A DNA stretch of 64,000 bases from an uncultured Methanoregulaceae archaeon. GTDB taxonomy: Archaea > Halobacteriota > Methanomicrobia > Methanomicrobiales > Methanospirillaceae. The notes beneath the pieces are model-generated. The model made no database searches, was not told the origin of the DNA, and saw nothing but the letters and a program-made list of their open reading frames with translations. How positions within the stretch are numbered: the stretch's first letter is position 1; the number at the start of each line of letters is the position of its first letter. This document shows positions 1 through 64,000 of the stretch, piece by piece. The stretch lies in contig OY969564.1 of assembly GCA_963701095.1 (NCBI GenBank), positions 64,001-128,000 on the forward strand. Reading direction: 5' to 3'. A program made the position numbers and the translations under genes.

Positions 1-1
1 C

Positions 2-889
2 GGTTTTGCGCTTGCAAACACCGTTGCTGCGTTAAAATCTGGTGCAGGTTGTGCCCACTCAACAGTGAACGGTCTTGGCGAACGTGCCGGCAATACACCC
101 TTCGAGGAACTCGTGCTCTCTCTTGAGGTACTCTACGGATACCAGACCGGGATAAAAAAAGAAGAGATATATGCCCTTTCCACGCTGGTATCCCGGCTAA
201 CCGGTGTCCCGCTACCGGTGAATAAAGCCGTTGTGGGTGAGATGGCGTTTACCCACGAAAGCGGTATCCACGCGCACGGCGTGATCCGGGAACCGGCTAC
301 CTATGAGTCAATACGGCCGGAACAGGTGGGAAGGCGGCGCCGGATCGTTCTTGGGAAACATTCTGGTTCGGCCTCGGTTGAAGCTGCACTGCACGAGATG
401 AAGTACGCGCCAAACGATCAGCAGCTTAGAGCCATTGTTTCCCGGATAAAAGATTTGGGCGATTCGGGAAAACGTGTCAGCGATGCCGATCTCATGGCGG
501 TTGCCGATTCAGTCCTTGCCATGGAATGCAGGCCCACCATCAAGCTGCGGCAGTTTACTGTCGTTTCCGGGAGTAACATGATACCCACGGCATCGGTCAC
601 GCTCGAAGTAAAAGGAAAAGAGATGACCGGTGCTGCAACAGGAGACGGGCCCGTCGATGCTGCGATGCAGGTACTGGCGCAATCGGTCGCCGATGTAGGG
701 AACATACGACTCGAAGAATATCATGTTGACGCGATCAGCGGTGGAACGGATGCATTGGTTGAAGTGACTGTAATGTTAAGTAAAGACGGGAAGATAATTA
801 CTTCACGGGGCGCGCGCACGGATATAATCATGGCGAGCGTTGAGGCGATGATCGCCGGAATGAATAGACTACTTGAGGAACGAACATGA
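2..889 (+). CDS. cimA: (R)-citramalate synthase / 2-isopropylmalate synthase family, 5'-truncated by window edge
   Basis: Frame open from base 2 ([10 protein letters not shown]...NGLGERAGN); AFTHESGIH motif; C-terminal regulatory domain with GDGPVDA; upstream of ilvB. cimA versus leuA is not certain. Confidence 0.75.
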
Positions 890-2564
890 AAACCGGGGCA
901 AAACTCCTTGTTGAATCACTGCAGCGTGAGGGTACCGATACATTGTTTGGTTACCCTGGCGGTTCAGTGTTGCCGATCTATGATGAACTCTACGATTCAC
1001 CATTGCGGCATATCCTGGTACGGCACGAACAGGCAGCAGCGCATGCCGCAGACGGCTATGCACGCGCGAGCGGCCGGGTAGGTGTATGTCTTGCCACCTC
1101 GGGTCCTGGAGCCTGTAACCTTGTCACCGGGATAGCAACTGCGTATATGGACTCGGTCCCTGTTGTGGCCATTACCGGCCAAGTGCCCACAACGATGCTC
1201 GGAAACGATGCGTTCCAGGAATCGGATATCCAGGGCATCACGATGCCTATCACCAAACATAATTACCTGGTAAAGGACACTTCGGATATTCCCCGCGTGG
1301 TAAAAGAGGCATTTTATATCGCCGGTACCGGTCGTCCGGGTCCGGTACTTATCGATCTGCCAAAGGATGTCAATACCCGGTCGGTCAAGGAACCGGTCGT
1401 CCCGGATAAAGTGATTCTCCGTGGCTACAACCCGACCTATAAAGGACATAAACGCCAGATCGATAAAGCGATTGAACTTATCATGGCAGCGGAACGCCCG
1501 CTCATTTACGCCGGTGGCGGTGTTATTATTTCCAACGCATCCCCGCAGTTAATAGCATTTGTGTCCGGCCACGGTATTCCGGTCACGACCACCCTGATGG
1601 GTATCGGCTGTATCCCCGGCGATCACCCGCTCAACCTTGGCATGCTGGGTATGCATGGCACAGAATATGCAAATTTCGCGGTCACCGAATGCGATCTTCT
1701 CATTGCGATCGGTGCGCGATTCGATGACCGTGTTACCGGAAAGATTGAAACTTTCGCACCTCATGCAAAAGTGATCCATATCGATATCGACCCTGCAGAA
1801 ATAGGAAAGAACAAACATGTGGATGTACCGATTGTGGGCGACATTAAAGCAGTGCTTACAGATATGATGGCCGGTCTTGCAAAAAAGAATGCCTGTGAGG
1901 CCTGGCAGAAAAAGATAAAGCACTGGCGACAGCACCATCCTCTCCGGTTTGGTAAAGAGAACGGGTGCCTGCACCCCCAATTCATTCTCCAGCAGATGAA
2001 TGAATTGTTACAAGGGGATGCAGTCATTGTCTCTGAGGTTGGCCAGAACCAGATGTGGACCGCCCAGTACTTCTGTTTCCGTTATCCCCGCACCTGGATC
2101 ACCTCTGGCGGGCTTGGCACGATGGGTTATGGATTTCCTGCGGCGATAGGGGCGCACTTTGCCAGGCCCGATCTCCCGGTCTTTGATGTTGCCGGCGACG
2201 GTAGTATCCAGATGAATATCCAGGAAATGGGGACTGTGGCCCAGTATAAGATCCCGGTAAAGATTGCCATTCTTAATAATATGTACCTGGGCATGGTGCG
2301 CCAGTGGCAGGAGCTTTCTACGACCGGCGCTATTCCTATACCGAGCTTCCGCCGGTGGAGTTCACAAAGATTGCACAGGCATATGGTATTGAAGGGATAA
2401 AAGTGGAGTCCTGCGACGAGGTCATGCCGGCATTACAGGCAGCAGTTGATAATGACGGGCCGTTTGTCCTGGACTTCAGGATTGAACGGGAGGAAAATGT
2501 GTTTCCCATGGTACCGGCCGGTGCAGCCATTAACGAGATGATCGGGGGGCATCCGCGATCATGA
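886..2564 (+). CDS. ilvB: Acetolactate synthase large subunit (apparent 1-bp frameshift near 2315)
   Basis: FGYPGG, RHEQ, TSGPG, GDGS and [10 protein letters not shown] motifs. The C-terminus (FYDRRYS...VFPMVPAG) continues in ORF 2304..2564. Confidence 0.95.
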
Positions 2565-3064
2565 AAGCACATACATTGTCCGTACTTGTGGAAAATAAGG
2601 CCGGGGTACTATCCCGGGTTACCGGTCTCTTCTCCCGGCGCGGTTTTAACATCGAGAGCCTTGCTGTGGGAACCTGCGAGGAACCGGACATGAGCCGGAT
2701 CACGATCGTGGTGATCGGTGATGATGCCCAGGTTGAGCAGGTAATGAAACAACTCAACAAGCTTATCGATGTGATTAAGGTCTCGGATCTTACCGACGGC
2801 GAACGGGTTGAGCGAGAGCTTGCGCTTTTCAAGGTGTCAGCCGAACAAGGCTCAACCCGTGCCGAGATTATGCAGATTGCAACCATCTTCCGGGCCCAGA
2901 TAGTAGATGTGGGTGCAAGGTCGGTAATCCTCCAGATAGCTGGTGATACCGGAAAGATCGAAGCAATGGAGAAACTTCTGCGCCAGTTTGGGATCAAGGA
3001 GCTGATTCGGACAGGTAAGATAGGGATTTTGCGCGGCACAAAGACAGTTACTAGCAGCAAATAA
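2561..3064 (+). CDS. ilvN: Acetolactate synthase small (regulatory) subunit
   Basis: LSVLVENKAGVLSRVTGLFSRRGFNIESL ACT domain; overlaps the ilvB stop. Confidence 0.95.
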   Translation: MKAHTLSVLVENKAGVLSRVTGLFSRRGFNIESLAVGTCEEPDMSRITIVVIGDDAQVEQVMKQLNKLIDVIKVSDLTDGERVERELALFKVSAEQGSTRAEIMQIATIFRAQIVDVGARSVILQIAGDTGKIEAMEKLLRQFGIKELIRTGKIGILRGTKTVTSSK

Positions 3065-3094
3065 TTTTTCTTTTTCTTATTAAAAATAAAAAAA

Positions 3095-4678
3095 TTAGAA
3101 GATCAGCATCAGGCACAACATAATGCCGGTGATAATAGTCAGCACAATTGCAAAAGGTGCAACTTTGCGGACAACCTCTCCTTCAATACCGATCTTATCA
3201 ACTACTGCAGCCGCATTAATGATCTTTGCTACCGCAATACCGGATGCAATACCCCCAGCAACCATATGGGCTGCGTAGACCTGTATGAAGTTAAGGTTAA
3301 GCATCTCGGTTGATTTTTTGAGGATACCGTAGAACATGACGTTTGACGAGGTTTCACTGCCCGATACAAACGATCCGAACAGACCCAGCGACGGGCTGAT
3401 CAGCGGGAATGCAATGCCAAATGCAAGAGCAAGAACCGTACCGATAACAATGTTCATGTTGAAACCGGAAGCTCCTGGTGCAAAGGTGAGTGCACCGTTG
3501 ATTACCGACTTTCCTGACCAGTCCATGACATAGGCGATGGCAAAAAAGACTATCGCGGCAAGCACCGGACTCCATGAGCGTTTCAGCCAAACGGTAGTGA
3601 TCTTTTTGAGTTCGTCTTTTGACCGGATCAAAAACGGTGCAGTAATAATGGTACTTACCAGAACCCAGAAGTAAGCCTGGGTCAGGAGTTTGAGGTTGAC
3701 GATCTGGTCAGCCATGACGTGAAGCTTCTGCAAATTACCAAGGGACGCAAGAAGTGCCCCCTGGATTACGGGAATGCTGATGATGATACAGAAGATCACG
3801 AGCGCAAGCCAGGGGAGTGATGCCTTCCAGAGCGGCATCTTATTCTTACGTTCCTCCCTGGCTTTTGCTATTTCAGCTGGTTCGGAAACATCAAGCGGCC
3901 TGCCTCTGATCTTCCTCATCAGGAAGAGAACTGCAACGGTAACAATGCCAGAGAAGACACCAACGAGACCTATTGCCGCTGCGGGAAGGACATGGACAAA
4001 CAAAATCGCACAAAGCCCGAGCGTCAGGCCTGCGACGAGTGCCGTGAGGAATCCTTTTCTTACACCGGCGATACCATCGGCGACCCAAAGCATGGCAAGT
4101 GCAATACCCGTCGAAATCACCGGCAGGAACCACGCCACCGTGATCCCGAGGGTTTTTACATCTAAGCCGAATGCAGCTGCCGGCAGTGTTATGGGAACAG
4201 CTAAGAGCGAGAACGATGTAAGCGGGTCATATCCCATACAGGGAAGGGCTACTGCTGCAAGCGGCGAGAAACCGAGCGCCAGCATAATAGGCGGGAGCAT
4301 GGTTACCGGTGTTGCACCAATAGAGACTAAAAACGTCCCGAACCCGACGTTCAGGATCATAATTTGCTCGTACCGTTCTGCGGCAATCGTTTTGATGTAA
4401 GCTGTTATACTTGCGATCGCGCCCGTGATGTCCATCATCGTGACCTGCAGGATGGTAAAGAGTACCATCAGGGAGATCCCAAATGATGAGAGTACGCCGT
4501 ACCAAGATGCAGCAAGTGCTACAGAAATATCGGTCTGGAAAAAGAAGACCGCGATGATCACCGTCAGAATCCATCCAAGGACGCCCATGAGCGTCCCGGA
4601 CTGTCTGAAGAAGACAAGTCCGATAAAGACCATGAGAATGGGCAGTATGGCCAGAATAAACTGAATAACAAGATCCAC
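3095..4678 (-). CDS. L-lactate permease family transporter
   Basis: Polytopic membrane protein with GSFVSGSETSSNVMF motif typical of the LctP family. Confidence 0.8.
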   Translation of the reverse strand: MDLVIQFILAILPILMVFIGLVFFRQSGTLMGVLGWILTVIIAVFFFQTDISVALAASWYGVLSSFGISLMVLFTILQVTMMDITGAIASITAYIKTIAAERYEQIMILNVGFGTFLVSIGATPVTMLPPIMLALGFSPLAAVALPCMGYDPLTSFSLLAVPITLPAAAFGLDVKTLGITVAWFLPVISTGIALAMLWVADGIAGVRKGFLTALVAGLTLGLCAILFVHVLPAAAIGLVGVFSGIVTVAVLFLMRKIRGRPLDVSEPAEIAKAREERKNKMPLWKASLPWLALVIFCIIISIPVIQGALLASLGNLQKLHVMADQIVNLKLLTQAYFWVLVSTIITAPFLIRSKDELKKITTVWLKRSWSPVLAAIVFFAIAYVMDWSGKSVINGALTFAPGASGFNMNIVIGTVLALAFGIAFPLISPSLGLFGSFVSGSETSSNVMFYGILKKSTEMLNLNFIQVYAAHMVAGGIASGIAVAKIINAAAVVDKIGIEGEVVRKVAPFAIVLTIITGIMLCLMLIF

Positions 4679-4810
4679 TTTGATCTACCCTCCGGGGTGT
4701 AAACTATTGGTCTGCTATGCCATAGCATAACATTATCGTTTTTGATCCGGCAGCATAGTGATCACGGTCAGGGTGAAATGCTATAGGTACCGCCAGCCTA
4801 TAATTGGGCA

Positions 4811-6123
4811 GTGAAAACAGCAATTCTCGGGGGCGGTTTATCCGGCCTTACTCTGGCCCGGCTCCTTTACGAAAAAGACACCGATCTCGTGATCGTCGAA
4901 GCCGAACCTGAATATGGCGGACTCTGCCGGTCATGTGTCTCGAATGGCTTCACCTTCGATACCGGTGGGTCCCATATCATCTTTTCACGGGATACCGAAG
5001 TCCTTGGCTTTATGCGGCAGATGATCCGGGGAAACGAACAGAAAAATATCCGGAACACGAAGATTTTTTATAAAGGCCGGTATGTCAAGTATCCATTCGA
5101 GAACGGCCTTGGCGATCTGTCGGCAGAGGACCGTTTCTTCTGTATCAGTGAATTTATCAAGACGCTTGTCGCCGTCGAAAAAGGGGAACTTGAGCCACCC
5201 CGGACATTCAGGGACTGGATCTATTATACGTTCGGTAAAGGTATTGCCGAATGCTACATGGTGCCGTACAACGAGAAGATCTGGAAGTACCCGACCGATC
5301 ACATGTCGCTTCACTGGGTGGACGGCCGGATCCCGCGGCCACCGGTCGACGACGTGATTAAATCTGCAATTGGTATAGCCACCGAGGGGTATACCCACCA
5401 GTCAGTCTTCTCATATCCGCTTGACGGAGGAATCGAGGCGCTGATAAAAGCAATTGCGCGACCGGTCGAGCCGTTTATAAAAACAGCATTCCGGATCCGT
5501 TCGCTCAGGAAAGAGGGTACGCGGTGGCTTATCAGCGATGGCAGGGAAACTATCGAGGCGGACCGTGTCATTTCAACGATCCCTGTCCAGCACCTCATTG
5601 CAGCTCTTCGGGATGTACCCCGGAAGTAAAGACAGCCTGCGATGATCTCACGTATAACTCACTCATCTGTGTTAATATCGGTCTCCGCGGTGATGTCCCG
5701 GATTACTCCTGGCTTTACATTCCCGACCACGAGCTTGGTTTGACCAACCGAATCTCGTTTCCGTCACAGTACAGCAGGCACGTGGCTCCTGAAGGATGCA
5801 GTTCGGTCCTCGCGGAAATTACCTACCGGCCTAGCGATCCCGTCGCCCGGATGAGCGACCAGAACATCATTGCTGAGGTTACCGGAATGCTCGAAACAAT
5901 GGCTATTCTTATTCCGGATAATGTTGTTTTCTCCTCGGTAATGCGCCAACCATTCGCTTATGTCGTTTATGACAAAAAGTATCAGGAAAATATAGCCATT
6001 GTCCGGGAATACTGCACAGGGATCGGGATCCCTCTCGTGGGCCGGTTTGCCCAATTCGAGTATCTTAATATGGACGGGTGCATCCGGAGTGTACTGGATT
6101 TTGTGGAATCCTATCCGGTATAG
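4811..6123 (+). CDS. FAD-dependent oxidoreductase (protoporphyrinogen/amine oxidase-like), frameshift near 5620
   Basis: GGGLSGL dinucleotide fold, GGLCRS, FDTGGSH; C-terminal GRFAQFEYLNMD lies in ORF 5524..6123. Confidence 0.85.
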
Positions 6124-6196
6124 GTGGTTATCGGTTCCCGTACATCAGGCTTATCATCCGCCAGCCTAAAAAATGTACAGGAGTTTATTACGCTGT

Positions 6197-6895
6197 ATGA
6201 TATCGGTCATTGTCCCCTCCTTTAATGAAGAGGAGAACATAGCCCAGTGCCTGGTCTCGCTCTCTCACCAGACGGTGAATAAAAACGAGTACGAGATCAT
6301 CGTTGTCGATGGCGGGTCTACCGACAAGACCTGCGAGATTGCCCGGAAGTATGCCGACAAGGTCTTTATCCAGAAGAGTAAGAAAGTCGGCGGTGCCAGA
6401 AACGATGGGGTGATGGCTGCAAAAGGCGACATCATTGCCTCAACCGATGCCGACTGTATCCTCCCCCCGGATTGGATCGAGCGTATCAAGAATGATTTTA
6501 CCGATCCGGCTGTCGTTCAGGTCTATGGTACGGTGTATCCTATTCAGGACAGCGTGGGTAACCACTTCTCCCTCCTGCTTGCAAATACCTTCTCCCGGAC
6601 CGGGTATTACAGCCGCACCTTCTATTACACTCTTGGCTGTAACACGGCGTTTCGTAAAGACGCATTCATAAAAGCAGGTATGTACCGGTGCATTGATGCC
6701 GGGGACGATCTCGAGATTGCCATGCGCCTGAAAGATATGGGGAAGATCAAATTCGACGGTAAGTTGAAAGTCGGGTTCTCGATGCGCCGGTACCAGCAGT
6801 ACGGTACATTCAAATCTGTTTACGAGTGGCTTTACATTGTGGCCCATGGCGGAGAGACCCAGAAGTATGCCTACACCCAGAAAAAATACAAATGA
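6197..6895 (+). CDS. Glycosyltransferase family 2
   Basis: SVIVPSFNEE, VVDGGSTD, ARNDG and DAD motifs. Confidence 0.9.
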   Translation: MISVIVPSFNEEENIAQCLVSLSHQTVNKNEYEIIVVDGGSTDKTCEIARKYADKVFIQKSKKVGGARNDGVMAAKGDIIASTDADCILPPDWIERIKNDFTDPAVVQVYGTVYPIQDSVGNHFSLLLANTFSRTGYYSRTFYYTLGCNTAFRKDAFIKAGMYRCIDAGDDLEIAMRLKDMGKIKFDGKLKVGFSMRRYQQYGTFKSVYEWLYIVAHGGETQKYAYTQKKYK

Positions 6896-7107
6896 TTTTT
6901 ACTTATATTGGATAATCCGCGAGTGATTTCCAGAAAATCGACAGAAATTTTTTTTGCTGATTCTCTCAGAAGAGAAGATTTTCGGTTTTTTTAATACCCC
7001 GATCAGTTTCAGAAAAGCGGGGGGAGAGGGATTTCCCCGGTATTCTCGCGTTCACGGGATTCGCTGTAGAGATCCCGTTTATGGTTCCTGTTGAATTGGA
7101 GGTTTAC

Positions 7108-7250
7108 CTAAGATAATGCGGCAACCATCTGTGGTGCGGGGGTACTAGTGGCCACACCTTTGGTAAACGACAGAACAACGTTGTAGTTCCCCGGTGTCGT
7201 GTAGGTGCATGTGGAGTTCTGGACAAACCCCGAAGCGGTTGGTAACTTCC
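7108..7250 (-). pseudogene. PKD-domain remnant
   Basis: Translation contains QNSTCTYTTPGNYNVVLSF, resembling the PKD signature; no full gene present. Confidence 0.4.
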
Positions 7251-7255
7251 AGATG

Positions 7256-8770
7256 TCAGGGATTATGCCGGAACTTACCGGGTGGAACCAGCATCTCAAA
7301 ACGGGCACCTTCCCCGAAAACGCCCGTTTCAGTTATGGTTATATCGGTAATTGCCAGGATCTCTCGTACCAATAAAAGCCCTACACCCTGGCGGGGGTCT
7401 GCATGGTGTTCAAAGATTTTTAATTTTTGCGATGGATGGATCCCTACCCCGTTATCGGCATAGGTCAGGACAAGGCCATCAGGCCGTTCCTGACTGCTGA
7501 ACCTGATCTCGGTAACCGTTTCACCATTTTTAAGCGAGTTCTCGATAAAATAATTAAATAGGTTCTCAAGGAGCGGATCTGCAAAGATATCATAGTCTTT
7601 GAATTCCAGCACAACCGGGATCCCCTGAGTGTCGATACTGGAAATGATCTGTTTCAGATTCTTCCAAACGGGCAGGGTCATCCCTACCTTCTCGTACTCC
7701 TGGGTAAAATCAATCTGTTTTTTGATAGAATAGATCAGATCTTTAATTTCTTTGCTGATAGCATGACGTTCATTTTTGGAAGATATTTCTGAAATCATCT
7801 CAGCGCAGCCGATAAGGCCGGCCATCTTATTCCGGATGATATGCCTGGATACGTCATTCATTATGACAAGTTTGCGTTTGGCGAGGATCTCTGCTGCTTC
7901 CGTCTTCTTTTTCTCGGTCATGTCGATAACGATTCCCCGGAAGCCTTTGATCTTATCATCCCGGACAATCGGGATAGTATATGCGGTAATCGGGACGATG
8001 ACCCCATCTTTGCGGACAGCGCGATATTCAGCAGGTCCCCCAGTACGGGCATGGTCGGCAGAAATTTCTTGAAATTCACGGAGCAAGCGGGGTAGGTCTT
8101 CGGGGTAAATGTGGTTTCTGATAATGTATCCTTTTTGGATATCCTCGTCAGTAAGCTGGGTCATCTGCTTGCCCATCCGGTTTATATATGTATATTTCCC
8201 CGTAACATCGGCTTCAAATACCATCTGAGGCAGCATTTCCGTCAGATCATGAAAGCGGATCTCGCTTTCCCGGATGATTTCCTCATCTTTTTTGAGCTTA
8301 TCGTATTGCTGGCGAAGTTCCTCTTCCGCAGCAGCTAACTGTTCGTAGGAAGCCTGTAATTCATAGTTTTTTTCCCTCAGTTCGTCCACGGCTTTGTGGC
8401 GTTGTACTGCCTGGTGGATCTTATGGGCAAGTTCAGCAAACTGGGGCTTTGCCTGTCCACCTTTCTGAAGGTAAAAATCAGCACCGGAATTGATGGCCTC
8501 GATAACAACATCTTCCCGGCCTTTTCCGGTAAAAAGGATGAACGGGATGGAGTTCCCTGATGATCTTACGGTTTTTAATAAGGTGATACCGTCCATCGCC
8601 GGCATCTCATAATCTGATATAATGGCATCGTAATGTGTGACATTTAGCAGGGTTGGAACGTCCGGAGAATAAGAAGTAATATCAACGCGAAATTGATCGG
8701 TTTTCTCTAGGAAAGTTTTGCCTATCTCAAGGAGGTCCGGTTGGTCATCGACGTAGAGAATACGATACAT
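7256..8770 (-). CDS. Hybrid sensor: receiver + PAS + HATPase
   Basis: ILYVDD/SDYEMP receiver, PAS/PAC, DNGVGI and GVGL ATPase boxes. Confidence 0.9.
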   Translation of the reverse strand: MYRILYVDDQPDLLEIGKTFLEKTDQFRVDITSYSPDVPTLLNVTHYDAIISDYEMPAMDGITLLKTVRSSGNSIPFILFTGKGREDVVIEAINSGADFYLQKGGQAKPQFAELAHKIHQAVQRHKAVDELREKNYELQASYEQLAAAEEELRQQYDKLKKDEEIIRESEIRFHDLTEMLPQMVFEADVTGKYTYINRMGKQMTQLTDEDIQKGYIIRNHIYPEDLPRLLREFQEISADHARTGGPAEYRAVRKDGVIVPITAYTIPIVRDDKIKGFRGIVIDMTEKKKTEAAEILAKRKLVIMNDVSRHIIRNKMAGLIGCAEMISEISSKNERHAISKEIKDLIYSIKKQIDFTQEYEKVGMTLPVWKNLKQIISSIDTQGIPVVLEFKDYDIFADPLLENLFNYFIENSLKNGETVTEIRFSSQERPDGLVLTYADNGVGIHPSQKLKIFEHHADPRQGVGLLLVREILAITDITITETGVFGEGARFEMLVPPGKFRHNP

Positions 8771-9300
8771 GAAAACAATATTCTAATCACTATATTAGGT
8801 ATCGTCGTTATTATACCTTATTTTATTACATTTTAATATACAACTTTATTTTTCGTAGATTCATATCGTTTATTTTTATCCACAACGAAGTATCCGTCAT
8901 AAAAACCGGAACTTGTAAAATACGGGAGATCCTGTTCTATGAAATCTCATTCAACGAGTCCAATCTCTAAGGATCATAACGATGCAACTTTGTCCAAATT
9001 GTAATGCGGAAGTCGATGAATGCTTCCGTGGGCTCTGTCAAGTCTTCGGCAGATTGCATTTTATCTTTGGGTTGAAATAATTCAGAACTGCCGACAACTT
9101 GATAATACTCAAATTAGGCTCCAATATATACTGCGCCGTTTCCGAATCAAGTTTCAATCACACCTTTTTTAGGAATGTGGTTGTGATCCCTCGTTAAACT
9201 GCCAAACATTTCCTTCAGAATTTAAAAAAAACTTCTTTCTATTAATTTGTTATAATTAATTTTTCAGTGCATGAAAAAAAATCTCAATCCTCGGCAGAGC

Positions 9301-9639
9301 CTATTTTTTTGAATGGGTATACAGGGTTGCACCTGCTCCGATCCCCGCCGATGCAAGTCCAATCCCTGCTGCAATAACAGAAGGATCGGAGAATGATGAA
9401 GGAGCAACAGTAGTCTGCGTTGCAACAGGTACCACAGGGGTTGCCATTGTCTGAATGGGTGTGACGCTCTCTTTTTGAATATGATTTTCCACCGGCGCCG
9501 AAGAGCCATGGTTTGACGGATTTCCGATTTGTCCCGGACCTCCGGCGGACGCTATCGCAATCATCAACGCCATAAACGAGAGCACGGAAATCAGTATTAT
9601 CTGCCGTGCTGACCATTTTTTTGCCATAGGGAGACTCAA
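9301..9639 (-). CDS. Small secreted/membrane hypothetical protein
   Basis: Signal-like N-terminus, Thr/Pro linker, C-terminal TM helix with basic tail. Confidence 0.6.
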   Translation of the reverse strand: MSLPMAKKWSARQIILISVLSFMALMIAIASAGGPGQIGNPSNHGSSAPVENHIQKESVTPIQTMATPVVPVATQTTVAPSSFSDPSVIAAGIGLASAGIGAGATLYTHSKK

Positions 9640-10124
9640 ACCTCCCGGTTCAATATAATGTATCCACAGTCGAGATTTTCCGGCAATTTCTTTTTTCGGT
9701 CCTGGATAGTGACTTTGATAACTTCTGCTTTCTTCTTCTCATATCTGGCATTCTTCGCCGCGTGTCGAACTCTCTTTTTCATGTCAGAAAAAATCTCTCT
9801 CCAGAATATTTATTCCCGTAATACTACTTTCAAAAAATGAAACTTCCCGTCTGTAAAATCCGGTTTATTTTATCCAAACAGAGAGAGAAAATAAAAAATC
9901 CCCGATGCGATTCGACAATACCAATTCCGCTAAGAATCGTGAACCCCGGATCCAGCACATCAGCGAGACTGTGTATAAGCTGCCGCAGCTATGGGATCAC
10001 CACCGTTGCAGCCGATACCAACGTTGACCATCATGTTCGGGGGTGCTCGTACTGTTACCAGGAACAAGGTTTCGTGACACATAGGTATAGTTCAAGTGTA
10101 TTCAGGAAAAATAAAATTAAGCGC

Positions 10125-10534
10125 ATGAATTCATCAGAAAAACAATCGCCGGGTTTCAAACGCGATCCCGTAACCCTGTTTGAAGAAAACGAGTTTGGAC
10201 GGTTGCTCGGTATTCATATAACTGAAGCCCGCGACGGGTATGCACGTGTCGAGATGGACTGCACCGGCAAATGTAACCCCCACGGTATCGCTCACGGTGG
10301 AGCCGTTTTTTCGCTTGCCGACCATGCCTTTGGTATTGCTTCCAATTATGGCAAGGATCATTATACCGCAGTTTCCGTGCATATCCAGTATATCGCTCCC
10401 GCCCGGGTCTTCTTGTTGCAGTAGCAGAACGTATTGCGTCGAACGAGACCTGCGGGACCTATCGTGTCATCGTGTACGAAGGTGAACGGACGATAGCGGT
10501 GTTCGATGGTATCGCATTCCGGGTCTCTTCTTAA
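10125..10534 (+). CDS. PaaI family thioesterase (frameshift near 10405)
   Basis: NPHGIAHGGAVFSLAD hotdog motif; C-terminus resumes in another frame (LLVAVAERI...FDGIAFRVSS). Confidence 0.8.
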
Positions 10535-10623
10535 TTTATCGTTTTTCCGTGAAGAAATGATGAATATGTGTTCGTACTCGTTAAGACGCACTTTTATCTT
10601 TCTGCACTTTCCCATACTGCCAT

Positions 10624-11182
10624 ATGACCGTTGAGAAAACTGCAGTGACCACAGTCGCCGGCTTAATGGCGCTTGCGGCCCGTACCGCTCCGAAAGCAAA
10701 AGGACAGGACGAGATCCTGATCACTCTCCTCACAAGCACCCAGCAGAAAAAACTCTCCTTGGCTATGACCAAGTACGGCACAAAAAACGAGCTGGTTTTT
10801 TCCTGCGGGATGCAAAAAATATCCTTGCGAGCGATGCTGTTCTTGTTATCGGTATCCAGGGAAAAATCGCTGTCGGGATTAATTGCGGAGCATGCGGGTA
10901 TGCCACATGTGCGGCATTTACAAAAGCATCAGGCGCCGTAAAAAAACGCACAACGCCTTTTCCGGCCCTAACTGTGCAGTAAGGATGGCCGATCTGGGCA
11001 TTGCCGTTGGGTCGGCGGCCAAGACCGCCCAGATCCACAACGTGGACAATCGTATTATGTATACGGCCGGTTCAGTTGCTCTGGATCTTGGCTTTCTTGG
11101 AAAAGAGTGTACCGTCGCTTATGCAATTCCTCTTTCAGCTTCGGGAAAGAACATCTTCTTCGATCGTGTTGTCGTAAAATAA
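10624..11182 (+). CDS. DUF2148-like ferredoxin-domain protein (frameshifts near 10800 and 10945)
   Basis: MALAARTAPKAKG, NCGACGYATC, DLGIAVGSA and DNRIMYTAG motifs distributed over three frames. Confidence 0.8.
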
Positions 11183-11275
11183 TCCATGTTAATTTTTTTT
11201 AAGATGAAAACCCCTTTTTTTGAACTTGGTATATTAACAAAATTTTATAAATAAATCCGTCGTGTAAAAATCAGT

Positions 11276-12088
11276 ATGGATTTGTTTCAGCTTATTATTC
11301 TTGGCATCGTCCAGGGAATTACAGAATGGATCCCCATTAGTTCCAAAACACAGGTGACTTTTGTGTACCTGAAAGTTTTCCAGGGAAATCCTTCTCTTGT
11401 GATTCCAATCCTTTTGGCCGTTCACCTTGGAACTGTAGTGGCCGCTACCTTTTATTTCCGGAACGAAATTGCAGGTATTTTATCTGATATCGCTGCGCAT
11501 CCCCGGGATTTCAACCGGCAAGCCAACGGAAAGGTCGGATTTCTGTTCACAGCACTTCTCTTCACCGGCATTATCGGCATCCCCTTGCTTCTTGCAGAAA
11601 AATGGTTCTTCCCAATGCTGAATGGTGGTCTGCTTTACGCCGTTATGGGAGGTGGGCTTATTGTGACCGGTTTTCTTCTCCTATCTCATAAGACCGGGAA
11701 TACCCGTGAAATCAAAGATGTGAGCTGGAAAGATGGCATCCTTACCGGAGCTCTTCAGGGTTTTAGTATTCTTCCCGGGATTTCGCGATCCGGAACCAGC
11801 ACTACCGGACTCATCTGGCAGAGATTTGACAGCGAAAGCAGCTTTTATCTCAGCTTCCTTTTAAGTATCCCGACAGTCATACTCGCCGAAATCATCCTGA
11901 ATTATGGGAGTGTCGGATTAAAGGGATTGCCGGCTTACGACTGTATCGTCCTCTTCCTCGTCAGTTTAGTCGTTGGGTATCTTACTCTCGATGGCTTGTT
12001 GAGAGTGGTAAAACGGGTAAATATTGCGTATCTGGTCCTTTTCCTTGGTGTGCTTATAATTGCTGTGGGTTTATCGGGATTCGGATAA
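11276..12088 (+). CDS. uppP: Undecaprenyl-diphosphate phosphatase
   Basis: GIVQGITEWIPISS and PGISRSG motifs. Confidence 0.9.
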   Translation: MDLFQLIILGIVQGITEWIPISSKTQVTFVYLKVFQGNPSLVIPILLAVHLGTVVAATFYFRNEIAGILSDIAAHPRDFNRQANGKVGFLFTALLFTGIIGIPLLLAEKWFFPMLNGGLLYAVMGGGLIVTGFLLLSHKTGNTREIKDVSWKDGILTGALQGFSILPGISRSGTSTTGLIWQRFDSESSFYLSFLLSIPTVILAEIILNYGSVGLKGLPAYDCIVLFLVSLVVGYLTLDGLLRVVKRVNIAYLVLFLGVLIIAVGLSGFG

Positions 12089-12250
12089 TCCCGGTTTTTG
12101 ATCAGTCCCAGGATAAAACCCCTTTTTAAGAATAGGTTCAAATGATTTTATTCCCGATGTAACTTTTCATTAACGGTTATACGAGGCTATTTATCATTCC
12201 TGAGCAACGTTTGAATGCCAAAAAGTCCTATCACGAATGAGGGAGCCGGA

Positions 12251-13015
12251 ATGTTCAAAATTGTATTGCTGCGTCACGGTGAGAGTGCCTGGAACCGCGA
12301 GAACCGGTTTACCGGATGGACTGATGTTGACCTGTCTGAAAAAGGAAAGGAAGAAGCTCGCCGGGCAGCAACCCTTCTTACAGATGCCGGCTTTTCTTTT
12401 GACATTACCTATACCTCAATGCTCCGGCGGGCGATCCGGACCCTGTGGATCGTCCTTGACGAGATGGACCTGATGTATCTTCCGGTATACCATTCATGGC
12501 GGTTGAATGAACGGCATTATGGTTCCCTGCAGGGGCTCGACAAAGAGGAGATGACAGAAAAGTACGGGGAAGAACAGGTCCGTGCGTGGCGCCGGGGATA
12601 TGCTATCCGCCCTCCGGCTCTCAAAGAAAATGATCCCCGGCACCCGCGGTTCGATCCCCGGTATGCATGTCTTAAGAAAAAAGAACTTCCCTCGACAGAA
12701 TCGCTCGAAGATACCCTGGACCGGGCAGTACCGTACTGGAAAAACGTTATCGTGCCATCTGTAACGGACGGGAAGCGGGTTCTTGTATCAGCCCATGGTA
12801 ACAGCATCCGCGCTCTCGTCAAACATCTCGACGGCGTACCGGATGATGAGATCACCGATCTCAATATTCCGACCGGTTTTCCCCTGGTCTATGAGCTTGA
12901 TGATTTCCTGCAACCGGTCCGGCACTACTACCTGGGGGATAAAGAAGAGATCCGTCGCGCTACTGAATCGGTAGCAAACCAAGGTGCGGCGACCGGAAAA
13001 GATCCCATCCCTTGA
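12251..13015 (+). CDS. gpmA: 2,3-bisphosphoglycerate-dependent phosphoglycerate mutase
   Basis: LLRHGES, LNERHYG, AHGNSIR motifs. Confidence 0.95.
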
Positions 13016-13027
13016 AAGGAATTTCAC

Positions 13028-14398
13028 ATGACTGGCATTTTCAAGGCATACGATGTTAGGGGTGTGTACCCTGGTGAACTGGACGAAACTACCGCTGAAA
13101 AGATCGGTGTGGCATTTGCAAATCTTATGAATTCAGGTTCAATCGCGGTCGGAAGAGACTGCAGACCCTCTTCTCCGGCCATTGCATCTGCATTTATCCG
13201 GGGATATATTAGGGGGGGAGGTCGCGTAACCGACTTCGGCCTGGCCAGCTCTCCTCTCTTGTACTATGCAATTATTTCAGGAAATTTTGATGGCGGGGCA
13301 ATGGTCACTGCATCCCATCTTCCCCCGGAGATAAACGGCATTAAACTCTGTCGGGAGCAGGCAATTCCCCTGTCCGGTGACAAAGGGCTTCCTGCACTCG
13401 AGCATTTGGTGGCGACAGACCCCGGGAAAGGACAGACACCTGATAGGCCGGCTCCCGGTTTGTATACACGAGGGGATATGACGGGTTCCTACATCGATAT
13501 GGTTGCCGGATTTATTCATGCCCGACGACCACTTACTCTTGCAATCGATGCAGGTGATGGTATGGCAGGACCGGAGATCCAGCGGCTCTTTGCAAAAATT
13601 CCTACACTTACAACGGTAGCCGTTAATCTTGAACCGGATGGCCGGTTCCCCCACCATGGGGCAAATCCGTTCCTCTTGTCAGCTACAAACGAACTGCAGG
13701 AACTTGTACGAGAATCAGGTGCGGATTTCGGCGCTGCGTTTGACGGTGATGCAGACCGGTGTATCTTTATCGATGAAAAGGGGGCACGGGTGCCCGCAGA
13801 TCTGGTCACGGCCCTTATCGCACAGCATTACCTCCTCCAGGAACCAGGTGCGACGGTCCTCTACGACCTGCGTTCGAGCCGCGTAGTGGCGGAAACTGTT
13901 TCACACGCCGGCGGAAGAGGGTTACGTTGCCGGGTCGGTCATGCATTTATCAAAGAACAGATGCGCCAGGAAAACGCCCTGTTTGCCGGTGAGCTCTCAG
14001 GCCATTATTACTTCAGGGACACCGGGTTCTGCGATAATGGCATCATTGCCATGGTCCAGATGATCAACCTCCTTTCGGAAAAAGATCTACCCCTTTCACA
14101 GTTGGTTGCTCCCCTGAAAAAATACTCATCGACCGGTGAGATCAATATACAGGTAAACAGACTTGATTTAATCATGGGGGCTCTCAGGTCCGCTTTTCCA
14201 GATGCTCAAACAAACACACTTGACGGTCTGACGATGGAATATCCTGCATGGTGGTTTAATATTCGATCATCCCATACTGAACCGCTCATCCGGCTTAACC
14301 TTGAAGCCGATACAAAAGCATGCATGAATAAATATACAAGCGAAGTCCTGCAGGTCATCAGGGATGCAGATCCGTCAATCCAGATCGAAAAAGAATAG
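13028..14398 (+). CDS. Phosphomannomutase/phosphoglucomutase
   Basis: FKAYDVRG, TASH, FDGDADR, GELSGH motifs. Confidence 0.92.
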   Translation: MTGIFKAYDVRGVYPGELDETTAEKIGVAFANLMNSGSIAVGRDCRPSSPAIASAFIRGYIRGGGRVTDFGLASSPLLYYAIISGNFDGGAMVTASHLPPEINGIKLCREQAIPLSGDKGLPALEHLVATDPGKGQTPDRPAPGLYTRGDMTGSYIDMVAGFIHARRPLTLAIDAGDGMAGPEIQRLFAKIPTLTTVAVNLEPDGRFPHHGANPFLLSATNELQELVRESGADFGAAFDGDADRCIFIDEKGARVPADLVTALIAQHYLLQEPGATVLYDLRSSRVVAETVSHAGGRGLRCRVGHAFIKEQMRQENALFAGELSGHYYFRDTGFCDNGIIAMVQMINLLSEKDLPLSQLVAPLKKYSSTGEINIQVNRLDLIMGALRSAFPDAQTNTLDGLTMEYPAWWFNIRSSHTEPLIRLNLEADTKACMNKYTSEVLQVIRDADPSIQIEKE

Positions 14399-14437
14399 AA
14401 ATAAAACTCCAAGATCTTTTCAGGAAACGCTCATTTT

Positions 14438-15622
14438 TTACCGGTTAAGTAAAACATCGACTCCGGGAAGAGTTTTTCCCGAAAGGAACCGCAGGAAAGC
14501 GCCTCCCCCAGTGGAGACATGCGTCATCTTTCCTGCAATCCCGAGCTGTGTTACCGCTTCAGCGGTAGATCCTCCGCCGACTACGGTCGTTCCCGAAAGC
14601 CCGGCAAGTGCCTGTGCTACGGCTTTCGTCCCATTAGAGAATTGTGGAATTTCAAATATACCCATCGGACCGTTCCATGCGACGGTCTGGCATTGATGGA
14701 TTTCTTGTGTAAATTCCGCAATAGTCAGAGGTCCAATATCAGCAATGATGTAATCCGGTGGAATCTGGTCCGATGGGACGATGAGGGAAGGTGATCCCGG
14801 CTCAGGTTTTTTGGTGACAACGAAATCTTCCGGTAATAATATTCGGACTCCCCGGGAGGTCGCATCACGCAGGATCGTTTCAACAACCTTCATTTTGTTG
14901 GTCTCAACTGGGGAATTACCGACAGGATTCCCATGGATCTTCAGAAAGGTTGCAACCGCTCCTCCACCTACAAGAACAAGATCTACTTTTGGTATGATAT
15001 TTTCCAAAATCCCGATCTTCTCTTCGACTTTTGCCCCGCCAAGAATAACCGCAAAAGGCCGGTCCGGATGTTCGAGGAGACTACTTAGCTGTTCGATCTC
15101 TTTTTCCATAAGAAGGCCGGCGACGCAGGGTAAGAATTTGGAAATGCCCGCAACCGAGGCGTGGGAACGGTGACTGGCGCCAAAAGCATCATTCACATAG
15201 AGATCTGCGAGCCGGGAGAGATCCTGGGAAAAACCGAAATTATTTTCCTCTTCGCCCGGGTAGAACCTCAGGTTTTCCAGGAGAACCACATCTCCATCTT
15301 TCAAACCAGCCACGGTTTTTTCGACGCTGGGCCCGATTGCTTCCCGCAGCGATACAACCGGTTTTTCCAGAAGTTCGGACAATCTGCGGGCAACCGGCGC
15401 TAATCGCAGACGCTCATCTATAATCCCATGCGGCCTGCCAAGATGGGAACAGAGTATGACTTTGGCGGAATGATTAATAAGGAAGGTAATAGTCGGCAGG
15501 CAGGCTCTGATGCGGCTGTCATCTTCTATAGTACCGTCAGGACCAAGCGGGACGTTGAAATCTACCCTGACCAGTACCCGTTTTCCACTGACATCAACAT
15601 CCTTCACGGTTTTCTTCTGCAT
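14438..15622 (-). CDS. pgk: Phosphoglycerate kinase
   Basis: RVDFNVPL, SHLGRP, LENLRF, WNGPMG, HVSTGGGA motifs. Confidence 0.95.
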   Translation of the reverse strand: MQKKTVKDVDVSGKRVLVRVDFNVPLGPDGTIEDDSRIRACLPTITFLINHSAKVILCSHLGRPHGIIDERLRLAPVARRLSELLEKPVVSLREAIGPSVEKTVAGLKDGDVVLLENLRFYPGEEENNFGFSQDLSRLADLYVNDAFGASHRSHASVAGISKFLPCVAGLLMEKEIEQLSSLLEHPDRPFAVILGGAKVEEKIGILENIIPKVDLVLVGGGAVATFLKIHGNPVGNSPVETNKMKVVETILRDATSRGVRILLPEDFVVTKKPEPGSPSLIVPSDQIPPDYIIADIGPLTIAEFTQEIHQCQTVAWNGPMGIFEIPQFSNGTKAVAQALAGLSGTTVVGGGSTAEAVTQLGIAGKMTHVSTGGGAFLRFLSGKTLPGVDVLLNR

Positions 15623-15803
15623 CCTTTCATCACCCTTCGCACTGACAGATATCGGTTTCTATAGCACACGGTTACCCGGTACTCGAATATAAATGCTGCA
15701 GGCACTTCTCTTTTCGTGAAACATCGCCAAGACCTGTGCATTTTTCATGAAATGCGTATCGAAACCTTTTCTTTGCTGGAGGGATCATAACCTGTGACAG
15801 ACC

Positions 15804-16883
15804 ATGCCCGTCATGATGATTCGCGGTGGTGATCTCGATCTCGTAGAATACGAGTTCCGGACATTCCTTCCCGGCGAGGTCACAAAAACGCTCGGCCTTG
15901 AAAAAAATAAGTACCGTCTGCACCCAAAAAAAGGTAAAGTCGTTGTAAAAGCACCGGCCCGCATACACCTCTCTGTTCTTGATATGAACCGGTTTGCTCC
16001 TGACCATGCCGGAGGCGGGGGGATCGGGTTTGCCATCCAGTGCTACTGTACAGCCGAAGTTGAATGCACCCGCCAAGGTCTTTTGATCGATTACAGCCGG
16101 TCTGCTATTATTGAAAACTTTGTGGCAGTCTTTAACAAAGCCGTCGGCTATACCGGCGGTTTCAAGATAAAAGCTACAGATCATGAACGTAAACATGTCG
16201 GTCTGGGATCAACCAGCACCGTTATGATTGCGGTAGCGACTGCGTTAAACGAGGCGGTCGGTGCCCCGCTTTCCAACGCAGAGTTACGCCAGCTCATCGG
16301 CCATAACTATGTCGAAGAGACCGCTGATGGCACTATAGCATTTGGTTTCGAGACAGGCGTTGGCCCTGCAGCAAGTACTAACGGCGGTATGGCGGTGATG
16401 GGTGACGAACTGGTTCTGGTGTACCATCACTCATTTGCAGAAGGAAAGAATGTCTTTATTGTGGTACCACCCACGGACATTTCCTCTGCCGGCACAAAAG
16501 AGTTCGACCTCCTCATGAACCGGGCACGGACCCTCGACTACCGGGACCGGGAACTCAAAGCGTATTTCCTCATGATGGATTTTATTCCGGCACTTGAACA
16601 CAACGATTTGAAAAAGATCGGGGATATTGTCTGGGAGATTGAATTCCGAGGATCGAAACGGGCAGAAATCGAGCACCATAGTTACCGGATCTACCAGTAT
16701 ATGAGTATGCTCCGTGAAGCCGGCCTCGAGTTCGTTGGCATGAGTTCTGTGGGCCCGTCAATTGCAATCGTAACAGATAAAACCCGCCGGGAAATCCAGA
16801 AGATCCTTTCGCCGCTTGATCTTACGATTGCAATTGCAACAAAAGTCGATAATAACGGTATGACCCTAACTTTCGGGAAATAG
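15804..16883 (+). CDS. GHMP-kinase superfamily protein, beta-RFAP synthase-like
   Basis: PARIHL, HVGLGS and GMSSVGP motifs. Confidence 0.75.
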   Translation: MPVMMIRGGDLDLVEYEFRTFLPGEVTKTLGLEKNKYRLHPKKGKVVVKAPARIHLSVLDMNRFAPDHAGGGGIGFAIQCYCTAEVECTRQGLLIDYSRSAIIENFVAVFNKAVGYTGGFKIKATDHERKHVGLGSTSTVMIAVATALNEAVGAPLSNAELRQLIGHNYVEETADGTIAFGFETGVGPAASTNGGMAVMGDELVLVYHHSFAEGKNVFIVVPPTDISSAGTKEFDLLMNRARTLDYRDRELKAYFLMMDFIPALEHNDLKKIGDIVWEIEFRGSKRAEIEHHSYRIYQYMSMLREAGLEFVGMSSVGPSIAIVTDKTRREIQKILSPLDLTIAIATKVDNNGMTLTFGK

Positions 16884-16946
16884 CCCTATCTTGGTACAGG
16901 ATACATTTCTTTTTTTTCGGATTTCTGAAGGTTAATCCGGATAAAG

Positions 16947-17603
16947 TTACTTCTCCTGCTTTTTCTTCTTCAGGTATGAATTAACGAGCCCTCCAAGCAG
17001 GAGGAGGATCGTTCCCGCGGTTACTACGAACACAAAAAGGAGAAGCAGGTTCATGTTCTCCCGGACAACCGGCAGTTTCCCCAGGTAATACCCGGCAAGT
17101 ACAACCGTAAGGGTCCAGGAGATTGCCCCGAGCACGTTATAAAAGAGGAACCGGTGGTACTCCATGGTCCCGACACCTGCAAGAAACGGTGCGAATGACC
17201 GGACCACCGGTACGAACCGGGCGACGAAGATGGTTGTACCTCCATACTTCTCGAAAAAGGCATACGTATCGTCAATATACTCTTTTTTTACGAAGTTCGG
17301 GAACCGTTCCAGAAAAACATGGAGACCGATAAAGTTACCAATCCAGTAATTTACCGTATCCCCACATATTGCACCCAAAACAAAGGCAAGGATAAGGAGA
17401 TTAATGTTTAAGATGCCGCTTGCGGCAACTGCCCCGGAAACAAACAGCAGGGAATCCCCGGGTAAAAATGGCGTAATAACAAAACCGGTCTCAAAAAAAA
17501 TGATACCAAAAAGTAAAAGGTACGTCCACAAGCCATAACTGTGTACCACTGCAGCCAGATGCTGGTCGAGATGGAAAATAAGGCCGGCAATGGAGGCAAT
17601 CAT
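16947..17603 (-). CDS. DedA/VTT family membrane protein
   Basis: PFLPGDSLLF and ARFVPVVR motifs. Confidence 0.9.
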   Translation of the reverse strand: MIASIAGLIFHLDQHLAAVVHSYGLWTYLLLFGIIFFETGFVITPFLPGDSLLFVSGAVAASGILNINLLILAFVLGAICGDTVNYWIGNFIGLHVFLERFPNFVKKEYIDDTYAFFEKYGGTTIFVARFVPVVRSFAPFLAGVGTMEYHRFLFYNVLGAISWTLTVVLAGYYLGKLPVVRENMNLLLLFVFVVTAGTILLLLGGLVNSYLKKKKQEK

Positions 17604-17700
17604 GAATGGTACAAATATAAGTTAAACTGCCTATATCAACCTGAGGCATCGACCGTCTTCTGAAACGATCCCGTATAATAAAAAGAAGGGCGAACCTAAT

Positions 17701-18588
17701 ATGGTAAAAACAAATCAGATATGCATTATGAGCGTCAGGATCCAGCAAGCCCGATTCCTGTTGCCGGCAATAATGTGCGGCTTTCTCTGCCTCGCATTTC
17801 TGGTTGTCGCCCCGGCAGCGGCATTTACTGCAGATTCCCTCAATATTACGGTTGGGACAAACGGTGACGCTACTGCCGTCTTCCAGTTTACCCTTGATGG
17901 CGTTATCGAAAATGCAATCCCCCAATCCATTCTTGAGAATCAGCTGGTTCAGGGACTTGCCACCGGCGCTAGTCAGACGCAGATTATCTCTTTTAATAAC
18001 TCAGAGGCGACTCTCCTTTTAAAAAATTTTGCAACAACAAACGATGTACCTACCGGTACAGAGTACCAGACTGCGTCCATGAATTTTACAAAAGCCCAGA
18101 TCGCTTTACAAAATTCTGCCGTGAGTACAGTCATATCCGCAGATTTTTCACCTGAAATCACAACAGTTACGTTCCCGGACGGGTATTCCCGCCAGTTTTT
18201 CTCGTCATCAGTCCTGCCAAGCCTGGATCATATCGTTGTCAATCCTGGACAAAGCGGGACCTCAGCAGGCACTCCGGCTTATGGATCCCTCGAAGTAAAT
18301 ACCACTCCTGAACATACTCATGTATATATCGATTCGATTTATGTCGGTGACAGTCCGGGTATGTTTCCTGAAATTACTCCGGGCAATCATCTGGTTTCCC
18401 TGCAGGCTGACGGTTTTATTCCTCTCAATACAACGGTAAACGTAAAAGCCGGGAATATAACGCAGCTTTTTGGAGACTTGGACTTTGCCACTACACCGAC
18501 AAAAAAGTCAGTTGCGCCGGATGCCGGCATGATAATTGCAATGCTGTCTTTTGCCTTTTGCGGTATGTCCTTCCTGTACAGGAAATAA
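17701..18588 (+). CDS. PEGA-domain surface protein
   Basis: Signal peptide, GSLEVNTTP..VYID PEGA domain, C-terminal TM. Confidence 0.75.
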   Translation: MVKTNQICIMSVRIQQARFLLPAIMCGFLCLAFLVVAPAAAFTADSLNITVGTNGDATAVFQFTLDGVIENAIPQSILENQLVQGLATGASQTQIISFNNSEATLLLKNFATTNDVPTGTEYQTASMNFTKAQIALQNSAVSTVISADFSPEITTVTFPDGYSRQFFSSSVLPSLDHIVVNPGQSGTSAGTPAYGSLEVNTTPEHTHVYIDSIYVGDSPGMFPEITPGNHLVSLQADGFIPLNTTVNVKAGNITQLFGDLDFATTPTKKSVAPDAGMIIAMLSFAFCGMSFLYRK

Positions 18589-18710
18589 CCTCCGCAATTT
18601 TTAGAAAAACATCTTCAGATATGAAATTTCCAAGCGAACCCGGAGATTGCATCCCTGTCTATAAATCTTGAATAAAACCGCGAAACTGGATCTAAAAAAA
18701 GGAGGGATAT

Positions 18711-19208
18711 TTATCGCCGTGACCGGATCGCAAAGATCCCGACGATGACAAAAGCGCCAAATACTGCAAACGGCAGGCTGCCTGAAGTGGTCGGTGCCGG
18801 AGAAGCGGCAGCGGTGGTTGCTTCAGATGCAGGTACTGTTGGCTGGGTTGCCGGAATAAGCGTTACCGGAATATCTATGGTTTCCTGATTTCCCGGTACC
18901 TGGGTAATGTTTGCAGTATACAGTGCATAGCCGGGTGCCTGAACAGAGATTGTGCGGTATGGCGTACCGGTGCTGTATACGCTGACAGCCAGCGTGCCGT
19001 TCGTAATGACACCTTTATAATCCGAATCAAAGCTGACGTTTGCGCCATTAACGTTGGCCTGAACAAGATACGTGCCCATACTGCCACCGATGAGTTGCGG
19101 GGCTGTTGTAGCCGTTGTGGTAACGGTCAGGTTTACTGAGGGGACTGCTGCTAGAACGCATCCGATCATAGCAATACAGACAAACAGGACAAGAATTAGT
19201 TTCTTCAT
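18711..19208 (-). CDS. Secreted PEGA-like protein with C-terminal anchor
   Basis: MKK signal peptide, Thr-rich linker, TM followed by RSRR. Confidence 0.7.
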   Translation of the reverse strand: MKKLILVLFVCIAMIGCVLAAVPSVNLTVTTTATTAPQLIGGSMGTYLVQANVNGANVSFDSDYKGVITNGTLAVSVYSTGTPYRTISVQAPGYALYTANITQVPGNQETIDIPVTLIPATQPTVPASEATTAAASPAPTTSGSLPFAVFGAFVIVGIFAIRSRR

Positions 19209-19301
19209 ACAATCACTTCCACGTGACAAGAAAAGAAGGTTGTCAAGCCATTTAATAATTCCTTTGCATTCTGACGTGATTTAACGATATGAACGGTAAT
19301 T

Positions 19302-19934
19302 TCAGATTTTTTTGGTAAATGAGGCTGATATCTCGGCTCGGTGAAGTAATTGTCCGCGGACTTTCATTGTCCAGTACCGGGTCTGCAATTCACGTGGAAC
19401 CAACAGATGAAATAAGGCGCTGACTTCATCTTCCGAAAAATAATGAGTCCCTATGCCGTTTTTTCGCGAAAATGTCTGCAATTCAATCTCAACACCGATA
19501 CCAGCGCGGAAATCATATGTAGAAAAATCGGAAAAATACAGGGTTCCTCCGGGCCTGAGCACCCGTGCCGCTTCTCGTGCACAGCGGTTACGGCCTTCTG
19601 CTAAAATGTGGCCTATAACGTGGAAAGCAGTAACGGCATCGAAAGAAGCATCATAAAAAGGCAGGTTGCAGACATCGGCAATAGCAAAGTGACCCTTGGC
19701 ATTTTTGGGCATATGGGATCGGCACAGGTGAACTGCAGAAGAAGAGAAATCGATACCGACAACCTGGCACTTTTTTTCCAGCAGCGCATTACAGGTTTTT
19801 CCGTTGCCGCACCCCAGTTCAAGGACACGTTTTCCGTCATCCAGAGGTATGTGCTGGTACATTGCGCCGGCCCAGATACGACCCCGGCGTGCATAATCGT
19901 TTTCCCAGTTATCTGGGCTGTGATATCCAGTCAT
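19302..19934 (-). CDS. Class I SAM-dependent methyltransferase
   Basis: VLELGCGNG and LRPGG motifs. Confidence 0.9.
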   Translation of the reverse strand: MTGYHSPDNWENDYARRGRIWAGAMYQHIPLDDGKRVLELGCGNGKTCNALLEKKCQVVGIDFSSSAVHLCRSHMPKNAKGHFAIADVCNLPFYDASFDAVTAFHVIGHILAEGRNRCAREAARVLRPGGTLYFSDFSTYDFRAGIGVEIELQTFSRKNGIGTHYFSEDEVSALFHLLVPRELQTRYWTMKVRGQLLHRAEISASFTKKI

Positions 19935-19971
19935 TGTTGTATACGTATGTCCGGTACGGTGCCTCAGAATT

Positions 19972-19991
19972 AGGCACTAAAAAAAGTGCCT
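19972..19991 (-). terminator. Possible terminator hairpin after the metal transport operon
   Basis: AGGCACT-A6-AGTGCCT, perfect 7-bp stem 12 bp past the stop codon. Confidence 0.35.
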
Positions 19992-20003
19992 GTTCCAATC
20001 TCT

Positions 20004-21284
20004 TTATTCGAGGAAATGGTGGGTAAGGTTCATAACATCCCGGTACGGGATAACACCGACAAGGTGGTTGTCGTTATCAGTAACCGGGATAGCCCGGAAC
20101 CCGTACCGCTCGAATTCCTGTGAGGCATCCTTGAGTGTACTATCGGCATTTAAGGAGATCACATTCTCTGACATGATCGATGAGAGTGGCGCTTTGTCGT
20201 CAGCAGTCAGCAGTTCCTTGAGATCAACGACGCCAAGAAGATGGTCGGCCCCGTCCGTTACGTAGATGTACATGATGACATCTTTTCCCCTGGCATGGTT
20301 CGGGTAATCGTTCTGCACGTACTCAACCAGAGTGTCTGGAAGGAATTTCAGGATTTTCTGTGTGGCGTAGTGGATTACCGTTTCTTCCTGTTTTTCCATG
20401 ATTGAACGCACTTTCTTTGCGCTGTCAGGATTCATGGCCTCAAGGATGTCCTCGGCAGTCGAATGAGGAATTGCCGAAAGGACGTCAGCTGCCTGGCCGG
20501 GCGTCATAGTATTGATCAGGGGCACAACTTTTGCGGTATCGAGCGATGCGATAATATCCCGCTGGACGTTCGGCTCAATCTCTTCTAAAGTATCAGATGC
20601 ATGTTCGTTATCCAGCGACGTAAAAACCGCAACACGCTGATCGTGATCGAGTTCCTCGAGAATATCAGCCATATCGACCGGATGAATTTCCGCGAGATTT
20701 TCCTTTAAAACGGTTAGTTTCACGTTACCCTTGAAACTGCCTATATTCGTCGGGAGTGGCTGGATGTAAGCCCAGGAGATCATCTGATCATCCTTGGCAT
20801 CTGCGGATACCACCTTTGAAAGAAGGCCCAGACCGAGTCTTCTCAAGCGTGCGGATTTTCCAGTATCCACATCTGTAACATAAATCTTTTTGTTTCTAAA
20901 TGTGAGCCGGATATCATACACGATTTCGACTTCGCTTTCTTCAAGGTCGAGAACTTTTTTATCCATCACATAATCCTTAAGGAGGATAGCATCTTCAGCA
21001 GGCTCTCCCTCAAACGGGGCAATGTCGGGGATATTGATCTCGACGCGGTGTTCAGCGAGCTCCACAACATTTTCCCATGGGATGATAAGACTGGGATTCC
21101 CAAATGATCGGGTGACATAAAGCGATTTTACTTCCGGTACTCGTGCGGTCTCCACAATAATGAGATCACTGAGCGTGCCGGTTTTTTTCCCCCTTAGCAT
21201 GACAGGTATGCCGAGAATCTGACTGAGGAAGATCTCCCGATCTGTGGTTTTTGCAACACCTGCGGGCACTTCATTTTGTGTCAT
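20004..21284 (-). CDS. PRC-barrel + MgtE-N + CBS protein (soluble Mg2+ transporter partner)
   Basis: HPVDMADILEEL MgtE-N motif, tandem CBS domains, no TM domain. Confidence 0.85.
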   Translation of the reverse strand: MTQNEVPAGVAKTTDREIFLSQILGIPVMLRGKKTGTLSDLIIVETARVPEVKSLYVTRSFGNPSLIIPWENVVELAEHRVEINIPDIAPFEGEPAEDAILLKDYVMDKKVLDLEESEVEIVYDIRLTFRNKKIYVTDVDTGKSARLRRLGLGLLSKVVSADAKDDQMISWAYIQPLPTNIGSFKGNVKLTVLKENLAEIHPVDMADILEELDHDQRVAVFTSLDNEHASDTLEEIEPNVQRDIIASLDTAKVVPLINTMTPGQAADVLSAIPHSTAEDILEAMNPDSAKKVRSIMEKQEETVIHYATQKILKFLPDTLVEYVQNDYPNHARGKDVIMYIYVTDGADHLLGVVDLKELLTADDKAPLSSIMSENVISLNADSTLKDASQEFERYGFRAIPVTDNDNHLVGVIPYRDVMNLTHHFLE

Positions 21285-21505
21285 GCCATGCTCCCTCCCG
21301 TAACAATAGTATAGAATTTGTAGGCAAGAAGTATTACTAAAAAGATCAGATAAATACGGAGCATGAGGAGGGCAAATTTAACGCCGGGAGACATGGTGAT
21401 CCGGGGGTGTTCATATTTCTTATTAATCGCTGATATTGCAGCCATCCCGTTTGAAAAGACCGCTTTCACCGGTTCTATTATACCGTTTTTTAAGGTAAAT
21501 GCCAT
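21281..21505 (-). CDS. Small membrane protein of the NRAMP/MgtE operon
   Basis: One TM helix; overlaps the start of the downstream gene. Confidence 0.7.
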   Translation of the reverse strand: MAFTLKNGIIEPVKAVFSNGMAAISAINKKYEHPRITMSPGVKFALLMLRIYLIFLVILLAYKFYTIVTGGSMA

Positions 21506-21520
21506 GATTACACCATCTCC

Positions 21521-22789
21521 TCACCCGAACAAATTCGGGAACAACGTACTTATGCCATACAGTGACGATACGACAATAATACAGGTGACAATCGATATAT
21601 TCGCTATATTATCAAAGAGTGTATTTTTGTATTTCCCCATGATTTCCTCGTTGTTGAGGAGAATGATCAAAAAGACCAGTGCAGCCGGTAATAGGGTTAC
21701 TGCCACGACCTGGACAAAGAGTGTAATTAACACCAGGGGTGCCCCTGGGATAAGGACAACGGCTCCGGCAGTAATGAGTCCTACAAAATAGAATACATAG
21801 AACCAGATGGCTTCTTTTACCTTATAGTTCAGGGAATGCGCCCACCCGAACACCTCGCCGAACGCCCATGAACTGGTGAGTGCAATACAGAGAGCTCCCA
21901 AGAATCCAGCATCAAACAGGCCGATGGCAAGGAACGTTCCCACCCAGGGATTCGTAGCCATCATAATCTGTGCTGCCTGCGCGGCACTTTGGATGTCCAT
22001 ACCCTTCAGAAGCGTCCCGGTCACGACAATAATAAAGACCGCAACGAGAACTGTAAATACCGCTCCAATAGCAGTATCGAATTTTCCCCAAGGAATGTCT
22101 TTTTCCTTCATCTGCTTATCAACAACAGCACTCTGCTGGAAGAAGATCATCCAGGGCGCGATGGTCGTCCCGATATTTGCCATCAGGAAAAAGAACAGCT
22201 CGCCATTAAAACCTCCCGGGAAATTGGGAATGACACCGTTACGGAAGATATCGGAAACCGAAGGATGGACAAGAATAGCTGCAGGTATGTAGATGAGGTT
22301 GACAAGGCAGAGTGCCATCGTGATCTTTTCCCATGTCCAGTACTTCCCGGAAAAAACTATTCCCATCATTACACAGATTACAATAATGACGGTGAGTAAG
22401 GGGGGGATACCGAATATAGAAAGTCCGGCTGTCATGCCGATAAATTCTGTCACCAGTGTAAGCCAGTTCACCAGACTTAAGTCTAGGAAAGAGAACCAGC
22501 CCCAGAATGAGCCGAAAGCGCTGAAAATTGCCTCTGCATGCCCATGCTTGGTAACAGCACCAAGCCGGACGGTCATCTCTTGGACAAAATACGCAACTGG
22601 TCCCAGAAGGATCAAAAACCAGATAAGATTATAACCAAATTTTGCCCCGGTAGCTGCATAAGTAGTGATACCCCCGGCATCATTGTCTGCAATCATTACG
22701 ATAAGACCGGGACCGGCCAGCAACAGGTATATCTGGATGGTCTTGATTATTCTCCGGTAATTAAAATAGAATTTTGCCAAAAAATCCAT
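21521..22789 (-). CDS. NRAMP-related divalent metal (probably Mg2+) transporter
   Basis: GPGLIVMIADNDAGG and GTTIAPW motifs. Confidence 0.88.
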   Translation of the reverse strand: MDFLAKFYFNYRRIIKTIQIYLLLAGPGLIVMIADNDAGGITTYAATGAKFGYNLIWFLILLGPVAYFVQEMTVRLGAVTKHGHAEAIFSAFGSFWGWFSFLDLSLVNWLTLVTEFIGMTAGLSIFGIPPLLTVIIVICVMMGIVFSGKYWTWEKITMALCLVNLIYIPAAILVHPSVSDIFRNGVIPNFPGGFNGELFFFLMANIGTTIAPWMIFFQQSAVVDKQMKEKDIPWGKFDTAIGAVFTVLVAVFIIVVTGTLLKGMDIQSAAQAAQIMMATNPWVGTFLAIGLFDAGFLGALCIALTSSWAFGEVFGWAHSLNYKVKEAIWFYVFYFVGLITAGAVVLIPGAPLVLITLFVQVVAVTLLPAALVFLIILLNNEEIMGKYKNTLFDNIANISIVTCIIVVSSLYGISTLFPNLFG

Positions 22790-22796
22790 TTTTCAC

Positions 22797-22895
22797 CTAC
22801 GAATCAATTTTGTCATTCAGTGCATTGTACTGATCATCCCCCCATTCGATCCGAATGGCAGTCGGAGAGCACGGGTAAGATACCCGTCTCCTCAT
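22797..22895 (-). promoter_or_regulatory. Structured leader / 32-aa uORF upstream of NRAMP gene
   Basis: Two perfect 7-bp hairpins (22842-22858, 22871-22887) and an ATG..TAG uORF whose stop overlaps the AGGTGA RBS. Confidence 0.45.
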
Positions 22896-23193
22896 GACAT
22901 AATCGTGGACGCCGGGCTCATATAATAATATCGCCTCAGTCGGCCTTTTTTTTGCTTTCTGGGTATTTCATGGTCATGAATTTTTATCATTGGCGCAATT
23001 CAGCCGTTTTTAATCGAATAAAATCCAAATCGGGCAGTTTAAAACAAAGACCATCCCGGAGAATATAATCTTTTTTTGGATCCGGCGCATGTTTATTGAA
23101 CCATAATAAGGTAAAACAAGTAAAGTAATACTGTATTAGCCAAAAAGACCCTTCTGGAGAAAAGACAGAGGGTTCTTTGTTGAGGTGCGCCAG

Positions 23194-24471
23194 ATGCTTG
23201 AAATCAGGTTTGTACGGGCGAGCCCGGAGATCGTAAAAGCCGATCTGCTCAAACGAAACGCTCAGGAAAAGATTGCATGGGTAGACGAAATTCTTGCAAA
23301 AGATGCACGTTCCCGCGAGCTTAAAGTACAGACCGATGAACTGCGGCGCCGGAGAAATACCATCGCCCGGGAAATCAACGAACTTCGTAAAGCCGGAAAA
23401 GATCCGGCTTCCCTGATGAAGGAAGCAACAGAACTTCCGGGGAAAATTAAGGAAAACGATGCCGAACAGGATGAAATAACAACCGTTATTCGCACCCGGC
23501 TTATGCGTCTGCCTAATATCCTTGACGACAGCGTACCGCGAGGGTGTGATGATACCGGGAATGTGGAGGTCCGGCGTGTCGGCACACCGCGTACGTTTGA
23601 TTTCGAAGTCAAAAACCACGGCCAGCTTGCGGCTGAACGGGGCTGGGCTGATTTCGAACGGGCTGCGAAGATTTCAGGGGGAGGATTCTATTTCCTGAAA
23701 GGAAATCTTGTCCTTCTCGATCTTGCCCTCCAGCGTTTTGCCCTAGACCTGCTTGAAAAGAAAGGTTTTACCCCGGTCATACCGCCGTTTATGATCAACC
23801 GCAGCTCGTACGAAGGAGTCACCGATCTTGACGATTTCGAAAAAGTGATGTACAAGATCGACAACGATGATATGTACCTGATTGCGACAAGTGAACACCC
23901 TATAGCCGCAATGTACCAAGATGAGATCTTCGAAGAAAAGGACCTTCCTCTGCGCCTTGCCGGGTTATCCCCCTGTTTCCGGCGGGAAATCGGTGCGCAT
24001 GGTCTCGACACCAAAGGACTTTTCCGCGTTCACCAGTTTACGAAGATCGAACAGTTTGTCTTCTGCAAACCTGCAGATTCCTGGCAGATCCACGACGAAC
24101 TTCTTGCAAATGCTGAAGAAGTGTTCAGGAAACTGGAACTCCCCTATCACGTGGTCAACATCTGCACAGGTGATATCGGTACTGTTGCCGCAAAGAAATA
24201 CGATATCGAGGCTTGGATGCCACGGGAAAATGCCTATAAAGAGGTCGTTTCCTGTTCCAACTGCACATCCTACCAAGCTGCCAGCCTTAATATCCGGGTG
24301 CGCGACAAGGAAATTTTCGAATCAAAACAGCTTGTCCATACCCTTAATTCAACCGCGATCGCCACCTCACGGACTTTACGGTGTATCCTTGAAAACTACC
24401 AGAACCGCGACGGATCGGTAACCATACCGCAGGTGCTGCGTCAATACATGAACGATCGTGAGTTCCTCTGA
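23194..24471 (+). CDS. serS: Serine--tRNA ligase
   Basis: N-terminal coiled coil; ATSE, FRREIG, EVVSCSNC, HTLNST motifs. Confidence 0.97.
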   Translation: MLEIRFVRASPEIVKADLLKRNAQEKIAWVDEILAKDARSRELKVQTDELRRRRNTIAREINELRKAGKDPASLMKEATELPGKIKENDAEQDEITTVIRTRLMRLPNILDDSVPRGCDDTGNVEVRRVGTPRTFDFEVKNHGQLAAERGWADFERAAKISGGGFYFLKGNLVLLDLALQRFALDLLEKKGFTPVIPPFMINRSSYEGVTDLDDFEKVMYKIDNDDMYLIATSEHPIAAMYQDEIFEEKDLPLRLAGLSPCFRREIGAHGLDTKGLFRVHQFTKIEQFVFCKPADSWQIHDELLANAEEVFRKLELPYHVVNICTGDIGTVAAKKYDIEAWMPRENAYKEVVSCSNCTSYQAASLNIRVRDKEIFESKQLVHTLNSTAIATSRTLRCILENYQNRDGSVTIPQVLRQYMNDREFL

Positions 24472-24559
24472 GCCCTGTTCCGCGACCGGTACATCAATAA
24501 AATAAAATATTTAATAAATACTTATTTGTCACAGATCATGCATACGTATAGTAGAGAAC

Positions 24560-26089
24560 GTGGTAAATATGGGTTATCCCGACTTGAAAAGTGATGAGTC
24601 AATAGTCCTTACGGCGCAGCATGTCAAGGTTAAATCTGTGCCGTTCGAACTGGTACTCACCAATCGGCGTCTCATCATCATTGATAGTGAAAAAAATGTG
24701 GTGCCGACGCAGCAGATATCACTGGTCACGATCCGGAACGTTACGGCCAGCGAGAACGCTATCCGTGATCCGGTCATTACACTTACGATCCTGACGGAAA
24801 CGGCGGATACCCGTGAAATGGCGCTTACTTTTGTCCGCCAGACTGCTGGAGAACGAAGACGTGAGTCTGACGAATGGGTAAAAGCCCTCAGAAAAAATAT
24901 TGCAGAAGCTGCAATGTACCCCCCGGACATAGTGGCGACTCCCCAGGTCCCCGATGAAAGCCGGCAGGAGCATCCTGGTTCTCCCGGGATAAAAAAGAAG
25001 ATAGATGCCCCTCGTCCCATGAAAAAAATAGTTGTTGATACAAGCCATCTCCCCCCAAAGCCCGTTGAGACCACGTCGCTACCCGAAGGATCATTCTGTG
25101 GCAGATGCGGAAACCGCATCCCTCCAGGATCAACGTTTTGCAACCGGTGCGGTACCAAGGTTGCCGGATCAGCTGATGAGACCATTATTTCTGCCCCAAC
25201 CGGACAGGTTACCCCTGTCTCCTCAGTAACGGGATCGGGAGATCGGAAAGGACGGCCCATCGAACAGATCATTCACTCAATCGAACCCCTGATTGCAGAC
25301 TCAGTACCCCGGACGGAAACCCCGCCCGCAATTCCGGAACCAGTATCGGTTCCTTCAGCAGAACCTGCGTCATCTGCAGAACCTTCCACAGAAGCACCGG
25401 CAGGATCTGAACCGGCCTCTGAACCTGCATCAGAATCTGCCTCTGGGGGACTGGTAATTCCGCCGATGCCGACATTCCCCACAATTCCTCCTGTTCCTGA
25501 AGCACCCCGGAAAAAACCGTTCAAGGTTATAGCTGCAGCCATTATCGTTATTGTTATTATTGCGATTGTGGCGGTTGGAGGATTTGTGCTTATCAAAAAC
25601 ATGCACACGAATACCACCGTAGTACAGCCGATAACTACTGCAATACCGACAACACAGACCACCGTTCCAACCCCAACGCCAACAATGGCAGTAACCACGG
25701 TAATTCCCACGGTACTGCAGACGCTAGCGACATCTGTTCCTCAAACAGGAGTCTGGGTCGAGATTACCTATGACCAGACTTATAGTGGCTCTGTAGGTCT
25801 CCCTGGTGACCAGGTTCAGGTCAGTGATACCGGGGACCATTATTATAGGATCCCGACGGAAAACGGTGTTGTAGCAGTATCGGTCCAGAAGAATGATGGC
25901 AGCGCCGATGAATTGAAAGTTAACCTGTTCAATAATGGTATCCTTGTGAAGACAGGTTCAACAACCATTCCTTATGGAAATGTCGATATGCAGGTTTCGC
26001 TATCAGTCCCGACACCAACGGCAACCCTTCCACTGAAGTCAAATCCAACCGCAAATAAGACCGCCAGTACCGACCTGATACCGGCCTGA
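24560..26089 (+). CDS. Membrane protein with PH-like N-terminus, zinc ribbon and Pro/Thr-rich linkers
   Basis: FCGRCG...FCNRCG, single TM helix. Confidence 0.75.
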   Translation: MVNMGYPDLKSDESIVLTAQHVKVKSVPFELVLTNRRLIIIDSEKNVVPTQQISLVTIRNVTASENAIRDPVITLTILTETADTREMALTFVRQTAGERRRESDEWVKALRKNIAEAAMYPPDIVATPQVPDESRQEHPGSPGIKKKIDAPRPMKKIVVDTSHLPPKPVETTSLPEGSFCGRCGNRIPPGSTFCNRCGTKVAGSADETIISAPTGQVTPVSSVTGSGDRKGRPIEQIIHSIEPLIADSVPRTETPPAIPEPVSVPSAEPASSAEPSTEAPAGSEPASEPASESASGGLVIPPMPTFPTIPPVPEAPRKKPFKVIAAAIIVIVIIAIVAVGGFVLIKNMHTNTTVVQPITTAIPTTQTTVPTPTPTMAVTTVIPTVLQTLATSVPQTGVWVEITYDQTYSGSVGLPGDQVQVSDTGDHYYRIPTENGVVAVSVQKNDGSADELKVNLFNNGILVKTGSTTIPYGNVDMQVSLSVPTPTATLPLKSNPTANKTASTDLIPA

Positions 26090-26109
26090 GCTGACGACCA
26101 TTTTTTGCT

Positions 26110-27168
26110 ATGGCACAAACAGATGAATCGGGAAAAAAACCTTCGAGGGCTGTTGTTAAACCGATTTACCGGATTACATTTTTCGTATTTCTCATTTTTT
26201 TGGTTATCTCCAATTGTGCATCTGCAGCCATGGTCCAGGCATATATTGGCGAAACCATACCACTGTCCGGATACATGTATTCAAGCCAGACCGCCTACCT
26301 TTTCCTGACCGGCCCAAATCTTCCGGCAAACGGCGTGGCACTCGACAACATCAACAACCGGGCCGATCAGGGCGGGTTCACTGAGGTCAGTGTTGATGGA
26401 AACAATCACTGGACCTATAATTGGTATACCGGATCAATAGGGGGAAAACTTGATGCCGGTACCTATACCATCTGGGTTGTCGATGGCCCCAATGACCTTT
26501 CCAACCTGAACCAGGCCGATTACAGCACTATTTCGGTTTCCCTGAACGTGCCCGGCCTTGGTCCGGCGACTGCATCTACGTCACCCGGGAGCCCCGTCAT
26601 TACCGCTGCGGTTCCTGCGAGCATCGTGTCTCCTTTAGAGGCTCCCGGCATCCTCGAAATTAATTCGATCCCGGATAATGCTTCGATAGTTGTCAACGGT
26701 GTCTACCAGGGAATCACCCCGCTCACTCTAAACGGATTGAATCCGGGAACATACCAGATCAATTTTTCCCGATTTAATTATTATCCCTTTTCGACAAATG
26801 CACCGGTCGAACCTGGTGTAACCACCCAGGTCAATGGAACGCTCAAGCTTATGACCGGTACCCTGGTAATCACCACAAACCCGGAGGGAGCACAGATCAT
26901 TCTCGATGGCATGAATGTTAACCAGTCCCCGATTATCCAAACCGGCCTTTCCGTTGGTAACCACACAATCAATGCGACTCTAGAGGGGTACATCCCGGCC
27001 AACATCCAGGTAAACGTTGTAGCCGATCAATCTGTCAACAGCACCCTCCAACTTAATAAGACCGCTTCATTGATACCGGGAAATGGTACGCCTCTTCCCA
27101 TTCCCGTGACGATGAGTGCTTTCATTGTGGCCCTCATCATGTTTGTATTCTTCCGGCGATGCATATGA
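26110..27168 (+). CDS. PEGA-domain surface protein
   Basis: Two PEGA repeats, signal peptide, C-terminal TM. Confidence 0.8.
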   Translation: MAQTDESGKKPSRAVVKPIYRITFFVFLIFLVISNCASAAMVQAYIGETIPLSGYMYSSQTAYLFLTGPNLPANGVALDNINNRADQGGFTEVSVDGNNHWTYNWYTGSIGGKLDAGTYTIWVVDGPNDLSNLNQADYSTISVSLNVPGLGPATASTSPGSPVITAAVPASIVSPLEAPGILEINSIPDNASIVVNGVYQGITPLTLNGLNPGTYQINFSRFNYYPFSTNAPVEPGVTTQVNGTLKLMTGTLVITTNPEGAQIILDGMNVNQSPIIQTGLSVGNHTINATLEGYIPANIQVNVVADQSVNSTLQLNKTASLIPGNGTPLPIPVTMSAFIVALIMFVFFRRCI

Positions 27169-27402
27169 GTATACCGGACCAGTTAGGATACCAGGAGACC
27201 TCACGGATTTGTATTTTTTCCAAAATTGTTGAAGAAAAATATCCCTGTTATATGGTATCAGCATACTCCAATAGCGCACCTTATATTTTCTGATCGTTTT
27301 GTTTTTCGCCCTTGATTTATCGATTTGGAAATAAAAGAATAACTACAATTCACAACTTTAATATATTGATTAATTATATTCAACCTTCATTGATCTTTTA
27401 AT

Positions 27403-28366
27403 ATGTCACTCGTGCTTTTTCCGGACAAACGACATGCCGATATTCCTGCAATGATGACTGCAAAGGACATTCCCAGCCTGATCCGGCAGTTAAACCATCG
27501 TAATCCCGATACCCAGTGGCGGGCTGCTGATGCACTTGGGTCTCTGGGGGCAGAAGCCGTTATTCCGCTTATATTGGTTCTTGATAGCAGACACAAGGCC
27601 GTCCGTATCGGTGCTATCGAAGCATTGGGAAAAATTCGGGATCCTCGTTCAGTACGGCCGCTGGTTCACCTTTTAAAGCATGATACCGCTGTCGAGGTCC
27701 GTTGGATAGCTGCTCTTGCACTCGGAGAAATAGGTGACATAAATGCAATCCCGTCCCTCGTTGAATCTCTCCGGGAAAAGGAAAGGTACGTCCGGTATGG
27801 GGCAGCACGATCGCTTGAACTCCTTCACTGGATTCCTAAAGACGATGCTGAAAGGGCATATTATGCCATTGCGCTGCAGAATTGGTCTGGCGTCAAAAAG
27901 ATCGGAAAATTCAGCTACCGGTCCGCTCGCAGATATTTTCCATGACCCTGACCCGGCAACCCGGATAAAGATCGTAGAGTTGCTCGGCCAGATCGGTGAT
28001 CCGAATGCACAACCTGCCTGCGAAGCGGCACTCCGGGACAATGACGCCGCTGTCCGGTGGGTTGCAGTTGTGGCGGCAAAAAAATGCCGGGTACTCTCGG
28101 CTCACATCCCCTGGGGGCTCGCCAAACGGCCGCGAACCGGACATAACCCATGGGCTGCAGCCGTTCTTAATTTCTTTTTTGTCGGTCTTGGCTACAATTA
28201 TCTCGGTTTCTGGTGGGGCTTTCTTGTCTTCATGAGTTATGCGAGCATTTTTACGCTTGCCCAGCTTGAGTCCGGCCCGTTATTGCCGTACCTGTACACA
28301 TATCCGATCACTGCCCTGTTTGCGGCACAGACGTTCTACATGGCAAAAAAGATGTCGGACCTATGA
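27403..28366 (+). CDS. HEAT/PBS-lyase repeat membrane protein (frameshift near 27908)
   Basis: VR..AA.ALG repeats; joined frames parallel the downstream paralog. Confidence 0.8.
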
Positions 28367-28376
28367 GCTGAGACCT

Positions 28377-29339
28377 ATGGTTTTCCCGAAGCTGTTCGTG
28401 GTAAAACAAAAAGATATCAGCCTGATGACTGAACGCCGGGATATCGCCGGTCTTATCAAGGCACTCCATTCTTCGGATTTTGCAGTTCAGACACAGGCAG
28501 CACAGGCACTGGGCTCTCTCGGCACCGCTGCGATGAATGAGCTCATTTCCAGGTTAAAAAACAAGAATAAAGATGTCCGGTTCGGTGTCATTGAAGCACT
28601 GTCGGTTATCAGGGATCCGCGATCCATTGGACCACTGACCGGGGCGCTCAAAGACGAGAACAGTGAAGTGCGGTGGCAGGCGGCAATGGCCCTTGGCGAG
28701 ATCGGTGACGAAAAGGCAACCCTGCCTCTTCAGGAAGCCCTCAAAGATCCCAACAAATACGTACGGTATGGTGCAGCTTTTGCCCTTGCCACCCTTGGGT
28801 GGAAACCGAACAACGCCGATGAACGGGCATCCTACTTTATCGGTATGCAGGAATGGAAGGCGGTTGAGGATATTGGACCAGATGCAATCCCGGCGCTTAA
28901 CCATGTCCTGAATGATCCAGATAGTGCAGTACGCCTGAAAGTGATGAAGATCCTTGGATCGATACGGGACGACAAGGCGATTCCGGCCCTGATGCGGGGG
29001 CTCGCTGACAGCGATAAAGACGTCCGGTGGGAAGCAGCACTAGCCGCACCTTCCTGCGGGATAAACCCTATGCATATTCCCCGCGGGCTGTCACGGCGGC
29101 CGAAAACTGCAAAAAACCCGATCATAGCCGGGGTCATGAACTTCCTTCTCCCCGGCCTTGGCTATGGATATATCGGGAAATGGTGGGGGATCATGATCTT
29201 CCAGATTGATGTCACCGCTACGGTCTGGCTTTTCAAGTATCAGGGAGACAACACCACATCGGCAGTACTTTTTCCCATCTACATTGTTCTTGGTATTCAC
29301 GCGTGGTATATCACCCGCAAGATGCCGGATTTCATATGA
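28377..29339 (+). CDS. HEAT/PBS-lyase repeat membrane protein
   Basis: HEAT repeats plus C-terminal PGLGYGYIG TM2-like domain. Confidence 0.85.
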   Translation: MVFPKLFVVKQKDISLMTERRDIAGLIKALHSSDFAVQTQAAQALGSLGTAAMNELISRLKNKNKDVRFGVIEALSVIRDPRSIGPLTGALKDENSEVRWQAAMALGEIGDEKATLPLQEALKDPNKYVRYGAAFALATLGWKPNNADERASYFIGMQEWKAVEDIGPDAIPALNHVLNDPDSAVRLKVMKILGSIRDDKAIPALMRGLADSDKDVRWEAALAAPSCGINPMHIPRGLSRRPKTAKNPIIAGVMNFLLPGLGYGYIGKWWGIMIFQIDVTATVWLFKYQGDNTTSAVLFPIYIVLGIHAWYITRKMPDFI

Positions 29340-29427
29340 AAGATCTGACAGATCCTTTTCAATCGGAGATTGCACCCAAGCGAATACCGGACAATTTATA
29401 GTGTTTTAAATATAATTTAGATGGTTC

Positions 29428-30198
29428 ATGACACTCACGAGGTTCACCGAGGAGCATCCCTATCTTAGCTCTGCTGTTTTCCTGCTGGTCTTCCTTTTTG
29501 TTCTTATTGTATGCGCCTTTTTAAATCTCGTCTTCATGGCAGGGCTTATTCAGCAGGTTGCCATCGCTGATCTCCTTCTTGCCAGTATTGGTATTTTTTT
29601 GGTGATTCGCCTCGATTGGTTAGGGAAAGCGGGGTACTCGACGGGAATCCGTCTGGCACAGGTCCCTCTTTTTCTTCTGCCCTGTGCATTTGCCCTTTTA
29701 TCATTGGGGGATGGCATCCAAGTGACCGCACCCCTCGCTATCCTTTATTTCGCCATCCTGACGCTGGTAGTAGGATTTGCTGAGGAAACCTATTTCCGTG
29801 GTCTGATTCTTACCGCCCTTCTTTCCACTGGTACGCTTCGGGCGGTTTTCATTAGTGCCCTCCTCTTTGCAGCCCTTCACTTACTCAATATCTTTGGCGG
29901 CACATGGGATCCCACCTACACGGTTGTGGACATTGTGGCTGCATTTGGTCTCGGGATAACCTATGCTGCAATTCGTTTGCGGACAGAGAGTATCTGGCCC
30001 GTAGTGGGCATTCATGCCCTCTTTGATTTTACTGCGATTATTTCCCAGGGAGGGATCCAGGTATCCGAGCAATCACTGCATGTACTGCTTATGCTGGTTT
30101 TCACGGGTGTCGTCTGCGCGGTATACGGGCTGTTTTTGTTACGGGACAGAAAAGAAGATCATATAACTATAGGTGATACCGCACCTCTTTCAAAATAG
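29428..30198 (+). CDS. CPBP (CAAX/Abi) intramembrane protease
   Basis: EETYFRG, FAALH and HALFD motifs. Confidence 0.9.
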   Translation: MTLTRFTEEHPYLSSAVFLLVFLFVLIVCAFLNLVFMAGLIQQVAIADLLLASIGIFLVIRLDWLGKAGYSTGIRLAQVPLFLLPCAFALLSLGDGIQVTAPLAILYFAILTLVVGFAEETYFRGLILTALLSTGTLRAVFISALLFAALHLLNIFGGTWDPTYTVVDIVAAFGLGITYAAIRLRTESIWPVVGIHALFDFTAIISQGGIQVSEQSLHVLLMLVFTGVVCAVYGLFLLRDRKEDHITIGDTAPLSK

Positions 30199-30358
30199 GA
30201 TAAAAGGCAGTCAAAAAATTTTCCACATGAGTTTTTTGGAGTCATTTCCTCAAGAGTAAACTTATTAAATTTAATTCCGACGAATCGTAAGAACCGTTTA
30301 TTCCCGATTTTCTTTCACGAAAGAAGCGTATTAATACAAGTTTGGGTTATGTGAGCAT

Positions 30359-30853
30359 ATGCAAGCCTTTCCCTGTTTTGTGTCTGGAGCGGCTGTTGCT
30401 CTCCTGGTGATTGCAGCTGTTTCGATTGCCGGATGCATGTCCCCCTCACAACCTACGGCCTCGGTACCTATAGTCTCTCCGCTGATAACCGTATCTCCGA
30501 CAATCGAAACCACCCCCATACCCGTGGCCACAACGATGATAATGGCCGAATCAACACCATCATCCCCGGTGACGACAATCGTTTCAACGTCTCAAAATGT
30601 GTCAGTTTCGATACAGAATTATGCATTCATTCCTGCGTCGGTAACAATCCGACCCGGGACTACCATAACCTGGACGAACCTGGATCCTATTTATCATACG
30701 GCCACCTCGACAGAACCTTCGCCGGTCGCGTTCAATTCGCCGGTCCTTCACCAGGGAGATACATTCCAGTTTACGTTTGCCCAGCCCGGTACCTACCATT
30801 ATCTCTGTAATATACATCCATTTATGCGAGGGATTGTGACTGTATCTTCGTAA
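30359..30853 (+). CDS. Cupredoxin (plastocyanin/amicyanin-like) lipoprotein
   Basis: IAGC lipobox; H...C-x2-H-x2-M copper ligands. Confidence 0.88.
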   Translation: MQAFPCFVSGAAVALLVIAAVSIAGCMSPSQPTASVPIVSPLITVSPTIETTPIPVATTMIMAESTPSSPVTTIVSTSQNVSVSIQNYAFIPASVTIRPGTTITWTNLDPIYHTATSTEPSPVAFNSPVLHQGDTFQFTFAQPGTYHYLCNIHPFMRGIVTVSS

Positions 30854-31024
30854 TTTTTTGTATTTCGAAGGTCTGGATAATCTACTACCGCTCGTTAGGA
30901 CTGGCAACCATTAATTTGCCGGTGCAACTTTCCTTATTTTCTTGCTAGCTTGAACGCAATAATTTCAACCGTAGAATCAAGGATAATATTCGTTATAAAA
31001 TCGATAAAACTATAATTCCTTAAT

Positions 31025-31783
31025 CTACTCTGAAAGGTCTTTTTTCAGGAAAATGACTTTTGTCATGTCAAAATTTCGCATTTTTTTGATGTTTTCGAGC
31101 TGGCTGTTATCTTTGTCAATCATCTCTTTTTCGATGCCATCGGCAATCGCCGTTATAGGTTGTGCCAGATCGAAGGCTCTCTTCGGCATACCAATCTTAC
31201 CGCTTGGGTTTGTACAGTGTTTGATCCAGCCTTTTTCGACAAGGTACTGTGTCGCTGCGCTTACATTGGACTGGAATGTATCGGTTCCGGACTCAATCTC
31301 CTGAAGGGTAGCTCGTGGTGTGTTTGCAAGAAACACCAGCACCTGGGCCACCGGTTTTTTTATGCCACTTTTGACTAACAGACTGATTGACTCTTTTCTC
31401 TTCGGATAATGACTGAGGTTGTTCCGGAATTTTCTGATATGAGTGAGTCGGACACCGGCTTCTTTTTTCTTCTCCGATTCGATACCGTCCAAAATAACAG
31501 TTATGGGCTTTTTGAGCTGCCAGACGTTTGTCGGCCGAAAATTTTGACCTGAGGTGGTCTCATGGCTTTTGATCCAGTCCTGATCCATCAGGTACTTTAT
31601 TGTCACGCTGGCGTCAGGCTGACGAAGGCCAATTCCCTGTTCAATGTCCTGAAACGTCCCTTCTGAAGTGCTTGAAAGGAACGCAAGCACCATTGCCCCG
31701 TGTTCCTTCACACCGGTACTGATCAGGAGATTGACGAACTCCTCACCCTCCTTTGTAAAATACTGAATGTTTTCTTGTTTCAT
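31025..31783 (-). CDS. Winged-helix transcription regulator with internally duplicated domain
   Basis: Two homologous halves (VLAFL..T.QDIE.G...Q..S...YL....WIK). Confidence 0.75.
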   Translation of the reverse strand: MKQENIQYFTKEGEEFVNLLISTGVKEHGAMVLAFLSSTSEGTFQDIEQGIGLRQPDASVTIKYLMDQDWIKSHETTSGQNFRPTNVWQLKKPITVILDGIESEKKKEAGVRLTHIRKFRNNLSHYPKRKESISLLVKSGIKKPVAQVLVFLANTPRATLQEIESGTDTFQSNVSAATQYLVEKGWIKHCTNPSGKIGMPKRAFDLAQPITAIADGIEKEMIDKDNSQLENIKKMRNFDMTKVIFLKKDLSE

Positions 31784-31863
31784 TATACGCCTGTTTTTTT
31801 CCGGGCAACTGCATATCCGAATTAGGGGAAATTATTTAGAGAATAGAACCATCGTTGCATAAA

Positions 31864-31938
31864 TGCTGCTATGGGGATTTGAACCCCAGTCGCGGGCGTG
31901 AAAGGCCCGCATGATTGGCCGGTCTACACTATAGCAGC
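31864..31938 (-). tRNA. tRNA-Glu (TTC)
   Basis: Reverse complement folds as a cloverleaf: acceptor GCTGCTA/TAGCAGC, anticodon loop CTTTCAC, T-loop TTCAAAT; no encoded CCA. Confidence 0.95.
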
Positions 31939-32029
31939 GCGTTGCTCTAACTAGTTTTACTCGTCCCGATAAATAGGTTATGGAAGCGACCGGTGAGCTG
32001 ATCGCGTATTGTTTTTTGCAGGAAAAAGG

Positions 32030-32980
32030 TTATTTCCTTCGTGAGACTTTCTTCTTTGCACCGGCAGTTTTTGTCGGTTTCTTCACTCCAGCGGATTTTT
32101 TTCTGACCGGCTCCCCGGATATGGGATATCCTTCCCGGTCAGTAACCGTTTTAAATTCCGCCATGAGTTGACGGGTAATGGGGCCGGGTTTTCCTGAACC
32201 GATAACTCTTCCATCGACCCAGGTGATGGGTGCAACCTCCGCTGCCGTCCCGGTGCAGATCAGTTCGTCAGCAGTATAGAGATCGAAGTATCCCAGGTTT
32301 TGTTCACGAAACGTAATACCCAGCGACTCGGCGAGTTCCTTGACGACCATCCGGGTAATCCCCCGGAGGTTGTTAAGTGTATAGGGGGTGAGAATTTCGC
32401 CGTTTTTGATGATATACAGGTTGTCGCCGGAACCCTCAGCAAGATACCCATTGGTATCAAAGAAGATCGCCTCGTCACCTCCTTTATAGTTCGCTTCGAT
32501 CTTTGCAAGAATGTTATTGAGGTAATTGAGACTCTTTACGTTGGGTGGCAGTGATTCGGCTGCGTTTCTCCTGACCGAGACCGTAATAGCCTTGAGGCCT
32601 TTCTCGTACAGGTCGCCGTACATTGCACCCCATGTCACGCAGATTACTATAACGGATGCTTTTGGGCATTTACGGGGATCGAGACCCAGATCCCCGATAC
32701 CTCGGGTTATGATCGGCCGTATGTAAGCGTCGGTCAGTTTGTTCCTGCGCATTGTCTCGCAGATCACGTCGGTCATCTCTTCTTTCGTTATCGGCGGGGT
32801 AATATCCAGGGTTTTTGCCGAATCGAACAACCGGTCGAGATGTTCTTTGAGCCGGAAGATTCTGCCCTTGTATGCGCGGATGCCTTCAAAGACACCGTCG
32901 CCGTATAACAGGCCGTGATCGAACACGGAGATCTTTGCCAAGGCTTCAGGGAGGTATTTTCCGTCAATGTAAATGATCAT
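32030..32980 (-). CDS. ilvE: Branched-chain amino acid aminotransferase
   Basis: [28 protein letters not shown] motifs. Confidence 0.95.
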
Positions 32981-33037
32981 ATTAGTAACACTCCGTCAAG
33001 ATATACACTTTTATTTTTATACCCGTTTGGGTAATAA

Positions 33038-34108
33038 ATGATCATTGTGTCTTCCAATACTAAAAAGATACGAAGTGTTCCGCTCTATCTCTCGCTGCTC
33101 GAAAAAGCCGGGCGCTCGCAACAAACTATCAGAACCTACCGGGAAGCATTGCTCTATTTTTCCCGGTTCCTGGACGTGCCGCTTGAAGAGCTGCACAAGC
33201 ACCTGAGCGTTGAGAACCTCCTCGCTTATACCGATAGCGCGGCCCTGAAAGATGCCAGCCAGAACACTCGTCGCATGTGGTTAGCGATCATCCACAAGTA
33301 CATGAAACTGAATGGCGTGGAGTTCGACGAGCTGGAGACTTCCGTATTCAAACTCCGGCGTGACGATGTCAGGCGTGACAAGCCGCTGAAGATTGAGACC
33401 TTGCAGAAAATGATGGATCTTGCGGATGTGCATATGAAAGCATACCTGTCATTCCTCATCTCGACGGGTTGCCGGATTAATGAATCAGCGGAAATTCTGA
33501 TTACGGATATACAAGGCAATAGGGTTACGATACGCCCGGAGATCGCCAAAGGACGACATGGTGGCACAACATTCCTGACATCGGAAGCCCGGGAATACCT
33601 CGACCTGTGGCTGCGTGAGCGGGACCAGTGGATTCAACAGGCAAATGTGCGGACGAATAATATCGGATTGCGCAGACCTCAGGGTGACCAACGGCTCTTT
33701 GCCTGCACATCAAATAATCTCTCGAAACGGTTTCAGAAACTGTATGAGACTGTCGACGGCGAGAGCAGCCCTATTAAGGGCGGAACTCGCAACAAGATCA
33801 CCCCTCACTCGTGTCGCGCATATTTCCGGACACATGCCGTCACCAGCATGGGGATTGACCTGGTTGAAGGTATCATGCGGCATACCGGGTATCTGAATGC
33901 CGCGTATGTCCGCATGTCAGACGATGAACGCGAGAGGTTGTTTCATCTCGGAGAACATGAATTGTACATCACGAGGGCAAGCATACGCAATGAGGAACGG
34001 AAGATCGAGGAGATCAGAAGGGAGCAGGAAGAGAAAATATTGACCCTGGAACGACGGACTAAAATACTGGAAGCCTTACTGAAAATCGATGACTCAAAAA
34101 AGAAATGA
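33038..34108 (+). CDS. Tyrosine recombinase/integrase
   Basis: TGCRINE (R), AKG (K), PHSCR (HxxR), MRH, AAY (Y). Confidence 0.92.
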   Translation: MIIVSSNTKKIRSVPLYLSLLEKAGRSQQTIRTYREALLYFSRFLDVPLEELHKHLSVENLLAYTDSAALKDASQNTRRMWLAIIHKYMKLNGVEFDELETSVFKLRRDDVRRDKPLKIETLQKMMDLADVHMKAYLSFLISTGCRINESAEILITDIQGNRVTIRPEIAKGRHGGTTFLTSEAREYLDLWLRERDQWIQQANVRTNNIGLRRPQGDQRLFACTSNNLSKRFQKLYETVDGESSPIKGGTRNKITPHSCRAYFRTHAVTSMGIDLVEGIMRHTGYLNAAYVRMSDDERERLFHLGEHELYITRASIRNEERKIEEIRREQEEKILTLERRTKILEALLKIDDSKKK

Positions 34109-34307
34109 TTTGCCCTTAGTTTCATTTTTTGAAACTTTTGGTATTTTTTTTATATCATGTAAAGCGTTTTAGATATACCGCCTTGATTCTGAATAGATGT
34201 TAATTCACAGGGTTAAACAACAGATTCAGAGGGCGTTTTGGATCTGTTACCTTTCATACCGCACGTTTATGCATATAGAATCGGTGATACTGCACGCGCA
34301 AGACTAG

Positions 34308-34472
34308 GTGAGGCCAATTAATCCGACCATCGACGAACAACTTAATGATACCAATAAAAATTACAGTACGGGATTTGACGAGGATTTTCGACAGATTATC
34401 ATCAATATTATCAAGAGCGAAGAGTTTTCAGAATTTCTAAAAAAGGAAATTATCGAGATTGCTGAGAGATAA
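34308..34472 (+). CDS. 54-aa hypothetical, possible truncated paralog of the RHH repressor
   Basis: GTG..TAA ORF read manually; TATA-like element ~30-40 bp upstream. Confidence 0.4.
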   Translation: MRPINPTIDEQLNDTNKNYSTGFDEDFRQIIINIIKSEEFSEFLKKEIIEIAER

Positions 34473-34713
34473 TTTCTCTCATTAAACGCTCCAGTTCTCT
34501 TTTTACAGCCGGGTTACTCTTCATAAATGTAAGGATGGTTTCCTGCATACTACCTTCAAACTCTTTCCGGTTTTTATAATACTGTAACGCGGTATTCACC
34601 AAGTCACTAACTGACTCAAAAGGAGGTTTATTTCCATCTTTTGAATCTGTCTGATCCTGAACCCATTTGTCAAGATCGTTATTTATCTTGAATGACACCT
34701 GCCGTTTTACCAT
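34450..34713 (-). CDS. Ribbon-helix-helix regulator (putative repressor)
   Basis: RQVSFKI strand and FESVSDLVNTAL helix; divergent from the lytic operon. Confidence 0.7.
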   Translation of the reverse strand: MVKRQVSFKINNDLDKWVQDQTDSKDGNKPPFESVSDLVNTALQYYKNRKEFEGSMQETILTFMKSNPAVKRELERLMREIISQQSR

Positions 34714-34740
34714 AATCTTCTCGCCTCAATCTTAGTGATA

Positions 34741-34778
34741 ATGGTACTACCATATACGTTATTTAATAGTATCACCAT
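34741..34778. promoter_or_regulatory. Paired operator-like sites in the divergent control region
   Basis: ATGGTACTACCAT (perfect palindrome, 34741-34753) and ATAGTATCACCAT (34766-34778). Confidence 0.6.
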
Positions 34779-34854
34779 TTTTCCACCTTTTCGGCATGCT
34801 TATATTGTTCAATTTCGTAAGTAGATCCACCCACCATAGAGGTGTGAATGTAAA

Positions 34855-35001
34855 ATGAGTAAACGAGCAACAATTGAACTCGGAGACAACAATGAACGCA
34901 TCGTTGACACGCTTATCGAAAAAGGCATTTATAAAACCAAAATTGAGGCGATTCGTGCTGCAGTACGTGAACATGGCATAAAGTACGGAGTTTTGGCATG
35001 A
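34855..35001 (+). CDS. 48-aa ribbon-helix-helix protein (Cro-like position)
   Basis: MSKRATIEL...LIEKGIYKTKIEAIRAAVR; GAGGTG RBS; below the ORF-track cutoff. Confidence 0.7.
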   Translation: MSKRATIELGDNNERIVDTLIEKGIYKTKIEAIRAAVREHGIKYGVLA

Positions 35002-35165
35002 TCGAATCACTCGATTATCCGGCAGCGATGACCCCGGAAGATGTAAGATACTTCCGTGAACTCGGGCTCGGGCATAAAATAGACATTGGTCTGAAGATTG
35101 GTGCCCTGGAACTGATTAATGAGCAACAATATGGTGACCGGCATGCAAGCAAAAACAGGTTATAA
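34998..35165 (+). CDS. 55-aa hypothetical protein
   Basis: ATGA overlap with the upstream RHH gene. Confidence 0.5.
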   Translation: MIESLDYPAAMTPEDVRYFRELGLGHKIDIGLKIGALELINEQQYGDRHASKNRL

Positions 35166-35496
35166 CGGCGCCCCGACCCCACAGCCTGCAAGCATCGCGG
35201 GAGAGGGAAGCGCCGGTATAGTATCAGAACACGATCAGAAATATGTGCGCTCAACCTGCATCAGGTGCTGGCAGAAAGTCGTTATTGCATGGAAAAAGGG
35301 CGATTACCTGAAAGACAAGAAATGCCCCCTCTGTGGCGGCCGTCTTTTGGGTAAGGTGCCGGTCAAAAAGGGAGATCCTGATTACCCTGTTCTCGATGCA
35401 GACGCGACCCGGGCTACTGCGTTTCATTGTACAGCAGTCACAGGGACAAATCCGTTCGAGTTCGTGAGTTCTGCGCATGAACTGGTGGGACCATGA
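35119..35496 (+). CDS. Zinc-finger hypothetical protein
   Basis: CIRC...CPLCG. Confidence 0.6.
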   Translation: MSNNMVTGMQAKTGYNGAPTPQPASIAGEGSAGIVSEHDQKYVRSTCIRCWQKVVIAWKKGDYLKDKKCPLCGGRLLGKVPVKKGDPDYPVLDADATRATAFHCTAVTGTNPFEFVSSAHELVGP

Positions 35497-36308
35497 CCGA
35501 TCCCCGCATCATTGATTCACCTCTCGGTCCGGTGATCCCGGTAATCGATATCGCCAAACAGGTGGGATGCAGCCGCACTACCATCTCACATTCCATGCAA
35601 AGGCATCCAGCCCTTTTCAAGGATGTGACTTCAATTCAATGGCTGGAAACCCCTAGTGGCAGGCAGAAACATACCTGTATTGCAAAATCGGCAGTAGAGG
35701 ATCTTATCTCTCACCTACGGCCGATTAACCGTGACAACCTGCCGGAACGCATCGACACGTTCCGGGCGGCACAGATCAGGAAAAATAGTGCAGGAGCACC
35801 GGCCCTGTCTGATATTCTCGCCGAATATGCCCGGCAGGCAAGCGTGCTCGCAAAAGATTGGGATGTAAATCCGGCAGTTGCACAGAAAGTATCCATGGCA
35901 ACGGCCGTGGAAAGATATCCGGATCTGATGCCGTACCGGGCGCTTGTCGGAGGAAACGCTTCAGAAGAGGCACCAGTATCCCTTGCATTAACACCGGGCT
36001 TGCAGGCCGATCCCGATTATGACAAATTCTTCTCTCTCCGCAAGCTGGCACAGATCTGTCAGTGTGAAGAAAAAGTCGCCAGGAAGATCTTAGTCGATGA
36101 GGGTGTGATCGCATACCAGAACACCCACCTGATCCTTACCCATTATGGAGACCGGTTCGGCAAGATCTTTAAAGTCACCCCGGAAGCCCCACACAGAACG
36201 TATGAGGAAAGCAGGATCCGGTATAGCCCGGACGCCGTGCAACTCGTACGCGGGAAACTGTTCTGCATTCAGACAACACTTACGCAGGGAAAGAAAGCGA
36301 CGGGGTGA
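35493..36308 (+). CDS. Phage antirepressor-like protein
   Basis: N-terminal DNA-binding-like domain; C-terminal SLRKLAQ...L...G.I segment resembling KilAC/ANT. Confidence 0.6.
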   Translation: MTDPRIIDSPLGPVIPVIDIAKQVGCSRTTISHSMQRHPALFKDVTSIQWLETPSGRQKHTCIAKSAVEDLISHLRPINRDNLPERIDTFRAAQIRKNSAGAPALSDILAEYARQASVLAKDWDVNPAVAQKVSMATAVERYPDLMPYRALVGGNASEEAPVSLALTPGLQADPDYDKFFSLRKLAQICQCEEKVARKILVDEGVIAYQNTHLILTHYGDRFGKIFKVTPEAPHRTYEESRIRYSPDAVQLVRGKLFCIQTTLTQGKKATG

Positions 36309-36471
36309 CCTCGATGGGCAAGCGAAAACGCATGTTACAACGAGCAGCGCCGTTGCTGTTCCGGTCGCATGACCTGTATGCAGAGTGCCGGAAGTATGGT
36401 GTAAGGGATATCTATGATCTGCCGGTCACGGTGCATTTCGCGTTCCGGTCGGAGCGGCTACGAGGTGCAGC

Positions 36472-37137
36472 GTGAGAGCACAGTATTGTCGGGAGCATAT
36501 CGACAAAGTAGCTGAAGAGTGCGGCATCAGCGAAGAGTACGTTTCTGATGTGAAGAAAGCCGCCAAGTTTTGTTCAGTGGCAGGAGAATTCTCCGACTGT
36601 GCTACCAGCGCAATTCTGGCTTTGATTAACGTTTCGGATGATATAGTGAGAGATAAAGCCATATCGTCCGTGTCAAATTCGTTGAAATCACTAAAGCATC
36701 CCCTGAACGGGCAGTTCCTGAAAGAGCGAAAATTGCCAGAAAAGACCATCAAGAAGGTGATACGGAATATAGAGCGGGAAGTACGGGGCGAGCTGACAAA
36801 GACCTATGAGAAAGAGCGGCGACCTGCACCGGAAACACCAAAAGAACCTGAAATAGAGCATATTGTTGAGGCACAGACCGGGTTCACGACCGCGGCAAGG
36901 ATGAGTGACGGTCTTGGCAACACATTCATCCGGGGAAATCCGCTCAAAATCACACCGGTTCAGCTGACCAAACTACAGGCAGAATCCGCGATAACTTCTG
37001 TGGTTCGGGGTCACTGGACGGATAAAGATCGTGCCGCCCTGGATGATCTCCGCAAGAACGGAGAGCTCGGCGATACGGATCACGACATCCTCTACAATGC
37101 GATGTGGACGTGCCATGATCGGTTGGGGGGTGCGTGA
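36472..37137 (+). CDS. Hypothetical viral protein
   Basis: 221-aa ORF, coupled to neighbours. Confidence 0.6.
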   Translation: MRAQYCREHIDKVAEECGISEEYVSDVKKAAKFCSVAGEFSDCATSAILALINVSDDIVRDKAISSVSNSLKSLKHPLNGQFLKERKLPEKTIKKVIRNIEREVRGELTKTYEKERRPAPETPKEPEIEHIVEAQTGFTTAARMSDGLGNTFIRGNPLKITPVQLTKLQAESAITSVVRGHWTDKDRAALDDLRKNGELGDTDHDILYNAMWTCHDRLGGA

Positions 37138-37280
37138 TGGCCGAACACAAAAAAGGTCACAAGGGTACGGTATCTACCCTCCGGTACAACCGGCAACGGC
37201 GTCGGACAAAGAAAGGACTGGAAAAACCGATTGAGTATACCACGACAGTAGAAGAAGCAGCTCTCGCGTTGGTGATGTGA
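37137..37280 (+). CDS. 47-aa basic hypothetical protein
   Basis: TGATG overlap; MAEHKKGHKG... Confidence 0.45.
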   Translation: MAEHKKGHKGTVSTLRYNRQRRRTKKGLEKPIEYTTTVEEAALALVM

Positions 37281-37290
37281 TTTTGTCGCA

Positions 37291-37343
37291 TCTACCTACC
37301 TACCTCAGCGTACCGTCCGGTTATGTTATGTTATGTAACATAA
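37291..37343. repeat. Short tandem and inverted repeats
   Basis: CTAC x3, then TTATG x3 followed by inverted TAACATAA. Confidence 0.6.
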
Positions 37344-37401
37344 TCCGTAGTTCGGATTTTGGCATTAAGTCAATTTCAGGGTTCCATTCGCTGCAAAGGG
37401 G

Positions 37402-37869
37402 TTGGGGTCTTTGAGGAAAAACCACACCGTCAGTCTCGAAGAGGAAGATGTGCAACTTGCGCAAGCACTCGGTCTGACCAATCTTTCCGATTATGTCCGG
37501 AGTGCAATCTCGTATTTTATTTCTGGTTCAGATCGGGAACTCACCCCCACCGAGATCCGCGAACTCTCAAAAAAACTCGCTCTGGAAAAGCGAGCAGAAC
37601 TTCAAAAACAACAGAAAATCACCGGCCAGTCCAATGAGGAAAAACTGAAGATCGAAGATCTCCGTGCACAACGGCTTGCAAAGATTATCGAGTCGGTGAA
37701 AATCGAATCTTCCCGGGTCGGGTTCGACCGGTTCAAACGATACCTGGACGATCCCTATGGTGACTACGTTGCGATCCAAGACGACATTATAGCAGCAGTC
37801 TCGAATAGTGCCGGTTTCCCGGTGGATCTCGCTGATGTTGTCCAGGCGTTCAGGCAGGTGTCGGCATGA
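37402..37869 (+). CDS. Hypothetical protein with RHH-like N-terminus
   Basis: HTVSL...NLSDYVRSAI. Confidence 0.6.
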   Translation: MGSLRKNHTVSLEEEDVQLAQALGLTNLSDYVRSAISYFISGSDRELTPTEIRELSKKLALEKRAELQKQQKITGQSNEEKLKIEDLRAQRLAKIIESVKIESSRVGFDRFKRYLDDPYGDYVAIQDDIIAAVSNSAGFPVDLADVVQAFRQVSA

Positions 37870-38300
37870 GTTCCAACGGTGGCCCCCGGATTAAGAACGC
37901 GAAGAAAACCGTTATTGATAAGATCACTTTTGCATCGCATATGGAAGCCCGGCGATATATTGAGCTTAAGCGGCTGAAAGCGGCCGGGGTCGTGACTAAG
38001 ATTGATTGCCAGCCGGTATTTATGCTGCAACCTGCGTACCGGAAATGCTGCGATGTGAAATATGATGCCGAAATGACGCCGTTTCTCTATAAAAAAGGCA
38101 TCTGTGAGGTATGCGGGAAGAAGATGCCCGTGGTCAAGGCGATCCGGTATGTTGCCGATTTCCGGGTTACGTATGCAGATGGTCATTTTGAGGTAGAGGA
38201 AGTGAAAGGGTATGCCCAGGAGGTTTGGAGAATCAAGAAGAAAATTTTCGAATTCCGGTACCCGGAGATCACGCTTACAGTAGTAAAGAAGGTGCGGTGA
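37866..38300 (+). CDS. DUF1064-like PD-(D/E)xK nuclease
   Basis: FASHMEARRY, YVADF, EEVKG, KKKIF motifs; Cys-rich insert. Confidence 0.8.
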   Translation: MSSNGGPRIKNAKKTVIDKITFASHMEARRYIELKRLKAAGVVTKIDCQPVFMLQPAYRKCCDVKYDAEMTPFLYKKGICEVCGKKMPVVKAIRYVADFRVTYADGHFEVEEVKGYAQEVWRIKKKIFEFRYPEITLTVVKKVR

Positions 38301-38827
38301 TGACCCACAAACGCAACGGGAATTACAAAACCCTGAAAGATGAATGGGAAACCCCGGACTGGCTCTTTGCATTACTTGACCGGGAGTTTGATTTCCGGGT
38401 GGATGCAGCTGCTCGTAAACACAACACAAAAACCGGACTTTATTTCGAAGACGCACTTTCCGTAGACTGGGCGCATCAAGGGGGCATTGATCCCAGCTAT
38501 TTCCTTAATCCTCCCTACAGTGCCGGGAATATCTCCCGGTTTATGAAGAAAGCCTATGAGGAATCCCTGAAGGGTGCGGTAGTTGTTTGTCTTGTACCGG
38601 TCGCATCGGATACCGGATGGTGGCATACCTACGTGATGAAAGCAGACGAGATCCGGTTCATCAAAGGCCGGGTGAAGTTTATCGGGTACGATGGACAGGG
38701 CAACCCTATCAGGAACTCACCGACGTTCTCATCATGTGTTGTTATTTTTCGGGAAATGTATAAAAAAAGGTTCACTCCGTATATCGGGAAAACCGTCGAG
38801 CGACCCCGGAAGTGTGTGCAGTCATGA
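38300..38827 (+). CDS. Phage DNA N6-adenine methyltransferase (Dam-like)
   Basis: WETP, DAAA, NPPYS, FIKGRVKF motifs. Confidence 0.9.
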   Translation: MTHKRNGNYKTLKDEWETPDWLFALLDREFDFRVDAAARKHNTKTGLYFEDALSVDWAHQGGIDPSYFLNPPYSAGNISRFMKKAYEESLKGAVVVCLVPVASDTGWWHTYVMKADEIRFIKGRVKFIGYDGQGNPIRNSPTFSSCVVIFREMYKKRFTPYIGKTVERPRKCVQS

Positions 38828-39069
38828 ATGAAGAAACAAGAGTTATTTGGGGACGTTCACGAAGCGAGAAAGCAAAATATGTCCATCTTTTTATCAATGA
38901 CGAAGACTGCTGTGGACTAGGATCGCGGCTGGATCTGCAAAACGACGATTGGGATCCCAACAATCCCGAAACATGCCCGCACTGCAGGAAATATTTTGCA
39001 TGGCTAAAAAGGGGATTTCACCGCGTTCCAGAATCTTCAGGAATGCGTAAAAATTCGTTGGCTAAATAG
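38824..39069 (+). CDS. Cys/His-rich hypothetical protein
   Basis: H...CCG...CPHC. Confidence 0.5.
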   Translation: MNEETRVIWGRSRSEKAKYVHLFINDEDCCGLGSRLDLQNDDWDPNNPETCPHCRKYFAWLKRGFHRVPESSGMRKNSLAK

Positions 39070-39141
39070 AATATAATTGATAAGTTAAATCCCATTGACA
39101 CAACAGCACAATTAAGTGTTATACTATGGGATAGTTTAATT

Positions 39142-40353
39142 ATGGAAGGAGGATTCTATGAAATTTTTCCGGGAAAAAAGCAAAAAGAACATTTTGTCCC
39201 TAAATGGTATCTAAGAAATTTTTCTTCCACTCCAGATCAAGGTCATATATGGGTTTATACTACTGAAACGAAAAAAATTAAACAAGAGCCCATTAATCTA
39301 GTTGCACAAAAACAAGGATTTTACGGAAAAGAATTCGAAGATTCATTGGACCCGATTGATACTAGAACGAAGCGTGTAATTGAAAATATTATTTTAAGCG
39401 AAAATATTGATGGTTTAACAAGTACTCAGGAAACCACATTACATGAGTTTTTTACTTTACAATATTATCGAACAGAACATGCAAAAAAGCTCGTCGAAAA
39501 TCAGCTAGAATTTACCATAAAATTTCAAATGGTACCAAAATTAAAACAATCCTATAAACATATTGCCGAAAAAGATTTTGTATCGATATTGAGTGAACCT
39601 CCGACACCTAATTTTTTTCTGTTAAACATCGATATGGCATTATGTTCAATAAAAGCGTTATCCGATTTAACCCCATATTTAATAAAAAATAACACTAATG
39701 TGCCATTTTTTACGAGTGATGACCCCGTAGCTTTCAATAATCGTTATCATGTACCCAATAAATTTTTAATCGGTCTTCATTCCGTTGGTTTACAAATATT
39801 TTGTCCAATAAACGAAAGATACAGCATAATGTTAATTCATAGAGAGGCTTACGATTTAAAAAATTCTGATAGATCTCTTATCAAATTAACTTCAAAAAAA
39901 GATGTTGATTTATTCAATAAATTACAGATCTTAGACAGTCATTTCCAGATTTTTTCAAAAAAGAACTCCTTGAGTTATATTCAACATTTGCATAAAGAAT
40001 CGGAAATGATGAAAAAATCAAAAGGGTTCGACATAAAATTACAAAATGAGATTCCTAGTGAAATTAAAGAATATAAAAAAGTAGAAAGAAGAGACTATGG
40101 ATTACAATTTTCATTTTTAGAGCGTAATAAGAATTTTGTTAGGAACGAATGGCCAAAATGTTTAAGGGAATCACAATCATCCAAAACGGCTTTTGTGCGG
40201 AATAAAGAAATTTATGACGAAGTAATGGCTAATACCGACTCATTTATATCCTCATTTTTGAAGAATTATCAATCAATGATGGAGCAAAAAGTAACTCAGC
40301 TCGATTCAAAAACGATTTCTGTAAAACATCCAAGATATATCAATCAAACATGA
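39142..40353 (+). CDS. DUF4238 family protein (accessory, AT-rich)
   Basis: EHFVPKWYLRNF and FFTSDDPV motifs. Confidence 0.85.
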   Translation: MEGGFYEIFPGKKQKEHFVPKWYLRNFSSTPDQGHIWVYTTETKKIKQEPINLVAQKQGFYGKEFEDSLDPIDTRTKRVIENIILSENIDGLTSTQETTLHEFFTLQYYRTEHAKKLVENQLEFTIKFQMVPKLKQSYKHIAEKDFVSILSEPPTPNFFLLNIDMALCSIKALSDLTPYLIKNNTNVPFFTSDDPVAFNNRYHVPNKFLIGLHSVGLQIFCPINERYSIMLIHREAYDLKNSDRSLIKLTSKKDVDLFNKLQILDSHFQIFSKKNSLSYIQHLHKESEMMKKSKGFDIKLQNEIPSEIKEYKKVERRDYGLQFSFLERNKNFVRNEWPKCLRESQSSKTAFVRNKEIYDEVMANTDSFISSFLKNYQSMMEQKVTQLDSKTISVKHPRYINQT

Positions 40354-40551
40354 ATATTTTTTTTATTTTTTAACCATTTTCACTCTAAAAATCGCAATAT
40401 TCCATTCAATAAAGATTCTAAATTATCAATTTCACCGTCCCGCACCCTCCTTGACCATCCCGTACCCTAATTTCCACTTATCTCAGGCTACCGTCCATTC
40501 TCTTTGGTAAATGCCCCATCCAACGTGGCGGGGCTTTTGGAGTATTTTCTC

Positions 40552-41079
40552 ATGACAAACCCGATTGCAACGCCCACAGGGCTGTACAAGGCTGGTCCGG
40601 CCGGTGTCGGCGGCGAATACCAGACACTCGACTTGATCAACCAGCGGATCTTCATGCTGAACCAGGAACGCATCGTATATGGTCTCCAGTTCGCTGCACC
40701 GGCCACCGTGCCGGTAAACAACGAGGGCATCAAGGACAGCGTAATCATCGATATTGTTCTCGATGGCGACGATGCCCACACAATCCACGACCCGCACCAG
40801 TCGTATTCCTTCCTGTATTGCACCGACTATCCTGCACAACAGAATGGCACATGGTTCGGCTTCTTCAGGGTACCGAATAACAATCCGTCGCTCATTGCCC
40901 CAGGCGCGCACCAGGTCACTGTCAAGGTCGCACCCCGCACGCCTCCTCTGGCTGGTACATCCTCTGCTAACCAAATCCTCCCGCCCCGGAACTTCTCCCC
41001 GGCAGCTGGTGGCGTCAGCAAGACGTTCGTCTACTTTATCGAACCGCTTGCAAACATACCCTCGCAGACATCTGTGTGA
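40552..41079 (+). CDS. Hypothetical viral protein
   Basis: First gene after the DUF4238 insert; GC-rich codon usage like the virion genes. Confidence 0.65.
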   Translation: MTNPIATPTGLYKAGPAGVGGEYQTLDLINQRIFMLNQERIVYGLQFAAPATVPVNNEGIKDSVIIDIVLDGDDAHTIHDPHQSYSFLYCTDYPAQQNGTWFGFFRVPNNNPSLIAPGAHQVTVKVAPRTPPLAGTSSANQILPPRNFSPAAGGVSKTFVYFIEPLANIPSQTSV

Positions 41080-41081
41080 CC

Positions 41082-41791
41082 ATGTCTGCACAAACAGATC
41101 CAAATGAGGTTCCCCAGAACGACCCGAACGCCCGGCCGGATTCACCTTCGACCCGTACGCTGCACCGTGCCAGCAGGGAAATATCATTTCCTTTATCCCG
41201 TTCAGTTACCGGGACGACCACATCTACCAGGACGGTTTCAATGTAGGATTCCGGGCACTCTCCCCGGCCGACATCCAGCCGTGTCCCCCACTCTGGAGAG
41301 ATAAGCGATACGTCTGGGCAGCAGGCCAAGACGCCGGGTTCAAAGCCGGCAGGCTCTCGGACGCCGACAAAGCCCGGATAGCAGCACAACCCCCATTGTT
41401 GCTCACGGTGGATCCCCGTACCGGGTATAGTATCGATCCGTGGAGCGGTCCGGAATATCTCCTCGATGTGCACGATCCCCGTATTCCCTACCACACCAAG
41501 CGGCAACAGATGGTCTCATTGCTCGCAGCCCAGGAAGGTGCCGCCGCAAAGGATCGGGAATCCATCCCGGTTTGCCCTCCGATGTTTAGCGATGTGGAGC
41601 ATTACTGGGACTCGGACTCGATTGCCGGGTATGAGGCAACTCATAGTACCACGCTCCTCCGGATCAAGGGATTCGTAATCAATGAGTTCCTGACCAAAGC
41701 CGGGACTGCCGACTGGACGAGTATCGCGCTCAAGATCGTCTTCGGGCCGGTATTACTGTACGGTGGCTCCACGCTCTTGCACTTGCTCTAG
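41082..41791 (+). CDS. Hypothetical viral protein (frameshift near 41132)
   Basis: One added base joins ATG 41082 to the open frame of ORF 41396..41791. Confidence 0.55.
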
Positions 41792-41901
41792 TATCACCTC
41801 ATAATCACCTCCGGCCTGTGTTTGCCTGCCGTCTGGATCTTGTTCCCCGGCACGGCGCAAAGCCCTCACGGGTGCGGTTCACTCCGCCCGGGCCCATTGA
41901 C

Positions 41902-42051
41902 ATGAAAAAGATAACAGAAAGCGACTGGCAGCGTTCCATCCAGCCCCAGTGCATAGATGCCCGGCCCGTCCGAGGTGGAACAAACTGCACTCACCCGGAC
42001 GGAACCGGATATTGCTATTTCAAAAATTGCCCGAAGGTCGCATCCCCGTGA
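41902..42051 (+). CDS. Small Cys-rich protein
   Basis: MKKITES...C...C...CYFKNCP. Confidence 0.45.
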   Translation: MKKITESDWQRSIQPQCIDARPVRGGTNCTHPDGTGYCYFKNCPKVASP

Positions 42052-42058
42052 GGTACGC

Positions 42059-42595
42059 ATGGAATTCAAGAAAGTCTTCATCAGCGAATTAAAACCTGCG
42101 AAATACAATCCCAGGAAAGACCTTCAGCCAAACGACCCGGAATATCAGCAGATAAAGCGGTCTATCGAAGAGTTCGGGTATGTGGATCCGGTGATTATCA
42201 ACAGCGACAATACGGTTATCGGTGGCCACCAGCGGCTCAAGGTGCTCAAAGAACTTGGCAACGCCCAGATCGATGTCGTCCAGATTGATATTCCCAAAAA
42301 CAAGGAGAAAGCGCTCAACGTCACCCTCAACAAGATTAGCGGCGAGTGGGATATGGACAAGCTCACGTCTCTTCTTGGCGAACTGAAAACGGAAGGGTTG
42401 CTGGATATTACCGGCTTCGATGAAAAAGAGTTCGCGGCATTAAAGGCGAACCTGGAAAAAGTCGATGAACCAAAAGAGGTTCCGTTGAAATCCGCGTTTG
42501 AAGTCATCATCGAATGTCCCAACGAAAGCGAGCAGGAACGAACCTACAATGAGCTCACGGAGGCCGGGTACAAGTGCCGCGTTTTGACATTGTAA
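42059..42595 (+). CDS. ParB/Srx N-terminal domain protein
   Basis: YNPRK, SIEEFG, IGGHQRL, LNKISGEWD motifs. Confidence 0.88.
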   Translation: MEFKKVFISELKPAKYNPRKDLQPNDPEYQQIKRSIEEFGYVDPVIINSDNTVIGGHQRLKVLKELGNAQIDVVQIDIPKNKEKALNVTLNKISGEWDMDKLTSLLGELKTEGLLDITGFDEKEFAALKANLEKVDEPKEVPLKSAFEVIIECPNESEQERTYNELTEAGYKCRVLTL

Positions 42596-43651
42596 AGACC
42601 ACAAAGGCCGATGAAACGTTCAAGGTAGAACAAGTCAAGGGAGCCTTTGACCTGCAAACCTCCACCATCCAGGAACATTTTACCGGAGATATTGCCATTG
42701 AAGGCAAAGACTGGAACATCGGCCTGATCGTTGGGCGGAGCGGGACTGGTAAAACCACTATTGCCCGGGAAGTTTTCGCTAATGGATATATTGAGCCACA
42801 TCAATACGGAACGGCTGCCATTGTAAATGAGATGCCCAACGGCTTGAACTACGCTGATATCACCAAAATGTTCACTGCCGTGGGTTTTTCATCGCCTCCT
42901 TCGTGGCTGAAACCGTATGCCGTACTGAGTAATGGCGAGAAAATGAGGGTCGACCTTGCCCGGGCCCTGCTTGAAGACCGGGACGTGATTGTCTTTGACG
43001 AATACACTTCGGTAGTAGACCGGGACGTTGCCAAAGTGTGTTCTTTGGCGTTGAACAAAGCAATCAGAAACCAAGGTAAGAAGTTCATCGCCGTATCCTG
43101 TCATGATGACATTATCGAATGGCTGCAACCTGATTGGGTGTACGATACCAATCAGCAGACGTTTTCCTTTCGGTCCGGGAAACGTCCTGAAATCACGGTT
43201 GACGTCTTCGACACCCACAGAAACGCAGACCTTTGGCCGTTATTTGGGAAGTATCATTATCTGAATACTGAAGTCAAGAGAGGCACCGACATTTTTGTGG
43301 GCTGCATTAACAACGCCCCGGTAGCCTTCTGCGCTGTGAGGCACTTTCCCCACCCGAAAAATCCCCGGTTAAAGATGATTCACCGGTTGGTGGTCCTCCC
43401 AGATTATCAGGGCATAGGTATAGGAACACGGTTCCTGGGATTCGTGGCTGACCTGTATACAAAGAGGGGATTTGCTGTACACCTGGTCACCTCGCAGGTA
43501 TCGCTTATCAACTCCCTCACAAAACACGGCTGGCGCATGGTCTATTACGGCCACCAGACAAAGCAGGTTGGCGGGCTGGAATGCCTTAAAGAAGCTGACT
43601 AGTACCCGCAGGATTACCGCTTCGTTCGCATATTCCGGGAGGTCGGTGTGA
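42574..43651 (+). CDS. ABC-type ATPase fused to GNAT acetyltransferase (probable extra base near 43585)
   Basis: GRSGTGKT, LSNGE, FDEY; RLVVLPDYQGIGIG acetyl-CoA motif; shifted tail RRITASFAY ends overlapping the terS start. Confidence 0.85.
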
Positions 43652-44103
43652 CCAAGAAGAAACCACCAGCGGCACTCAAGAAACGGGGCCGTAAAAAGAT
43701 CCCGATTGATTACGAAAAAGCGGAGAAATTGGCATCCATAATGTGTACGCAATCAGAAATCGCATCCGTTCTCGGTGTTTCCCTTTCGCAATTGGCTCAC
43801 GATCCCGAATTTTTGCATATCCATAAAAAAGGCATGGAACACGGTAAGGCATCACTGCGCCGTATGCAATATGCCGCTGCGAGTGGTGGAAACCCCACCA
43901 TGCAGATCTGGCTTGGAAAACAGTATCTTGAGCAACGGGATAAGATGGACGTCGAAAACACCATAACAACCGAAGAAGTCCTCGTCCGTGAGCGAGCACT
44001 GATTGAGATAGTCAAGGAGGCTATCCGTGCAGAAGCAGACCCCGAAACTACGCGGAAAATCGTCGCACACATCAAAACCCGCTGCAATCCCGTCAATACG
44101 TGA
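43648..44103 (+). CDS. Terminase small subunit
   Basis: GRKK + HTH (CTQSEIASVLGVS), MQIWLGKQYL; directly upstream of terL. Confidence 0.75.
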   Translation: MTKKKPPAALKKRGRKKIPIDYEKAEKLASIMCTQSEIASVLGVSLSQLAHDPEFLHIHKKGMEHGKASLRRMQYAAASGGNPTMQIWLGKQYLEQRDKMDVENTITTEEVLVRERALIEIVKEAIRAEADPETTRKIVAHIKTRCNPVNT

Positions 44104-45652
44104 TCAACTCAACGATCAGTTCGTCAGCGGTTTTGAACTCGCAAACCCTGTAGTGGATATCCTCACCTTTGCGGAGTCACCGGAGTATCTCGGTCGCAAA
44201 TTGTTTCCATCACAGCAGGAAATCCTCGCCGATTTCTATGACCCCGCGAAACCCTACGAAGAGCTGCTGCTGATTTGCGGCCGTGATTCCACCAAGACGT
44301 TCATGGTCAGTATCATTGCCGCATATACCGCCTATCTGTGGCTGGAGATCCCGGACCCGTATTATCTCTACCAGGGACGGGTCGACCGCGGCAAAGAAGT
44401 CCACATCATCTGCCTTGCGGTCAAGAGCGAACAGGCTACCATTCTGCTGGATGAAATCAAGGCGAAGATTAACACGAGTCCCTATTTCTCCGATAAAATC
44501 GTGTCAATGAACAATTTCGAGATTGTCCTCAACAAGAACCTCCACATCATCGCTGCAACCTCTAACAGTGCGTCCGAGGTCGGGAAGACAGCCATTCTTG
44601 TCCTGTTCGATGAGATAGGAAAATACGGGCAGGAACAGGGTACTAGAGACGGTGAAGAAGTCTATGACAGTCTCACTCCCTCCGTGGGCCGGTTTGCGTC
44701 TAATAGACCGGAGTTCCTGAAACGGTGTGCCGGGGATGCAGGTCTCGAGCGGATTGTCCGGTTCCTGGGCCGGGTTGTGTCGATGTCAACCCCGATGGGA
44801 AAACAGGGTATTCTCTGGCGGATTTACCAGACTGCTTTACGGATGCCCGAGGGTATCCGCATGTACCACCGGCCGACCTGGGAGATGAACCCGAATTACC
44901 CCATAGGGTGTGCGTATCTCGAAGAACAGAAGAAAAAGAATCCGGCGGCGTTTAACCGCGAATATGGCGCGGAATTCGATGAGGCAGTCGATGCCATGTT
45001 TCCCCGTGAGATTGTTGATCGCAACAGCCGGGCATCATCTCCCACGTACGATTACCAGATGGAATATATCGGCGTCCTCGATACGAGCAAACACAAAGAC
45101 GCCTTCGGGTTCGCTATCGGCCACCTGCTTGGGGGGCGGGTCGTCATCGACGTGATAAAGTATTTCTTCCCGGATAAAGGCGTACTGAACTGGAACCACG
45201 TCACAAACGAGATTATACAAATATGCCGCCGATATAGGGTCGATCACCTCCTACACGATGGGTACGAAGGGGAAGCCGTCAAACTGTATTTCAACAACTT
45301 CCTGCTGACAGAAACACCGTTTTCCGGCCAGTATAAGATGCAGATTTACTCGTCACTTGAAGACCGGATGTACCAGAACCAGATCGAGTACCCGGCCGAA
45401 TCCCGGCTGCTTGCGGAGCTCAAAGCGATCCAGAAGAAATGGAACGGCGACAAGTTCACGATCCATCACCCGGACAGCGGGCCGGTAACCACGGATGAAG
45501 GCCCCGACCTGATCGCCAATCTCTCGTATTTCCTGTTTACCCGATTTGTGAAAACCCGGGAGGGTCTCGATGACAGCCGGCCGTCCGGGTGGCCCGATGA
45601 TGATAACGAGGATTGTATTGCATTTATCGCCGGCGGACAGGTGCACTGTTGA
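44027..45652 (+). CDS. Terminase large subunit
   Basis: GRDSTKT Walker A-like, VLFDE Walker B, MSTP, FNREYGAEF, RNase H-like C-terminus. Confidence 0.85.
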   Translation: MQKQTPKLRGKSSHTSKPAAIPSIRDQLNDQFVSGFELANPVVDILTFAESPEYLGRKLFPSQQEILADFYDPAKPYEELLLICGRDSTKTFMVSIIAAYTAYLWLEIPDPYYLYQGRVDRGKEVHIICLAVKSEQATILLDEIKAKINTSPYFSDKIVSMNNFEIVLNKNLHIIAATSNSASEVGKTAILVLFDEIGKYGQEQGTRDGEEVYDSLTPSVGRFASNRPEFLKRCAGDAGLERIVRFLGRVVSMSTPMGKQGILWRIYQTALRMPEGIRMYHRPTWEMNPNYPIGCAYLEEQKKKNPAAFNREYGAEFDEAVDAMFPREIVDRNSRASSPTYDYQMEYIGVLDTSKHKDAFGFAIGHLLGGRVVIDVIKYFFPDKGVLNWNHVTNEIIQICRRYRVDHLLHDGYEGEAVKLYFNNFLLTETPFSGQYKMQIYSSLEDRMYQNQIEYPAESRLLAELKAIQKKWNGDKFTIHHPDSGPVTTDEGPDLIANLSYFLFTRFVKTREGLDDSRPSGWPDDDNEDCIAFIAGGQVHC

Positions 45653-45668
45653 CGTTCATTTTCAAATG

Positions 45669-45903
45669 CATGAGTAAAGAGATTGTCATCGCAGAGGCCG
45701 CTAGGGTTATGCTCGCGATTGAAAAGAACGCCAGCATGTCCCTTATCATCGAACCATGCCCGGACCCGGATCGTGAAGGGTGGTGGCAGGTGCGGGAATG
45801 CCCGATATTTCCCATCCCCCAGTATAAATCCAAACCGCACCGGAAAAGCGAGCGAAAAGTCCGGCGGGATATGGGCAGACCGAGACTTCGCCAGACCGTT
45901 TAA
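45669..45903 (+). CDS. Hypothetical protein
   Basis: Short ORF after terL; start position uncertain. Confidence 0.4.
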
Positions 45904-45921
45904 AAAGTGTTCATCCTACGC

Positions 45922-46152
45922 TTACGTATCCTCAAGCAGTAAAAAATACTCTTCACGGGAAATCCCGGCAGATTTCAGATTATTCTTGATAATGAAAACA
46001 GGGACATCATCCCAGTCCGGAATGACCAGTGGTCGTTTCGCACCGGGCTTTGAAAAAACATAATGATCGCCTTCAATTCTCCTGCAGGTATAACCGGCAT
46101 GCTCGAAGACCTTACGTAACTTTCTTGCCGGGATCGGGACAATCTTTGGCAT
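45922..46152 (-). CDS. hicA: HicA family toxin
   Basis: G...R.EGDH motif; LVIP...IKNNLKSAGIS. Confidence 0.85.
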   Translation of the reverse strand: MPKIVPIPARKLRKVFEHAGYTCRRIEGDHYVFSKPGAKRPLVIPDWDDVPVFIIKNNLKSAGISREEYFLLLEDT

Positions 46153-46155
46153 TGA

Positions 46156-46419
46156 TCAGAGACTGACTTCTTCTGCCGCAATGATTTTTGGCGGTACATA
46201 CCGTCCATCGTGATTTACGGTATAGTTGACCTCAGAAAGAATCTCGTCGAGCGTTCCCATTTTTTCAGATTCTTCAAGAAACAACCGGATAGCAGTCCTG
46301 AGCATCTCTTTAGCGTTCAGGACGGAATTTCCGCAGCTCGAAAGATCCAGCTCCGGGCAGTACGCAACAAACGTATCCCCTTCCTTAAACACGATCATAT
46401 CGAAATTCATTTTGATCAT
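46156..46419 (-). CDS. hicB: HicB family antitoxin (no DNA-binding domain)
   Basis: FVAYCPEL..SSCG....A..ML..AI. Confidence 0.85.
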   Translation of the reverse strand: MIKMNFDMIVFKEGDTFVAYCPELDLSSCGNSVLNAKEMLRTAIRLFLEESEKMGTLDEILSEVNYTVNHDGRYVPPKIIAAEEVSL

Positions 46420-46609
46420 AGTGTCACCGTTCTCATTCAAACCGGGATTGATTGTCCATATCTTGGCCTTTAGTTATGATAATTCCATCCATGGTCCGCA
46501 TGGATACTGCACTAGTTGATGCTATTTTTTTACTCTTCTGATGGGGGGTTATCGGTTTTCGCCAGACCGTTTCAAGTTTATAATTTTTGACGGAATAACG
46601 AAAACCAGC

Positions 46610-46978
46610 ATGCCACAACTCGAACTGGATCCTGGTTTTGTAAAACCGGTGAGTGCATCTGACATTGCAGAACCGGGATACGTACCTGGTTTCACCGTAT
46701 TACCGGCAGCAAGTACCAACCTCCTCAAGAACGGCAATATTACCTGCATCAAACCTAACGGACGCCTTGCATTTTGGTTCACTTCTACCGTTGCAGGAAC
46801 ACTGACGGTCACGTATACCGTCAATGGTGTGATTACCAAGAGTCTCCAGAACGGCGGAGCGTTGTTGGTCGCCGGGGTCGAGTATTCCGGTGTCATCGCA
46901 GTAGACGCGAATGAAACCGTCAATTTCCAGTACTCAGTCACCAGCGGCACCTATCGCCTGGTTGTTCGGGAGATCTGA
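46610..46978 (+). CDS. Beta-rich hypothetical (possible virion) protein
   Basis: Coupled to the portal start. Confidence 0.6.
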   Translation: MPQLELDPGFVKPVSASDIAEPGYVPGFTVLPAASTNLLKNGNITCIKPNGRLAFWFTSTVAGTLTVTYTVNGVITKSLQNGGALLVAGVEYSGVIAVDANETVNFQYSVTSGTYRLVVREI

Positions 46979-48752
46979 TGGTGAAGCGTCCGGCAAATGC
47001 TCCCTTTGATCCTCTGGAGGGTATCGAGCATTTCTCCGGGATCGCCATGGGTGCAGCCTATACCATCCCCGACTTTGGTCCCAACGGCCGGGCATTGAAC
47101 GGCCAGGAATACATCAACAAAGCCCTGGACTCTGATGTGTACGGCGGCCGGAAAATCACCTATTTCAACAAATACGACCGTCTCCAGCAGCTCGAACAAA
47201 TTAATTCAAGACTGGGCATCGGCCTGATCAAGCTCGGCTTCAAACTCCGTGGCCCGGAATTCAAACTGTTCTGCGACCAGGCCGCCGGACTTACCAACGA
47301 ACAGCAGACCTCAATTCTCCAGGACGCGAACAATTTTACGACCAATCTTGATCTCCAGAACCAGTTTGCTGCTGCAGGCCGGCTACTTGCCCGTGACGGC
47401 ACTGTTCCGATCCTTAACAGTGCGGATGCCCGGTTTGGCAATGGGGAGGGTATTACAACCCTTGACTATATGCCGATGAGCCATACCACGATCCTCCCTA
47501 TCGATGCAGAACCTATGACCGCATTCCAGAACGAGGAACAGCTCTGGGAATATGGCACACTCACGGGTGAAGCGTACCAGGTTATTATTAACGAACGCAT
47601 CCAGGCTAAACGCGAAATCCACCTGATCCCGAATGGCCGGGTTACCCTCATGCGGCTGATGCATTTCGGTAACCAGGTCCGTGACATTTACAACCGCAAC
47701 ACGATCGGTCTCTACGGTATCAGCCTTGCCGAGATGATTGATCCCCGCGTCAAGCAACTCGAAGATATGATGTGGGGTTTTTCAAAAGCAATCAACCGGT
47801 ATGGGTATGGCAGGCTCCAGATCGACAACGACCTCCTGAAACAACAGATCGTTGAAGGGACGATGAACCTCAAACAGGCTACGAAGATCATGGCCACGGA
47901 ACAGAAAATCATGAATACCCTGGAGCCCAACCGTGACCTCCTGACCATTGGTAAGACGGTGAAGGCTATCCCGGCGGGTTTGAGAATGCTTCCGGTGTTA
48001 TCGAGATGATCGAGGCCGTCCAGAACGATATCTCGTATGGCCTGTTCGAGACGGAAGCCGGAGGCAACCGGACTCATTCCGGTTCGAACCGGGCGTCGTC
48101 CCAAATATCTGACCAGGATGCCAACCGGGTCCTTGAAGCACTGCGGCTCCAGGTCAAGGTCGGCTTTGAGTCCATCATCAAACGGCACCTTGAACTGCTC
48201 GGATATAACGAGGTTGAAGCCCAGTCTATCCGGATTGAACTGCAGCCCATTGATACGCCTATCGCAGATCTCCAGGTGCTTTTGAATATCGCCGCGATGG
48301 ATCCGAAGGCACTCTCAATGGGACAGGCTATTGAAATGGCCGGCCTGCACATTCCTCCACGGCAGACGGTTGATTTTGAAGAGGATCAAACGATCCAGAG
48401 CGATGATCAGAATCCTCCGGCTGTTGCAATGCCTCCAGGGAAAGGTGCGTCGATGACGATGTTCGGAGCCAAGATCGATGTACGGCCGGGTGAGTCTATC
48501 CAGGCCGCATACAAACGTAAGACAAAACAGGAACTATTCGCAGCGGTCAAAAAGTGGAAAGGAGAAAATAAGAAAATTCCTCTGCCTGCCTCAAAGACCG
48601 GTGAGTGGCGGCTGATCTTCGGCCGGTATATTAACGTGAAGGAGGGCGATGACGAAGCGGCATGCTATCTCACGCAAACCCTCCGGAACTACGACGATGA
48701 TGCCGAAGCTTGGGAGCAGGAATTACGGCGGGTAAAGGAGGGAAAGAAATGA
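46978..48752 (+). CDS. Portal protein (frameshift near 47973)
   Basis: Position between terL and protease; ARDG and YGIS motifs; frames join as AIPGGFENASGVIEMIEAV. Confidence 0.7.
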
Positions 48753-48887
48753 GATTTTCCACAGCATGCATTAGCCATTATCAAATAAGAAAATATATCG
48801 TTATTAGGATGAAATGAGGGGATATGCTTCCTGAAAATCCCAAAGAAATGTTAAAAAGAATCGATGGGGCAGTGAAAAGCGGGAGAA

Positions 48888-51152
48888 TTAGGTTAGTTTT
48901 TTTAGTGCGATTTCCCGATTCTGTTTCGCGATGGCATAATCTGGTTTAATGGCTAGGGCTTTGTCAAAAGATGCAATTGCATCATTAAGTCTACCAAGAC
49001 CACTGAGCGCGACTCCGCGGGTATCCCACACCAAGGCATAATTTGGGTTAAGATTGATTGCGTTGTCACATGAGGTAAGGGCTTCTGTATACCGACCGAG
49101 ATTATTCAGAGCATCCCCTCGGTTGTTCCACGCATCTGGGCTTTTTGGGTAGATTGCAATCGCTTTGTCATAAGAGGCGAGTGCTTCCGAATACCGACCG
49201 AGCATCCCTAGCAAGACTCCACGATTGTACCACACCAGAACATAATTTGGATAGATATCAATTGCCTTGTCATATGAGTCAAGTGCTTCCCTATTTCGGC
49301 CGAGCTTACGTAGTATAATCCCGCGATTGCCCCACGCTTCTGCGATATTAGGGTTGATGGCAATTGCCTTGTCATATGAGTCAAGTGCTTCTGTATGCCG
49401 ACCGAGATTTTTCAGAATATCTCCGCGATTGCCCCACGCTTCTGCGATATTGGGGTTGATGGCAATTGCCTTGTCATATGAGTCAAGTGCTTCTGTATGC
49501 CGACCGAGAATCCCTGACAAGACTCCATGGTTGTAACACGCATCAATGTCTTTGGGGTTTATCGCAAGGATTTTATCATAACATTCTATTGCTTTCTGGA
49601 AGTCCTTCAGATCAGAAAACATTTTTCCCTTGTTTCTCCATACAAGAGCCTCCCTTGGATTTATTTCGAGAGATTTATCATAACATTCTATTCCTTTCTG
49701 AAATTCTCCAAGATTATCTAAAGATTTACCTTTGGCTCCCCATGCTCTATCGTTTCTCGGGTCTATCTCAAGGGCTTTATCAAAACATTTAATTGCTTCC
49801 AGATTTTTCTTCAAAAAGGAAAGAATACCGCCTTTATTAATCCATGAATCAGCCATTCTTGGATCTAACTCAAGCGCTTTATCATAACATTCAAGTGCTT
49901 CATGGACGTTTCCCAGACAACGAAGAGCATATCCTTTATTACTCCAACCAAGAGGATCTTTTGGATTTATTTCAAGAGCTTTGTTGTAGCATTTAATTGC
50001 TTCTGGGTATTTCTTGAGATTATCAAGATTTATGCCCATTTCATACCATATACCGGCCACATTTGGATTTATGTCGAGAGCTTTTTCACAACATTCAATT
50101 GCCTCTTGATATTTTCCTAGATTACTAAATGCGACCGCTTTACTTAGCCAATTAGATCCTGTTAAACTCTGGTCTTCTTCAAAAACAACGTATTTTTCTT
50201 TAAAAAGGATATTATAGAGTGATATTAACTCATTTTTCAAGTCATTAAAATCTGAATATCTATTATCTGGATTTCTCTCAATACATTTCATAATCAATGT
50301 ATCCAGTTGTTCCGGTATCTCAGGATTCAAACTCTTAGGTCGTTCCGGTGTTTTTTCAAAGATCTCATTTAGATCATGGAAGGGTAGTTTTCCTGTTAGC
50401 AACACATAAAGTGTCAATCCAAAAGAATAGATGTCAGATCTCGTTGTCACTGGTCCCTTAAAAGAAAATTTATCTTGAATGTTCCTAGGGAACTGTTCCG
50501 GTGGCATAAATATAGGTGTTCCAATGCCATTTGAGACGTTTATGGAATCCCCCAGCATTTGATCACCCAATACTTTTACCAATCCAAAATCTGTGATTTT
50601 AAAAGAATACCTGGATATAAATCTTGGATCTTGTCGCAGCAATACATTGGTGGGTTTAATATCGCGGTGAATTATCCCATATTTGTGATAGACGTAATCC
50701 ATCCCTGTACAAAATTGAATGGCAAAGTCCATAGCGTTCTTAATATCAATTTTACCAATAAATCGGTCTAGATCTCCTCCGGGGACATATTCTAAAAACA
50801 GTAAAGGTTTACCTTCGACTATTCGAATTGTATTTGCAAAAACAATGTTTGCATGGTGCTCAATTGCAATCCAGACCTCTGCTTCCGCCATGAATCTTTG
50901 GATTGCATTATTATCCCAGAGAAATTTATCCTGAAAAGTTTTAATAGCAATAAGTCCATTCGATTGTAGCTCACGAGCGATATAAACAACACCCATGCCG
51001 CCTTTTTTTATATCAACAATTTCGTAGAGATTCGAAATTTTATAACCTTTCTCCCAAGGTTTCACGGTGGGATGTAAAATATACGTGTTGGGGTTATTGT
51101 TTAAATCAGAGTCATTCTCTGGATTTATTCTAAAATTATAAAGAAATCCCAT
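48888..51152 (-). CDS. Hanks-type Ser/Thr kinase with 12 TPR repeats
   Basis: GGMGVVY, AIK, HRDIKPTN, DFG, PPE, SDIYSFG; 34-aa repeats. Confidence 0.93.
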   Translation of the reverse strand: MGFLYNFRINPENDSDLNNNPNTYILHPTVKPWEKGYKISNLYEIVDIKKGGMGVVYIARELQSNGLIAIKTFQDKFLWDNNAIQRFMAEAEVWIAIEHHANIVFANTIRIVEGKPLLFLEYVPGGDLDRFIGKIDIKNAMDFAIQFCTGMDYVYHKYGIIHRDIKPTNVLLRQDPRFISRYSFKITDFGLVKVLGDQMLGDSINVSNGIGTPIFMPPEQFPRNIQDKFSFKGPVTTRSDIYSFGLTLYVLLTGKLPFHDLNEIFEKTPERPKSLNPEIPEQLDTLIMKCIERNPDNRYSDFNDLKNELISLYNILFKEKYVVFEEDQSLTGSNWLSKAVAFSNLGKYQEAIECCEKALDINPNVAGIWYEMGINLDNLKKYPEAIKCYNKALEINPKDPLGWSNKGYALRCLGNVHEALECYDKALELDPRMADSWINKGGILSFLKKNLEAIKCFDKALEIDPRNDRAWGAKGKSLDNLGEFQKGIECYDKSLEINPREALVWRNKGKMFSDLKDFQKAIECYDKILAINPKDIDACYNHGVLSGILGRHTEALDSYDKAIAINPNIAEAWGNRGDILKNLGRHTEALDSYDKAIAINPNIAEAWGNRGIILRKLGRNREALDSYDKAIDIYPNYVLVWYNRGVLLGMLGRYSEALASYDKAIAIYPKSPDAWNNRGDALNNLGRYTEALTSCDNAINLNPNYALVWDTRGVALSGLGRLNDAIASFDKALAIKPDYAIAKQNREIALKKLT
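49261..49500. repeat. Near-identical 102-bp TPR-coding tandem repeats
   Basis: ATTGCCTTGTCATATGAGTCAAGTGCTTC at 49261, 49363 and 49465. Confidence 0.9.
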
Positions 51153-51338
51153 TATATACTCAAATTTTCATTCTATTTTTTACCTTTATAAGGTTTTTCG
51201 ACTTTTAACATTTTGTACGAAACCTCAACTAATTTTCACCTTAAAAGTGAAGATAAAATGAAAGGTTAGGCAAAATGAATTTATTGTTGTTCACCTGGCT
51301 AAATTTAAAATATTAGTTTAATGGATCCCTTTGCCGTA

Positions 51339-52154
51339 TTAATTTCCAACCATAATAGTTCCATTTTGTTGTTTCACCATCTTTGCCATTTCTGGGTTTA
51401 AACGATATAATTGATTATAAGCATCAAGAAATTCTTTATCGCGGTTTAAATTTTTGAGAGCTGATGCTTTGTTATACCACGCGAAGGTGTCATTTGGATT
51501 TAATTGAATGGCTCTGTCGCATGCAATGAGAGATTCATCATAACGCTTCAGAAAAACAAGGATGCCGCCCCTGTTATGCCATGCAGATGCATCATTTGGA
51601 TTTAATTGAATGGCTCTGTCGCATGCAATGAGAGCTTCTTCCTGACGCTTCAGAAGAAAAAGGACACCGCCTTTCTTCCACCATGAGGTTGCATTATTTG
51701 GAGTGAATTGTAGAGCTTGGTCATGCGCATTCAAAGCTTCTTCAAATTGTTTAAGTACATGACTAAAGATGGCTGCCTTCTCTTGCCACGCAATCAATGC
51801 ATGATCATTATCGGGATTTAATTGAAGGACTCGATTATATGAGTCTAGAGCTTCTTCATGCCGGTTCAAATTATTGAGGATATACCCTCTCATGCACCAT
51901 GAGTCCGTATCATTTGGGTTTAGGTTAAGGGCGTGGTCATATGCCACCAGGCTCCCTTCGTAGCGTTTTAAATCAATAAGCATTCGTCCTTTAAATTTCC
52001 ATAAATCTGATGATTCTGGCTTTAATTGAATCGCCACATCACAAGCAGTAAAGGCATCTAAAAATAATCCCATATTATAGTTTTTAAAGGCAGCATCCAT
52101 CCATTGATTGGCATTTTTTCCCTCAATTGTTTTCTCGGTTGAAGAAAAAACCAT
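51339..52154 (-). CDS. TPR-only protein
   Basis: About seven TPRs; identical 42-bp blocks at 51491 and 51593. Confidence 0.88.
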   Translation of the reverse strand: MVFSSTEKTIEGKNANQWMDAAFKNYNMGLFLDAFTACDVAIQLKPESSDLWKFKGRMLIDLKRYEGSLVAYDHALNLNPNDTDSWCMRGYILNNLNRHEEALDSYNRVLQLNPDNDHALIAWQEKAAIFSHVLKQFEEALNAHDQALQFTPNNATSWWKKGGVLFLLKRQEEALIACDRAIQLNPNDASAWHNRGGILVFLKRYDESLIACDRAIQLNPNDTFAWYNKASALKNLNRDKEFLDAYNQLYRLNPEMAKMVKQQNGTIMVGN

Positions 52155-52463
52155 TATTATCAATCCTATTGTAAATTTGTAACATCTTAATACTTTATTT
52201 AAAAAAACCTAAACAAGGGTGTTCTTTTCTATCCAACATCATCTTATATTCCGTGCAGTACTGCCACTGGATCGCGCTTCAAGGCATTAAGTAAAATCAA
52301 ATCGGGGTACAATTTATCTTATGATTTTTGTCAGAGTTTTTCTGGAAAACAAATTGCCACATGGAATTTTAATTAATATCTATCTTGCGGACTTTGTGTG
52401 GCACATACCTTTTATTATTTAATTCTCAATATACCATATAATTATTAAAAGATGGTGACGTAA

Positions 52464-52889
52464 ATGGGCGTTGTAGTTGAAATTCTAAAGAAAGTAAGAG
52501 ATCCGCTTAATCTCTTATACATGGCAATGCCACGAGTTTCGATGAAACCAATTGGTGGTGGACGTGCAACGTCTACAGAATATGTACCGGATCAACTTGT
52601 ATTTGATGTTCATATATGGAATGACCGAGTGCAACTTTTCAAGGTCGGTGGCGGGATAAATCTCCAGTCATCAAATCTTGCAGTACGAATGATGGTAGAA
52701 CAATTATATCCAATGTATGTCAATATCAGAGAAGTTTGTGATATTGGAGATATAGATGAAATAGAAAAACGTGGGCGGGAATTATCAGATACCGATGATC
52801 CAACCCCATATACAACCGCATTTAACGAGTTTGTAAAATTAAAAGAACGTAGAATCAAAGATTTCGAAGCAGGTGATATACAAGGATAA
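52464..52889 (+). CDS. Hypothetical protein
   Basis: 141-aa ORF with GGTGA RBS, divergent from the TPR gene. Confidence 0.65.
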   Translation: MGVVVEILKKVRDPLNLLYMAMPRVSMKPIGGGRATSTEYVPDQLVFDVHIWNDRVQLFKVGGGINLQSSNLAVRMMVEQLYPMYVNIREVCDIGDIDEIEKRGRELSDTDDPTPYTTAFNEFVKLKERRIKDFEAGDIQG

Positions 52890-53190
52890 CAAACCCAAAT
52901 CCGATAATACCATTTAATTTTGCACTTGCTATCCCCAGTGATGTGATACGGAATTGAATATTTTTTGAGAACCGGGTATTTTCGTTGTGCTATGCGCCAT
53001 AAGCTATGGCGGATATTCTGCCGTCCCTTATGTCCTCGTTCCCATGAGTTTTATATATAGCATAAGATGTACTGACAATTATCCAGTTGACTTTGGACTA
53101 TCTGGCAGCAACATCTTACAATCCGGGCAATCAGTTCCCATACTAAAAGAACAAATAAAGATTAAGTTGATGAAATAGTGGGGAAATAAT

Positions 53191-53240
53191 ATGATAACGC
53201 ACTGTTATAGGTGTGGACACTATACTTTATTGAATTCATG
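53191..53240 (+). pseudogene. 5' fragment of a Zn-finger/TPR gene split by the transposon
   Basis: MITHCYRCGHYTLLNS joins in frame to CPIYPG after 57760. Confidence 0.8.
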
Positions 53241-53372
53241 GGCTTTGCACGTAAACTCGCTTCTGCACGTAAAGTATGAGACTTGCACGTAAAGTGGCGT
53301 ATAGGTAATTTTTAATAAATTTGAACCGATCAATTTGAAAATACTAATAGGAATGAATGGAGAACAACTAGT

Positions 53373-53738
53373 ATGAGCAAAAGGAAAAAGAACGCTATCA
53401 ACGATGATGGAACTGGCGAGTTCCCCTCAAGTGGCGGAGGAATAAGATTGTTTGGGGCGACATCAAGGCATGACTATGAGTTTTTAATAATGGATGGTAT
53501 TAAAAAAGGATTTACTACCACGCCAGAACTTCACAAATTTATAGAGGCTGGATTTAAAGACAAATTTAACGAGATAGATACATCATTTGTTACAATTTAC
53601 TCTACTCGTTGGCAAAAAAACGTTGATTGGAAAAAATATCTTATGAAAAACGATGGTTTAATTGAACAAGATGGGAAACAACTTTCGTTGACTGCTGAGG
53701 GAGTTGCCCGTTATTTACATTTGAGAAAGAATAGATAA
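53373..53738 (+). CDS. Stand-alone Mrr-N-like winged-helix protein
   Basis: RWQKNVDW...MKNDGLIE......LTAEG. Confidence 0.55.
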   Translation: MSKRKKNAINDDGTGEFPSSGGGIRLFGATSRHDYEFLIMDGIKKGFTTTPELHKFIEAGFKDKFNEIDTSFVTIYSTRWQKNVDWKKYLMKNDGLIEQDGKQLSLTAEGVARYLHLRKNR

Positions 53739-53748
53739 TGTAATTTCT

Positions 53749-54705
53749 TTAAAGGCTGCTCAACCAATTGCAGAGAGAGGCGAGTTGATCGGCATCGGTC
53801 ATATTTGCAGCATTTTTCAATGTTTCATTTTGAATCCGTTCCCATATTTCATCTGCCATACGTTGAGATATTGCAGCGGCGATAAAACATATTTCCGGGA
53901 ACGAATCCTCACGAGAAAATTTAGAGCGAATGTCACTCAATGCAGATCGCGTTGTTTTCCAACGTTCATCTGCACCTGCTGGATCGATACCGCCTTTCAA
54001 TTCACCTAATGCAAGAAACAGGGCAGGTGCTTTTTTTGCCCGAGGCAATTCTTCCCGTGAACATTTTATTAAATTAATATCAACATTTTTACCAACTAAC
54101 GGGATTCTAACGTCATAAATCAATGTTCTGTTTTGCCCGTTTTTCATCCAATTCAATCCCTTTACAAGAGGAGTAATATTCGCATCGTTGACATTGGTAT
54201 TTGGGGCGCGCGCCCACTTATCTGTATCACGATTGCACCAATAAAACGGAACACCCGCATTCCTTAAAGACGCTATAACTGCACTGGATACACGTTGTCG
54301 TGCCCAATATCCGACGATGTTGTTCATTGAACCCGCCAAGCTTCCGCCACTAATTAACAAAAAGCGAAATACCAACTCTTCAACAAAATTATTACCGGCC
54401 GGTTCAAGATATTCTCTGATCAATCCTTCGATAGCGGCTGTTTTTGCTTCTTCGGGAATGTTTCCCATGCTTTTATCAGATATTCCAGAAGCGGTGATCA
54501 ATGCGCTCCGTATCCCTCCAATCCCAATCAATTCTTGAGCAGTTCGGACTGTTGATGCTGTAGATTTCAACTGTCGTGCCTCTTCTATATATGGAGAGGC
54601 AATACGACTTTTTTCAAGCGCTTGAGCTACAAACGCAGCCCTGATTTCTTCACGGGTGGTTATAAGACTGGCCGCATTCGGCAAATGAGGTAGATTTGGT
54701 GGCAT
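53749..54705 (-). CDS. Type II restriction endonuclease, AvaI/BsoBI family
   Basis: KNVD and GELKGGIDPAGADE.WKT motifs. Confidence 0.88.
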   Translation of the reverse strand: MPPNLPHLPNAASLITTREEIRAAFVAQALEKSRIASPYIEEARQLKSTASTVRTAQELIGIGGIRSALITASGISDKSMGNIPEEAKTAAIEGLIREYLEPAGNNFVEELVFRFLLISGGSLAGSMNNIVGYWARQRVSSAVIASLRNAGVPFYWCNRDTDKWARAPNTNVNDANITPLVKGLNWMKNGQNRTLIYDVRIPLVGKNVDINLIKCSREELPRAKKAPALFLALGELKGGIDPAGADERWKTTRSALSDIRSKFSREDSFPEICFIAAAISQRMADEIWERIQNETLKNAANMTDADQLASLCNWLSSL

Positions 54706-54746
54706 GATTAAATCTTATTTATGCCACAGTAAAATAAAAAATCATC

Positions 54747-56156
54747 TTATACTTTTTTCCAGCAATAGACACATTTTCTCAATGATGTTCGTCCGTGGGT
54801 TCCCATTTGCTGACTACTATTCCCTTTCCCCGTAGGAAGAACCAATATTTTTTCCACTTTAAACCCAAGATTCTCTGCAATACTCGACAAGATGGTATCA
54901 ACGGAAATATTGACCCCGGCATATCTCACATTGTCGTTTACCATGAACATGTATCCATCAGGTTTTAAAACACGGTGGCACTCTTTGATCACACATGCCA
55001 TCTCATAGAAATATCCACGAACCATACGAGGAATACCGGTGTTATTTAATTTATCCTGCTTTTTCAAATCTTCCAAATATCTCAATATCTCTTGCAAAAC
55101 CTCTTGGTCGTCGGTTATTTTTATGGCGTCTTTCCAGTCAGAATTCATTAAAATGAGATCCTTTGCACGATTCTCAACCGTGCAACTAATCATTTTCTGT
55201 CTCAAATCCCGCAATTTGTATTCATCGGTTCCAAGTAACGCCAGTTCTAGCGCGTATGTTCTCGTATAATCATACCGATTACAGTACGGCGGAGAGGTGA
55301 TAATAGTCTTATATGTGTCATCTTTTAACGTTTGCAAAATTTCAAGACACGATCCCTCATGAAGTATGATATCTCCATTCAGTATTGGCGATGATAGTTC
55401 TATACTAGGTGCAGTGTCAGTAATTATTTCGTTGAGTTTTTCGGTGATGGCACCACCGAATTCCAATATCGTTCCTTTATCAAACACGTTAGAATTTAGT
55501 TGCCCTCTGCCTGATCTTTGATCCCATCGAAGATATTGCCCATCTTTCCGAGTGTAACTGATTGATTCCAGAATACAAAGAAGTGCAAATTTTAAAACAA
55601 ACTGCACTCTTTTATTTTCTTTTGATAGCACATGCAGATAATTTTCTATCGCCAATTGTGTTTCTGGGGGGTACGCATTGTTTGTTATTTTTAATGCAAT
55701 GAATGGAGTTCTTTCCTGTGTTTTTATCCACGGCTTATTTTTTATCCACCGAAGAATTGTTTCACGATCTTTTTTCGTGAACTTTTGTTCCAAGCAGATT
55801 TTAGTCGTTATTATCTGATGTCCAATAGGAAGGAGTTCGATCCCATCCGCATCTAACCCCAATGCACTTGCGGTAAATAATGCAGTCCCACTCCCAGCAA
55901 ACGGATCTAACAATCTCCCCGACCGGATTCTATATTTCTTAAGGAGGTATTCTACGAGAGAGGCCGAAAACGCTTCCTTAAATTTATACCATCTGTAAAC
56001 AGGGCGCTTTTTATTATCTTGGAAACTTACGATCTGACGAGTTAGTTTTTTATCAATTATGATATTGTGTTGAAAATGATTTTCCAATAAGTGATCCATG
56101 TCGTCAATACGAGATATTGATTCTTTTTCTGAAAGAATTCCCATAAGTTCTACCAT
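54747..56156 (-). CDS. DNA methyltransferase (probably m4C), cognate of the REase
   Basis: DPFAGSGT precedes TSPPY; adjacent to the REase. Confidence 0.9.
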   Translation of the reverse strand: MVELMGILSEKESISRIDDMDHLLENHFQHNIIIDKKLTRQIVSFQDNKKRPVYRWYKFKEAFSASLVEYLLKKYRIRSGRLLDPFAGSGTALFTASALGLDADGIELLPIGHQIITTKICLEQKFTKKDRETILRWIKNKPWIKTQERTPFIALKITNNAYPPETQLAIENYLHVLSKENKRVQFVLKFALLCILESISYTRKDGQYLRWDQRSGRGQLNSNVFDKGTILEFGGAITEKLNEIITDTAPSIELSSPILNGDIILHEGSCLEILQTLKDDTYKTIITSPPYCNRYDYTRTYALELALLGTDEYKLRDLRQKMISCTVENRAKDLILMNSDWKDAIKITDDQEVLQEILRYLEDLKKQDKLNNTGIPRMVRGYFYEMACVIKECHRVLKPDGYMFMVNDNVRYAGVNISVDTILSSIAENLGFKVEKILVLPTGKGNSSQQMGTHGRTSLRKCVYCWKKV

Positions 56157-56184
56157 GATTACAACGGCTCTATTAATACGCCTT

Positions 56185-56346
56185 TCATTTTCTTATTCGT
56201 TCCCGATCCCAATACGGGGACTTACATTTCGGATTCGGGCATACCTTCGGGAGTTTGTCCGGGTCTTTGGGATACCATTCGTGCCCACATCTAAGGCACG
56301 TCAATTTCTGATTAATCTCTTTACCGCAATGAGGACATCTCGCCAT
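56185..56346 (-). CDS. 53-aa zinc-finger microprotein
   Basis: MARCPHCGKEINQKLTCLRCGHEWYPKDPDKLPKVCPNPKCKSPYWDRERIRK; GAGGTG RBS; missed by the ORF track. Confidence 0.8.
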   Translation of the reverse strand: MARCPHCGKEINQKLTCLRCGHEWYPKDPDKLPKVCPNPKCKSPYWDRERIRK

Positions 56347-56387
56347 AAAGTAACACCTCTACTGATTGATATAACTTAATCATCCAA

Positions 56388-56451
56388 AGTATATATTCCT
56401 GCCGGTATGTATCCCCTTCGGTATGTATACCGTTAGGTATATATCCCTTAA
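56388..56451. repeat. Four 16-bp-period operator-like repeats
   Basis: Units start AGTATATATTCC, GGTATGTATCCC, GGTATGTATACC, GGTATATATCCC at 56388, 56404, 56420, 56436. Confidence 0.75.
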
Positions 56452-56475
56452 GGGACATAGTATAGGTAGTGAATT

Positions 56476-57717
56476 GTGATGACACAAACCCACGAACCCC
56501 TAACCACCAGCCGCGAAAAGAGGGGGCGAGCAATCGCAGAAAAGAGCGGTCAGATCCAGAAAGTCAAAGATAACCAGTACAAGGTAAGGTCACAGTCCGG
56601 CAACGGTTCCTATGAAATCAAAATCGGCAAGAATGGGGCCGAATGCAGTTGCCCGGATTTCCAGACCCGGCACCTGCCCTGCAAGCATATTCTCGGACTT
56701 CGCTATTACCTAGAAGTGCAGAAGGACACCCCCGAAGGCACTGTAACCGAAAAGGTACGTCTGACTTATTCCCAAGCGTGGAGCGCGTACAATGCTGCAC
56801 AGATCGAAGAAATCAAAATCTTCGATGCTCTGTTGAAGGATTTAGTAAAAGCAATCCCTGAGCCGGAACAGAAGATGGGGCGCCCACGCATACCGATGAG
56901 TGAAAACCTGTTCTGTGCTATTCAGAAGGTTTACTCTCAGTTATCCAGCCGTCGCGCTCACAGCCTCTTCCAGAATGCGGTAGAAAAGAAGCAGATCGAT
57001 CACGCGCCTTACTTCAATGCACCATCGGCCCTGTTCAACAAGCCCGAAATAACACCTATCCTTCAGGAGTTAGTCACGCTATCAGCGTTACCCGTTGCTG
57101 AGCTTGAAACAGACTTTGCGATTGACTCCACGGGATTCCGGACTACAACCTTTAGCGAATACTGTGGAATGAAACACGGGCAGAAGAAGGCTCACCGATG
57201 GATCAAGGCACACATGGCAACCGGCATTAAGACCAACATCGTTACCTGCATCGAAGTCACCGCTGGGAACGCCCACGATTCCACGCAATTCAAGCCCCTC
57301 GTTAAAGACATCTCAATGAATTTTAATATCCATGAAATTTCCGCCGACAAAGCTTACTCATCCCGTGACAATTACGAGGCCGTGAACGCAGTCGGTGGAA
57401 CTGCGTATATTCCGTTCAAGAGCCACGCAACTGGTAAGACTCGTGGTTCCCCCATCTGGAAAAAGATGTACCACTATTTCCAACTGAACAAGGATGAGTT
57501 CATGGAGCACTATCACAAGCGAAGTAACACTGAGTCAACCAACGCGGCCATCAAAAGGAAATTTGGGGAGACACTGAAATCGAAAAACCAGACCGCTCAG
57601 ATCAATGAACTTCTAGCAAAGATTATCGCCTACAATCTGACGGTAGTAATTCATGAGATGTATGAGAATGGGATCTCGCCAGACTTCCTGCACGTAAAGT
57701 CCGGAGCCTGCACGTAA
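56476..57717 (+). CDS. DDE transposase (IS5/IS903-like) with N-terminal SWIM zinc finger
   Basis: CSCPDF...CKH; AIDSTG, ADKAY, YHKRSNTES...K. Confidence 0.9.
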   Translation: MMTQTHEPLTTSREKRGRAIAEKSGQIQKVKDNQYKVRSQSGNGSYEIKIGKNGAECSCPDFQTRHLPCKHILGLRYYLEVQKDTPEGTVTEKVRLTYSQAWSAYNAAQIEEIKIFDALLKDLVKAIPEPEQKMGRPRIPMSENLFCAIQKVYSQLSSRRAHSLFQNAVEKKQIDHAPYFNAPSALFNKPEITPILQELVTLSALPVAELETDFAIDSTGFRTTTFSEYCGMKHGQKKAHRWIKAHMATGIKTNIVTCIEVTAGNAHDSTQFKPLVKDISMNFNIHEISADKAYSSRDNYEAVNAVGGTAYIPFKSHATGKTRGSPIWKKMYHYFQLNKDEFMEHYHKRSNTESTNAAIKRKFGETLKSKNQTAQINELLAKIIAYNLTVVIHEMYENGISPDFLHVKSGACT

Positions 57718-58550
57718 TGTCGGGTCAAATCCCTACTTTACGTGCAAAGCCGAATTCATGCCCCATTTATCCAGGTCTGACAAAAGGCTCTTTTGAAATT
57801 ACGGGTGAAAAACAATTATGTAAATCTTGCATGAGTAAAATTTTTGATGATATCCATGCGAAAGAGGTAGCAGATATTTCAATTTGTATGAAAGAGAAAA
57901 GGTTTGATGATGCTATTAAAATTTTTCAATCTATTTTCAATAACGAATCTGATAAAAACTGGTATAATCTTGGGAATTTGTACTACAATAAATTACAACT
58001 TTCTGACGCATTAGATTGTTATGATAATGCATTGTTCTTGAATACACATTACATAAAAGCATGGTATAGGAAGGGGACAATATTGTATAGCATATCAAAA
58101 CTTCAAGATGTTGAAAAACTCAAAGATTCTGCACAATGCTTTAAGAATATTCTCCTTTTAGATCCGAAAAATAAATATGGGTGGAACAATGCATCTACAT
58201 TTTTTATTGCATTATGCAGCATTTCTATTCATAATCGTTTTTTTCAAGACGGTAGCGATACAACACAAACAAACCAAGAAGTTCAAAAATGGGTTTCATT
58301 AAATCTAAATAATAAATATCCCAAAGATCTCGCAAGCGATCTTAAAAATCACCTTACTGGAAAGGCGGGTCGAGAACTTCTTAATGGACTTATTGATTGG
58401 TGGTTTTTAAATCATAAAAAAATATTGGATGCTCTTGAACCAAAAATTGGAGATATTAATCTTTATCCTGATGAAAGTAATGCCATAGAAAGAGTTTACG
58501 TTACGGCCGAAAACGCGAAGATTCCTGATAATTTCTCTAAAAAAATCTGA
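57717..58550 (+). CDS. TPR protein, 3' part of the interrupted gene with a transposon-supplied start
   Basis: WYNLGN...ALDCYDNAL TPRs; first 12 codons derive from the transposon end. Confidence 0.75.
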   Translation: MSGQIPTLRAKPNSCPIYPGLTKGSFEITGEKQLCKSCMSKIFDDIHAKEVADISICMKEKRFDDAIKIFQSIFNNESDKNWYNLGNLYYNKLQLSDALDCYDNALFLNTHYIKAWYRKGTILYSISKLQDVEKLKDSAQCFKNILLLDPKNKYGWNNASTFFIALCSISIHNRFFQDGSDTTQTNQEVQKWVSLNLNNKYPKDLASDLKNHLTGKAGRELLNGLIDWWFLNHKKILDALEPKIGDINLYPDESNAIERVYVTAENAKIPDNFSKKI

Positions 58551-58553
58551 AAT

Positions 58554-58902
58554 TCAATATTTTAATGAGGGTAATGAGTTTACCAAAGACGGTCAATATG
58601 CAGATGCTGTTGCATCATATGACAAGGTGCTTGCAATCAATCCGATAATTATAGGGCATGGAGCAAACGACGATAGGCTCTGTGTAATCTCGGTCGATAT
58701 TCAGAAGCGGCTGAATCTGATAAAAAATAGTTTATTATTTTTCATTTCTCATGAAGCTGAATTAGGAATGTTACCTGAAGAGATGGAATTTGGTATAACT
58801 ACAGATCCCTGTGTCAGACCTTTTATCATAGCATTTGCCATTAATCCAAATTCTGCAGGAGCGAAACAGAATCTAGAAATTGCGCTCAAAAAGATAACCT
58901 GA
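58554..58902 (+). pseudogene. Degenerate TPR gene
   Basis: GQYADAVASYDKVLAINP, then broken frames, ending AKQNLEIALKKIT. Confidence 0.65.
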
Positions 58903-58994
58903 TTTATACCTCGATGGGCAAGGACAGTTCTGTCAAGTCTTCTGTATAATTTCTTTTTACCTTTATAATTTTTCAATAAAAATCCCGTCTCCAG

Positions 58995-60389
58995 ATGCCG
59001 GAGATACCCCTGCTCGGTTCGCTGCAATCTTACACAGTAGCCGCCGCTGCTGATGGTGCACTCCTCGCACAAGGCCCTCTTTTCACCGCAAACAAGATCA
59101 ACAAAAACGGCTGGGGTATTCCCGAAGATGAAGCAGAGCATTTCGCCGCCTCGTTTACGGGAATGCCAATCCGGTATTGTCCGAAAGGGGTAGATACCGT
59201 TGCCAAAGACGGATCGCCGATTCCTGCCGCTCACTACTGCGACGCCATAAACAGCAGCCGAACGATTGTCGGGAACATTGAAAGCGTCTATCCGGTGGGA
59301 AAAGATGCCGATGATCGGACGATCTACGACATGAAAGCCCGGATTACAGACCCGAAGACCGTCAACGGCATTAAGGATGGCACCATCCCCGCGAGCTGGA
59401 GCCTGTGGGCATACGCCATAAAAGAATCCAACGACGGCATGATGCGGGGATGTCAGGGAAAGAGTGCAAGCATCGTCAGCGATCCGGCATACGCTGAGGC
59501 CCGGTTCCAGTGGCAGGCAATCGCAGCCTCCGCCGCTCCGGACCTTTGGAGCAGGGGTATCTACGAACAAGGAGCCAGAATGGCCGACGACAAACCAGAA
59601 AACCAGACAACGCTACCCGGGGTTACCCCAGTGGCAGCGGCTACCGGCGGTATCACCCAGGTATTCAACCTGGGCGCTGCTGCATCCGGTGATGGAACGA
59701 CCGATGGAAAAGAAAGTGCCGATGACCCCAAACCCGCCGAGAACAACGCAGTCTGTGCGAAATGCAAAGAACCCCTCCCGGCCTCTGCCAAGTTCTGCCC
59801 GGCGTGTGGCACATCGCTCCATGCTTCCTGCTCGAACTGTTCATCAACCATACCCCCGGGTGCGAAGTTCTGCCCGGCGTGTGGAAACCCGGCAGCTGCT
59901 CCTGATGGCAATATGAACACCACAGTTGGTGACAACTCCGTTGCTGCCTCACTGGTTGATAAGCTCGTTGAACAGAAACTCGCCGCCCGGCTCGACCAGG
60001 AAAAACGCCAGTCCCTTGCAGCCTCAATTGCACAGGTACAGGTCAAGACCGGCGTCCTCCAGCCGGCAGACACCGAGAAACGCATCGTTGAACTCATTGC
60101 ACTCCCGGCAGCAACCCTCGAAACCGAACTCAACAACTACTGCATGATCGCTGACAAACTCGGCAAACCGGTAGAGCAGGGTATGCGAAGCGGCCAGATC
60201 CCCGCTGCAGCAGCGTCAACCAATAATGGACTGCCGAAGATCCCCATGCCGGCCAATTACCGGGCAATCCTGAAACAGGCGCTCGGTATCGATGGCAGAG
60301 GCATGACAGATGCAGATATCCTCAAGTATGGCATTGCGAGGACTCCCGCCGGGGTCTGGCAGGGTTCGTACCATTCCAGCGAGGGATAA
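58995..60389 (+). CDS. Prohead protease/scaffold with double zinc ribbon
   Basis: NKNGW, H, WS and SIVSDPAY protease-like motifs; four CxxC pairs; upstream of the capsid genes. Confidence 0.75.
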   Translation: MPEIPLLGSLQSYTVAAAADGALLAQGPLFTANKINKNGWGIPEDEAEHFAASFTGMPIRYCPKGVDTVAKDGSPIPAAHYCDAINSSRTIVGNIESVYPVGKDADDRTIYDMKARITDPKTVNGIKDGTIPASWSLWAYAIKESNDGMMRGCQGKSASIVSDPAYAEARFQWQAIAASAAPDLWSRGIYEQGARMADDKPENQTTLPGVTPVAAATGGITQVFNLGAAASGDGTTDGKESADDPKPAENNAVCAKCKEPLPASAKFCPACGTSLHASCSNCSSTIPPGAKFCPACGNPAAAPDGNMNTTVGDNSVAASLVDKLVEQKLAARLDQEKRQSLAASIAQVQVKTGVLQPADTEKRIVELIALPAATLETELNNYCMIADKLGKPVEQGMRSGQIPAAAASTNNGLPKIPMPANYRAILKQALGIDGRGMTDADILKYGIARTPAGVWQGSYHSSEG

Positions 60390-60392
60390 ACC

Positions 60393-61291
60393 ATGACAAA
60401 CCTTACCTATCCTATCGATATTCCTGAACGGCAGGGCAAGACCGTAAACCGTGGTGTTGCTGCCGGCGTCCCGATCTTCAAAGGTGGCCTCCTTGAACTC
60501 AACGTTCGCGGGTACGTCCAGCCGTTCTGCCCGACCGACAACCTGCCCTTCGCCGGTATTGCCGCAGAAGGTTCGATAGTCCCGATCTCCCCGCTCCAGG
60601 CCACGCTTGTTGGTACAACTGATGGATGGGCAACGGTTGGAGTCCAGATCACCGGCCTGCATAAGTTCTCGTACCCGCAGCCTCAGTCACCAACATCAAT
60701 GCCCTGGTATACACCGCTGGCGACGACAACACGATCTCGCTCGTAGAAAACGGGCAGCCGATTGGTATCGTCCAGGACTACGAGAGCGGTTATCTCTGGG
60801 TCAATATCACCGGATTTGCCTCCAGTCTCCCGCAGCGGCTTGATCCGGTCGGCGTGATCAATGTCCCCTTCAGCCTTGCAACTGGTACCCAGTACACCGG
60901 TATTACCCTTCCTCCCCGTGCCATTGTGATGGATGTGATCGTTGAATTTACGACCCCCCTCACTGGCGCTTCTGTCAGTCTTGGCCTTGCGACAATTGCG
61001 AACGGCAGCCTGAATAACAACTGCCTCGTGAATGGTTCGCTCAGCCCGGCCACCGGTTCACCGGGATTCGTTGATCTCATCTTCGAGTCCACAACGTCTG
61101 CGAACATTACGCTCGGTGCATTTCTGAACCAGGCAACCATCAAGTCCGGGGATGCAACCCCAATCTACGCAGCGACCCAGAAGTACTACGCTTCACCACA
61201 GAACCCGACCCTGACCCAGTTCGCCGCAACGGCGGTAGCAGCAGCAACCCCGATCACGGGTGTCTTCCACGTCCAGTTTATGGTGGTCTAA
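60393..61291 (+). CDS. Capsid decoration/cement-like protein (frameshift near 60677)
   Basis: FAGIA; VYTAGDDNT and IGIV after frame repair; between protease and capsid genes. Confidence 0.6.
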
Positions 61292-61293
61292 CC

Positions 61294-62277
61294 ATGCCCG
61301 TTGGTTTATCCGATCTTTATCCCGAATTTACGCAGCTCCTGATCCAGACCCAGTTTTTCCGGATTTACGATATCTATGTACCTGACGATTACGGCCTGTT
61401 TACGCAGGTAGTCCCCTCCACCAAAGAAGCCGAAGTCTACCCGACGATGGGTGCAGTTCCGCAGATGTCGCTTTTTGAAGGGGAACGGAAATTCTCCGGT
61501 ATCGGGAACAAACAGACCTTCATGGTCTTCAACAAGTCCTTCGATACCGGCATCAAGATCCCCCTGACAGTCTTCCAGGACGACCAGTACGGGATCCTGA
61601 CCCAGAAGATCGCCGAGCTTGCCATGGAAGGAAAACGGTTGCCCGTTTCCCTCGTGTACAGTGTCCTCCACAACGGAGCCCAGACCAGCGGGTCCAACTA
61701 TCAGGCCGGTTTTGACGGTCTCCCGCTCTATTCCCAGGACCACCAGGGTGTCGGTTCGGCATTCCAGAGCAATATGCTTGGCGGCACGAACACGCTCAAC
61801 GCTACAAACCTTCAGGAAGTCATCGCAAACATGCGGACCCTGACCGACCAGACCGGCAGGCCGCTGGGGATTATCCCGGACACGCTCATCGTTCCACCAA
61901 TGCTTGAGATTCCCGCCAAGCAGCTACTCCACTCGGCATTCTTCATGTCGGTTGGCACCGCTTCATCGCAGAACACCACCGCGTCAACCCCCGCTGGCGT
62001 CTACAATATCCCAACCAGCAACGAGTTCGGCGGTATCCTGAAGAAAATCATTGTCAACGAATACCTCACGAGCCCGTCCGAATGGCATGTTGCCTGTACC
62101 GGAAGGATGACCAAACCGGTTTTGCTCCAAGAGCGACAGGCACCAATGCTGACGGTCAAGATGGACCCGAACACCAGCGACGACGTGATGAAGGAAAACA
62201 ATGCGTTTGCCTCCATCTATGCACGGTGGGGAGCTGCCCCCGGCAACTGGATGACCGTCTACCAGGGAAGCTCCTGA
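61294..62277 (+). CDS. Major capsid protein, Mu gpT-like
   Basis: VPST..E.Y..MG.VP.M..F.GER, DDQYG, FDG.P.YS.DH, PDTLIVPP.LE motifs. Confidence 0.88.
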   Translation: MPVGLSDLYPEFTQLLIQTQFFRIYDIYVPDDYGLFTQVVPSTKEAEVYPTMGAVPQMSLFEGERKFSGIGNKQTFMVFNKSFDTGIKIPLTVFQDDQYGILTQKIAELAMEGKRLPVSLVYSVLHNGAQTSGSNYQAGFDGLPLYSQDHQGVGSAFQSNMLGGTNTLNATNLQEVIANMRTLTDQTGRPLGIIPDTLIVPPMLEIPAKQLLHSAFFMSVGTASSQNTTASTPAGVYNIPTSNEFGGILKKIIVNEYLTSPSEWHVACTGRMTKPVLLQERQAPMLTVKMDPNTSDDVMKENNAFASIYARWGAAPGNWMTVYQGSS

Positions 62278-62304
62278 TCTCACCTCTCATTTTTCAGGAT
62301 TCCA

Positions 62305-62730
62305 ATGACCGGCTTGATCTGGGCTAACGATATCGCGGCGATGCTTGAAACCGGATGCAGTTACTCCCAGGCGACGGTTGATGCCCTCGGCGCCGTCGTT
62401 GAGCAGTTCATCCAGGCCGAGCTTGACATGAACGGTTTACCGATTAACCCGGCCAACACGGCCGGGAGCGGTGTCGGCATGCTCATGGTCGCATCCCAGA
62501 ACTGGCTCTGCCGGGATATCCGGATCATGCAGAAGCATGACGGCACGATCCCGAACAGTCTCTCTGCCGGCCCGACACGGGAAGACGTTGCGATTGATGT
62601 CAGTATCAAATTTTACGATGATAAGGGACGGGCTGCACTTGACAAGTACATCCTGAGCCAGGCCGGCGACGAAGAGGACGACGAAGCACAGTATGCCGGG
62701 CTGATAGCCCTTGCCGGGGAAGATCTGTGA
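62305..62730 (+). CDS. Putative head-tail adaptor
   Basis: Size and position after the capsid gene. Confidence 0.55.
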   Translation: MTGLIWANDIAAMLETGCSYSQATVDALGAVVEQFIQAELDMNGLPINPANTAGSGVGMLMVASQNWLCRDIRIMQKHDGTIPNSLSAGPTREDVAIDVSIKFYDDKGRAALDKYILSQAGDEEDDEAQYAGLIALAGEDL

Positions 62731-63074
62731 CCGCACCAGTATTCCCTTCAATCTTTGTGCACACCTGCACGCTTCAGCATACGATATCTACGGGTAAGGA
62801 TCAGTATGGTGCACCATCGCCCAACAAACAGATCACTGCATCGGTTTGCCGGTTCTTTTCCTGCCAGGTTGCGGGGGAAAATGCGGCTGGTGTGCCGATA
62901 CTGGTTGATCAGCTCCATTGCCTCCTGCCATCTACGGCCGTCGTACAAGATGAGGACACTATCGTCAGTACGGTTCCGGGCTACAATGGCACGTTCCAGA
63001 TCATCAACGCTGAACCTGATACCACCCGGGCCGGCGTCCGGCACTGGACGTGTACGATCAAGAAGGTGGTGTGA
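62727..63074 (+). CDS. Putative head closure protein
   Basis: DQYG turn, beta-rich, HW near C-terminus; position. Confidence 0.6.
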   Translation: MTAPVFPSIFVHTCTLQHTISTGKDQYGAPSPNKQITASVCRFFSCQVAGENAAGVPILVDQLHCLLPSTAVVQDEDTIVSTVPGYNGTFQIINAEPDTTRAGVRHWTCTIKKVV

Positions 63075-63077
63075 GCC

Positions 63078-63332
63078 ATGGACGCGACAAAACCCCAAAC
63101 GGATCGTGAATGGCTGGTCCAGATTGACGGTAAGGTGGACTCCATCCTCGCCCGCCTTGAGAAAGGTGATACCTGCATGGAAGATTATGGCGACCGGCTT
63201 GATGTCCTTGAAAAATTCCAGGCTAAACTTGTCGGTATTGCCGTAAGTCTCTCCCTGATCGCTTCGGTCTGCGGGTACTGGATTCTCTGCAAGCTCTCCG
63301 AACTGGGAATCGGTAACGGAGGAGGTCACTGA
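63078..63332 (+). CDS. Small coiled-coil + single-TM protein (holin-like?)
   Basis: RLDVLEK coil followed by a hydrophobic helix. Confidence 0.5.
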   Translation: MDATKPQTDREWLVQIDGKVDSILARLEKGDTCMEDYGDRLDVLEKFQAKLVGIAVSLSLIASVCGYWILCKLSELGIGNGGGH

Positions 63333-63333
63333 C

Positions 63334-63729
63334 ATAACCGCCGAACTCGAAGGGCTGGAAGAGTGCATGGCTGGTTTACAGGATGCCCTTGATCAGGTTC
63401 ATGCAAGTTCCGGAAACGCTGCCATGCAGGGTGGTCTTGCGTATGTTGCCGATGTGAAAGCCCTCGCACCAGTCAAGAACGGTGAGTACCGGGACGGGAT
63501 CTCCTGCAAACCTTCTCCGGATGGTGATGGTTCCGTTATCGTCGGGTCTCCCGATCCTTTCTCCCGGCGGCTTGAGTACGGGTTCTACGATATGACCGAT
63601 TCTCTCGGCCGGCACTTTTTCCAAGAGCCCCGCCCGCATTTCCGACCGCCACTCGACACCGAGATGGACAGATATCTGGCGATCATGGCCGGCACTATTG
63701 CAAAAGAAGCTTTCGGGGATGATGGGTGA
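63334..63729 (+). CDS. HK97 gp10-like neck/tail completion protein
   Basis: APVKNGEYRDGI, LEYG, PRPHFRP; first ATG is 63367 but the frame extends to ATA 63334. Confidence 0.75.
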   Translation: MTAELEGLEECMAGLQDALDQVHASSGNAAMQGGLAYVADVKALAPVKNGEYRDGISCKPSPDGDGSVIVGSPDPFSRRLEYGFYDMTDSLGRHFFQEPRPHFRPPLDTEMDRYLAIMAGTIAKEAFGDDG

Positions 63730-64000
63730 TGCAGGATATTGTTCTTGCCGTCATCGACCAGCTGCTTGCCAATGCTTCCGTTGCCGGGCAGGTTGGGACG
63801 AACATCTACCGGGGCAACCTGCCACCATCACCTCCGTATCCTTCAGTCGTAGTAGACCGCGTCACAAAACTCCGGGAGGCCGGGAACAACACCGCCCACT
63901 ATGCAACCGCCCGGGTACAATGCACCGTCTTTACGCAATCCGATGGTCTCGCGGAAACTATCAGCGAGGCAATAGCGGACTGCCTGCACAGCACGACGAA
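63729..64000 (+). CDS. Tail terminator (DUF3168-like), 3'-truncated
   Basis: LLANASV...VGTNIY...P....YP.VV...RVQCTVF. Confidence 0.75.
   Translation, partial: MQDIVLAVIDQLLANASVAGQVGTNIYRGNLPPSPPYPSVVVDRVTKLREAGNNTAHYATARVQCTVFTQSDGLAETISEAIADCLHSTT

Follow-up and report, generated by a model that had tools for sequence, protein, structure and literature searches.

Positions 33038-64000 of the window, as we call the whole 64,000-nucleotide stretch of DNA analysed, probably constitute the left half of an approximately 62-kb integrated temperate provirus of the siphovirus type, belonging to the class Caudoviricetes and hosted by a methanogen. A tailed provirus combining a tyrosine integrase with a Mu gpT-type capsid had been proposed from the letters of the DNA, and both hallmarks were borne out by profile searches. 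The integrase (356 aa, 33038-34108, plus strand) matched PF00589 (1.3e-10), PF02899 (1.2e-5) and phrog_1 (1.7e-16), and scored 1.2e-17 against the XerA-type NCBIfam model, below the family cut-off, while the major capsid protein (61294-62277, plus strand), encoded by the sole gpT-type gene in the genome, matched PF10124 (7.4e-36, above cut-off) and phrog_371 (9.6e-39). The core genome of the provirus was found to have 52-55% GC and to be encoded on the plus strand. The proposed methanogen host was likewise in good agreement with the presence of mcrA and with the match of a flanking gene to an S-layer family named for a Methanomicrobiales species, the order itself being named by no tool.

The edges of the insertion were marked by a 12-bp direct repeat. 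The attL copy of the core TAAATGATCATA (32970-32981) overlapped the start codon of ilvE (32030-32980, minus strand), and the other copy was located outside the window at the right edge of the insertion (genome positions 158847-158858, equivalent to 94847-94858 in window numbering), immediately past which the native ilvE upstream sequence picks up. The repeat is short, with 12 bp of exact identity, which by itself counts against reading it as a provirus boundary. The core 12-mer occurred in three copies in the 2.63-Mb genome, two of which coincide exactly with the ends of the 61.9-kb insertion as defined by comparison with two related genomes (G066 and G020), in which the site is empty and the sequence homologous to genome positions from 158982 onward comes directly after ilvE; G066 contained one copy of the 12-mer. 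A further genome, G077, carried two copies around a 4.9-kb remnant keeping a 108-aa integrase fragment. As suggested by these repeats, the tyrosine integrase would have recombined the virus into the site overlapping the first ilvE codons through the core, leaving itself 57 bp from ilvE and the second core copy 61.9 kb away. The end of the element at 64000 given in the original prediction thus had to be abandoned: tail genes follow within the next 8 kb and the insertion reaches genome position 158858 (94858), so that the provirus is about twice as long as first proposed.

Downstream of the integrase, the early region (34450-37869) comprised three small minus-strand ORFs (34450-35254) facing plus-strand ORFs, none of which matched Pfam, PHROG or NCBIfam families; from its position, it may encode the lysogeny switch and early genes. 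It was followed on the plus strand by a DUF1064 protein (37866-38300; PF06356 2.5e-28, phrog_190 5.4e-33), which PHROGs labels as a Holliday-junction resolvase, and by an orphan Dam-type N6-adenine DNA methyltransferase (38225-38827; PF05869 3.6e-30, phrog_111 1.2e-47, PADLOC orphan MTase 2.7e-22). A minus-strand gene (40483-41506), split into the ORFs 40483-41187 and 41036-41506 by an indel at 41133, had no family match in profile searches. Two further plus-strand genes encoded a protein with a ParB N-terminal domain (41957-42595; PF02195 6.3e-6, phrog_620 1.6e-45) and a fusion of an ABC-type ATPase with a GNAT acetyltransferase (42574-43602; phrog_11143 5e-89, PF00005, PF00583), the 3' end of which was altered by an assembly indel at 43597.

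The packaging and head genes, all on the plus strand, began with TerS (43648-44103; phrog_309 1.1e-9) and TerL (44027-45652; phrog_2 1.7e-21; PF03354 0.0076, below cut-off), homologues of the latter being found at 64-96% identity in IMG/VR contigs. Between TerL and the portal gene lay a variable stretch of small ORFs without family match (45901-46595), which a contig of the public run X2 bypassed by joining 45901 to 46595, with loose ends at 46600. The portal gene (46978-48752) was split into ORFs of 343 and 248 aa by a missing G after 47972, and was aligned to a single 596-aa ORF in L008, a viral contig with about 90% nucleotide identity. While the protein itself had no direct Pfam or PHROG match and its AF2 model was not usable, it reached an Atlas feature score of 0.96 to portal clusters, and 11 of 32 distant homologues scanned gave weak portal Pfam matches, nine of them to Portal_Mu. 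This indirect evidence points to a Mu-type portal. The next head gene (58995-60389) encoded a 464-aa protein with a conserved N-terminal domain, a double zinc ribbon (PF12773 1.7e-12) and a coiled-coil C-terminus, for which only 14 homologues were found among 5.8 billion proteins. From its position, which is that of the protease in the Faecalibacterium phage FP_Mushu (Mushuvirus mushu), it is probably a prohead protease-scaffold protein. The alignment revealed invariant residues, and Atlas gave weak leads to prohead proteases (0.87-0.89); hhalign found no similarity to the Mushu protease, and the AF2 model was unusable (pLDDT 45.6). A virion structural protein (60393-61291), broken into ORFs of 117 and 145 aa by a 1-nt gap at 60674, corresponds to one 299-aa ORF in relatives, and its L008 form matched phrog_1731 (4.9e-9).

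The capsid gene was followed by plus-strand head-tail connector genes (62305-63729), the last of which (63367-63729) encodes an HK97 gp10-like/Neck1 protein (phrog_5 1.3e-10; PF04883 6e-4, just under cut-off), the other connector ORFs having no family match, and by a tail terminator gene (63726-64000, plus strand; PF11367 5.4e-9, phrog_123) that is cut by the window end and is complete at L001:2726-3130. The next 8 kb encoded the major tail protein, chaperones (TAC), a tape measure protein (570 aa), Dit, Tal and a fibre, with matches to SPP1_Dit (1e-14), Sipho_Gp37 (3.7e-42) and tape-measure PHROGs. The canonical gene order claimed at the outset therefore held for the named genes at their places, except that the early region is interrupted at 38813-40479 and the head module at 48746-58953.

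Contigs from all four public runs inserted a G after 41133 and after 47972 and dropped one base at 43597. At least three apparent frameshifts are thus assembly indels rather than pseudogenes, as had been surmised from the letters; the frame break at 60674, located by alignment to L008, lies outside the read coverage, and the ORF was intact in all five IMG/VR contigs covering the whole gene. Since the genome consists of one contig of only 86% marker completeness and demonstrable indel errors, a misjoining of virus and host, or of virus and low-GC sequences, in the long-read metagenome assembly was also considered, and we regard it as highly improbable. The flanks are not chimeric: the junction between ilvE and the integrase was bridged independently by contigs of four runs from four studies, and that between the portal gene and the adjacent island only in run X1, possibly the source sample. 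Furthermore, parts of the island were found with no differences in X2, X4 and X5, and the same two island flanks enclose another cargo in L008.

At least three intergenic slots between the core modules contained foreign DNA with a GC content of 32-39%, a large part of which is encoded on the strand opposite to the core genes. Slot 1 (38813-40479, plus strand, 1.7 kb, 32% GC) encoded a DUF4238 protein (39142-40353; PF14022 2.1e-31). It was covered solely by X1, contigs of X2 and X4 joining 38794 to 40480 instead, and was occupied by 1.56 kb of different sequence in the IMG/VR contig L027, for which the nucleotide identity is likewise about 90%. Slot 2 (48746-58953, 10.2 kb, 39% GC) occupied the intergenic space that separates the portal stop codon from the promoter region of the following head gene, and its block was unique in the genome. 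Both of its flanks were aligned with L008, in which they enclose another cargo, 4.5 kb long and with about 30-35% GC. On its minus strand, slot 2 encoded a 754-aa Ser/Thr protein kinase with a long TPR array (48888-51152; PF00069 1.2e-36, TPR_1 9.6e-116, PADLOC mad6 3.5e-50 and PD-T4-6 1.5e-48), a TPR protein (51339-52163; TPR_1 1.4e-35), a BsoBI-family type II restriction endonuclease (53749-54705; PF09194 1.5e-110 over the full profile length, PADLOC REase_II 3.5e-90) and the cognate type II DNA methyltransferase (54747-56156; PF01555 9.2e-13, PADLOC MTase_II 6.1e-163, phrog_18146 7.1e-49). On its plus strand, an IS transposase with DDE_Tnp_1 and a SWIM zinc finger (56476-57717; PF01609 1.2e-24, PF04434 6.7e-8), for which blastn found no further copy in the genome, preceded another TPR protein (57717-58550; TPR_1 1.3e-10).

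The presence of an IS and other foreign DNA, 10 kb in total, within the head operon raises the question of whether the element is a domesticated or defective prophage that yields no infectious particles and is inherited vertically as a carrier of defence genes. A MuF minor head gene, found directly after the portal gene in four more distant relatives of three lineages, was absent from both the provirus genome and L008, which could amount to a head-assembly defect. The occupied ilvE junction was present in all four runs, and no excised form, circular form, empty site or attP junction was seen among the contig ends listed for them; none of the 60 spacers of the CRISPR array described below matched a target among the sequences compared. 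However, according to the junction sequences the island lies between genes and interrupts none of the viral ORFs, assembly errors account for three of the four apparent frameshifts, and the remaining hallmark genes were all full length. The capsid proteins of six IMG/VR contigs were 98-100% identical while the DNA was only about 90% identical, indicating purifying selection on the capsid, and the occurrence of two different cargo sets on backbones without MuF suggests continued spread of the lineage. We thus consider a defective prophage a real but less probable alternative to a temperate provirus, which would remain inducible.

Outside the window, cargo was again found after the fibre gene, in the right arm, namely a DUF3800 block and a complete type I-C CRISPR-Cas locus that includes an adaptation module and a 60-spacer array. 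The right arm further contained host-like redox genes, MarR, Fic and DUF4258 genes, with a polB-like gene at the far right. These contents could instead represent a separate 23-kb unit, either a genomic island or an older mobile element, comprising the low-GC block, the I-C locus, the redox and MarR genes and the polB-like, Fic and DUF4258 genes, that lies beside a provirus of about 39 kb (integrase to fibre) in the same ilvE hot spot, the internal att having been lost. In line with such a composite locus, the redox genes of the right arm are host-like; homology to a related virus in L031, a metagenome contig with 80% nucleotide identity, broke off precisely at the stop codon of the fibre gene, next to which a tRNA-Thr is located, so that this relative has no right arm; the cas module is known in other genomes without viral neighbours; and the site in G077 shows that unrelated DNA can gather between the same repeats. 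The sequences flanking cas had nothing in common with the provirus in three of three other genomes of the genus that possess a related I-C system, and neither Cas8c nor the polB-like gene occurred in any IMG/VR contig; packaging of the right arm, and with it of the whole 62 kb, is therefore presumptive.

A second provirus in the same genome bears directly on this question. This mosaic element of 62.2 kb, with a 42-nt tRNA-Thr(GGT) repeat at its ends, was arranged as integrase, DUF1064, low-GC slot, ParB-N, ATPase-GNAT, terminase, portal, low-GC slot, head, siphovirus tail and a polB-like gene 265 bp from attR. It was 93% identical to the first provirus over 36461-38307, carried GmrSD_N, HEPN and GGDEF genes in its slot 1, and shared the portal-adjacent slot despite a different head module. 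Since the polB-like gene of this element lies between the bounding repeats, at a distance of only 5 kb from the tail genes, polB belongs to the right arm of the virus family. The genome contained three polB-like copies with 88-92% mutual identity, each with a related integrase located 40-60 kb upstream, and a fourth, 72% identical, matching the single copy of most genomes in the genus. If the right arm were not part of it, the first provirus would lack polB, unlike the other two of the three related elements. Moreover, neither a second integrase nor an internal att copy was found between 97 and 159 kb with one mismatch allowed. A composite locus hence appears rather unlikely, and the single provirus of about 62 kb is retained. 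The original description had missed this mosaic relative, along with the CRISPR-Cas locus, the right boundary, the absence of MuF and the defence and IS cargo blocks.

Consistent with the expectation that it would not cluster with a described virus, the provirus appears from sequence comparison to be a new lineage without a close GenBank phage record, the best phage matches showing 28% (capsid) and 24% (TerL) amino acid identity. The capsid match was that of FP_Mushu (28% identity across 98% of the length; E 5e-26), with which the provirus shares the head order TerS, TerL, portal, putative protease, virion structural protein, gpT-type capsid protein, adaptor and Neck1. FP_Mushu, however, is a bacterial virus with a MuF-type minor head protein after the portal, a contractile tail with sheath genes and a baseplate, whereas the provirus lacks MuF and has a siphovirus tail; the portal and protease profiles showed no detectable similarity. 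The transposable Mu-like Pseudomonas siphoviruses H70, LPB1 and others of the D3112/B3 group possess a gpT-type capsid protein with 27% identity to that of the provirus. Phages of this group have a long non-contractile tail and replicate by DDE transposition. In contrast, the provirus encodes a tyrosine integrase and occupies a fixed att site marked by direct repeats, and the ORFs scanned included neither a Mu A nor a Mu B gene.

Temperate bacterial phages and satellites of the P2/P4 type carry defence genes, which are lower in GC content and rapidly exchanged, in fixed slots between the genes of a conserved backbone. The provirus follows the same slot logic, with the differences that its host is an archaeon and that one slot lies within the head operon, between the portal and the putative protease. 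Methanoculleus virus Blf4, an isolated virus of siphovirus morphology from a Methanomicrobiales host, is described as lytic (PMC8540584), whereas the provirus, also siphovirus-type and methanogen-hosted, is integrated. No Methano* name occurred among the organisms listed for the capsid and TerL phage matches, which come from a GenBank collection that may lack Blf4. Integrated archaeal Caudoviricetes proviruses carry restriction-modification, CRISPR-Cas and other defence genes, the CRISPR-Cas being of type I-B as described in PMC11705971 and PMC12596717, as opposed to the complete type I-C locus found here. Methanoregula, Methanomicrobia and Mu-like are not mentioned in the text of PMC13573593, nor are these terms or gpT in the main text of PMC11705971. 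Judging from near-identical natural viruses that hold other genes in the same slots, the cargo turns over quickly, and, if expressed from the prophage, it would shield the lysogen.

The limits of the element (provirus 1) were set by comparison with relatives of its host. In the related genomes G066 and G020, the homologue of genome position 158982 onward (genome coordinates equal window coordinates plus 64000) lies 150-400 bp beyond ilvE, and this empty site thus identified a 61.9-kb insertion in the genome under study. The sequence TAAATGATCATA occurs three times in the latter genome, with two of the copies at the ilvE start codon (genome 96970) and at genome 158847, and the native ilvE upstream sequence resumes straight after the second of these; G066 has a single copy. 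Among 60 relatives, the sequence beyond the ilvE start is shared with G077 only, a genome which holds two copies of TAAATGATCATA 4.9 kb apart at its ilvE site (L023, G077:C1:2034000-2050000), together with a remnant made up of a 108-aa integrase fragment (about 85% DNA identity to the integrase of provirus 1) followed by unrelated methyltransferase, Fer4, MarR and hydrolase genes. Kinship of these MarR and Fer4 genes with those at the right end of provirus 1 was considered and rejected, as they are not homologous. With an integrase at one end, direct repeats at either end and an empty site in relatives, provirus 1 has the makeup of an integrase-mediated temperate provirus, the exact repeat being 12 bp only. 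When the integrase side was searched against the sequence immediately past the tail genes for direct repeats of at least 10 nt, only chance-level matches came up, and the real repeat was located only by comparison with relatives; no circular junction appeared among the joints listed for contigs of public runs. A side observation concerns the integrase start AAATGATCATT (window 33035-33046): the palindromic core ATGATCAT of the att site, 57 bp off, recurs there, and ilvE and the integrase gene, which lie on opposite strands, therefore share their first codons (M-I-I).

Family scans of the listed ORFs bore out a tailed provirus at window 33038-64000 with the genes named in the original prediction, although the uninterrupted canonical order ascribed to it proved to be broken by low-GC cargo at 38813-40479 (32.3% GC; slot 1) and 48746-58953 (39.0%; slot 2), where the genome as a whole has 48.1% and the viral core 52-55%; the 3.7 kb past the fibre gene has 36.5%. 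The family scans identified a tyrosine integrase (33038-34108), early genes encoding a DUF1064 resolvase-like protein, an orphan Dam methylase, a ParB-N protein and an ATPase-GNAT fusion, TerS (43648-44103), TerL (44027-45652; phrog_2, 1.7e-21; Pfam TerL_ATPase, 0.0076, below the cut-off), a Neck1/HK97 gp10-like protein, and a Mu gpT-type major capsid protein (61294-62277; PF10124, 7.4e-36, above the cut-off; PF25209, 2.6e-7; phrog_371). By tblastn, TerL shared 22-24% identity with annotated terminases. The family match predicts an HK97-fold major capsid protein, a feature of Caudoviricetes. The tail-terminator gene is cut by the window end, and the 8 kb past it encode a major tail protein, tail assembly chaperones, a 570-aa tape measure, Dit, Tal and a fibre (phrog_158, tape-measure PHROGs, SPP1_Dit at 1e-14, Sipho_Gp37 at 3.7e-42); no sheath family was found among the ORFs scanned in the tail region, and the tail is therefore of siphovirus type. 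A transposable Mu-type phage, inserting at random by means of a DDE transposase A and an ATPase B, was rejected: the sole DDE gene is an IS-type DDE_Tnp_1 in the low-GC cargo, and in provirus 1 a tyrosine integrase is instead paired with a specific att site. The window sits on a single 2.63-Mb contig whose genome contains mcrA, and the host is a methanogen. The left flank of provirus 1 carries ilvE, tRNA-Glu, a regulator of the MreA family and a gene whose product matches an S-layer family that takes its name from a Methanomicrobiales species; at 27403-29339, three adjoining, overlapping ORFs in different frames all match HEAT-repeat (phycobilin-lyase-like) families and look like one host gene broken by assembly indels.

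The gpT capsid protein is a feature of Mu-like head modules. The putative portal protein had no direct family match in Pfam or PHROG, and its family comprised only 48 representatives among 1.84 billion proteins; its Atlas features nevertheless scored 0.96 to portal clusters, 11 of 32 distant homologues scanned gave weak portal Pfam matches (nine Portal_Mu, one Phage_portal, one Phage_portal_3), and its position also points to a portal gene. A 464-aa zinc-ribbon protein, for which 14 homologues were found and whose N-terminal domain is conserved and tail coiled-coil, occupies the position of the protease of the phage FP_Mushu; as a candidate gpI-type prohead protease, it matched no protease family, and Atlas gave weak leads only (0.87) to prohead proteases. 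For both proteins, hhalign against the FP_Mushu counterpart yielded a probability below 1%, and the AlphaFold models (pLDDT 34.8 for the portal and 45.6 for the 464-aa protein) were too poor for a fold search. As for the MuF (gp30-type) minor head protein, PF04233 was absent from the whole host genome at E<=1, and tblastn with the MuF proteins of relatives matched nothing in it or in the closely related contig L008. A PF04233 gene lies directly after the portal gene in the related contigs L028/L029 and L030 (TerL 64-66%) and in L003, a Methanocellaceae MAG contig (153420-174265) whose capsid protein is 53% identical. The cargo slot within the head operon thus sits where relatives have MuF, which is worth follow-up. 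L003, from another methanogen family or order, is the nearest relative in a named genome, and there the portal gene is separated from the zinc-ribbon head gene by MuF and a type II methyltransferase. Separately, a related virus (L028:13595-15061, on an IMG/VR contig) encodes a MuF-type protein to whose N terminus a class-I glutamine amidotransferase domain is fused.

The portal gene, present as 343-aa and 248-aa ORFs in the assembly, is one 596-aa ORF in L008, the difference being one G in a G run at 47972. Contigs of all four public runs, including X1, which otherwise shows 0 differences, insert this G, and they likewise correct indels at 41133 and 43597, in agreement with the earlier suspicion of sequencing indels. 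The contig is closed, yet marker completeness is 86%, and these corrections together with that value therefore indicate assembly errors. A further break at 60674, outside the stretch tested against the run contigs, falls in a gene that all five IMG/VR contigs covering it encode as a single ORF of 299 aa. Single-base indels of this assembly mimic pseudogenes, which is a practical warning.

The 10.2-kb block in slot 2, located between the portal gene and the next head gene, encodes a Ser/Thr kinase with a TPR array, two more TPR proteins and a single-copy IS transposase. In PADLOC the kinase-TPR protein matched PD-T4-6 (1.5e-48) and mad6 (3.5e-50) through the kinase domain only, and generic kinase similarity may account for these matches. 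A full-length BsoBI-family endonuclease (PF09194, 1.5e-110; PADLOC REase_II, 3.5e-90) and its methyltransferase partner (PADLOC MTase_II, 6.1e-163) are encoded 42 bp apart on the same strand, and by this adjacency constitute a type II restriction-modification pair. The left edge of the block directly follows the stop codon of the upstream gene and the right edge is an AT-rich region ahead of the next head gene; both edges are intergenic, so no viral ORF is disrupted. Six IMG/VR contigs encode capsid proteins 98-100% identical to that of provirus 1 at about 90% nucleotide identity. L008 aligns to 46606-48745 and 58954-66370, with 4.5 kb of about 30-35% GC between, encoding an M78 peptidase, a DUF4411 protein, a HEPN protein and one unknown, and four other contigs begin less than 1 kb from the right junction. 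Similarly, L027, found by the TerL search, aligns on either side of slot 1, the DUF4238 gene being replaced by 1.56 kb of other sequence. Among contigs of four public runs from four studies, slot 1 was covered by X1 alone: 38794 is joined to 40480 in X2 and X4, whose joints span the stretch 39204-39867 left without cover in X2, X4 and X5, and pieces of the slot 2 island with 0 differences are present in X2, X4 and X5. Near-identical viruses in nature therefore bear different cargo in identical slots, which shows the extent to which defence genes ride on them.

Further mosaic relatives reside in the same genome. At either end of provirus 2 (genome 786607-848833, 62.2 kb; loci L051, L052, L049 and L050) stands a 42-nt repeat, at 786607 and 848760, which corresponds to the 3' part of tRNA-Thr(GGT). 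Its early and tail modules share 74-93% nucleotide identity with those of provirus 1, while its terminase differs and a gpT capsid gene is missing. The layout matches, and the same slots 1 and 2 hold defence-type cargo of low GC: GmrSD_N, HEPN and GGDEF genes in the first, and reverse transcriptase, nitrilase-like and PD-(D/E)XK genes in the second, after a Portal_Mu portal; PKD/PEGA and BacA genes are also held in its low-GC blocks. At its end, 265 bp short of the tRNA, lies a polB-like gene of 669 aa. A third related element was observed at about 2069300-2112000 (integrase 2069677-2070123; polB-like gene 2109988-2111989), with early genes 77-81% identical to window 34117-43662. Two virus-borne polB-like copies, at genome 154090-156091 and 2109988-2111989, share a break at about residue 276, where each has TAA, and those at 846 kb and 602 kb are whole; a break in common points to a gene that is truly split or to a mutation acquired by descent rather than to an assembly error. 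A fourth copy, at 72%, is similar to the one copy that most genomes of the genus have. We also noted a conserved leader sequence, about 85 nt long and containing an inverted repeat CCGGATCC...GGATCCGG, which runs into a start codon and the first codons (MQIKI) and is located ahead of the polB-like genes and in at least four other places (genome 154029-154110, 601709, 716116, 782031, 783974, 786248, 846422 and 2109932); it had no Rfam match. The two co-resident 62-kb relatives are worth follow-up.

Past the fibre gene, the right arm of provirus 1 (genome 135.9-158.8 kb) carries a DUF3800 block, a complete type I-C CRISPR-Cas locus, flavodoxin-like, nitroreductase and MarR genes, a polB-like gene, a Fic gene and a DUF4258 gene. 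The locus comprises cas3, cas5d, cas8c (csd1), cas7, cas4, cas1 and cas2 and an array of 61 repeats and 60 spacers, none of which matched the genome outside the array over more than 19 nt or any of 23 external loci over more than 16 nt. As a side observation, cas3 consists of two overlapping ORFs (L001:14585-16802, genome 139585-141802), one of 431 aa with HD and DEAD domains and one of 327 aa with helicase-C and Cas3-C, and this split may be another assembly indel. Provirus 1 hence carries the full I-C locus inside its repeats, and we consider it fairly probable that the right arm belongs to a single 62-kb provirus. The other reading, a composite of a virus and an independent right-arm island, would fit L031, a related contig in which homology stops at the fibre stop codon and is followed by tRNA-Thr, the other three of the four genomes (of 61 in the genus) having cas8c, whose cas flanks share nothing with the element, and the IMG/VR searches, which returned no relative of Cas8c or of the polB-like protein. 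IMG/VR scans with the fibre and Tal proteins likewise gave no match, and the integrase scan gave one partial match at 45% identity (L026). Against a composite, however, provirus 2 has the same layout with its polB-like gene within its limits, three polB-like copies with 88-92% mutual identity each lie 40-60 kb past a related integrase, and neither a second integrase nor an internal att copy occurs at 97-159 kb; such an origin is thus judged unlikely. Both the complete, perhaps virus-borne CRISPR-Cas locus in a methanogen and the integration at the start codon of a protein gene offer testable cases.

Provirus 1 is larger and more mosaic than seen from the sequence alone, and is a genuine, probably complete provirus of a new, undescribed lineage. 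Among 50,697 GenBank phage records, the best capsid match was FP_Mushu at 28% identity and the best TerL match reached 24%; gpT-family genes occurred in three of 301 sampled genomes of the host's order, the present one included, and the capsid protein in none of 60 relatives. Its kind, a temperate archaeal tailed virus with defence cargo, is already known: PMC11705971 and PMC12596717 report archaeal head-tailed proviruses with restriction-modification or CRISPR-Cas cargo. The host group and Mu-like heads are absent from the main texts of PMC11705971 and PMC13573593, and a description of this lineage was not found in the literature searched. PMC9796341, which lists ten isolated viruses for methanogens, and PMC8540584 give only one isolated Methanomicrobiales virus. 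Metagenomes of wetland, peat and soil, habitats that emit methane, contain provirus 1 and its relatives in at least 16 studies. As a tentative and somewhat doubtful joint proposal, viruses of about 62 kb in wetland methanogens of the host's genus might exchange whole defence systems (restriction-modification, kinase, reverse-transcriptase, GmrSD-type and a complete adaptive type I-C CRISPR-Cas) through fixed intergenic slots, one inside the head operon, in conserved backbones of mosaic temperate siphoviruses, with genome length held constant at capsid capacity (61.9 vs 62.2 kb in proviruses with different head modules); they would then be a main vehicle of immune-gene flow in methanogens, with CRISPR-Cas itself packaged and spread by a virus. 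The host group has few reference viruses, and provirus 1 would provide a complete, bounded reference genome for the new lineage.

Follow-up and report, generated by a model that had tools for sequence, protein, structure and literature searches.

Genes of the cassette and its provirus

The window, a 64,000-nucleotide stretch of archaeal DNA, carries a provirus with a tRNA-Glu gene (31864-31938), an integrase gene (33038-34108) and a capsid gene (61294-62277). Within it lie, in series, genes for a ParB-N protein, for a fusion of an ABC ATPase with a GNAT domain (ABC-GNAT), and for the small and large terminase subunits, terS and terL (Table 1). The viral setting proposed in the preliminary description is borne out by the integrase, capsid and terminase genes, and the Dam-like methylase that it mentioned is indeed present. 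The window protein retains every ABC catalytic motif together with the acyl-CoA motif A, and a structure model of its N-terminal domain resembles ABC nucleotide-binding domains.

Table 1. Features of the ABC-GNAT module and its surroundings, in window coordinates
Feature	Position	Strand	Support or remark
Dam-like adenine methyltransferase, separate gene, same provirus	38225..38827	+	PF05869 E 4e-30
ParB-N protein, 178 aa	42059..42595	+	PF02195 E 4e-6; phrog_620 E 6e-45; phrog_28816 on residues 144-176
Constant 22-nt overlap between the ParB and ABC-GNAT genes	42574..42595	+	
ABC-ATPase/GNAT fusion gene, about 358 aa without the extra base	42574..43651	+	PF00005 and PF00583; phrog_11143 E 5e-89
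ABC ATPase domain, with Walker A, signature, Walker B and H-loop all intact	42574..43173	+	
mRNA hairpin, 8 bp, 5' of the shift site	43130..43155	+	
Candidate +1 shift site TTT_TCC_TTT_CGG (PA-X-like UCC_UUU_CG)	43162..43173	+	
+1-frame tail, 30 aa ending G-x-x-L-x-x-I-[TI]-I; stop 43262-43264	43169..43264	+	
GNAT domain, with acyl-CoA motif A, invariant HYL and R271	43183..43651	+	PF00583/PF13508; conservation table
Extra base, most likely an assembly error, truncating the GNAT domain	43597..43597	+	Read contigs without the base
Terminase small subunit (terS)	43648..44103	+	phrog_309 E 1e-9
Terminase large subunit (terL), ORF limits, not necessarily the true start	44027..45652	+	phrog_2 E 2e-21

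The ParB-N, ABC-GNAT and terS genes had been described as overlapping in series. The genes and the overlap between the first two stand, but the overlap of the fusion with terS is absent from the sequence as read, in which ABC-GNAT stops at 43602 after 342 aa. The conserved C-terminal motif lies in a different frame in the window, and 18 aligned relatives read on through it. The base at 43597 is missing from the sole contig covering it in the probable source run, X1 (depth 11.7/11.7), and from contigs of two other runs, X2 and X5. Because the read contigs of three runs lack this base, it is most likely an assembly error. Once it is discounted, ABC-GNAT has about 358 aa and overlaps the start of terS by 4 nt.

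The gene arrangement is not due to chance, as it recurs in two other proviral regions of the genome and in hundreds of loci. Two more intact modules of ParB and ABC-GNAT are found in the same genome (G000:C1:797482-798558, locus L002, and G000:C1:2078352-2079437, locus L003), and the intact ABC-GNAT paralogues have 358 and 361 aa with 86% and 83% identity. Among named genome records, those nearest by ABC-GNAT carry the labels Methanotrichaceae and Methanoregula, from which we take the host to be a methanogen. Of 401 sampled genomes of the order, 2 have a match, the present one included. At L002 neither terS nor terL follows the module and the sequence resumes at the gene found after terL in the window, which suggests that the packaging block was deleted there. 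The third provirus of this genome has its Dam-like methylase in two ORFs (G000:C1:2072792-2073321), either through a real break or an assembly error.

Several other genes surround the module. Upstream of it in the window is an AT-rich DUF4238 gene (PF14022, 39142-40353), at a position where both paralogous proviruses have different cargo genes. After terL come two small genes on the minus strand (45922-46440; 76 and 94 aa), which by their look may be a HicA/HicB-type toxin-antitoxin pair. Low-GC cargo at 48888-57717 includes kinase-TPR and TPR genes, a BsoBI-type endonuclease, an N6/N4 methylase and a DDE transposase.

The second frame at the ABC/GNAT joint

The examined set of 317 loci combines those of this genome and of six GenBank phages with the yield of three viral scans, two pattern scans and one genome scan. 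Of these, 308 were parsed and 265 had distinct joints. The protein patterns through which the loci were found lie mostly outside the joint; the loci are still kin and not independent, with 31 representatives at under 60% identity and 9 at under 50%. Fused joints make up 257 of the 265 distinct ones; of the rest, 6 require a -1 shift and 1 a +1 shift, and the last is truncated. In every one of the 257 fused joints the +1 frame stays open for at least 26 codons and ends at one fixed stop, located in the L codon of the GNAT motif HYL. The -1 frame is open at 37 of the 257 joints, and nine control windows have an open +1 frame 765 times out of 2309 (33%). Nine unparsed loci comprise three with the same pattern, a distant one that is open for 22 codons and five without a GNAT start in the locus.

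The same joints can be considered codon by codon, with background percentages and the control-window total summed from individual counts. The L codon of HYL is YTR in 251/251 cases (background 74%), and a Ser that follows it is AGY in 105/105 (background 39%). In the GC-rich Mu-like loci Y229 is TAT, coding I in the tail, in 69 of 70 (background 23%), and TTT occupies the position coding L of the tail in 68 of 70 GC-rich loci (background 30%). As judged from the codons, their choice at the joint serves the second frame, and these comparative sequence data demonstrate selection on the +1 frame. That two products are made throughout the family is, in our view, very likely.

Some relatives have the opposite default. 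In Lactococcus P335, Streptococcus MismyG and Oenococcus Vinitor-27 the +1 tail is the regular C-terminus of the ABC protein and the GNAT domain needs a -1 shift. The cultured Firmicutes phages (L107:3501-4555, L108:3001-4070, L109:3001-4061) have one -1-shift gene annotated as two genes. The joint of P335 and MismyG reads G_GTT_TTT, and MismyG has an ASCH-domain gene next to the module. A distant locus (L318:5001-6015) departs from the family pattern: it has an A9 run, and its GNAT is read in the +1 frame relative to the ABC, opposite to the other split genes. It could be an error or a third arrangement.

The signals at the joint differ between groups. The prfB +1 frameshift follows a rule of a Shine-Dalgarno (SD) sequence, 3 nt and CUU (PMC5009743), and in three bacterial groups an SD-like run, 3 nt and CTT or GTT are found in 56/70, 33/36 and 57/73 joints. 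The first viral set has an A-run of at least 8 (A10) in 59 of 61 joints, behind a 6-bp hairpin. In the window's clade, CC_TTT_C is kept in 13 of 14 joints although the amino acids vary. The hairpin retains 8/8 pairs in 15/15 clade members, 9-12 nt before the shift site, and one pair is altered on both sides between two subclades, a single compensatory event. Synonymous identity is 0.88 at aa 191-200 and 0.74-0.80 in the tail, versus 0.53 gene-wide, and the three paralogues share an exact match of 33 nt at 43141-43173, the next longest being 17 nt. TCC_TTT_CGG behind the hairpin is thus likely to be the shift site of the window, and a +1 shift at 43168-43170 would give a predicted short product of 229 aa.

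We hold it likely that two products are made at this site in the present provirus. This reading is weakened because the window's A-site codon, CGG, is not rare (it is the host's commonest Arg codon, at 35%), because the site has no SD 3 nt ahead of it (the prfB layout occurs in 0/14 of the clade's joints, which have no long A-run either) and because one of the 14 joints is without CC_TTT_C. The +1 site of influenza PA-X is UCC_UUU_CGU, and changing CGU to CGG halves an already low shift of about 1.3% (PMC3498833). The relevant passage of a 2016 review gives few well-supported archaeal +1 frameshifts (PMC5009743). Our literature search found no paper on recoding at the ABC-GNAT joint, and acetyltransferases are not mentioned in the pertinent passages of the PRFect paper (PMC10274946). 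As far as we could find, the methanogen-clade signal, the family-wide test of the tail and the two-ABC fusions described below are new here.

Family, partners and substrate of the GNAT

The family is very large, with 7851 matches among 8000 scored candidates and 63 GenBank phage records. The profile phrog_11143 is matched by 62/62 diverse members, in which Walker A is kept in 62, the signature in 62, Walker B in 58, the H-loop in 62 and motif A in 59. In 2013 Iyer, Zhang, Burroughs and Aravind predicted that an ABC ATPase-coupled GNAT acylates a DNA base (PMC7824862, section 3.4.7); as a published prediction, DNA acylation therefore dates from that year. A literature search found no experimental test of this family. 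We know of no experiment, modified nucleoside or shifted peptide for the module.

Of 80 viral loci 79 were parsed, and in all of these ParB and ABC-GNAT overlap by 22 nt, with ATG (77) or GTG (2) as the ABC start codon. By its sequence, this overlap is one of translational coupling. The C-terminal part of ParB is a module of about 35 aa with a predicted beta-alpha-beta pattern. In four groups with sufficient flank, ParB and this module are found in one ORF beside the ABC gene in 8/8, 56/57, 20/22 and 51/67 loci. In the Mu-like group the small module is a separate gene in 69/70 loci, and ParB is found in 0/70. Since it stands alone there, the small module (the adaptor), and not ParB-N, is the constant partner. 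Neither this adaptor nor the dual-coded joint figures in the preliminary description.

A Com zinc finger lies upstream of the cassette in 64 of the 70 Mu-like loci. In Mu itself com and mom come after the tail-fibre and invertase genes, and the presence of Com therefore indicates that the cassette can occupy Mu's mom slot. TerL is close by in 1 of the 21 Mu-like loci having enough flank. In the first viral set TerL is within 3.5 kb in 42/43 loci, and in the window's clade a terS-like gene comes next in 12 of the 13 loci with downstream sequence, with several unrelated types by eye. The placement in Mu-like loci supports, as far as gene order can, DNA marking and not a packaging link, and the packaging-linked role through ParB-N and terminase that had been suggested is not upheld by the 0/70 and 1/21 counts. 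Elsewhere, DNA methylases carry a fused ParB-N of the window's type (phrog_498; PADLOC MTase_II).

A formyltransferase gene directly follows ABC-GNAT in 28/32 and 32/33 loci of two groups, and in 0/10 loci of the window's group and 0/58 and 0/62 of others. Examples of this gene (PF00551) are found in phages of Gordonia (L111:1823-2473), where it is annotated as a tRNA methyltransferase, Pseudomonas (L112:5110-5727) and Burkholderia (L367:5080-5694). No paper on a Com/formyltransferase cassette was found.

The GNAT domain had also been compared to Mom, which in phage Mu carries out a Gly-tRNA-dependent hypermodification of adenine (PMC13219725) with active-site residues H58, Y59 and R111 (PMC13219725, PMC7261163). 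A Mom-type enzyme does not emerge from our comparisons. The profile comparison with Mom scores 13.1 against a shuffle mean of 13.8, and hhalign gives a probability of 0.1-0.2 with a score within those of shuffles, from a Mom alignment that is shallow (relatives 85-100% identical). The Mom family PF25680 is matched by 1 of 62 members (E 0.026). In the structure search the full model matches ABC domains only, and the GNAT-only model has a pLDDT of 42. The HY of the GNAT and R271 fall, by eye, where Mom has its three residues, but dual coding confounds this likeness.

The broader suggestion of a DNA-modifying role fares better than its Mom-type and packaging-linked parts, as it is favoured by the genomic context with Com and by the 2013 prediction. 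We judge it probable that DNA is the substrate of the GNAT, and a little more firmly that acyl-CoA is the donor.

The ABC domain raises the question of how the products would assemble, since ABC domains function as dimers. A single chain combines two ABC domains with one GNAT in 12 of 19 longer homologues (P0126-P0128, P0131-P0134, P0136, P0137, P0139-P0141), and three of the nine longer homologues that were looked up are named to dinoflagellates (Gymnodinium, Amoebophrya). It is suggestive that these fusions fit a short:long heterodimer. They are no proof of one, because soluble ABC proteins often have their ABC domains in tandem. Pairing of the short and long forms as a heterodimer is, we think, somewhat probable. 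The dinoflagellate fusions could possibly be a eukaryotic DNA-modifying descendant. Among other long homologues, P0123 and P0125 have intein/homing-endonuclease inserts near Walker A in the ABC domain, and P0124 has an unlabelled insert of about 430 aa.

Proposed mechanism, alternatives and known systems

We lean, by a little, toward a late-operon cassette that acylates viral DNA with three chains made from two genes. As the sequence shows, a ParB-N protein with a C-terminal adaptor is translationally coupled to the dual-coded ABC-GNAT gene. Most ribosomes would read through the joint to give the 358-aa fusion, and a fraction would shift +1 at UUU_C, or at the preceding UUU_U, to give a 229-aa ATPase that ends in a hydrophobic tail of its own. 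The short and long forms may then assemble into an asymmetric ABC dimer with one GNAT, held with the adaptor. ParB-N would bring this complex to replicated viral DNA. There, ATP binding could make the complex engage the DNA or expose a base, and the GNAT could use an acyl-CoA to acylate an exocyclic amine, either N4 in cytosine or N6 in adenine. The acylated progeny DNA would be shielded from host nucleases. DNA acylation is weakened as a reading because the provirus already has a Dam-like methylase and because the GNAT resembles generic acetyltransferases.

A wider picture is tentative and, to our mind, rather doubtful. It would have an undescribed DNA base acylation extend from archaeal and bacterial viruses to dinoflagellates, performed by an obligately asymmetric machine of two ABC domains, one GNAT and one adaptor, with the subunit ratio set by recoding. 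Viruses would have repeatedly swapped the signal according to the ribosome or polymerase of their host, and the provirus would use a PA-X-type +1 shift on an archaeal ribosome with a 5' hairpin.

Other explanations need to be weighed against DNA acylation by a two-product machine. It is unlikely, though a serious contender, that the machine is as proposed and its GNAT acylates a protein late in infection, such as terminase, portal, a virion protein or a host factor. The canonical motif A of nearly all diverse members would suit this, as would the best matches of the GNAT, which are generic protein and small-molecule acetyltransferases (N-terminal and small-molecule ones at the top of the PDB sequence matches), and phage GNATs that acetylate host RNA polymerase have been described (PMC7824862). 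However, the upstream Com of Mu-like loci and the unrelated terS types leave no single protein partner, and fusions of the same type of ParB-N to DNA methylases point toward DNA. A quite improbable variant keeps the DNA modification and has the +1 tail untranslated in the methanogen lineage, with the joint acting as an RNA structure or pause signal or being a relic. Here the missing SD and long A-run and the common A-site codon have to be considered, the hairpin and T-rich tract could act on transcription, and under synonymous randomisation the frame would be open by chance in 9.5 of the 14 clade joints. It is in fact open to the L-codon stop in 14/14, and the raised synonymous identity at the site and in the tail, like the constancy of CC_TTT_C over varying amino acids, speaks against an untranslated tail.

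Two further alternatives change the chemistry or the nucleic acid. We find it very improbable that the module performs Mom-like chemistry, with an aminoacyl carrier as donor and a free-amine product that is formylated in some lineages. The placement of HY and R271 and the formyltransferase that follows the gene in two groups would be accounted for, but the Mom profile match is not significant, motif A is retained, the overlapping frame partly imposes the conservation of HYL, and the window's own group has no formyltransferase after the gene in its ten loci. Acetylation of tRNA or viral RNA in the manner of TmcA and NAT10 is more remote still. It would share the logic of an NTPase joined to a GNAT, and there are weak matches to TmcA (E 0.007-0.02) and NAT10 (E 0.04-0.07), with PF13718 matched by 6 of 62 members. 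The NTPase is nevertheless an ABC and not the helicase-type domain of TmcA, the matches are confined to motif A with no full match to GNAT_acetyltr_2, and the partners are ParB and Com.

If two products and the adaptor are needed for acylation of viral DNA, codon-optimised or single-gene expression would destroy the signal and could fail. With the three chains known, and with cultured phages that carry them, the 2013 prediction becomes directly testable. A new acyl mark on DNA, if true, would be relevant to virus-host defence among methanogens, and perhaps also to the DNA chemistry of dinoflagellates.

Comparison with known systems can help to place the module. TmcA and NAT10, which are RNA cytidine acetyltransferases, share an NTPase with an acyl-CoA GNAT acting on a nucleobase amine, but have a different NTPase, only motif-level similarity and RNA as substrate. 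From dnaX, too, recoding yields both a short ATPase and a longer form, but its ATPase is of the AAA+ class where ABC-GNAT has an ABC. The short form of ABC-GNAT differs in having a selected 30-aa tail and in the shift into the +1 frame; for the tau and gamma products of dnaX the mechanism and direction vary by lineage (PMC5009743). The bacterial relatives have the same SD, 3-nt and CUU layout as prfB, and their A-site holds a sense codon and not a stop. The window's clade shares UCC_UUU_CG with influenza PA-X, but the window has CGG in place of the rare CGU and the ribosome is archaeal. The system predicted by Iyer and Aravind has the same fusion of ABC and GNAT, and the example given for it is Tenacibaculum phage pT24 (PMC7824862). 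The pT24 record has a full-length match to the window ABC-GNAT at 32% identity. The passage in question (PMC7824862) mentions no recoding, short product or adaptor domain, and the host of the window is archaeal. With com-mom of Mu the module shares the GNAT fold and the position as a late viral gene, and its relatives follow the Com zinc finger at the ends of Mu-like prophages. It differs from com-mom in being without a Mom profile match, in retaining motif A and in requiring, as proposed, an ABC ATPase and an adaptor, and the window copy stands with ParB and without Com.

Follow-up and report, generated by a model that had tools for sequence, protein, structure and literature searches.

A kinase-TPR block in the head module of a Methanoregula provirus is probably the present content of a variable cargo slot

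An AT-rich block of DNA separates the portal gene from the head gene that follows it in a temperate tailed virus, integrated as a provirus in a Methanoregula genome. This block, identified in the 64,000-nucleotide stretch analysed here (the window), probably fills a cargo (moron) slot at present, as a mosaic rather than one system. The mosaic has three layers: a gene for a soluble Hanks-type kinase with 12 TPRs and a stand-alone TPR gene beside it, with the usual ATPase missing; two genes restricted to the lineage of this island together with the remnant 3' end of a second TPR gene; and an IS5-like transposon, inserted later, that bears a complete BsoBI-type restriction-modification (R-M) pair. 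The slot and its anchors are as follows.

46978..48752, + strand: portal gene, left anchor of the slot, read as two ORFs (46978-48009 and 48006-48752)
48753..58952, no strand: variable AT-rich cargo block, 10,200 bp, set by the limits of homology to L014 and the GC profile
58953..60389, + strand: conserved right anchor, comprising a promoter-like motif at 58954-58968 and the gene for a 464-aa head protein that has a double zinc ribbon (Pfam DZR)

The block runs from the portal stop codon to the promoter of the head gene that follows, and the sequence-only reading, which had proposed about 10 kb of AT-rich DNA at this place, was right almost to the base. In the comparison with the sister virus L014, homology ends at the portal stop codon and restarts at 58953-58954, with 89-90% DNA identity on both sides of the slot, and homology of the right anchor to L014, L229 and G057 fragments begins at 58953-58968. 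The GC content per kb between 49 and 59 kb is 0.34-0.45 compared with 0.50-0.57 in the flanks, and the island genes individually have values of 0.31-0.43 versus 0.48 for the genome and 0.505 for the provirus core. The cargo of L014 is unrelated (4,455 bp, GC about 0.30-0.37) and contains an HTH-M78/IrrE peptidase, DUF4411, a sub-threshold HEPN match and a membrane protein. In two G057 fragments homology begins at 58953 and 58968, and one of these provirus remnants adjoins a TIR-domain gene (GC 0.24). Other sequences abut 58968 (RNA run X17) and 59323 (RNA runs X15, X16 and X17), and a DNA contig of run X2 joins 47000 to 58955. The evidence on the slot comes from one full sister virus, L014, which was the sole match when the viral collection was queried with the portal, and from the two remnants. 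Since the sister virus has a different, conflict-type cargo at the same boundaries, this shows that the slot is a cargo hotspot with fixed boundaries, where related viral DNA carries different AT-rich genes, and supports the block as foreign accessory DNA within the head module.

Hotspots of antiviral systems have been described in P2-like prophages and P4-like satellites (Rousset et al. 2022, PMC9122126). As outlined there, they share with this slot a fixed position between conserved phage genes and differing accessory genes, several of which are of the conflict or defence type. The slot differs from them, as they are outlined, in belonging to an archaeal tailed virus and lying inside the head module, between the portal and the next head gene; in being known from one sister virus and two remnants; and in having as its main cargo a kinase-TPR gene that is no known defence gene.

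The anchor on the left is called a portal from gene order and from a language-model look-alike search (Atlas features), in which the score was 0.96 and all ten best matches were portal families. Its DNA is 89.5% identical to positions 1-2142 of L014, where the counterpart is a single 596-aa ORF. The split into two ORFs comes from one nucleotide that is missing, compared with L014, from a G run near 47973, and the extra G is present in DNA contigs of run X2. This frameshift may be an assembly error, because it lies in a G run of a single-contig genome that is 86% complete. The sequence-only reading had the block splitting portal from protease; the portal is supported by gene order and the look-alike search, but the protease is just a lead, as the Atlas matches of the 464-aa gene are viral and of mixed families, with protease families at 0.94, which makes it a candidate prohead protease or scaffold.

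With the transposon set aside, the gene list proposed earlier, with the strands given, was confirmed:

48888..51152, - strand: soluble Hanks-type Ser/Thr kinase (residues about 40-315) with 12 TPRs, 754 aa (Pfam)
51177..51191, + strand: 15-mer, an exact copy of the conserved start of the right boundary (TATA-like motif; direct repeat D11)
51339..52163, - strand: stand-alone TPR protein, 274 aa (Pfam TPR_1, 120.1 bits)
52464..52889, + strand: orphan 141-aa ORF, no family match
53191..53240, + strand: first 16 codons of the Zn-ribbon-TPR gene (CxxC zinc-ribbon half), cut by the transposon, from the sequence, P0128/P0129 and the empty-site alignment
57752..58550, + strand: remainder of the Zn-ribbon-TPR gene, 100% identical to P0128 from residue 17
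58627..58902, + strand: TPR relic, the degraded 3' end left from a second TPR gene, inverted relative to the 3' end of the kinase-TPR gene

The kinase-TPR protein matches Pkinase with 126.9 bits (cut-off 31.7) and TPR_1 in 12 stretches, and PknB and StkP are its closest relatives of solved structure. Across 30 aligned family members, K71, E90, H162-R-D164 with N169, and D188-F-G190 are invariant or nearly so, and no transmembrane segment was detected, every hydrophobic 19-mer scoring at most 1.01 (Kyte-Doolittle). The kinase looks catalytically competent and soluble, and the earlier description of complete motifs without a membrane segment holds. Adjacent TPR units of the array are 67-81% identical in DNA, which suggests repeat turnover. 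The island contains no phosphatase by Pfam, as had been noted before, and the host has three PP2C-family matches elsewhere.

Stk2 of staphylococci and PD-T4-6 are bacterial anti-phage kinases that phosphorylate many targets upon infection. The kinase described here resembles PD-T4-6 and Mad6 of MADS (PADLOC models), which its Hanks kinase domain matches at E-values between 1e-48 and 1e-50, and is located on a mobile element. However, its PADLOC matches (mad6, 169.6 bits; PD-T4-6, up to 163.9 bits) are, judged by score, generic kinase-domain matches, because they about equal the match to the NCBIfam PknB-type model (170.2 bits). The curated NCBIfam cut-offs were widely missed (MAD6, 102.1 versus 460 bits; PglW of BREX, 49.8 versus 990 bits), and the partner genes of MADS and BREX are all absent. 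The analogy with Avs systems drawn from the TPRs fails as well, since the defining STAND NTPase is absent from the island. Archaeal Hanks-type TPR kinases include ArnC (Saci1193) of Sulfolobus acidocaldarius and SiRe_2030 and SiRe_2056 of S. islandicus (PMC5300886, PMC5682000). Compared by their descriptions there, these are also soluble eukaryotic-like Ser/Thr kinases with TPRs, which are thought to mediate protein-protein contacts in signalling. They are chromosomal and from Thermoproteota, whereas the present gene resides in a provirus, and in ArnC two TPRs are described as preceding the kinase domain, instead of 12 following it.

The kinase is accessory in this lineage. Matches were found in 3 of 401 genomes sampled from the class (E<=1e-40) and in 6 of 401 sampled from the phylum (E<=1e-50), G000 being counted in both; the latter include all four genomes of family f9, with conserved synteny. 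Relatives in two genomes of the same genus and four of another family have signalling or housekeeping neighbours and lack the island partners, and those at 40-47% identity lie in conserved signalling or housekeeping synteny. In the closest cellular relatives, the kinase is directly upstream of an Hsp100/ClpB-like double-AAA ATPase, which occurs in 11 of 23 metagenome contigs with a kinase at least 50% identical and also in G283. This ATPase is missing from the island and the window, and its sole genomic copy is near 0.9 Mb. A kinase is paired with a Clp/Hsp100 unfoldase in McsB-ClpC of Firmicutes too; the likeness concerns the pairing, and the provirus kinase is without the ATPase. At 10 of 22 loci a kinase-TPR gene adjoins a stand-alone TPR gene, some loci have tandem kinase copies, the composition is AT-rich in cells too, and the distribution is patchy. 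These neighbourhoods show two cellular settings for the family, one as a conserved signalling gene and the other within an AT-rich module of kinase-TPR and Hsp100-like ATPase genes.

The kinase-TPR protein, alone or with the adjacent TPR protein, might act as a sensor kinase for superinfection immunity or abortive infection, recognising a protein of an incoming virus and phosphorylating many targets. The intact catalytic site, the AT-rich and patchy occurrence that extends to cells, the tandem copies, the similarity of adjacent TPR units and the recurrent TPR neighbour are in line with this, as is the conflict-type alternative content of the slot (M78 with DUF4411, the sub-threshold HEPN match and TIR), from which a conflict or defence role of the cargo is plausible by location. 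The expected enrichment in defence islands did not appear: in a PADLOC scan of 110 proteins neighbouring kinase relatives, no R-M, CRISPR effector or toxin-antitoxin match was obtained, just AAA or TPR matches of a generic kind and a single Csa3-like HTH. The signalling or housekeeping synteny of the more distant relatives and the MAD6 and PglW scores also speak against it, and no close relative was present in viral contigs, where the best among the matches listed was 33% identical. As an account of the block, this reading is possible, at about one chance in four.

The remaining genes bear on whether all five form a single undescribed antiviral or signalling system, with TPRs sensing a viral protein and the kinase as executor, as the sequence-only reading had it. 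They are contiguous in one AT-rich block within the slot, four of them carry TPRs, and every non-relic gene is covered by RNA-library contigs. The 141-aa ORF, however, has no match in Pfam, PHROG, NCBIfam or PADLOC and no relatives beyond its own 90% cluster among 5.8 billion proteins; a search of 1.84 billion representatives returned its own fragment and one weak match. Among the 63 metagenome loci examined, only L229 has this ORF together with the Zn-ribbon-TPR gene, and L229 is the same island. The remainder of the latter gene has one TPR_1 match (41.1 bits), and a homologue beyond generic TPR repeats was found in L229 alone among these loci. The two genes thus appear, from these searches, to be confined to the island lineage. 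In the relic, the last 30 residues are 57% identical (17/30) to the C-terminus of the kinase-TPR protein, and an inverted repeat of 85 nt (I1, 48886-48970 with 58820-58904, 75% complementary) is accompanied by I2-I4. The stand-alone TPR gene adjoins the kinase as in relatives, with the duplicated promoter motif between them. This 15-mer lies 25-39 nt upstream of the kinase start, has three copies in the 2.63-Mb genome (at 51177, at 58954 and beside a provirus remnant) and parts the kinase gene from the other island genes. Furthermore, this genome has the Zn-ribbon-TPR gene in broken form and shows no sign that its loss is compensated. Because co-occurrence is lacking, the single system is close to refuted and very improbable: kinase relatives never carry the island partners, the 141-aa ORF is an orphan, the ATPase is missing, and of the joint recurrence only the adjacency of kinase-TPR and stand-alone TPR stood. 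We infer that the five genes do not constitute a single dedicated system, in agreement with a mosaic cargo.

The proposed nested transposon was borne out by its inverted ends, target duplication and empty site:

53241..57751, no strand: IS5-like transposon, 4,511 bp, with 15-nt inverted ends and a 9-bp target duplication (53232-53240, 57752-57760)
53373..53738, + strand: 121-aa ORF, no family match
53749..54705, - strand: BsoBI-family type II restriction endonuclease, 318 aa (Pfam Endonuc-BsobI, 369.9 bits)
54747..56156, - strand: cognate DNA methyltransferase, 469 aa (Pfam N6_N4_Mtase, 49.1 bits)
56185..56346, - strand: 53-aa zinc-ribbon-like ORF with two CxxC pairs, no family match
56476..57717, + strand: transposase with an N-terminal SWIM zinc finger and a DDE domain (Pfam)

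The transposon is single-copy in the genome and splits the Zn-ribbon-TPR gene at 53240/53241; the intact form is the 279-aa P0128/P0129, with the same first residues. The site is empty in L229, in P0128/P0129 and in contigs joining 53231 to 57752 (DNA run X2 and RNA run X17). The transposase matches DDE_Tnp_1 (87.6 bits), SWIM (32.3 bits) and NCBIfam transpos_IS5_2 (136.6 versus a cut-off of 140), and G092 contains a related element of 2.8 kb with the same ends, a transposase 91% identical to this one and no R-M genes. A complete BsoBI-type R-M pair was not part of the sequence-only reading. The endonuclease covers positions 4-313 of 313 of the Endonuc-BsobI profile (PADLOC REase_II, 300.7 bits), and the methyltransferase covers positions 32-480 of 481 of MTase_II (PADLOC, 541.1 bits). 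This full-length match with an adjacent methyltransferase resembles BsoBI/AvaI-type type II R-M systems, the difference being that the pair is a passenger of an IS5-like transposon within a provirus. We infer that it is the sole part of the island with a well-grounded defence function.

At least part of the island was found in 20 sequencing runs from 12 studies, and in other samples it is unchanged apart from lacking the transposon. Metatranscriptome contigs from three studies match the kinase-TPR gene (X15, X16, X17), the 141-aa ORF (X15, X17) and the unbroken Zn-ribbon-TPR junction with 0 mismatches, and the stand-alone TPR gene is matched by one RNA-library contig (51649-51866) with two differing letters. 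These contigs, which give neither strand nor level and may include DNA carry-over, are a hint of island expression and no proof of transcription. The block could also be an inert hitch-hiker, a fragment of a cellular kinase-TPR/Hsp100 module acquired through illegitimate recombination and decaying in a defective provirus. The missing ATPase, the relic state of the second TPR gene, the disruption by the transposon, the long terminal branch of the kinase (0.58 versus a median of 0.11) and the portal that reads as frameshifted would fit such decay. This is nevertheless unlikely: the 754-aa reading frame is uninterrupted and keeps every catalytic residue, the transposon-free island recurs across samples, RNA-library contigs cover it, and the portal frameshift may be artefactual.

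As the content of a cargo slot, the island genes would be expressed in lysogens from their own promoters, with the TPR array of the kinase binding a protein ligand and the kinase phosphorylating host or incoming viral proteins. From its location, an antiviral role of the kinase is possible. The benefit to the virus would most likely be the protection of lysogens against other viruses, with the re-tuning of host signalling almost as likely.

The best-supported account of the AT-rich block at 48753-58952 is that a cargo slot of an integrated tailed virus has been filled by a mosaic of genes. The genome is a single contig of 2.63 Mb; ordinary host genes occupy the window upstream of 33 kb, and the provirus spans from 33038 to beyond the window end. 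It includes the following genes:

33038-34108, tyrosine integrase
41957-42595, ParB-like protein
44027-45652, large terminase
61294-62277, Mu gpT-like major capsid protein
63367-63729, head-tail connector protein

The search for att sites gave as its sole match 18 nt at 94% (32836-32853 against a site approximately 20 kb past the window end), and an Rfam search of 33-64 kb returned no match. The sequence-only reading described the block as AT-rich DNA that splits a portal gene from a protease gene. The base composition agrees, with a GC content per kb of 0.34-0.45 at 49-59 kb versus 0.50-0.57 in the viral flanks and 0.48 in the genome. The portal is supported by gene order and by a look-alike search in which all ten top matches were portal families (score 0.96). 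The protease is a lead only, because the look-alike matches of this 464-aa head protein are of mixed families; what it clearly shows is a double zinc ribbon. PDB sequence searches gave no match for the portal and zinc-finger noise only for the 464-aa protein.

Further features of the provirus have been observed. Relative to the sister virus L014, the portal gene lacks 1 nt of a G run (47965-47980) and so reads as two ORFs; the extra G is present in DNA contigs of the sequencing run X2. Since the genome is a single contig yet scored as only 86% complete, this split may be an assembly indel and not the mark of a dead provirus. Between terminase and portal, the stretch 45880-46458 has by a wide margin the top contig depth in the metatranscriptome runs X15, X16 and X17 (32-47 versus 2-10 elsewhere); it holds small ORFs (45683-46063 and 46226-46519) without a family, has no Rfam match, and may be a strongly expressed small viral gene or RNA. 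A second AT-rich patch (GC 0.31) encodes a DUF4238 protein of 403 aa (39142-40353) with no PADLOC or PHROG match, which may be another cargo gene. The gene at 42574-43602 encodes both an ABC-type ATPase segment and a GNAT acetyltransferase domain, and almost all of it is covered by a match to phrog_11143 (unknown function). Finally, a GC scan showed an AT-rich stretch (GC 0.36-0.40) approximately 8-12 kb past the window end (G000:C1, ~136000-140000), within or at the end of the provirus.

The boundaries of the slot are defined by comparison with L014, a viral contig that shows 89-90% identity with the window across 46606-48745 and 58954-64000 and carries 4,455 bp of unrelated DNA (GC ~0.30-0.37) between these stretches. 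The left edge of homology is sharp and coincides with the portal stop codon (48752). On the right, homology restarts at 58953, 41 nt before the ATG of the head gene, and a TATA-like motif is kept. The same flanks and boundaries thus enclose different content, as in prophage cargo hotspots, in one full sister virus; L014 was also the sole match of the portal query of viral contigs. Its cargo consists of:

HTH-M78/IrrE peptidase, 60.3 bits, also RmrA- and spr1629-like
DUF4411 protein, 80.9 bits
RiboL-PSP HEPN match, sub-threshold (22.3 bits versus a cut-off of 28.4)
membrane protein

In G057, a genome of the same genus, homology of two head-gene fragments starts at 58953 and 58968, with AT-rich DNA before both, and one of these AT-rich stretches encodes a TIR-domain protein (53.8 bits) and adjoins host housekeeping genes. 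There (L265:8900-12430, G057:C45), the viral head-gene fragment with its promoter adjoins a 3-kb patch (GC 0.24-0.41) that encodes the TIR protein and directly follows SRP54, Pus10, L21e and KsgA; the locus resembles the remnant of a provirus bearing cargo of defence type. Other sequences abut 58968 (X17) and 59323 (X15, X16 and X17) in RNA-run contigs, and a DNA contig of X2 joins 47000 to 58955. The depth in X2 is 13-45 over the island versus 171-342 over the flanks, a weak hint that most related viruses in this sample are without the island, as summed contig depth is no copy number. Over this small sample of slot copies, defence-type content comprises restriction-modification genes on a transposon in the window, M78, DUF4411 and the sub-threshold HEPN in L014, and TIR in G057.

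The content of the slot in the window is as follows:

48888-51152 (-), kinase-TPR protein, 754 aa
51339-52163 (-), TPR protein, 274 aa
52464-52889 (+), ORF of 141 aa (orf141)
53191-53240, resuming at 57752, Zn-ribbon-TPR gene, interrupted
53241-57751, transposon, 4,511 bp
53749-54705, BsoBI-family endonuclease (Endonuc-BsobI, 369.9 bits, whole profile)
54747-56156, methyltransferase (PADLOC MTase_II, 541.1 bits)
56476-57717, SWIM-DDE transposase
58627-58902 (+), TPR relic

All five genes read from sequence were found where they had been placed, and the proposed reconstruction of the Zn-finger-TPR gene around the transposon is correct: the uninterrupted protein of 279 aa exists in public data (P0128 and P0129), and the metagenome contig L229 contains the same island without the transposon.

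The element itself has 15-nt inverted ends (53241-53255 and 57737-57751) and a 9-bp target duplication (53232-53240 and 57752-57760). Its empty site is found in L229 and in contigs of one DNA and one RNA run that join 53231 to 57752. Together with a DDE transposase (DDE_Tnp_1, 87.6 bits), these features identify an IS5-family element, an assignment that is approximate because the NCBIfam IS5_2 score of 136.6 lies just below the cut-off of 140. Two small ORFs also lie between the left end and the transposase. It is more than a plain insertion sequence, as it carries a type II restriction-modification pair of the BsoBI family, unmentioned in the earlier reading, whose endonuclease and methyltransferase genes lie 41 nt apart on the same strand. 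The transposon is single-copy in its genome. A relative of approximately 2.8 kb in another genome (L271:6773-9597, G092:C4) shares the inverted ends and encodes a transposase 91% identical to that of the window, but where the restriction-modification genes would lie it has approximately 1.2 kb of other DNA. The pair is therefore a passenger of the transposon, and the element family seems to carry exchangeable passengers. The BsoBI site, which we take to be CYCGRG, showed no depletion relative to base composition (observed/expected: genome 2714/2188, provirus core 15/21, island 1/1.6, transposon 1/2.2), and nothing can be inferred from these counts.

The kinase-TPR protein contains a Pkinase domain at residues 50-300 (126.9 bits versus a cut-off of 31.7), as expected of a Hanks-type Ser/Thr kinase, and twelve TPR_1 matches. 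As predicted from sequence, all catalytic motifs are present in the window protein (G51-G54, K71, E90, H162/R163/D164/K166/N169, D188-F-G190 and P218-E219), and no hydrophobic stretch would fit a TM helix. The catalytic residues are invariant or at least 90% conserved in an alignment of 30 family members (the window protein and 29 relatives), and the closest solved relatives are PknB and StkP (E 9e-28). In a tree of 32 kinase domains, the window copy falls in an unresolved cluster with Hsp100-linked kinases, on an end branch of 0.58 versus a median of 0.11. Within the TPR array, the DNA identity of neighbouring 102-nt units at 49041-49550 is 67-81%, and the protein sequences of two successive repeats hardly differ, which suggests a recent unit duplication. 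The island holds no phosphatase, as noted before; this is no obstacle to reversible signalling, because the host has three PP2C-family matches elsewhere.

The remaining genes indicate a composite block. Its ends are imperfect inverted repeats of TPR-coding DNA (48886-48970 versus 58820-58904, 75% over 85 nt), with two further TPR-unit matches between them, so the TPR relic is what decay has left of the 3' end of a second TPR gene, which faces outward. The 15-mer at the right boundary has three copies genome-wide: at 58954, at 51177 (25-39 nt upstream of the kinase start) and beside a provirus remnant near 807 kb. TATA-like motifs are located at 51185-51191 (-) and 58962-58968 (+). Judging from these repeats, the kinase gene and the remaining island genes may have entered in separate steps, and the kinase gene may have a virus-type promoter. 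For orf141, no relative was found beyond its own 90% cluster of four members; a full HMMER search of 1.84 billion representatives gave its own fragment and one weak match (E 8e-6) to a 940-aa protein without a Pfam family, and a search of viral contigs gave nothing. Single-sequence structure predictions were unusable for both orf141 (mean pLDDT 38.0) and the Zn-ribbon-TPR protein P0128 (mean pLDDT 35.5).

The kinase domain has thousands of relatives, among which the members of one distinct family (45-64% identity) all have TPR arrays. Three of 401 genomes sampled from the class match the kinase at E<=1e-40, the window's own genome included; the other two both belong to the same genus (2 of its 104 genomes). 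At E<=1e-50, matches occur in 6 of 401 genomes sampled from the phylum, again including the window's own. In G283, of the same genus, an AT-rich patch contains the kinase gene (64% identity), which has a 767-aa Hsp100/ClpB-like ATPase immediately downstream and also neighbours an IS5-type transposase; the copy in G005, also of the same genus, has 40% identity, host GC content and an adjoining PAS/receiver histidine kinase. All four sampled genomes of family f9 match the kinase (42-45% identity), and gene order and sizes around it are alike in three of the four loci. A PrmA-like methyltransferase adjoins it in both annotated f9 loci (L200 and L201), the former also holding MarR, geranylgeranyl reductase and Alba genes. 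Among the matches listed, the family-alignment search of genome contigs was swamped by generic bacterial kinases (24-35% identity) and that of viral contigs gave only kinases at 33% identity or less; the single-protein search of viral contigs found its own record only.

A family-specific motif scan of metagenome contigs yielded 67 stretches. A kinase at least 50% identical was present on 23 contigs, the island itself excluded, 11 of which also carry an Hsp100-like gene. This gene is next downstream of the kinase in L205, L211, L221, L223, L227, L249 and L255, and divergent in L250. A recurring AT-rich module was observed in Methanoregula-type DNA, in which one or two kinase-TPR genes are followed by a 767-770-aa Hsp100/ClpB-like double-AAA ATPase. 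Copies (L034:7037-11553 from G283, L223:2789-7358, L205, L211, L221, L227, L249, L250 and L255) lie among host genes of higher GC content and may serve either proteostasis or conflict. In L207, L222, L239, L242 and L261, a 325-348-aa gene follows the kinase and precedes a small TPR gene; it has TPRs in both annotated copies (L207 and L222), L222 also giving a weak PsbP_2 match. In 10 of 22 loci the kinase has a stand-alone TPR gene as its neighbour; among these are the genes that separate tandem kinases in L211, L227 and L249. On the 20-kb metagenome contig L253, seven kinase genes lie on one strand, with four domains 40-56% identical and three distant ones at 24-26%; the contig also encodes two proteins with FHA domains, one of which includes a fused SPFH/Band 7 domain.

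The sequence-only reading had joined the five island genes into one candidate undescribed antiviral or signalling system. The partners do not recur with the kinase outside L229, so this reading fails the test of co-occurrence elsewhere. Neither orf141 nor the Zn-ribbon-TPR gene, beyond generic TPR repeats, was found in any metagenome locus of the motif scan other than L229, and restriction-modification genes and the transposase were found in no kinase-bearing locus of the motif scan. The Hsp100-like partner is missing from the island, the genome's only copy being near 0.9 Mb. Of the kinase partners that recur, the window contains just one, a separate TPR protein. PADLOC on 110 neighbour proteins gave only generic AAA matches (DolB, PDC-M37B and TRIP13) on the Hsp100-like ATPase, and otherwise TPR, one Csa3-like HTH, one weak pVip and one small mad3.

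The protein was also compared with known defence kinases. An analogy with Avs systems had been drawn; no STAND (NACHT/NB-ARC-like) NTPase is present among the 25 best of 42 Pfam matches, and the kinase domain runs straight into the TPR array with no domain between, so the protein is not Avs-like. Scores fall far short of the curated cut-offs for MADS Mad6 (antiphage_MADS6, 102.1 bits versus 460) and BREX PglW (BREX_PglW, 49.8 bits versus 990), and the island has no mad or pgl partner genes. For PD-T4-6 or Stk2-like single-gene defence, the kinase domain scores up to 163.9 bits against PADLOC models of PD-T4-6; this value and the 169.6 bits for PADLOC mad6 about equal that of the generic PknB-type NCBIfam model (170.2). 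In the accessible text of two reports, TPR-bearing Hanks kinases appear as cellular regulators in Sulfolobus, namely ArnC, SiRe_2030 and SiRe_2056 (PMC5300886, PMC5682000).

At least part of the island is present in 20 runs from 12 studies of wetland, peat, soil and freshwater metagenomes, and run shares near 0.5 fit its transposon-free form. Four of the 20 listed runs were examined, one DNA (X2) and three RNA runs. Contigs with 0 mismatches from the three metatranscriptome runs, each of a different study, cover the kinase-TPR gene in 4, 3 and 1 pieces, orf141 in 2 and the intact Zn-ribbon-TPR junction in 1; such contigs give neither strand nor level and are no proof of transcription. One more kinase-TPR piece (X16) and one TPR-gene piece differ by 2 letters each.

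Within the mosaic, the kinase-TPR protein would derive from a cellular family by capture; its gene has stayed intact and is probably expressed. The neighbourhoods of its cellular relatives point to a function in signalling or proteostasis. An antiviral role is plausible because of the location among conflict-type cargo, and we rate it as unlikely on balance. A broader proposal, to which we give rather little credence, is that the kinase and its TPR partner would form a sensor kinase making the lysogen immune to other archaeal viruses. If so, Archaea would gain a first kinase-based antiviral mechanism and archaeal tailed viruses a first described defence hotspot, in the slot between portal and head gene, and the related AT-rich kinase-TPR/Hsp100 modules of Methanoregula-type genomes would represent a cellular version of the same undescribed system.

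The literature search found no paper on kinases in archaeal proviruses, and the word 'kinase' is absent from the accessible main text of a 2026 archaeal provirus survey. As far as the literature was searched, this is the first Hanks kinase-TPR protein noted in an archaeal provirus; the nearest published concept, from the accessible text, is that of prophage hotspots (Rousset et al. 2022, PMC9122126). Little is known about the cargo of temperate methanogen viruses beyond replication and structural genes, and this locus is a clean cargo slot in a methanogen virus with three acquisition layers, one of which is a transposon that brings a restriction system to a provirus. Should host or viral proteins be targets of the kinase, Ser/Thr phosphorylation would be tied to virus-host conflict in Archaea; otherwise, the locus still serves as a useful marker with which to follow genes moving between the chromosomes of wetland methanogens and the viruses of these hosts.

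Follow-up and report, generated by a model that had tools for sequence, protein, structure and literature searches.

A stretch of 64,000 nucleotides from an uncultured Methanoregulaceae archaeon (assembly GCA_963701095.1, contig OY969564.1, positions 64,001-128,000 of the forward strand; hereafter the window, to which all coordinates refer) contains a 4511-bp element which we regard, with a probability of about 90%, as an autonomous unit transposon, or 'transporter IS', of an IS903-related lineage. It holds five genes, one of them a transposase gene and two others a restriction-modification (RM) pair, and it lies within a provirus. The features of the element and of its surroundings are the following:

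31864-31938: tRNA-Glu
33038-34108: integrase (provirus gene)
43648-45652: small and large terminase (provirus genes)
53191..53240, + strand: 5' piece of a split Zn-ribbon/TPR gene, 16 codons, with a CxxC (read from the sequence)
53232..53240, no strand: left target-site duplication, 9 bp, GAATTCATG, identical to 57752-57760
53241..53295, + strand: left end, with the inverted repeat (53241-53255) and three forward 12-nt motifs (TGCACGTAAAGT-like) starting at 53246, 53264 and 53284
53373..53738, + strand: cargo, candidate Mrr_N-like winged-helix protein, stand-alone, 121 aa
53749..54705, - strand: cargo, type II restriction endonuclease of the AvaI/BsoBI family, 318 aa (PF09194, E 1.5e-110)
54747..56156, - strand: cargo, type II DNA methyltransferase with a TSPPY motif, 469 aa (PF01555; PADLOC MTase_II PDLC03224, E 6e-163)
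56185..56346, - strand: backbone, Zn-ribbon protein, 53 aa (CxxC...W...CxxxxCKSPYW), first gene of the leftward Zn-ribbon/methyltransferase/endonuclease string
56347..56475, no strand: putative control region between the divergent genes, holding three repeats of the GGTAT(G/A)TAT type (read from the sequence)
56476..57717, + strand: transposase, 413 aa, with an N-terminal SWIM zinc finger (PF04434) and DDE_Tnp_1 (PF01609)
57689..57751, - strand: right end, with forward motifs from 57689 and 57709, an inverted terminal copy (57735-57746) and the inverted repeat (57737-57751)
57752..57760, no strand: right target-site duplication, 9 bp, GAATTCATG, directly outside the right arm
57761..58550, + strand: 3' piece of the split Zn-ribbon/TPR gene (TPR_1), now read as part of a chimeric ORF whose start, 57717, lies within the element
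61294-62277: Mu-gpT-like head (capsid) protein (provirus gene)
63367-63729: connector (provirus gene)

The two terminal inverted repeats (GGCTTTGCACGTAAA), 15 nt long and 100% complementary, were found both in the sequence and by a repeat search and, because the copies of GAATTCATG adjoin the outer side of both arms, the transposon proper runs from 53241 to 57751. With at most one mismatch allowed, the terminal 15-mer occurs once per strand in the whole 2,625,686-base genome, both times at an end of the element; the reversed pattern, searched over the same genome as a control, gave no match. Perfect 15-bp repeats, a 9-bp duplication and a single SWIM-DDE transposase carrying cargo had all been proposed in an earlier note on this DNA, and each holds. 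The element outlined there is real, but the span given for it, 53232..57760, includes both copies of the duplication; and while three of the four passengers it counted (Mrr_N-like protein, endonuclease and methyltransferase) keep that status, the Zn-ribbon gene proved to be a recurrent part of the backbone, as described below.

The insertion splits the 5' end of a Zn-ribbon/TPR gene. When the element is excised in silico, the insertion site falls 15 codons into a 279-codon frame, and a congeneric genome (G109) carries an unbroken homologue of 256 aa with a matching N-terminus. The split gene sits in an island of low GC content (34-45%) within the head-gene module of the provirus, and the integrase, terminase, Mu-gpT-like capsid and connector genes that surround this island identify a tailed, Caudoviricetes-type provirus, in agreement with the nesting in a viral accessory island that had been suggested. 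This copy entered a gene of an accessory island in the head-morphogenesis module of an integrated tailed virus, to which the element may be of some benefit.

The transposase matches DDE_Tnp_1 with an E-value of 1.2e-24 and scores 136.6 bits against the IS5-family model NF033579, slightly under the curated cut-off of 140. In an alignment of 24 family members, 40-85% identical to the window enzyme, residues C57, C59, C69, H71, D217, D291 and E353 are invariant, and the window enzyme is intact at all 64 invariant columns. Its predicted model (mean pLDDT 78) has a DDE-transposase fold, the closest match in the PDB being the ISCth4 transposase (E 1e-6). The best plasmid matches, and the best bacterial ones, are the DDE_Tnp_1 transposases of IS903 and IS903B (IS5 family), with 22-26% identity over residues 84-387.

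Elements of the IS903 group have a DDE_Tnp_1/IS5-type transposase of about 300 aa, a 9-bp duplication, GGC ends, a size of about 1 kb and a single gene. The window element has the DDE_Tnp_1 transposase, the 9-bp duplication and the GGC-type ends, but not the small single-gene format, the short transposase free of extra domains or the simple repeats. The proposed relationship to IS903 is nevertheless well founded: a copy of IS903 on a Klebsiella plasmid (L086) also has GGCTTTG termini and a 9-bp duplication (ACCTTTCGA), and the ends of DPANN-type relatives of the window element (GGCTTTGTTTAATAAGT) are even closer to the IS903 end (GGCTTTGTTGAATAAATC). IS903, however, is 1057 bp long, with one gene, simple inverted repeats and no cargo, whereas the window element has four further genes in 4511 bp, at each end three copies of a 12-nt motif, a repetition that IS903 lacks, and a transposase with about 100 extra N-terminal residues, including the SWIM finger, such that IS903 aligns from residue 84 onward.

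That the cargo includes an RM system, as the earlier note had it, is borne out by the Pfam assignment of the endonuclease, by its full-length match to the BsoBI structure 1DC1 (E 5.6e-86) and by the PADLOC assignment of the methyltransferase. Like the BsoBI/AvaI type IIP system, the window pair combines a full-length endonuclease that conserves the catalytic Asp/Glu/Lys (D209, E235 and K237) with an adjacent SPPY methyltransferase; it differs in being transposon-borne, in the Zn-ribbon gene ahead of it and the Mrr_N-like gene alongside, and in one residue of the endonuclease. Position 248, which corresponds to BsoBI His253, is a His in 26 of 28 family members and an Arg in the window protein and its nearest relative (P0122). 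Cleavage by the window endonuclease is uncertain, since Arg replaces the residue that we take to be the proposed general base of BsoBI. The BsoBI site is CYCGRG; the activity of the window pair and its specificity are predictions. The 121-aa protein has no match in Pfam, NCBIfam or PADLOC and is placed with Mrr_N clusters of the Atlas by both its features (0.91, with 186 of them shared) and its structure (TM 0.69-0.74), which is a lead as to its nature. The pair could guard the carrier cell from incoming DNA and, as an addiction module, stabilise the element.

The ends are asymmetric, with the three copies of the 12-nt motif at +6, +24 and +44 on the left and at -63, -43 and -17 on the right. 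The same left positions (6, 24 and 44) were found again in 26 of 52 relatives and the same right arrangement in 22 of 52. At least two left copies are present in 39 of 52 elements, against just 21 interior matches in 188,791 nt. The sequence of the motif differs among lineages, and within one element all copies vary in concert. The transposase would bind these three left and three right sites, presumably through one particular domain. By analogy with IS903 and other DDE enzymes, cleavage would take place at the GGCTTTG termini and insertion through a 9-bp staggered cut. Compared with relatives bearing other cargo (L006, L008 and L010), the window element has in common only its first 55 nt on the left and everything from the start of the transposase gene through the right end. 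The stretch from the 55-nt left end to the transposase gene is, in our reading, an exchangeable cargo slot, holding here a leftward string of Zn-ribbon, N4/N6-type methyltransferase and BsoBI/AvaI-type endonuclease genes together with a putative DNA-binding, Mrr_N-like gene. A composite transposon was ruled out, given the one transposase gene and the 55-nt left end as the only left part common with relatives.

In 38 of 166 related loci, the same small Zn-ribbon protein is encoded divergently, 120-205 nt upstream of the transposase, with unrelated cargo alongside; because of this recurrence we assign it to the backbone and not to the passengers. Palindromes resembling GGTATATATACC recur in the divergent region of four relatives (L022, L155, L041 and L051). 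Such repeats may be control sites, and the Zn-ribbon protein a regulator of the divergent promoter region.

Using GGCTTTG-type ends and a 9-bp duplication as guides, relatives of 1802-6531 bp were delimited at 21 of the 80 loci taken from genomes and at 32 of the 102 from viruses or metagenomes; with the duplicates L111 and L128 dropped and the window element added, the set analysed comprises 52 elements. They come mostly from archaeal MAGs, labelled as methanogens, DPANN and other archaea, with a few labelled as bacteria. DNA methyltransferase or RM genes were recognised by Pfam or PADLOC in 21 of the 52 (22 if one counts L131, unscanned, on the strength of a 4154-bp length and an 819-aa ORF as in the type IIG element L127), figures that rest on the delimitable subset, since delimitation failed at 130 of 182 related loci, many contigs being short. 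There is almost no bare IS among the 52. The family nearly always carries cargo of RM or other kind: a looser test that dispenses with the right end found the transposase gene to lie 1.2 kb or more from the left end at 83 of 94 loci. The earlier note had asked for homologs to be delimited and their cargo catalogued, and would have abandoned its reading had their ends lain immediately beside the transposase gene; such an arrangement is rare, being found at no more than 6 of 94 loci. Many cargo modules in the slot are uncharacterised, among them ClpP-like SDH proteases and two proteins, of about 450 aa and 340 aa, that recur as a pair; they are candidate new defence or addiction systems, because the slot elsewhere holds RM systems. 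A published description of this family was sought and none was found in the literature searched, ISfinder lying outside that search. The family is thus apparently undescribed, as well as large and mostly archaeal.

The element moves as a whole. In metagenome runs from three other studies (X2, X6 and X9), only 53241-57751 is covered and the depth over the flanks is zero, the evidence here being assembled contigs rather than reads. The copies are about 99% identical to the window element, the pieces listed having 0-15 differences each (e.g. 8 in 1375 or 2 in 777), and the RM-bearing unit keeps this identity across soil, freshwater, lake and permafrost metagenomes. Matching contigs end exactly at 53241 (X6 and X9) and at 57752 (X2, and a second context in X1, a run that is possibly the source sample); beyond these points they run on into sequence of other kinds, the loose ends leading to four different flanks, which lends the boundaries independent support. 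In X1 the sequence bridging the junctions is short, 10 nt on the left and 29 nt on the right. Element-only contigs that break at both termini into other flanks indicate that the whole cargo unit moves, and near-identical copies in three other studies substantiate the recent movement that had been proposed. In addition, L127 and L131 represent one 4154-bp element at two different sites. The runs supplied copies with other flanks. A second copy, sought across this genome, was not found, nor was an empty-site allele in 40 relatives, so that activity of the element in this host is presumptive.

Prophage accessory islands commonly hold RM genes, and the element is single-copy in this genome. It could be argued, then, that the viral island had RM genes of its own, which an ordinary IS with a stray matching end simply flanks, there being no 4.5-kb mobile unit. 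This we consider highly improbable, since contigs from three studies hold the ends and the Mrr_N-like, endonuclease, methyltransferase, Zn-ribbon and transposase genes at about 99% identity without the flanks, the 9-bp duplication brackets the entire unit, and excision of all 4511 bp rejoins the two pieces of the host gene. Another view would make of the element a dead relic, its transposase or endonuclease inactive, leaving an orphan methyltransferase locus that rides the provirus. The Arg at a nearly invariant endonuclease position, the single copy with no polymorphism detected and a non-canonical target site all point that way. Yet the invariant transposase columns are intact and the ends perfect, and copies in four studies differ by at most about 1% while occupying different sites. 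Moreover, the Arg is kept in a relative that is just 74% identical and retains all other invariant residues, which argues for selection rather than decay. A relic is unlikely on this evidence, and an autonomous transposon remains the preferred reading.

How the family transposes and where it inserts can also be read in other ways. One contig of X6 joins 57751 to 53240 with 8 letters between them (a spacer of 8 to 9 nt). In copy-out IS families, the spacer of the circle junction equals the duplication length, as here, and the best fold match, ISCth4, is an IS256-family enzyme; the joint might consequently be a circular intermediate of copy-out/paste-in transposition, as opposed to the cut-and-paste of IS903. 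Against this stand 11 end-to-end junctions in assembled genomes and metagenome contigs, in six of which the ends are precisely 9 nt apart. A number of these junctions are formed by distinct members of the family (L182 and L167, for instance). No circle could give such a joint, whereas neighbours in tandem would arise if a further element entered a 9-bp target already used. Since one contig of X6 shows the joint, and its shorter side is 56 nt, a circle seems a rather poor bet. As for the target, a TATA-like heptamer, W-T-W-W-A-A-A (at least 6 of 7 matches), occupies exactly positions -13 to -7 relative to the duplication, on one flank, at 37 of 52 sites, compared with 2.6% of 16,200 random positions, the pattern having been derived from the very sites on which it was counted. 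Out of register the counts fall to 16 at -1, 14 at +1, 16 at -2 and at most 7 elsewhere. Sixteen of 30 sites are outside any ORF of at least 100 aa (12% for 2040 random positions) and five more lie within the first 30 codons. It is conceivable, if somewhat doubtful, that the family targets archaeal promoters, placing its cargo under their control by inserting downstream of the TATA box but ahead of the transcription start: within 0-60 nt after the motif, a gene start was found at just 7 of 25 sites (36.5% in a crude control), and the window copy lies inside a coding sequence, with 4 of 7 matches on either side and no canonical motif.

Several known systems are close to this one. A transporter IS (tIS), as the authors of ISfinder define it, is an element of IS type whose one transposase mobilises passenger genes placed between the element's own inverted repeats (PMC9330008), and the copies with other flanks in X2, X6 and X9 place the window element in this class. 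In the literature searched, tIS appear as occasional derivatives of bare IS, whereas here RM-dominated cargo is the rule for a whole lineage. In Furuta et al. 2010 (PMC2853133), two bacterial transposon-like units have RM genes within inverted repeats and 8-bp target duplications, without a clear active transposase, and no archaeal RM system survived that screen for mobile forms; our element resembles these units in layout, but its transposase is intact, its duplication is 9 bp and its family is large and mostly archaeal. Tn7-like transposons, according to Benler et al. 2021 (PMC8649781), also have cargo rich in defence systems, yet they are far larger, with a multi-protein machinery (TnsA, B, C and others) and targeting by attachment sites or guide RNAs, while a single IS-type transposase is present here. 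According to a 2019 survey, no cargo-carrying DNA transposons had been detected in archaea (PMC6563490).

The movement of RM systems between genomes is an old question and, for archaea, a largely unanswered one. The element and its relatives provide a concrete vehicle defined in sequence: its ends are exact, its cargo slot is swappable, and it duplicates its target, at which a motif can be recognised. It is an attractive but still tentative idea, to which we give somewhat less than even odds, that this undescribed, mostly archaeal, IS903-related lineage is a general shuttle for RM and other addiction or defence modules, the viral vehicle included. It would be marked by the SWIM-DDE transposase, by asymmetric ends with six sites, by a Zn-ribbon regulator of its own, by the swappable slot and by a precise preference for a TATA-like box, through which successive elements could stack on the same 9 bp. 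One may then ask whether archaeal RM systems spread mainly as transposon cargo, whether the SWIM finger reads the end motifs, and whether a provirus can take such a transposon from one cell to another. Should the shuttle idea be true, viruses would carry the transposon from cell to cell, and the virus would in turn be armed by it with an RM system of its own.

The transposon in the window is a complete unit. A repeat search recovers its inverted ends, GGCTTTGCACGTAAA at 53241-53255 and the exact reverse complement at 57737-57751, and GAATTCATG, the 9-bp target duplication, directly flanks both arms (53232-53240 and 57752-57760); the positions of the ends and of the flanking repeats therefore give an element of 4511 bp. 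In the genome, a single contig of 2,625,686 bases, the terminal 15-mer (up to one mismatch) is found at two places only, one per strand, while the reversed 15-mer, used as a control, has no match in the whole genome. The transposase has one full-length copy there. As documented below, the element is a real, complete and recently mobile IS903-related unit transposon that carries a BsoBI/AvaI-type restriction-modification (RM) operon and sits in a gene of a provirus island.

Features of the element
Leftmost gene: Mrr_N-like winged-helix protein, 121 aa (Atlas: features 0.91, structure TM 0.69-0.74)
53749-54705, minus strand: endonuclease, 318 aa (PF09194, E 1.5e-110; BsoBI 1DC1, E 5.6e-86, full length)
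Minus strand: methyltransferase, 469 aa (PADLOC MTase_II, E 6e-163; TSPPY motif in the translation)
Minus strand: Zn-ribbon protein, 53 aa
Between the Zn-ribbon and transposase genes: divergent spacer, 129 nt, with three GGTATGTAT-type repeats
Transposase, 413 aa (SWIM finger PF04434 and DDE_Tnp_1 PF01609)

The 121-aa protein has no match in Pfam, NCBIfam or PADLOC, and its grouping with Mrr_N winged-helix clusters is a lead; in the Atlas, the Zn-ribbon protein falls into unnamed clusters only. Residue 248 of the endonuclease occupies the position of His253 of BsoBI, which we take to have a catalytic role. It is an arginine in the window enzyme and in its closest relative (P0122, labelled Nanoarchaeota, 74% identity), and a histidine in 26 of 28 aligned relatives; judged from these sequences, the Arg-bearing pair may be a functionally distinct subclade. 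Aligning 24 family members shows C57, C59, C69, H71, D217, D291 and E353 of the transposase to be invariant. A sequence search of the PDB with this protein gave no match, and its AlphaFold model (mean pLDDT 78.2) matches DDE transposases, the best being ISCth4 (E 1e-6). No Rfam family was found in 48000-60000 with an E threshold of 0.1.

That the whole 4.5 kb is one mobile unit was established from public sequencing runs. Twenty runs hold part of the stretch, and four were compared in detail. The contigs of X1 cover everything, and this run is possibly the source sample. In X2 (freshwater), X6 (lake water) and X9 (permafrost), which come from three other studies, only 53241-57751 is covered, with depth zero on both flanks. 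The match breaks exactly at 53241 (X6, X9) and at 57752 (X2, plus X1 in a second context), and beyond those breaks the contigs run into four unrelated sequences, which is direct evidence that the element is present in other flanks. These data are contigs, not reads, so that absence of the element elsewhere proves nothing; the depths are contig word-depths, not copy numbers. The earlier note had proposed that the element moved recently, and this is borne out by the RM-bearing element in other flanks in X2, X6 and X9, where the listed pieces differ by 0-15 letters (e.g. 8 in 1375, 2 in 777). Another member of the family, a 4154-bp type IIG element, occupies two different sites (loci L127 and L131).

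Three other classifications were ruled out. A Tn3-type transposon would not lack a resolvase, and the duplication has the wrong length for one; a composite transposon is excluded by the presence of one transposase only. Nor is this a domesticated transposase within a defence operon, since the ends and the duplication are intact and the unit is present in other flanks.

The element interrupts a gene. To the left of the insertion lie 16 codons that begin with an ATG at 53191 and include one CxxC; to the right, the frame 57761-58550 carries a second CxxC followed by TPR repeats. When the element is removed in silico, both pieces join as one 279-codon frame. An unbroken homologue of 256 aa, 34% identical and with the same CxxC...CxxC N-terminus, is encoded in a congeneric genome (G109, locus L200). 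When 51300-59000 was compared at DNA level with 40 relatives, no empty-site allele appeared, only TPR-repeat matches and one unrelated 234-nt match; the evidence for the uninterrupted state is thus a protein-level substitute, taken from G109. Just left of the insertion, 52882-53115 is 79% identical over 234 nt to a sequence in G031, a genome of the same order and another family; this segment partially overlaps a mechanical ORF of 63 aa and matches no Rfam family. At the other side, the ATG of a chimeric 277-aa ORF (57717-58550) overlaps the stop codon of the transposase gene. This ORF crosses the right end and continues into what is left of the TPR gene; an N-terminally altered TPR protein may therefore still be expressible despite the insertion.

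The best matches to the transposase among 72,556 plasmids are IS903/IS903B transposases, with 22-26% identity over residues 84-387, and an IS903 copy used for comparison (L086) is 1057 bp long, with ends starting GGCTTTGTTGAATAAATC and a 9-bp duplication, ACCTTTCGA. Terminus, duplication length and catalytic domain therefore agree, whereas the element is unlike IS903 in its size, its N-terminal SWIM extension, its multi-site ends and its cargo.

Relatives of the transposase are numerous (4758 with E no higher than 0.001 out of 8000 scored candidates) and are named in their sources as IS5-family transposases of Methanoregula, Methanothrix and others. Viral contigs scanned with the single transposase protein yielded none, and the same scan with an alignment yielded 23 loci. 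To be delimited, an element had to show GGCTTTG (up to one mismatch) at each end, no fewer than 11 matches in 20 end positions, and a 9-bp duplication (up to one mismatch). Among 80 genome loci, 21 qualified (1802-6285 bp), as did 32 among 102 viral or metagenome loci (2479-6531 bp); leaving out L111, identical to L110, and L128, at the same site as L127, and adding the window gave 52 elements. Going by the titles of the records, most hosts are archaea (Methanoregulaceae, Methanotrichaceae, Methanosarcinales, Methanocellaceae, Micrarchaeota, Woese-, Pace-, Nano- and Aenigmatarchaeota, Altiarchaeota and others), with a few MAGs labelled bacterial. Under a looser test, which looks for the left-end signature and does not need the right end, 94 of 182 loci carry it; the distance from the left end to the transposase gene is no more than 600 nt in 6 of these 94 and 1.2 kb or more in 83.

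DNA methyltransferase or RM genes were recognized by Pfam or PADLOC in 21 of the 52 elements. They comprise type IIP systems, type IIG systems with or without an S subunit, one GmrSD-like gene, and C5, N4/N6 and D12 enzymes accompanied by HNH or other nucleases. L131 would be a 22nd carrier, since its length and its 819-aa ORF are those of L127. In four elements (L124, L130, L143, L150) genes for ClpP-like SDH-type serine proteases (PF01972) occupy the slot that holds RM systems elsewhere, and ParE, PIN, NYN, DUF488 and EVE domains occur in single elements. The cargo of the remaining elements has no family assignment in Pfam or PADLOC; among 26 unexplained cargo proteins PADLOC named three, a type II REase (L065), a type IIG enzyme (L059, weak) and a Csa3/CARF-like HTH protein (L052). 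A two-gene module (L008:4245-6621 and L158:4193-6567) is shared by two elements with transposases 90% and 68% identical, respectively, to that of the window; it encodes proteins of about 450 aa and about 340 aa (AsnC-type wHTH), 43-44% identical between the two elements, and is a candidate for a new defence or addiction pair. The two smallest elements, L063 (1802 bp) and L028 (2326 bp), could hold no extra ORF longer than 95 aa. In one family member of 5.8 kb, the type I-like RM cargo itself contains an IS630-type transposase (DDE_3 and HTH; L022:3837-4975), so that one transposon is nested in another's cargo.

The cargo occupies an exchangeable cassette. Compared with L006, L008 and L010, whose transposases are 80-94% identical to its own, the window element shares only nucleotides 1-55 and the part that runs from the start of the transposase through the right end; what lies between is unrelated. 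The ends contain six copies of a 12-nt motif, which at the left end starts at position 6 and recurs at +24 and +44, and at the right end is present at -63 and -43, unchanged in orientation, and in inverted form at -17. Of the 52 elements, 39 have two or more left copies and 26 have all three; 37 have the terminal and at least one subterminal right copy, and only 21 matches lie in the 188,791 nt of element interiors. Variants of the motif are lineage-specific (e.g. TGCACGTAAAGT, TGCTAATAAAGT, TGCCCGAAAAGT, TGTTTAATAAGT) and copies within one element agree, as expected from co-evolution with the DNA-binding part of the transposase; we infer that this part is the SWIM region. In 38 of the 166 loci with enough upstream sequence, a Zn-ribbon protein with the signature CxxC..W...C(2-4)CKSxYW is encoded divergently from the transposase, 120-205 nt upstream of it; six-frame translations of all those sources contain the signature 41 times. 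Since it accompanies RM, toxin-antitoxin-type and unknown cargo alike, we class the gene as a backbone accessory gene, probably regulatory. A DUF7557 protein takes this slot in L007 and L013.

The family has a precise TATA-like target motif. The heptamer W-T-W-W-A-A-A (at least 6 of 7 letters) occupies positions -13 to -7 exactly, relative to one side of the duplication, at 37 of the 52 sites (left at 26, right at 13, both at 2), a figure somewhat inflated by the derivation of the pattern from these same sites. At random positions of the same loci it is found in 2.6% of 16,200 cases, and at shifted offsets the count drops to 16 at -2 and -1, 14 at +1 and at most 7 elsewhere. Coding sequence is also avoided: of 30 sites, 16 fall in no ORF of at least 100 aa, against 12% of 2040 random positions, and 5 more of the 30 fall within the first 30 codons. 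Promoter targeting, a possible reading, received no support from a direct test, a gene start being located within 60 nt of the motif at 7 of 25 sites versus 36.5% in the control, which is crude because internal in-frame starts count. The site in the window scores 4/7 for the heptamer and is inside coding sequence.

Elements of the family abut end to end at 11 places in the loci analysed. At six joints (loci L167, L182, L035, L043, L045, L061) the two ends are separated by exactly 9 nt, and in some cases the neighbours are clearly different members of the family; repeated insertion into one 9-bp target explains them. One X6 contig joins 57751 to 53240 with 8 letters between, an arrangement that would also be produced by a circular form of the element, but re-insertion into the same 9-bp target accounts for it better.

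The surroundings of the insertion are those of an island within a provirus. At about 49-59 kb the GC content is 34-45%, versus 50-58% on either side. Upstream of this island are genes for tRNA-Glu, a tyrosine integrase, a ParB-like protein and the small and large terminase subunits, and downstream those for a double-Zn-ribbon protein, a Mu-gpT-like major head protein and a connector protein. The view of the earlier note, that the transposon lies in an accessory island inside a provirus, is thus upheld.

Features at the integrase side of the provirus
31864-31938, minus strand: tRNA-Glu, about 1.1 kb from the integrase gene
33038-34108: tyrosine integrase gene

The tRNA-Glu/integrase side is a likely attachment end of the provirus, the other end being beyond the window. 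Two more TPR proteins are encoded in the island (48888-52163), one of 754 aa in which many repeats are fused to a Ser/Thr protein kinase and one of 274 aa, and its TPR-repeat DNA has matches at many places in congeneric genomes. Elsewhere in the provirus, a 403-aa DUF4238 protein (39142-40353) is encoded in a sharply AT-rich patch (31% GC at 39001-40000), a candidate second accessory insertion. Just upstream of the terminase genes, 42574-43602 encodes a 342-aa ABC-ATPase-like and GNAT acetyltransferase protein (phrog_11143, E 5e-89).

A literature search found no description of the family; ISfinder, TnCentral and most subscription journals were beyond its reach, which limits any claim of priority. 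Cargo-carrying DNA transposons were stated in 2019 to be undetected in archaea (PMC6563490), a 2010 screen reported two bacterial transposon-like RM units with no archaeal case surviving (PMC2853133), and transporter IS (tIS) are defined in a review (PMC9330008). In a term search of a 2026 survey of archaeal IS, passenger, SWIM and IS903 are absent from the text, and cargo and restriction appear in the reference list only (PMC13343696). Transporter IS elements and RM systems on mobile elements are already known. A lineage that combines a SWIM-DDE enzyme, six-site ends, a Zn-ribbon accessory gene, an RM-rich swappable slot and a TATA-like target appears to be undescribed, and the provirus setting of the window element offers a plausible route for its spread.
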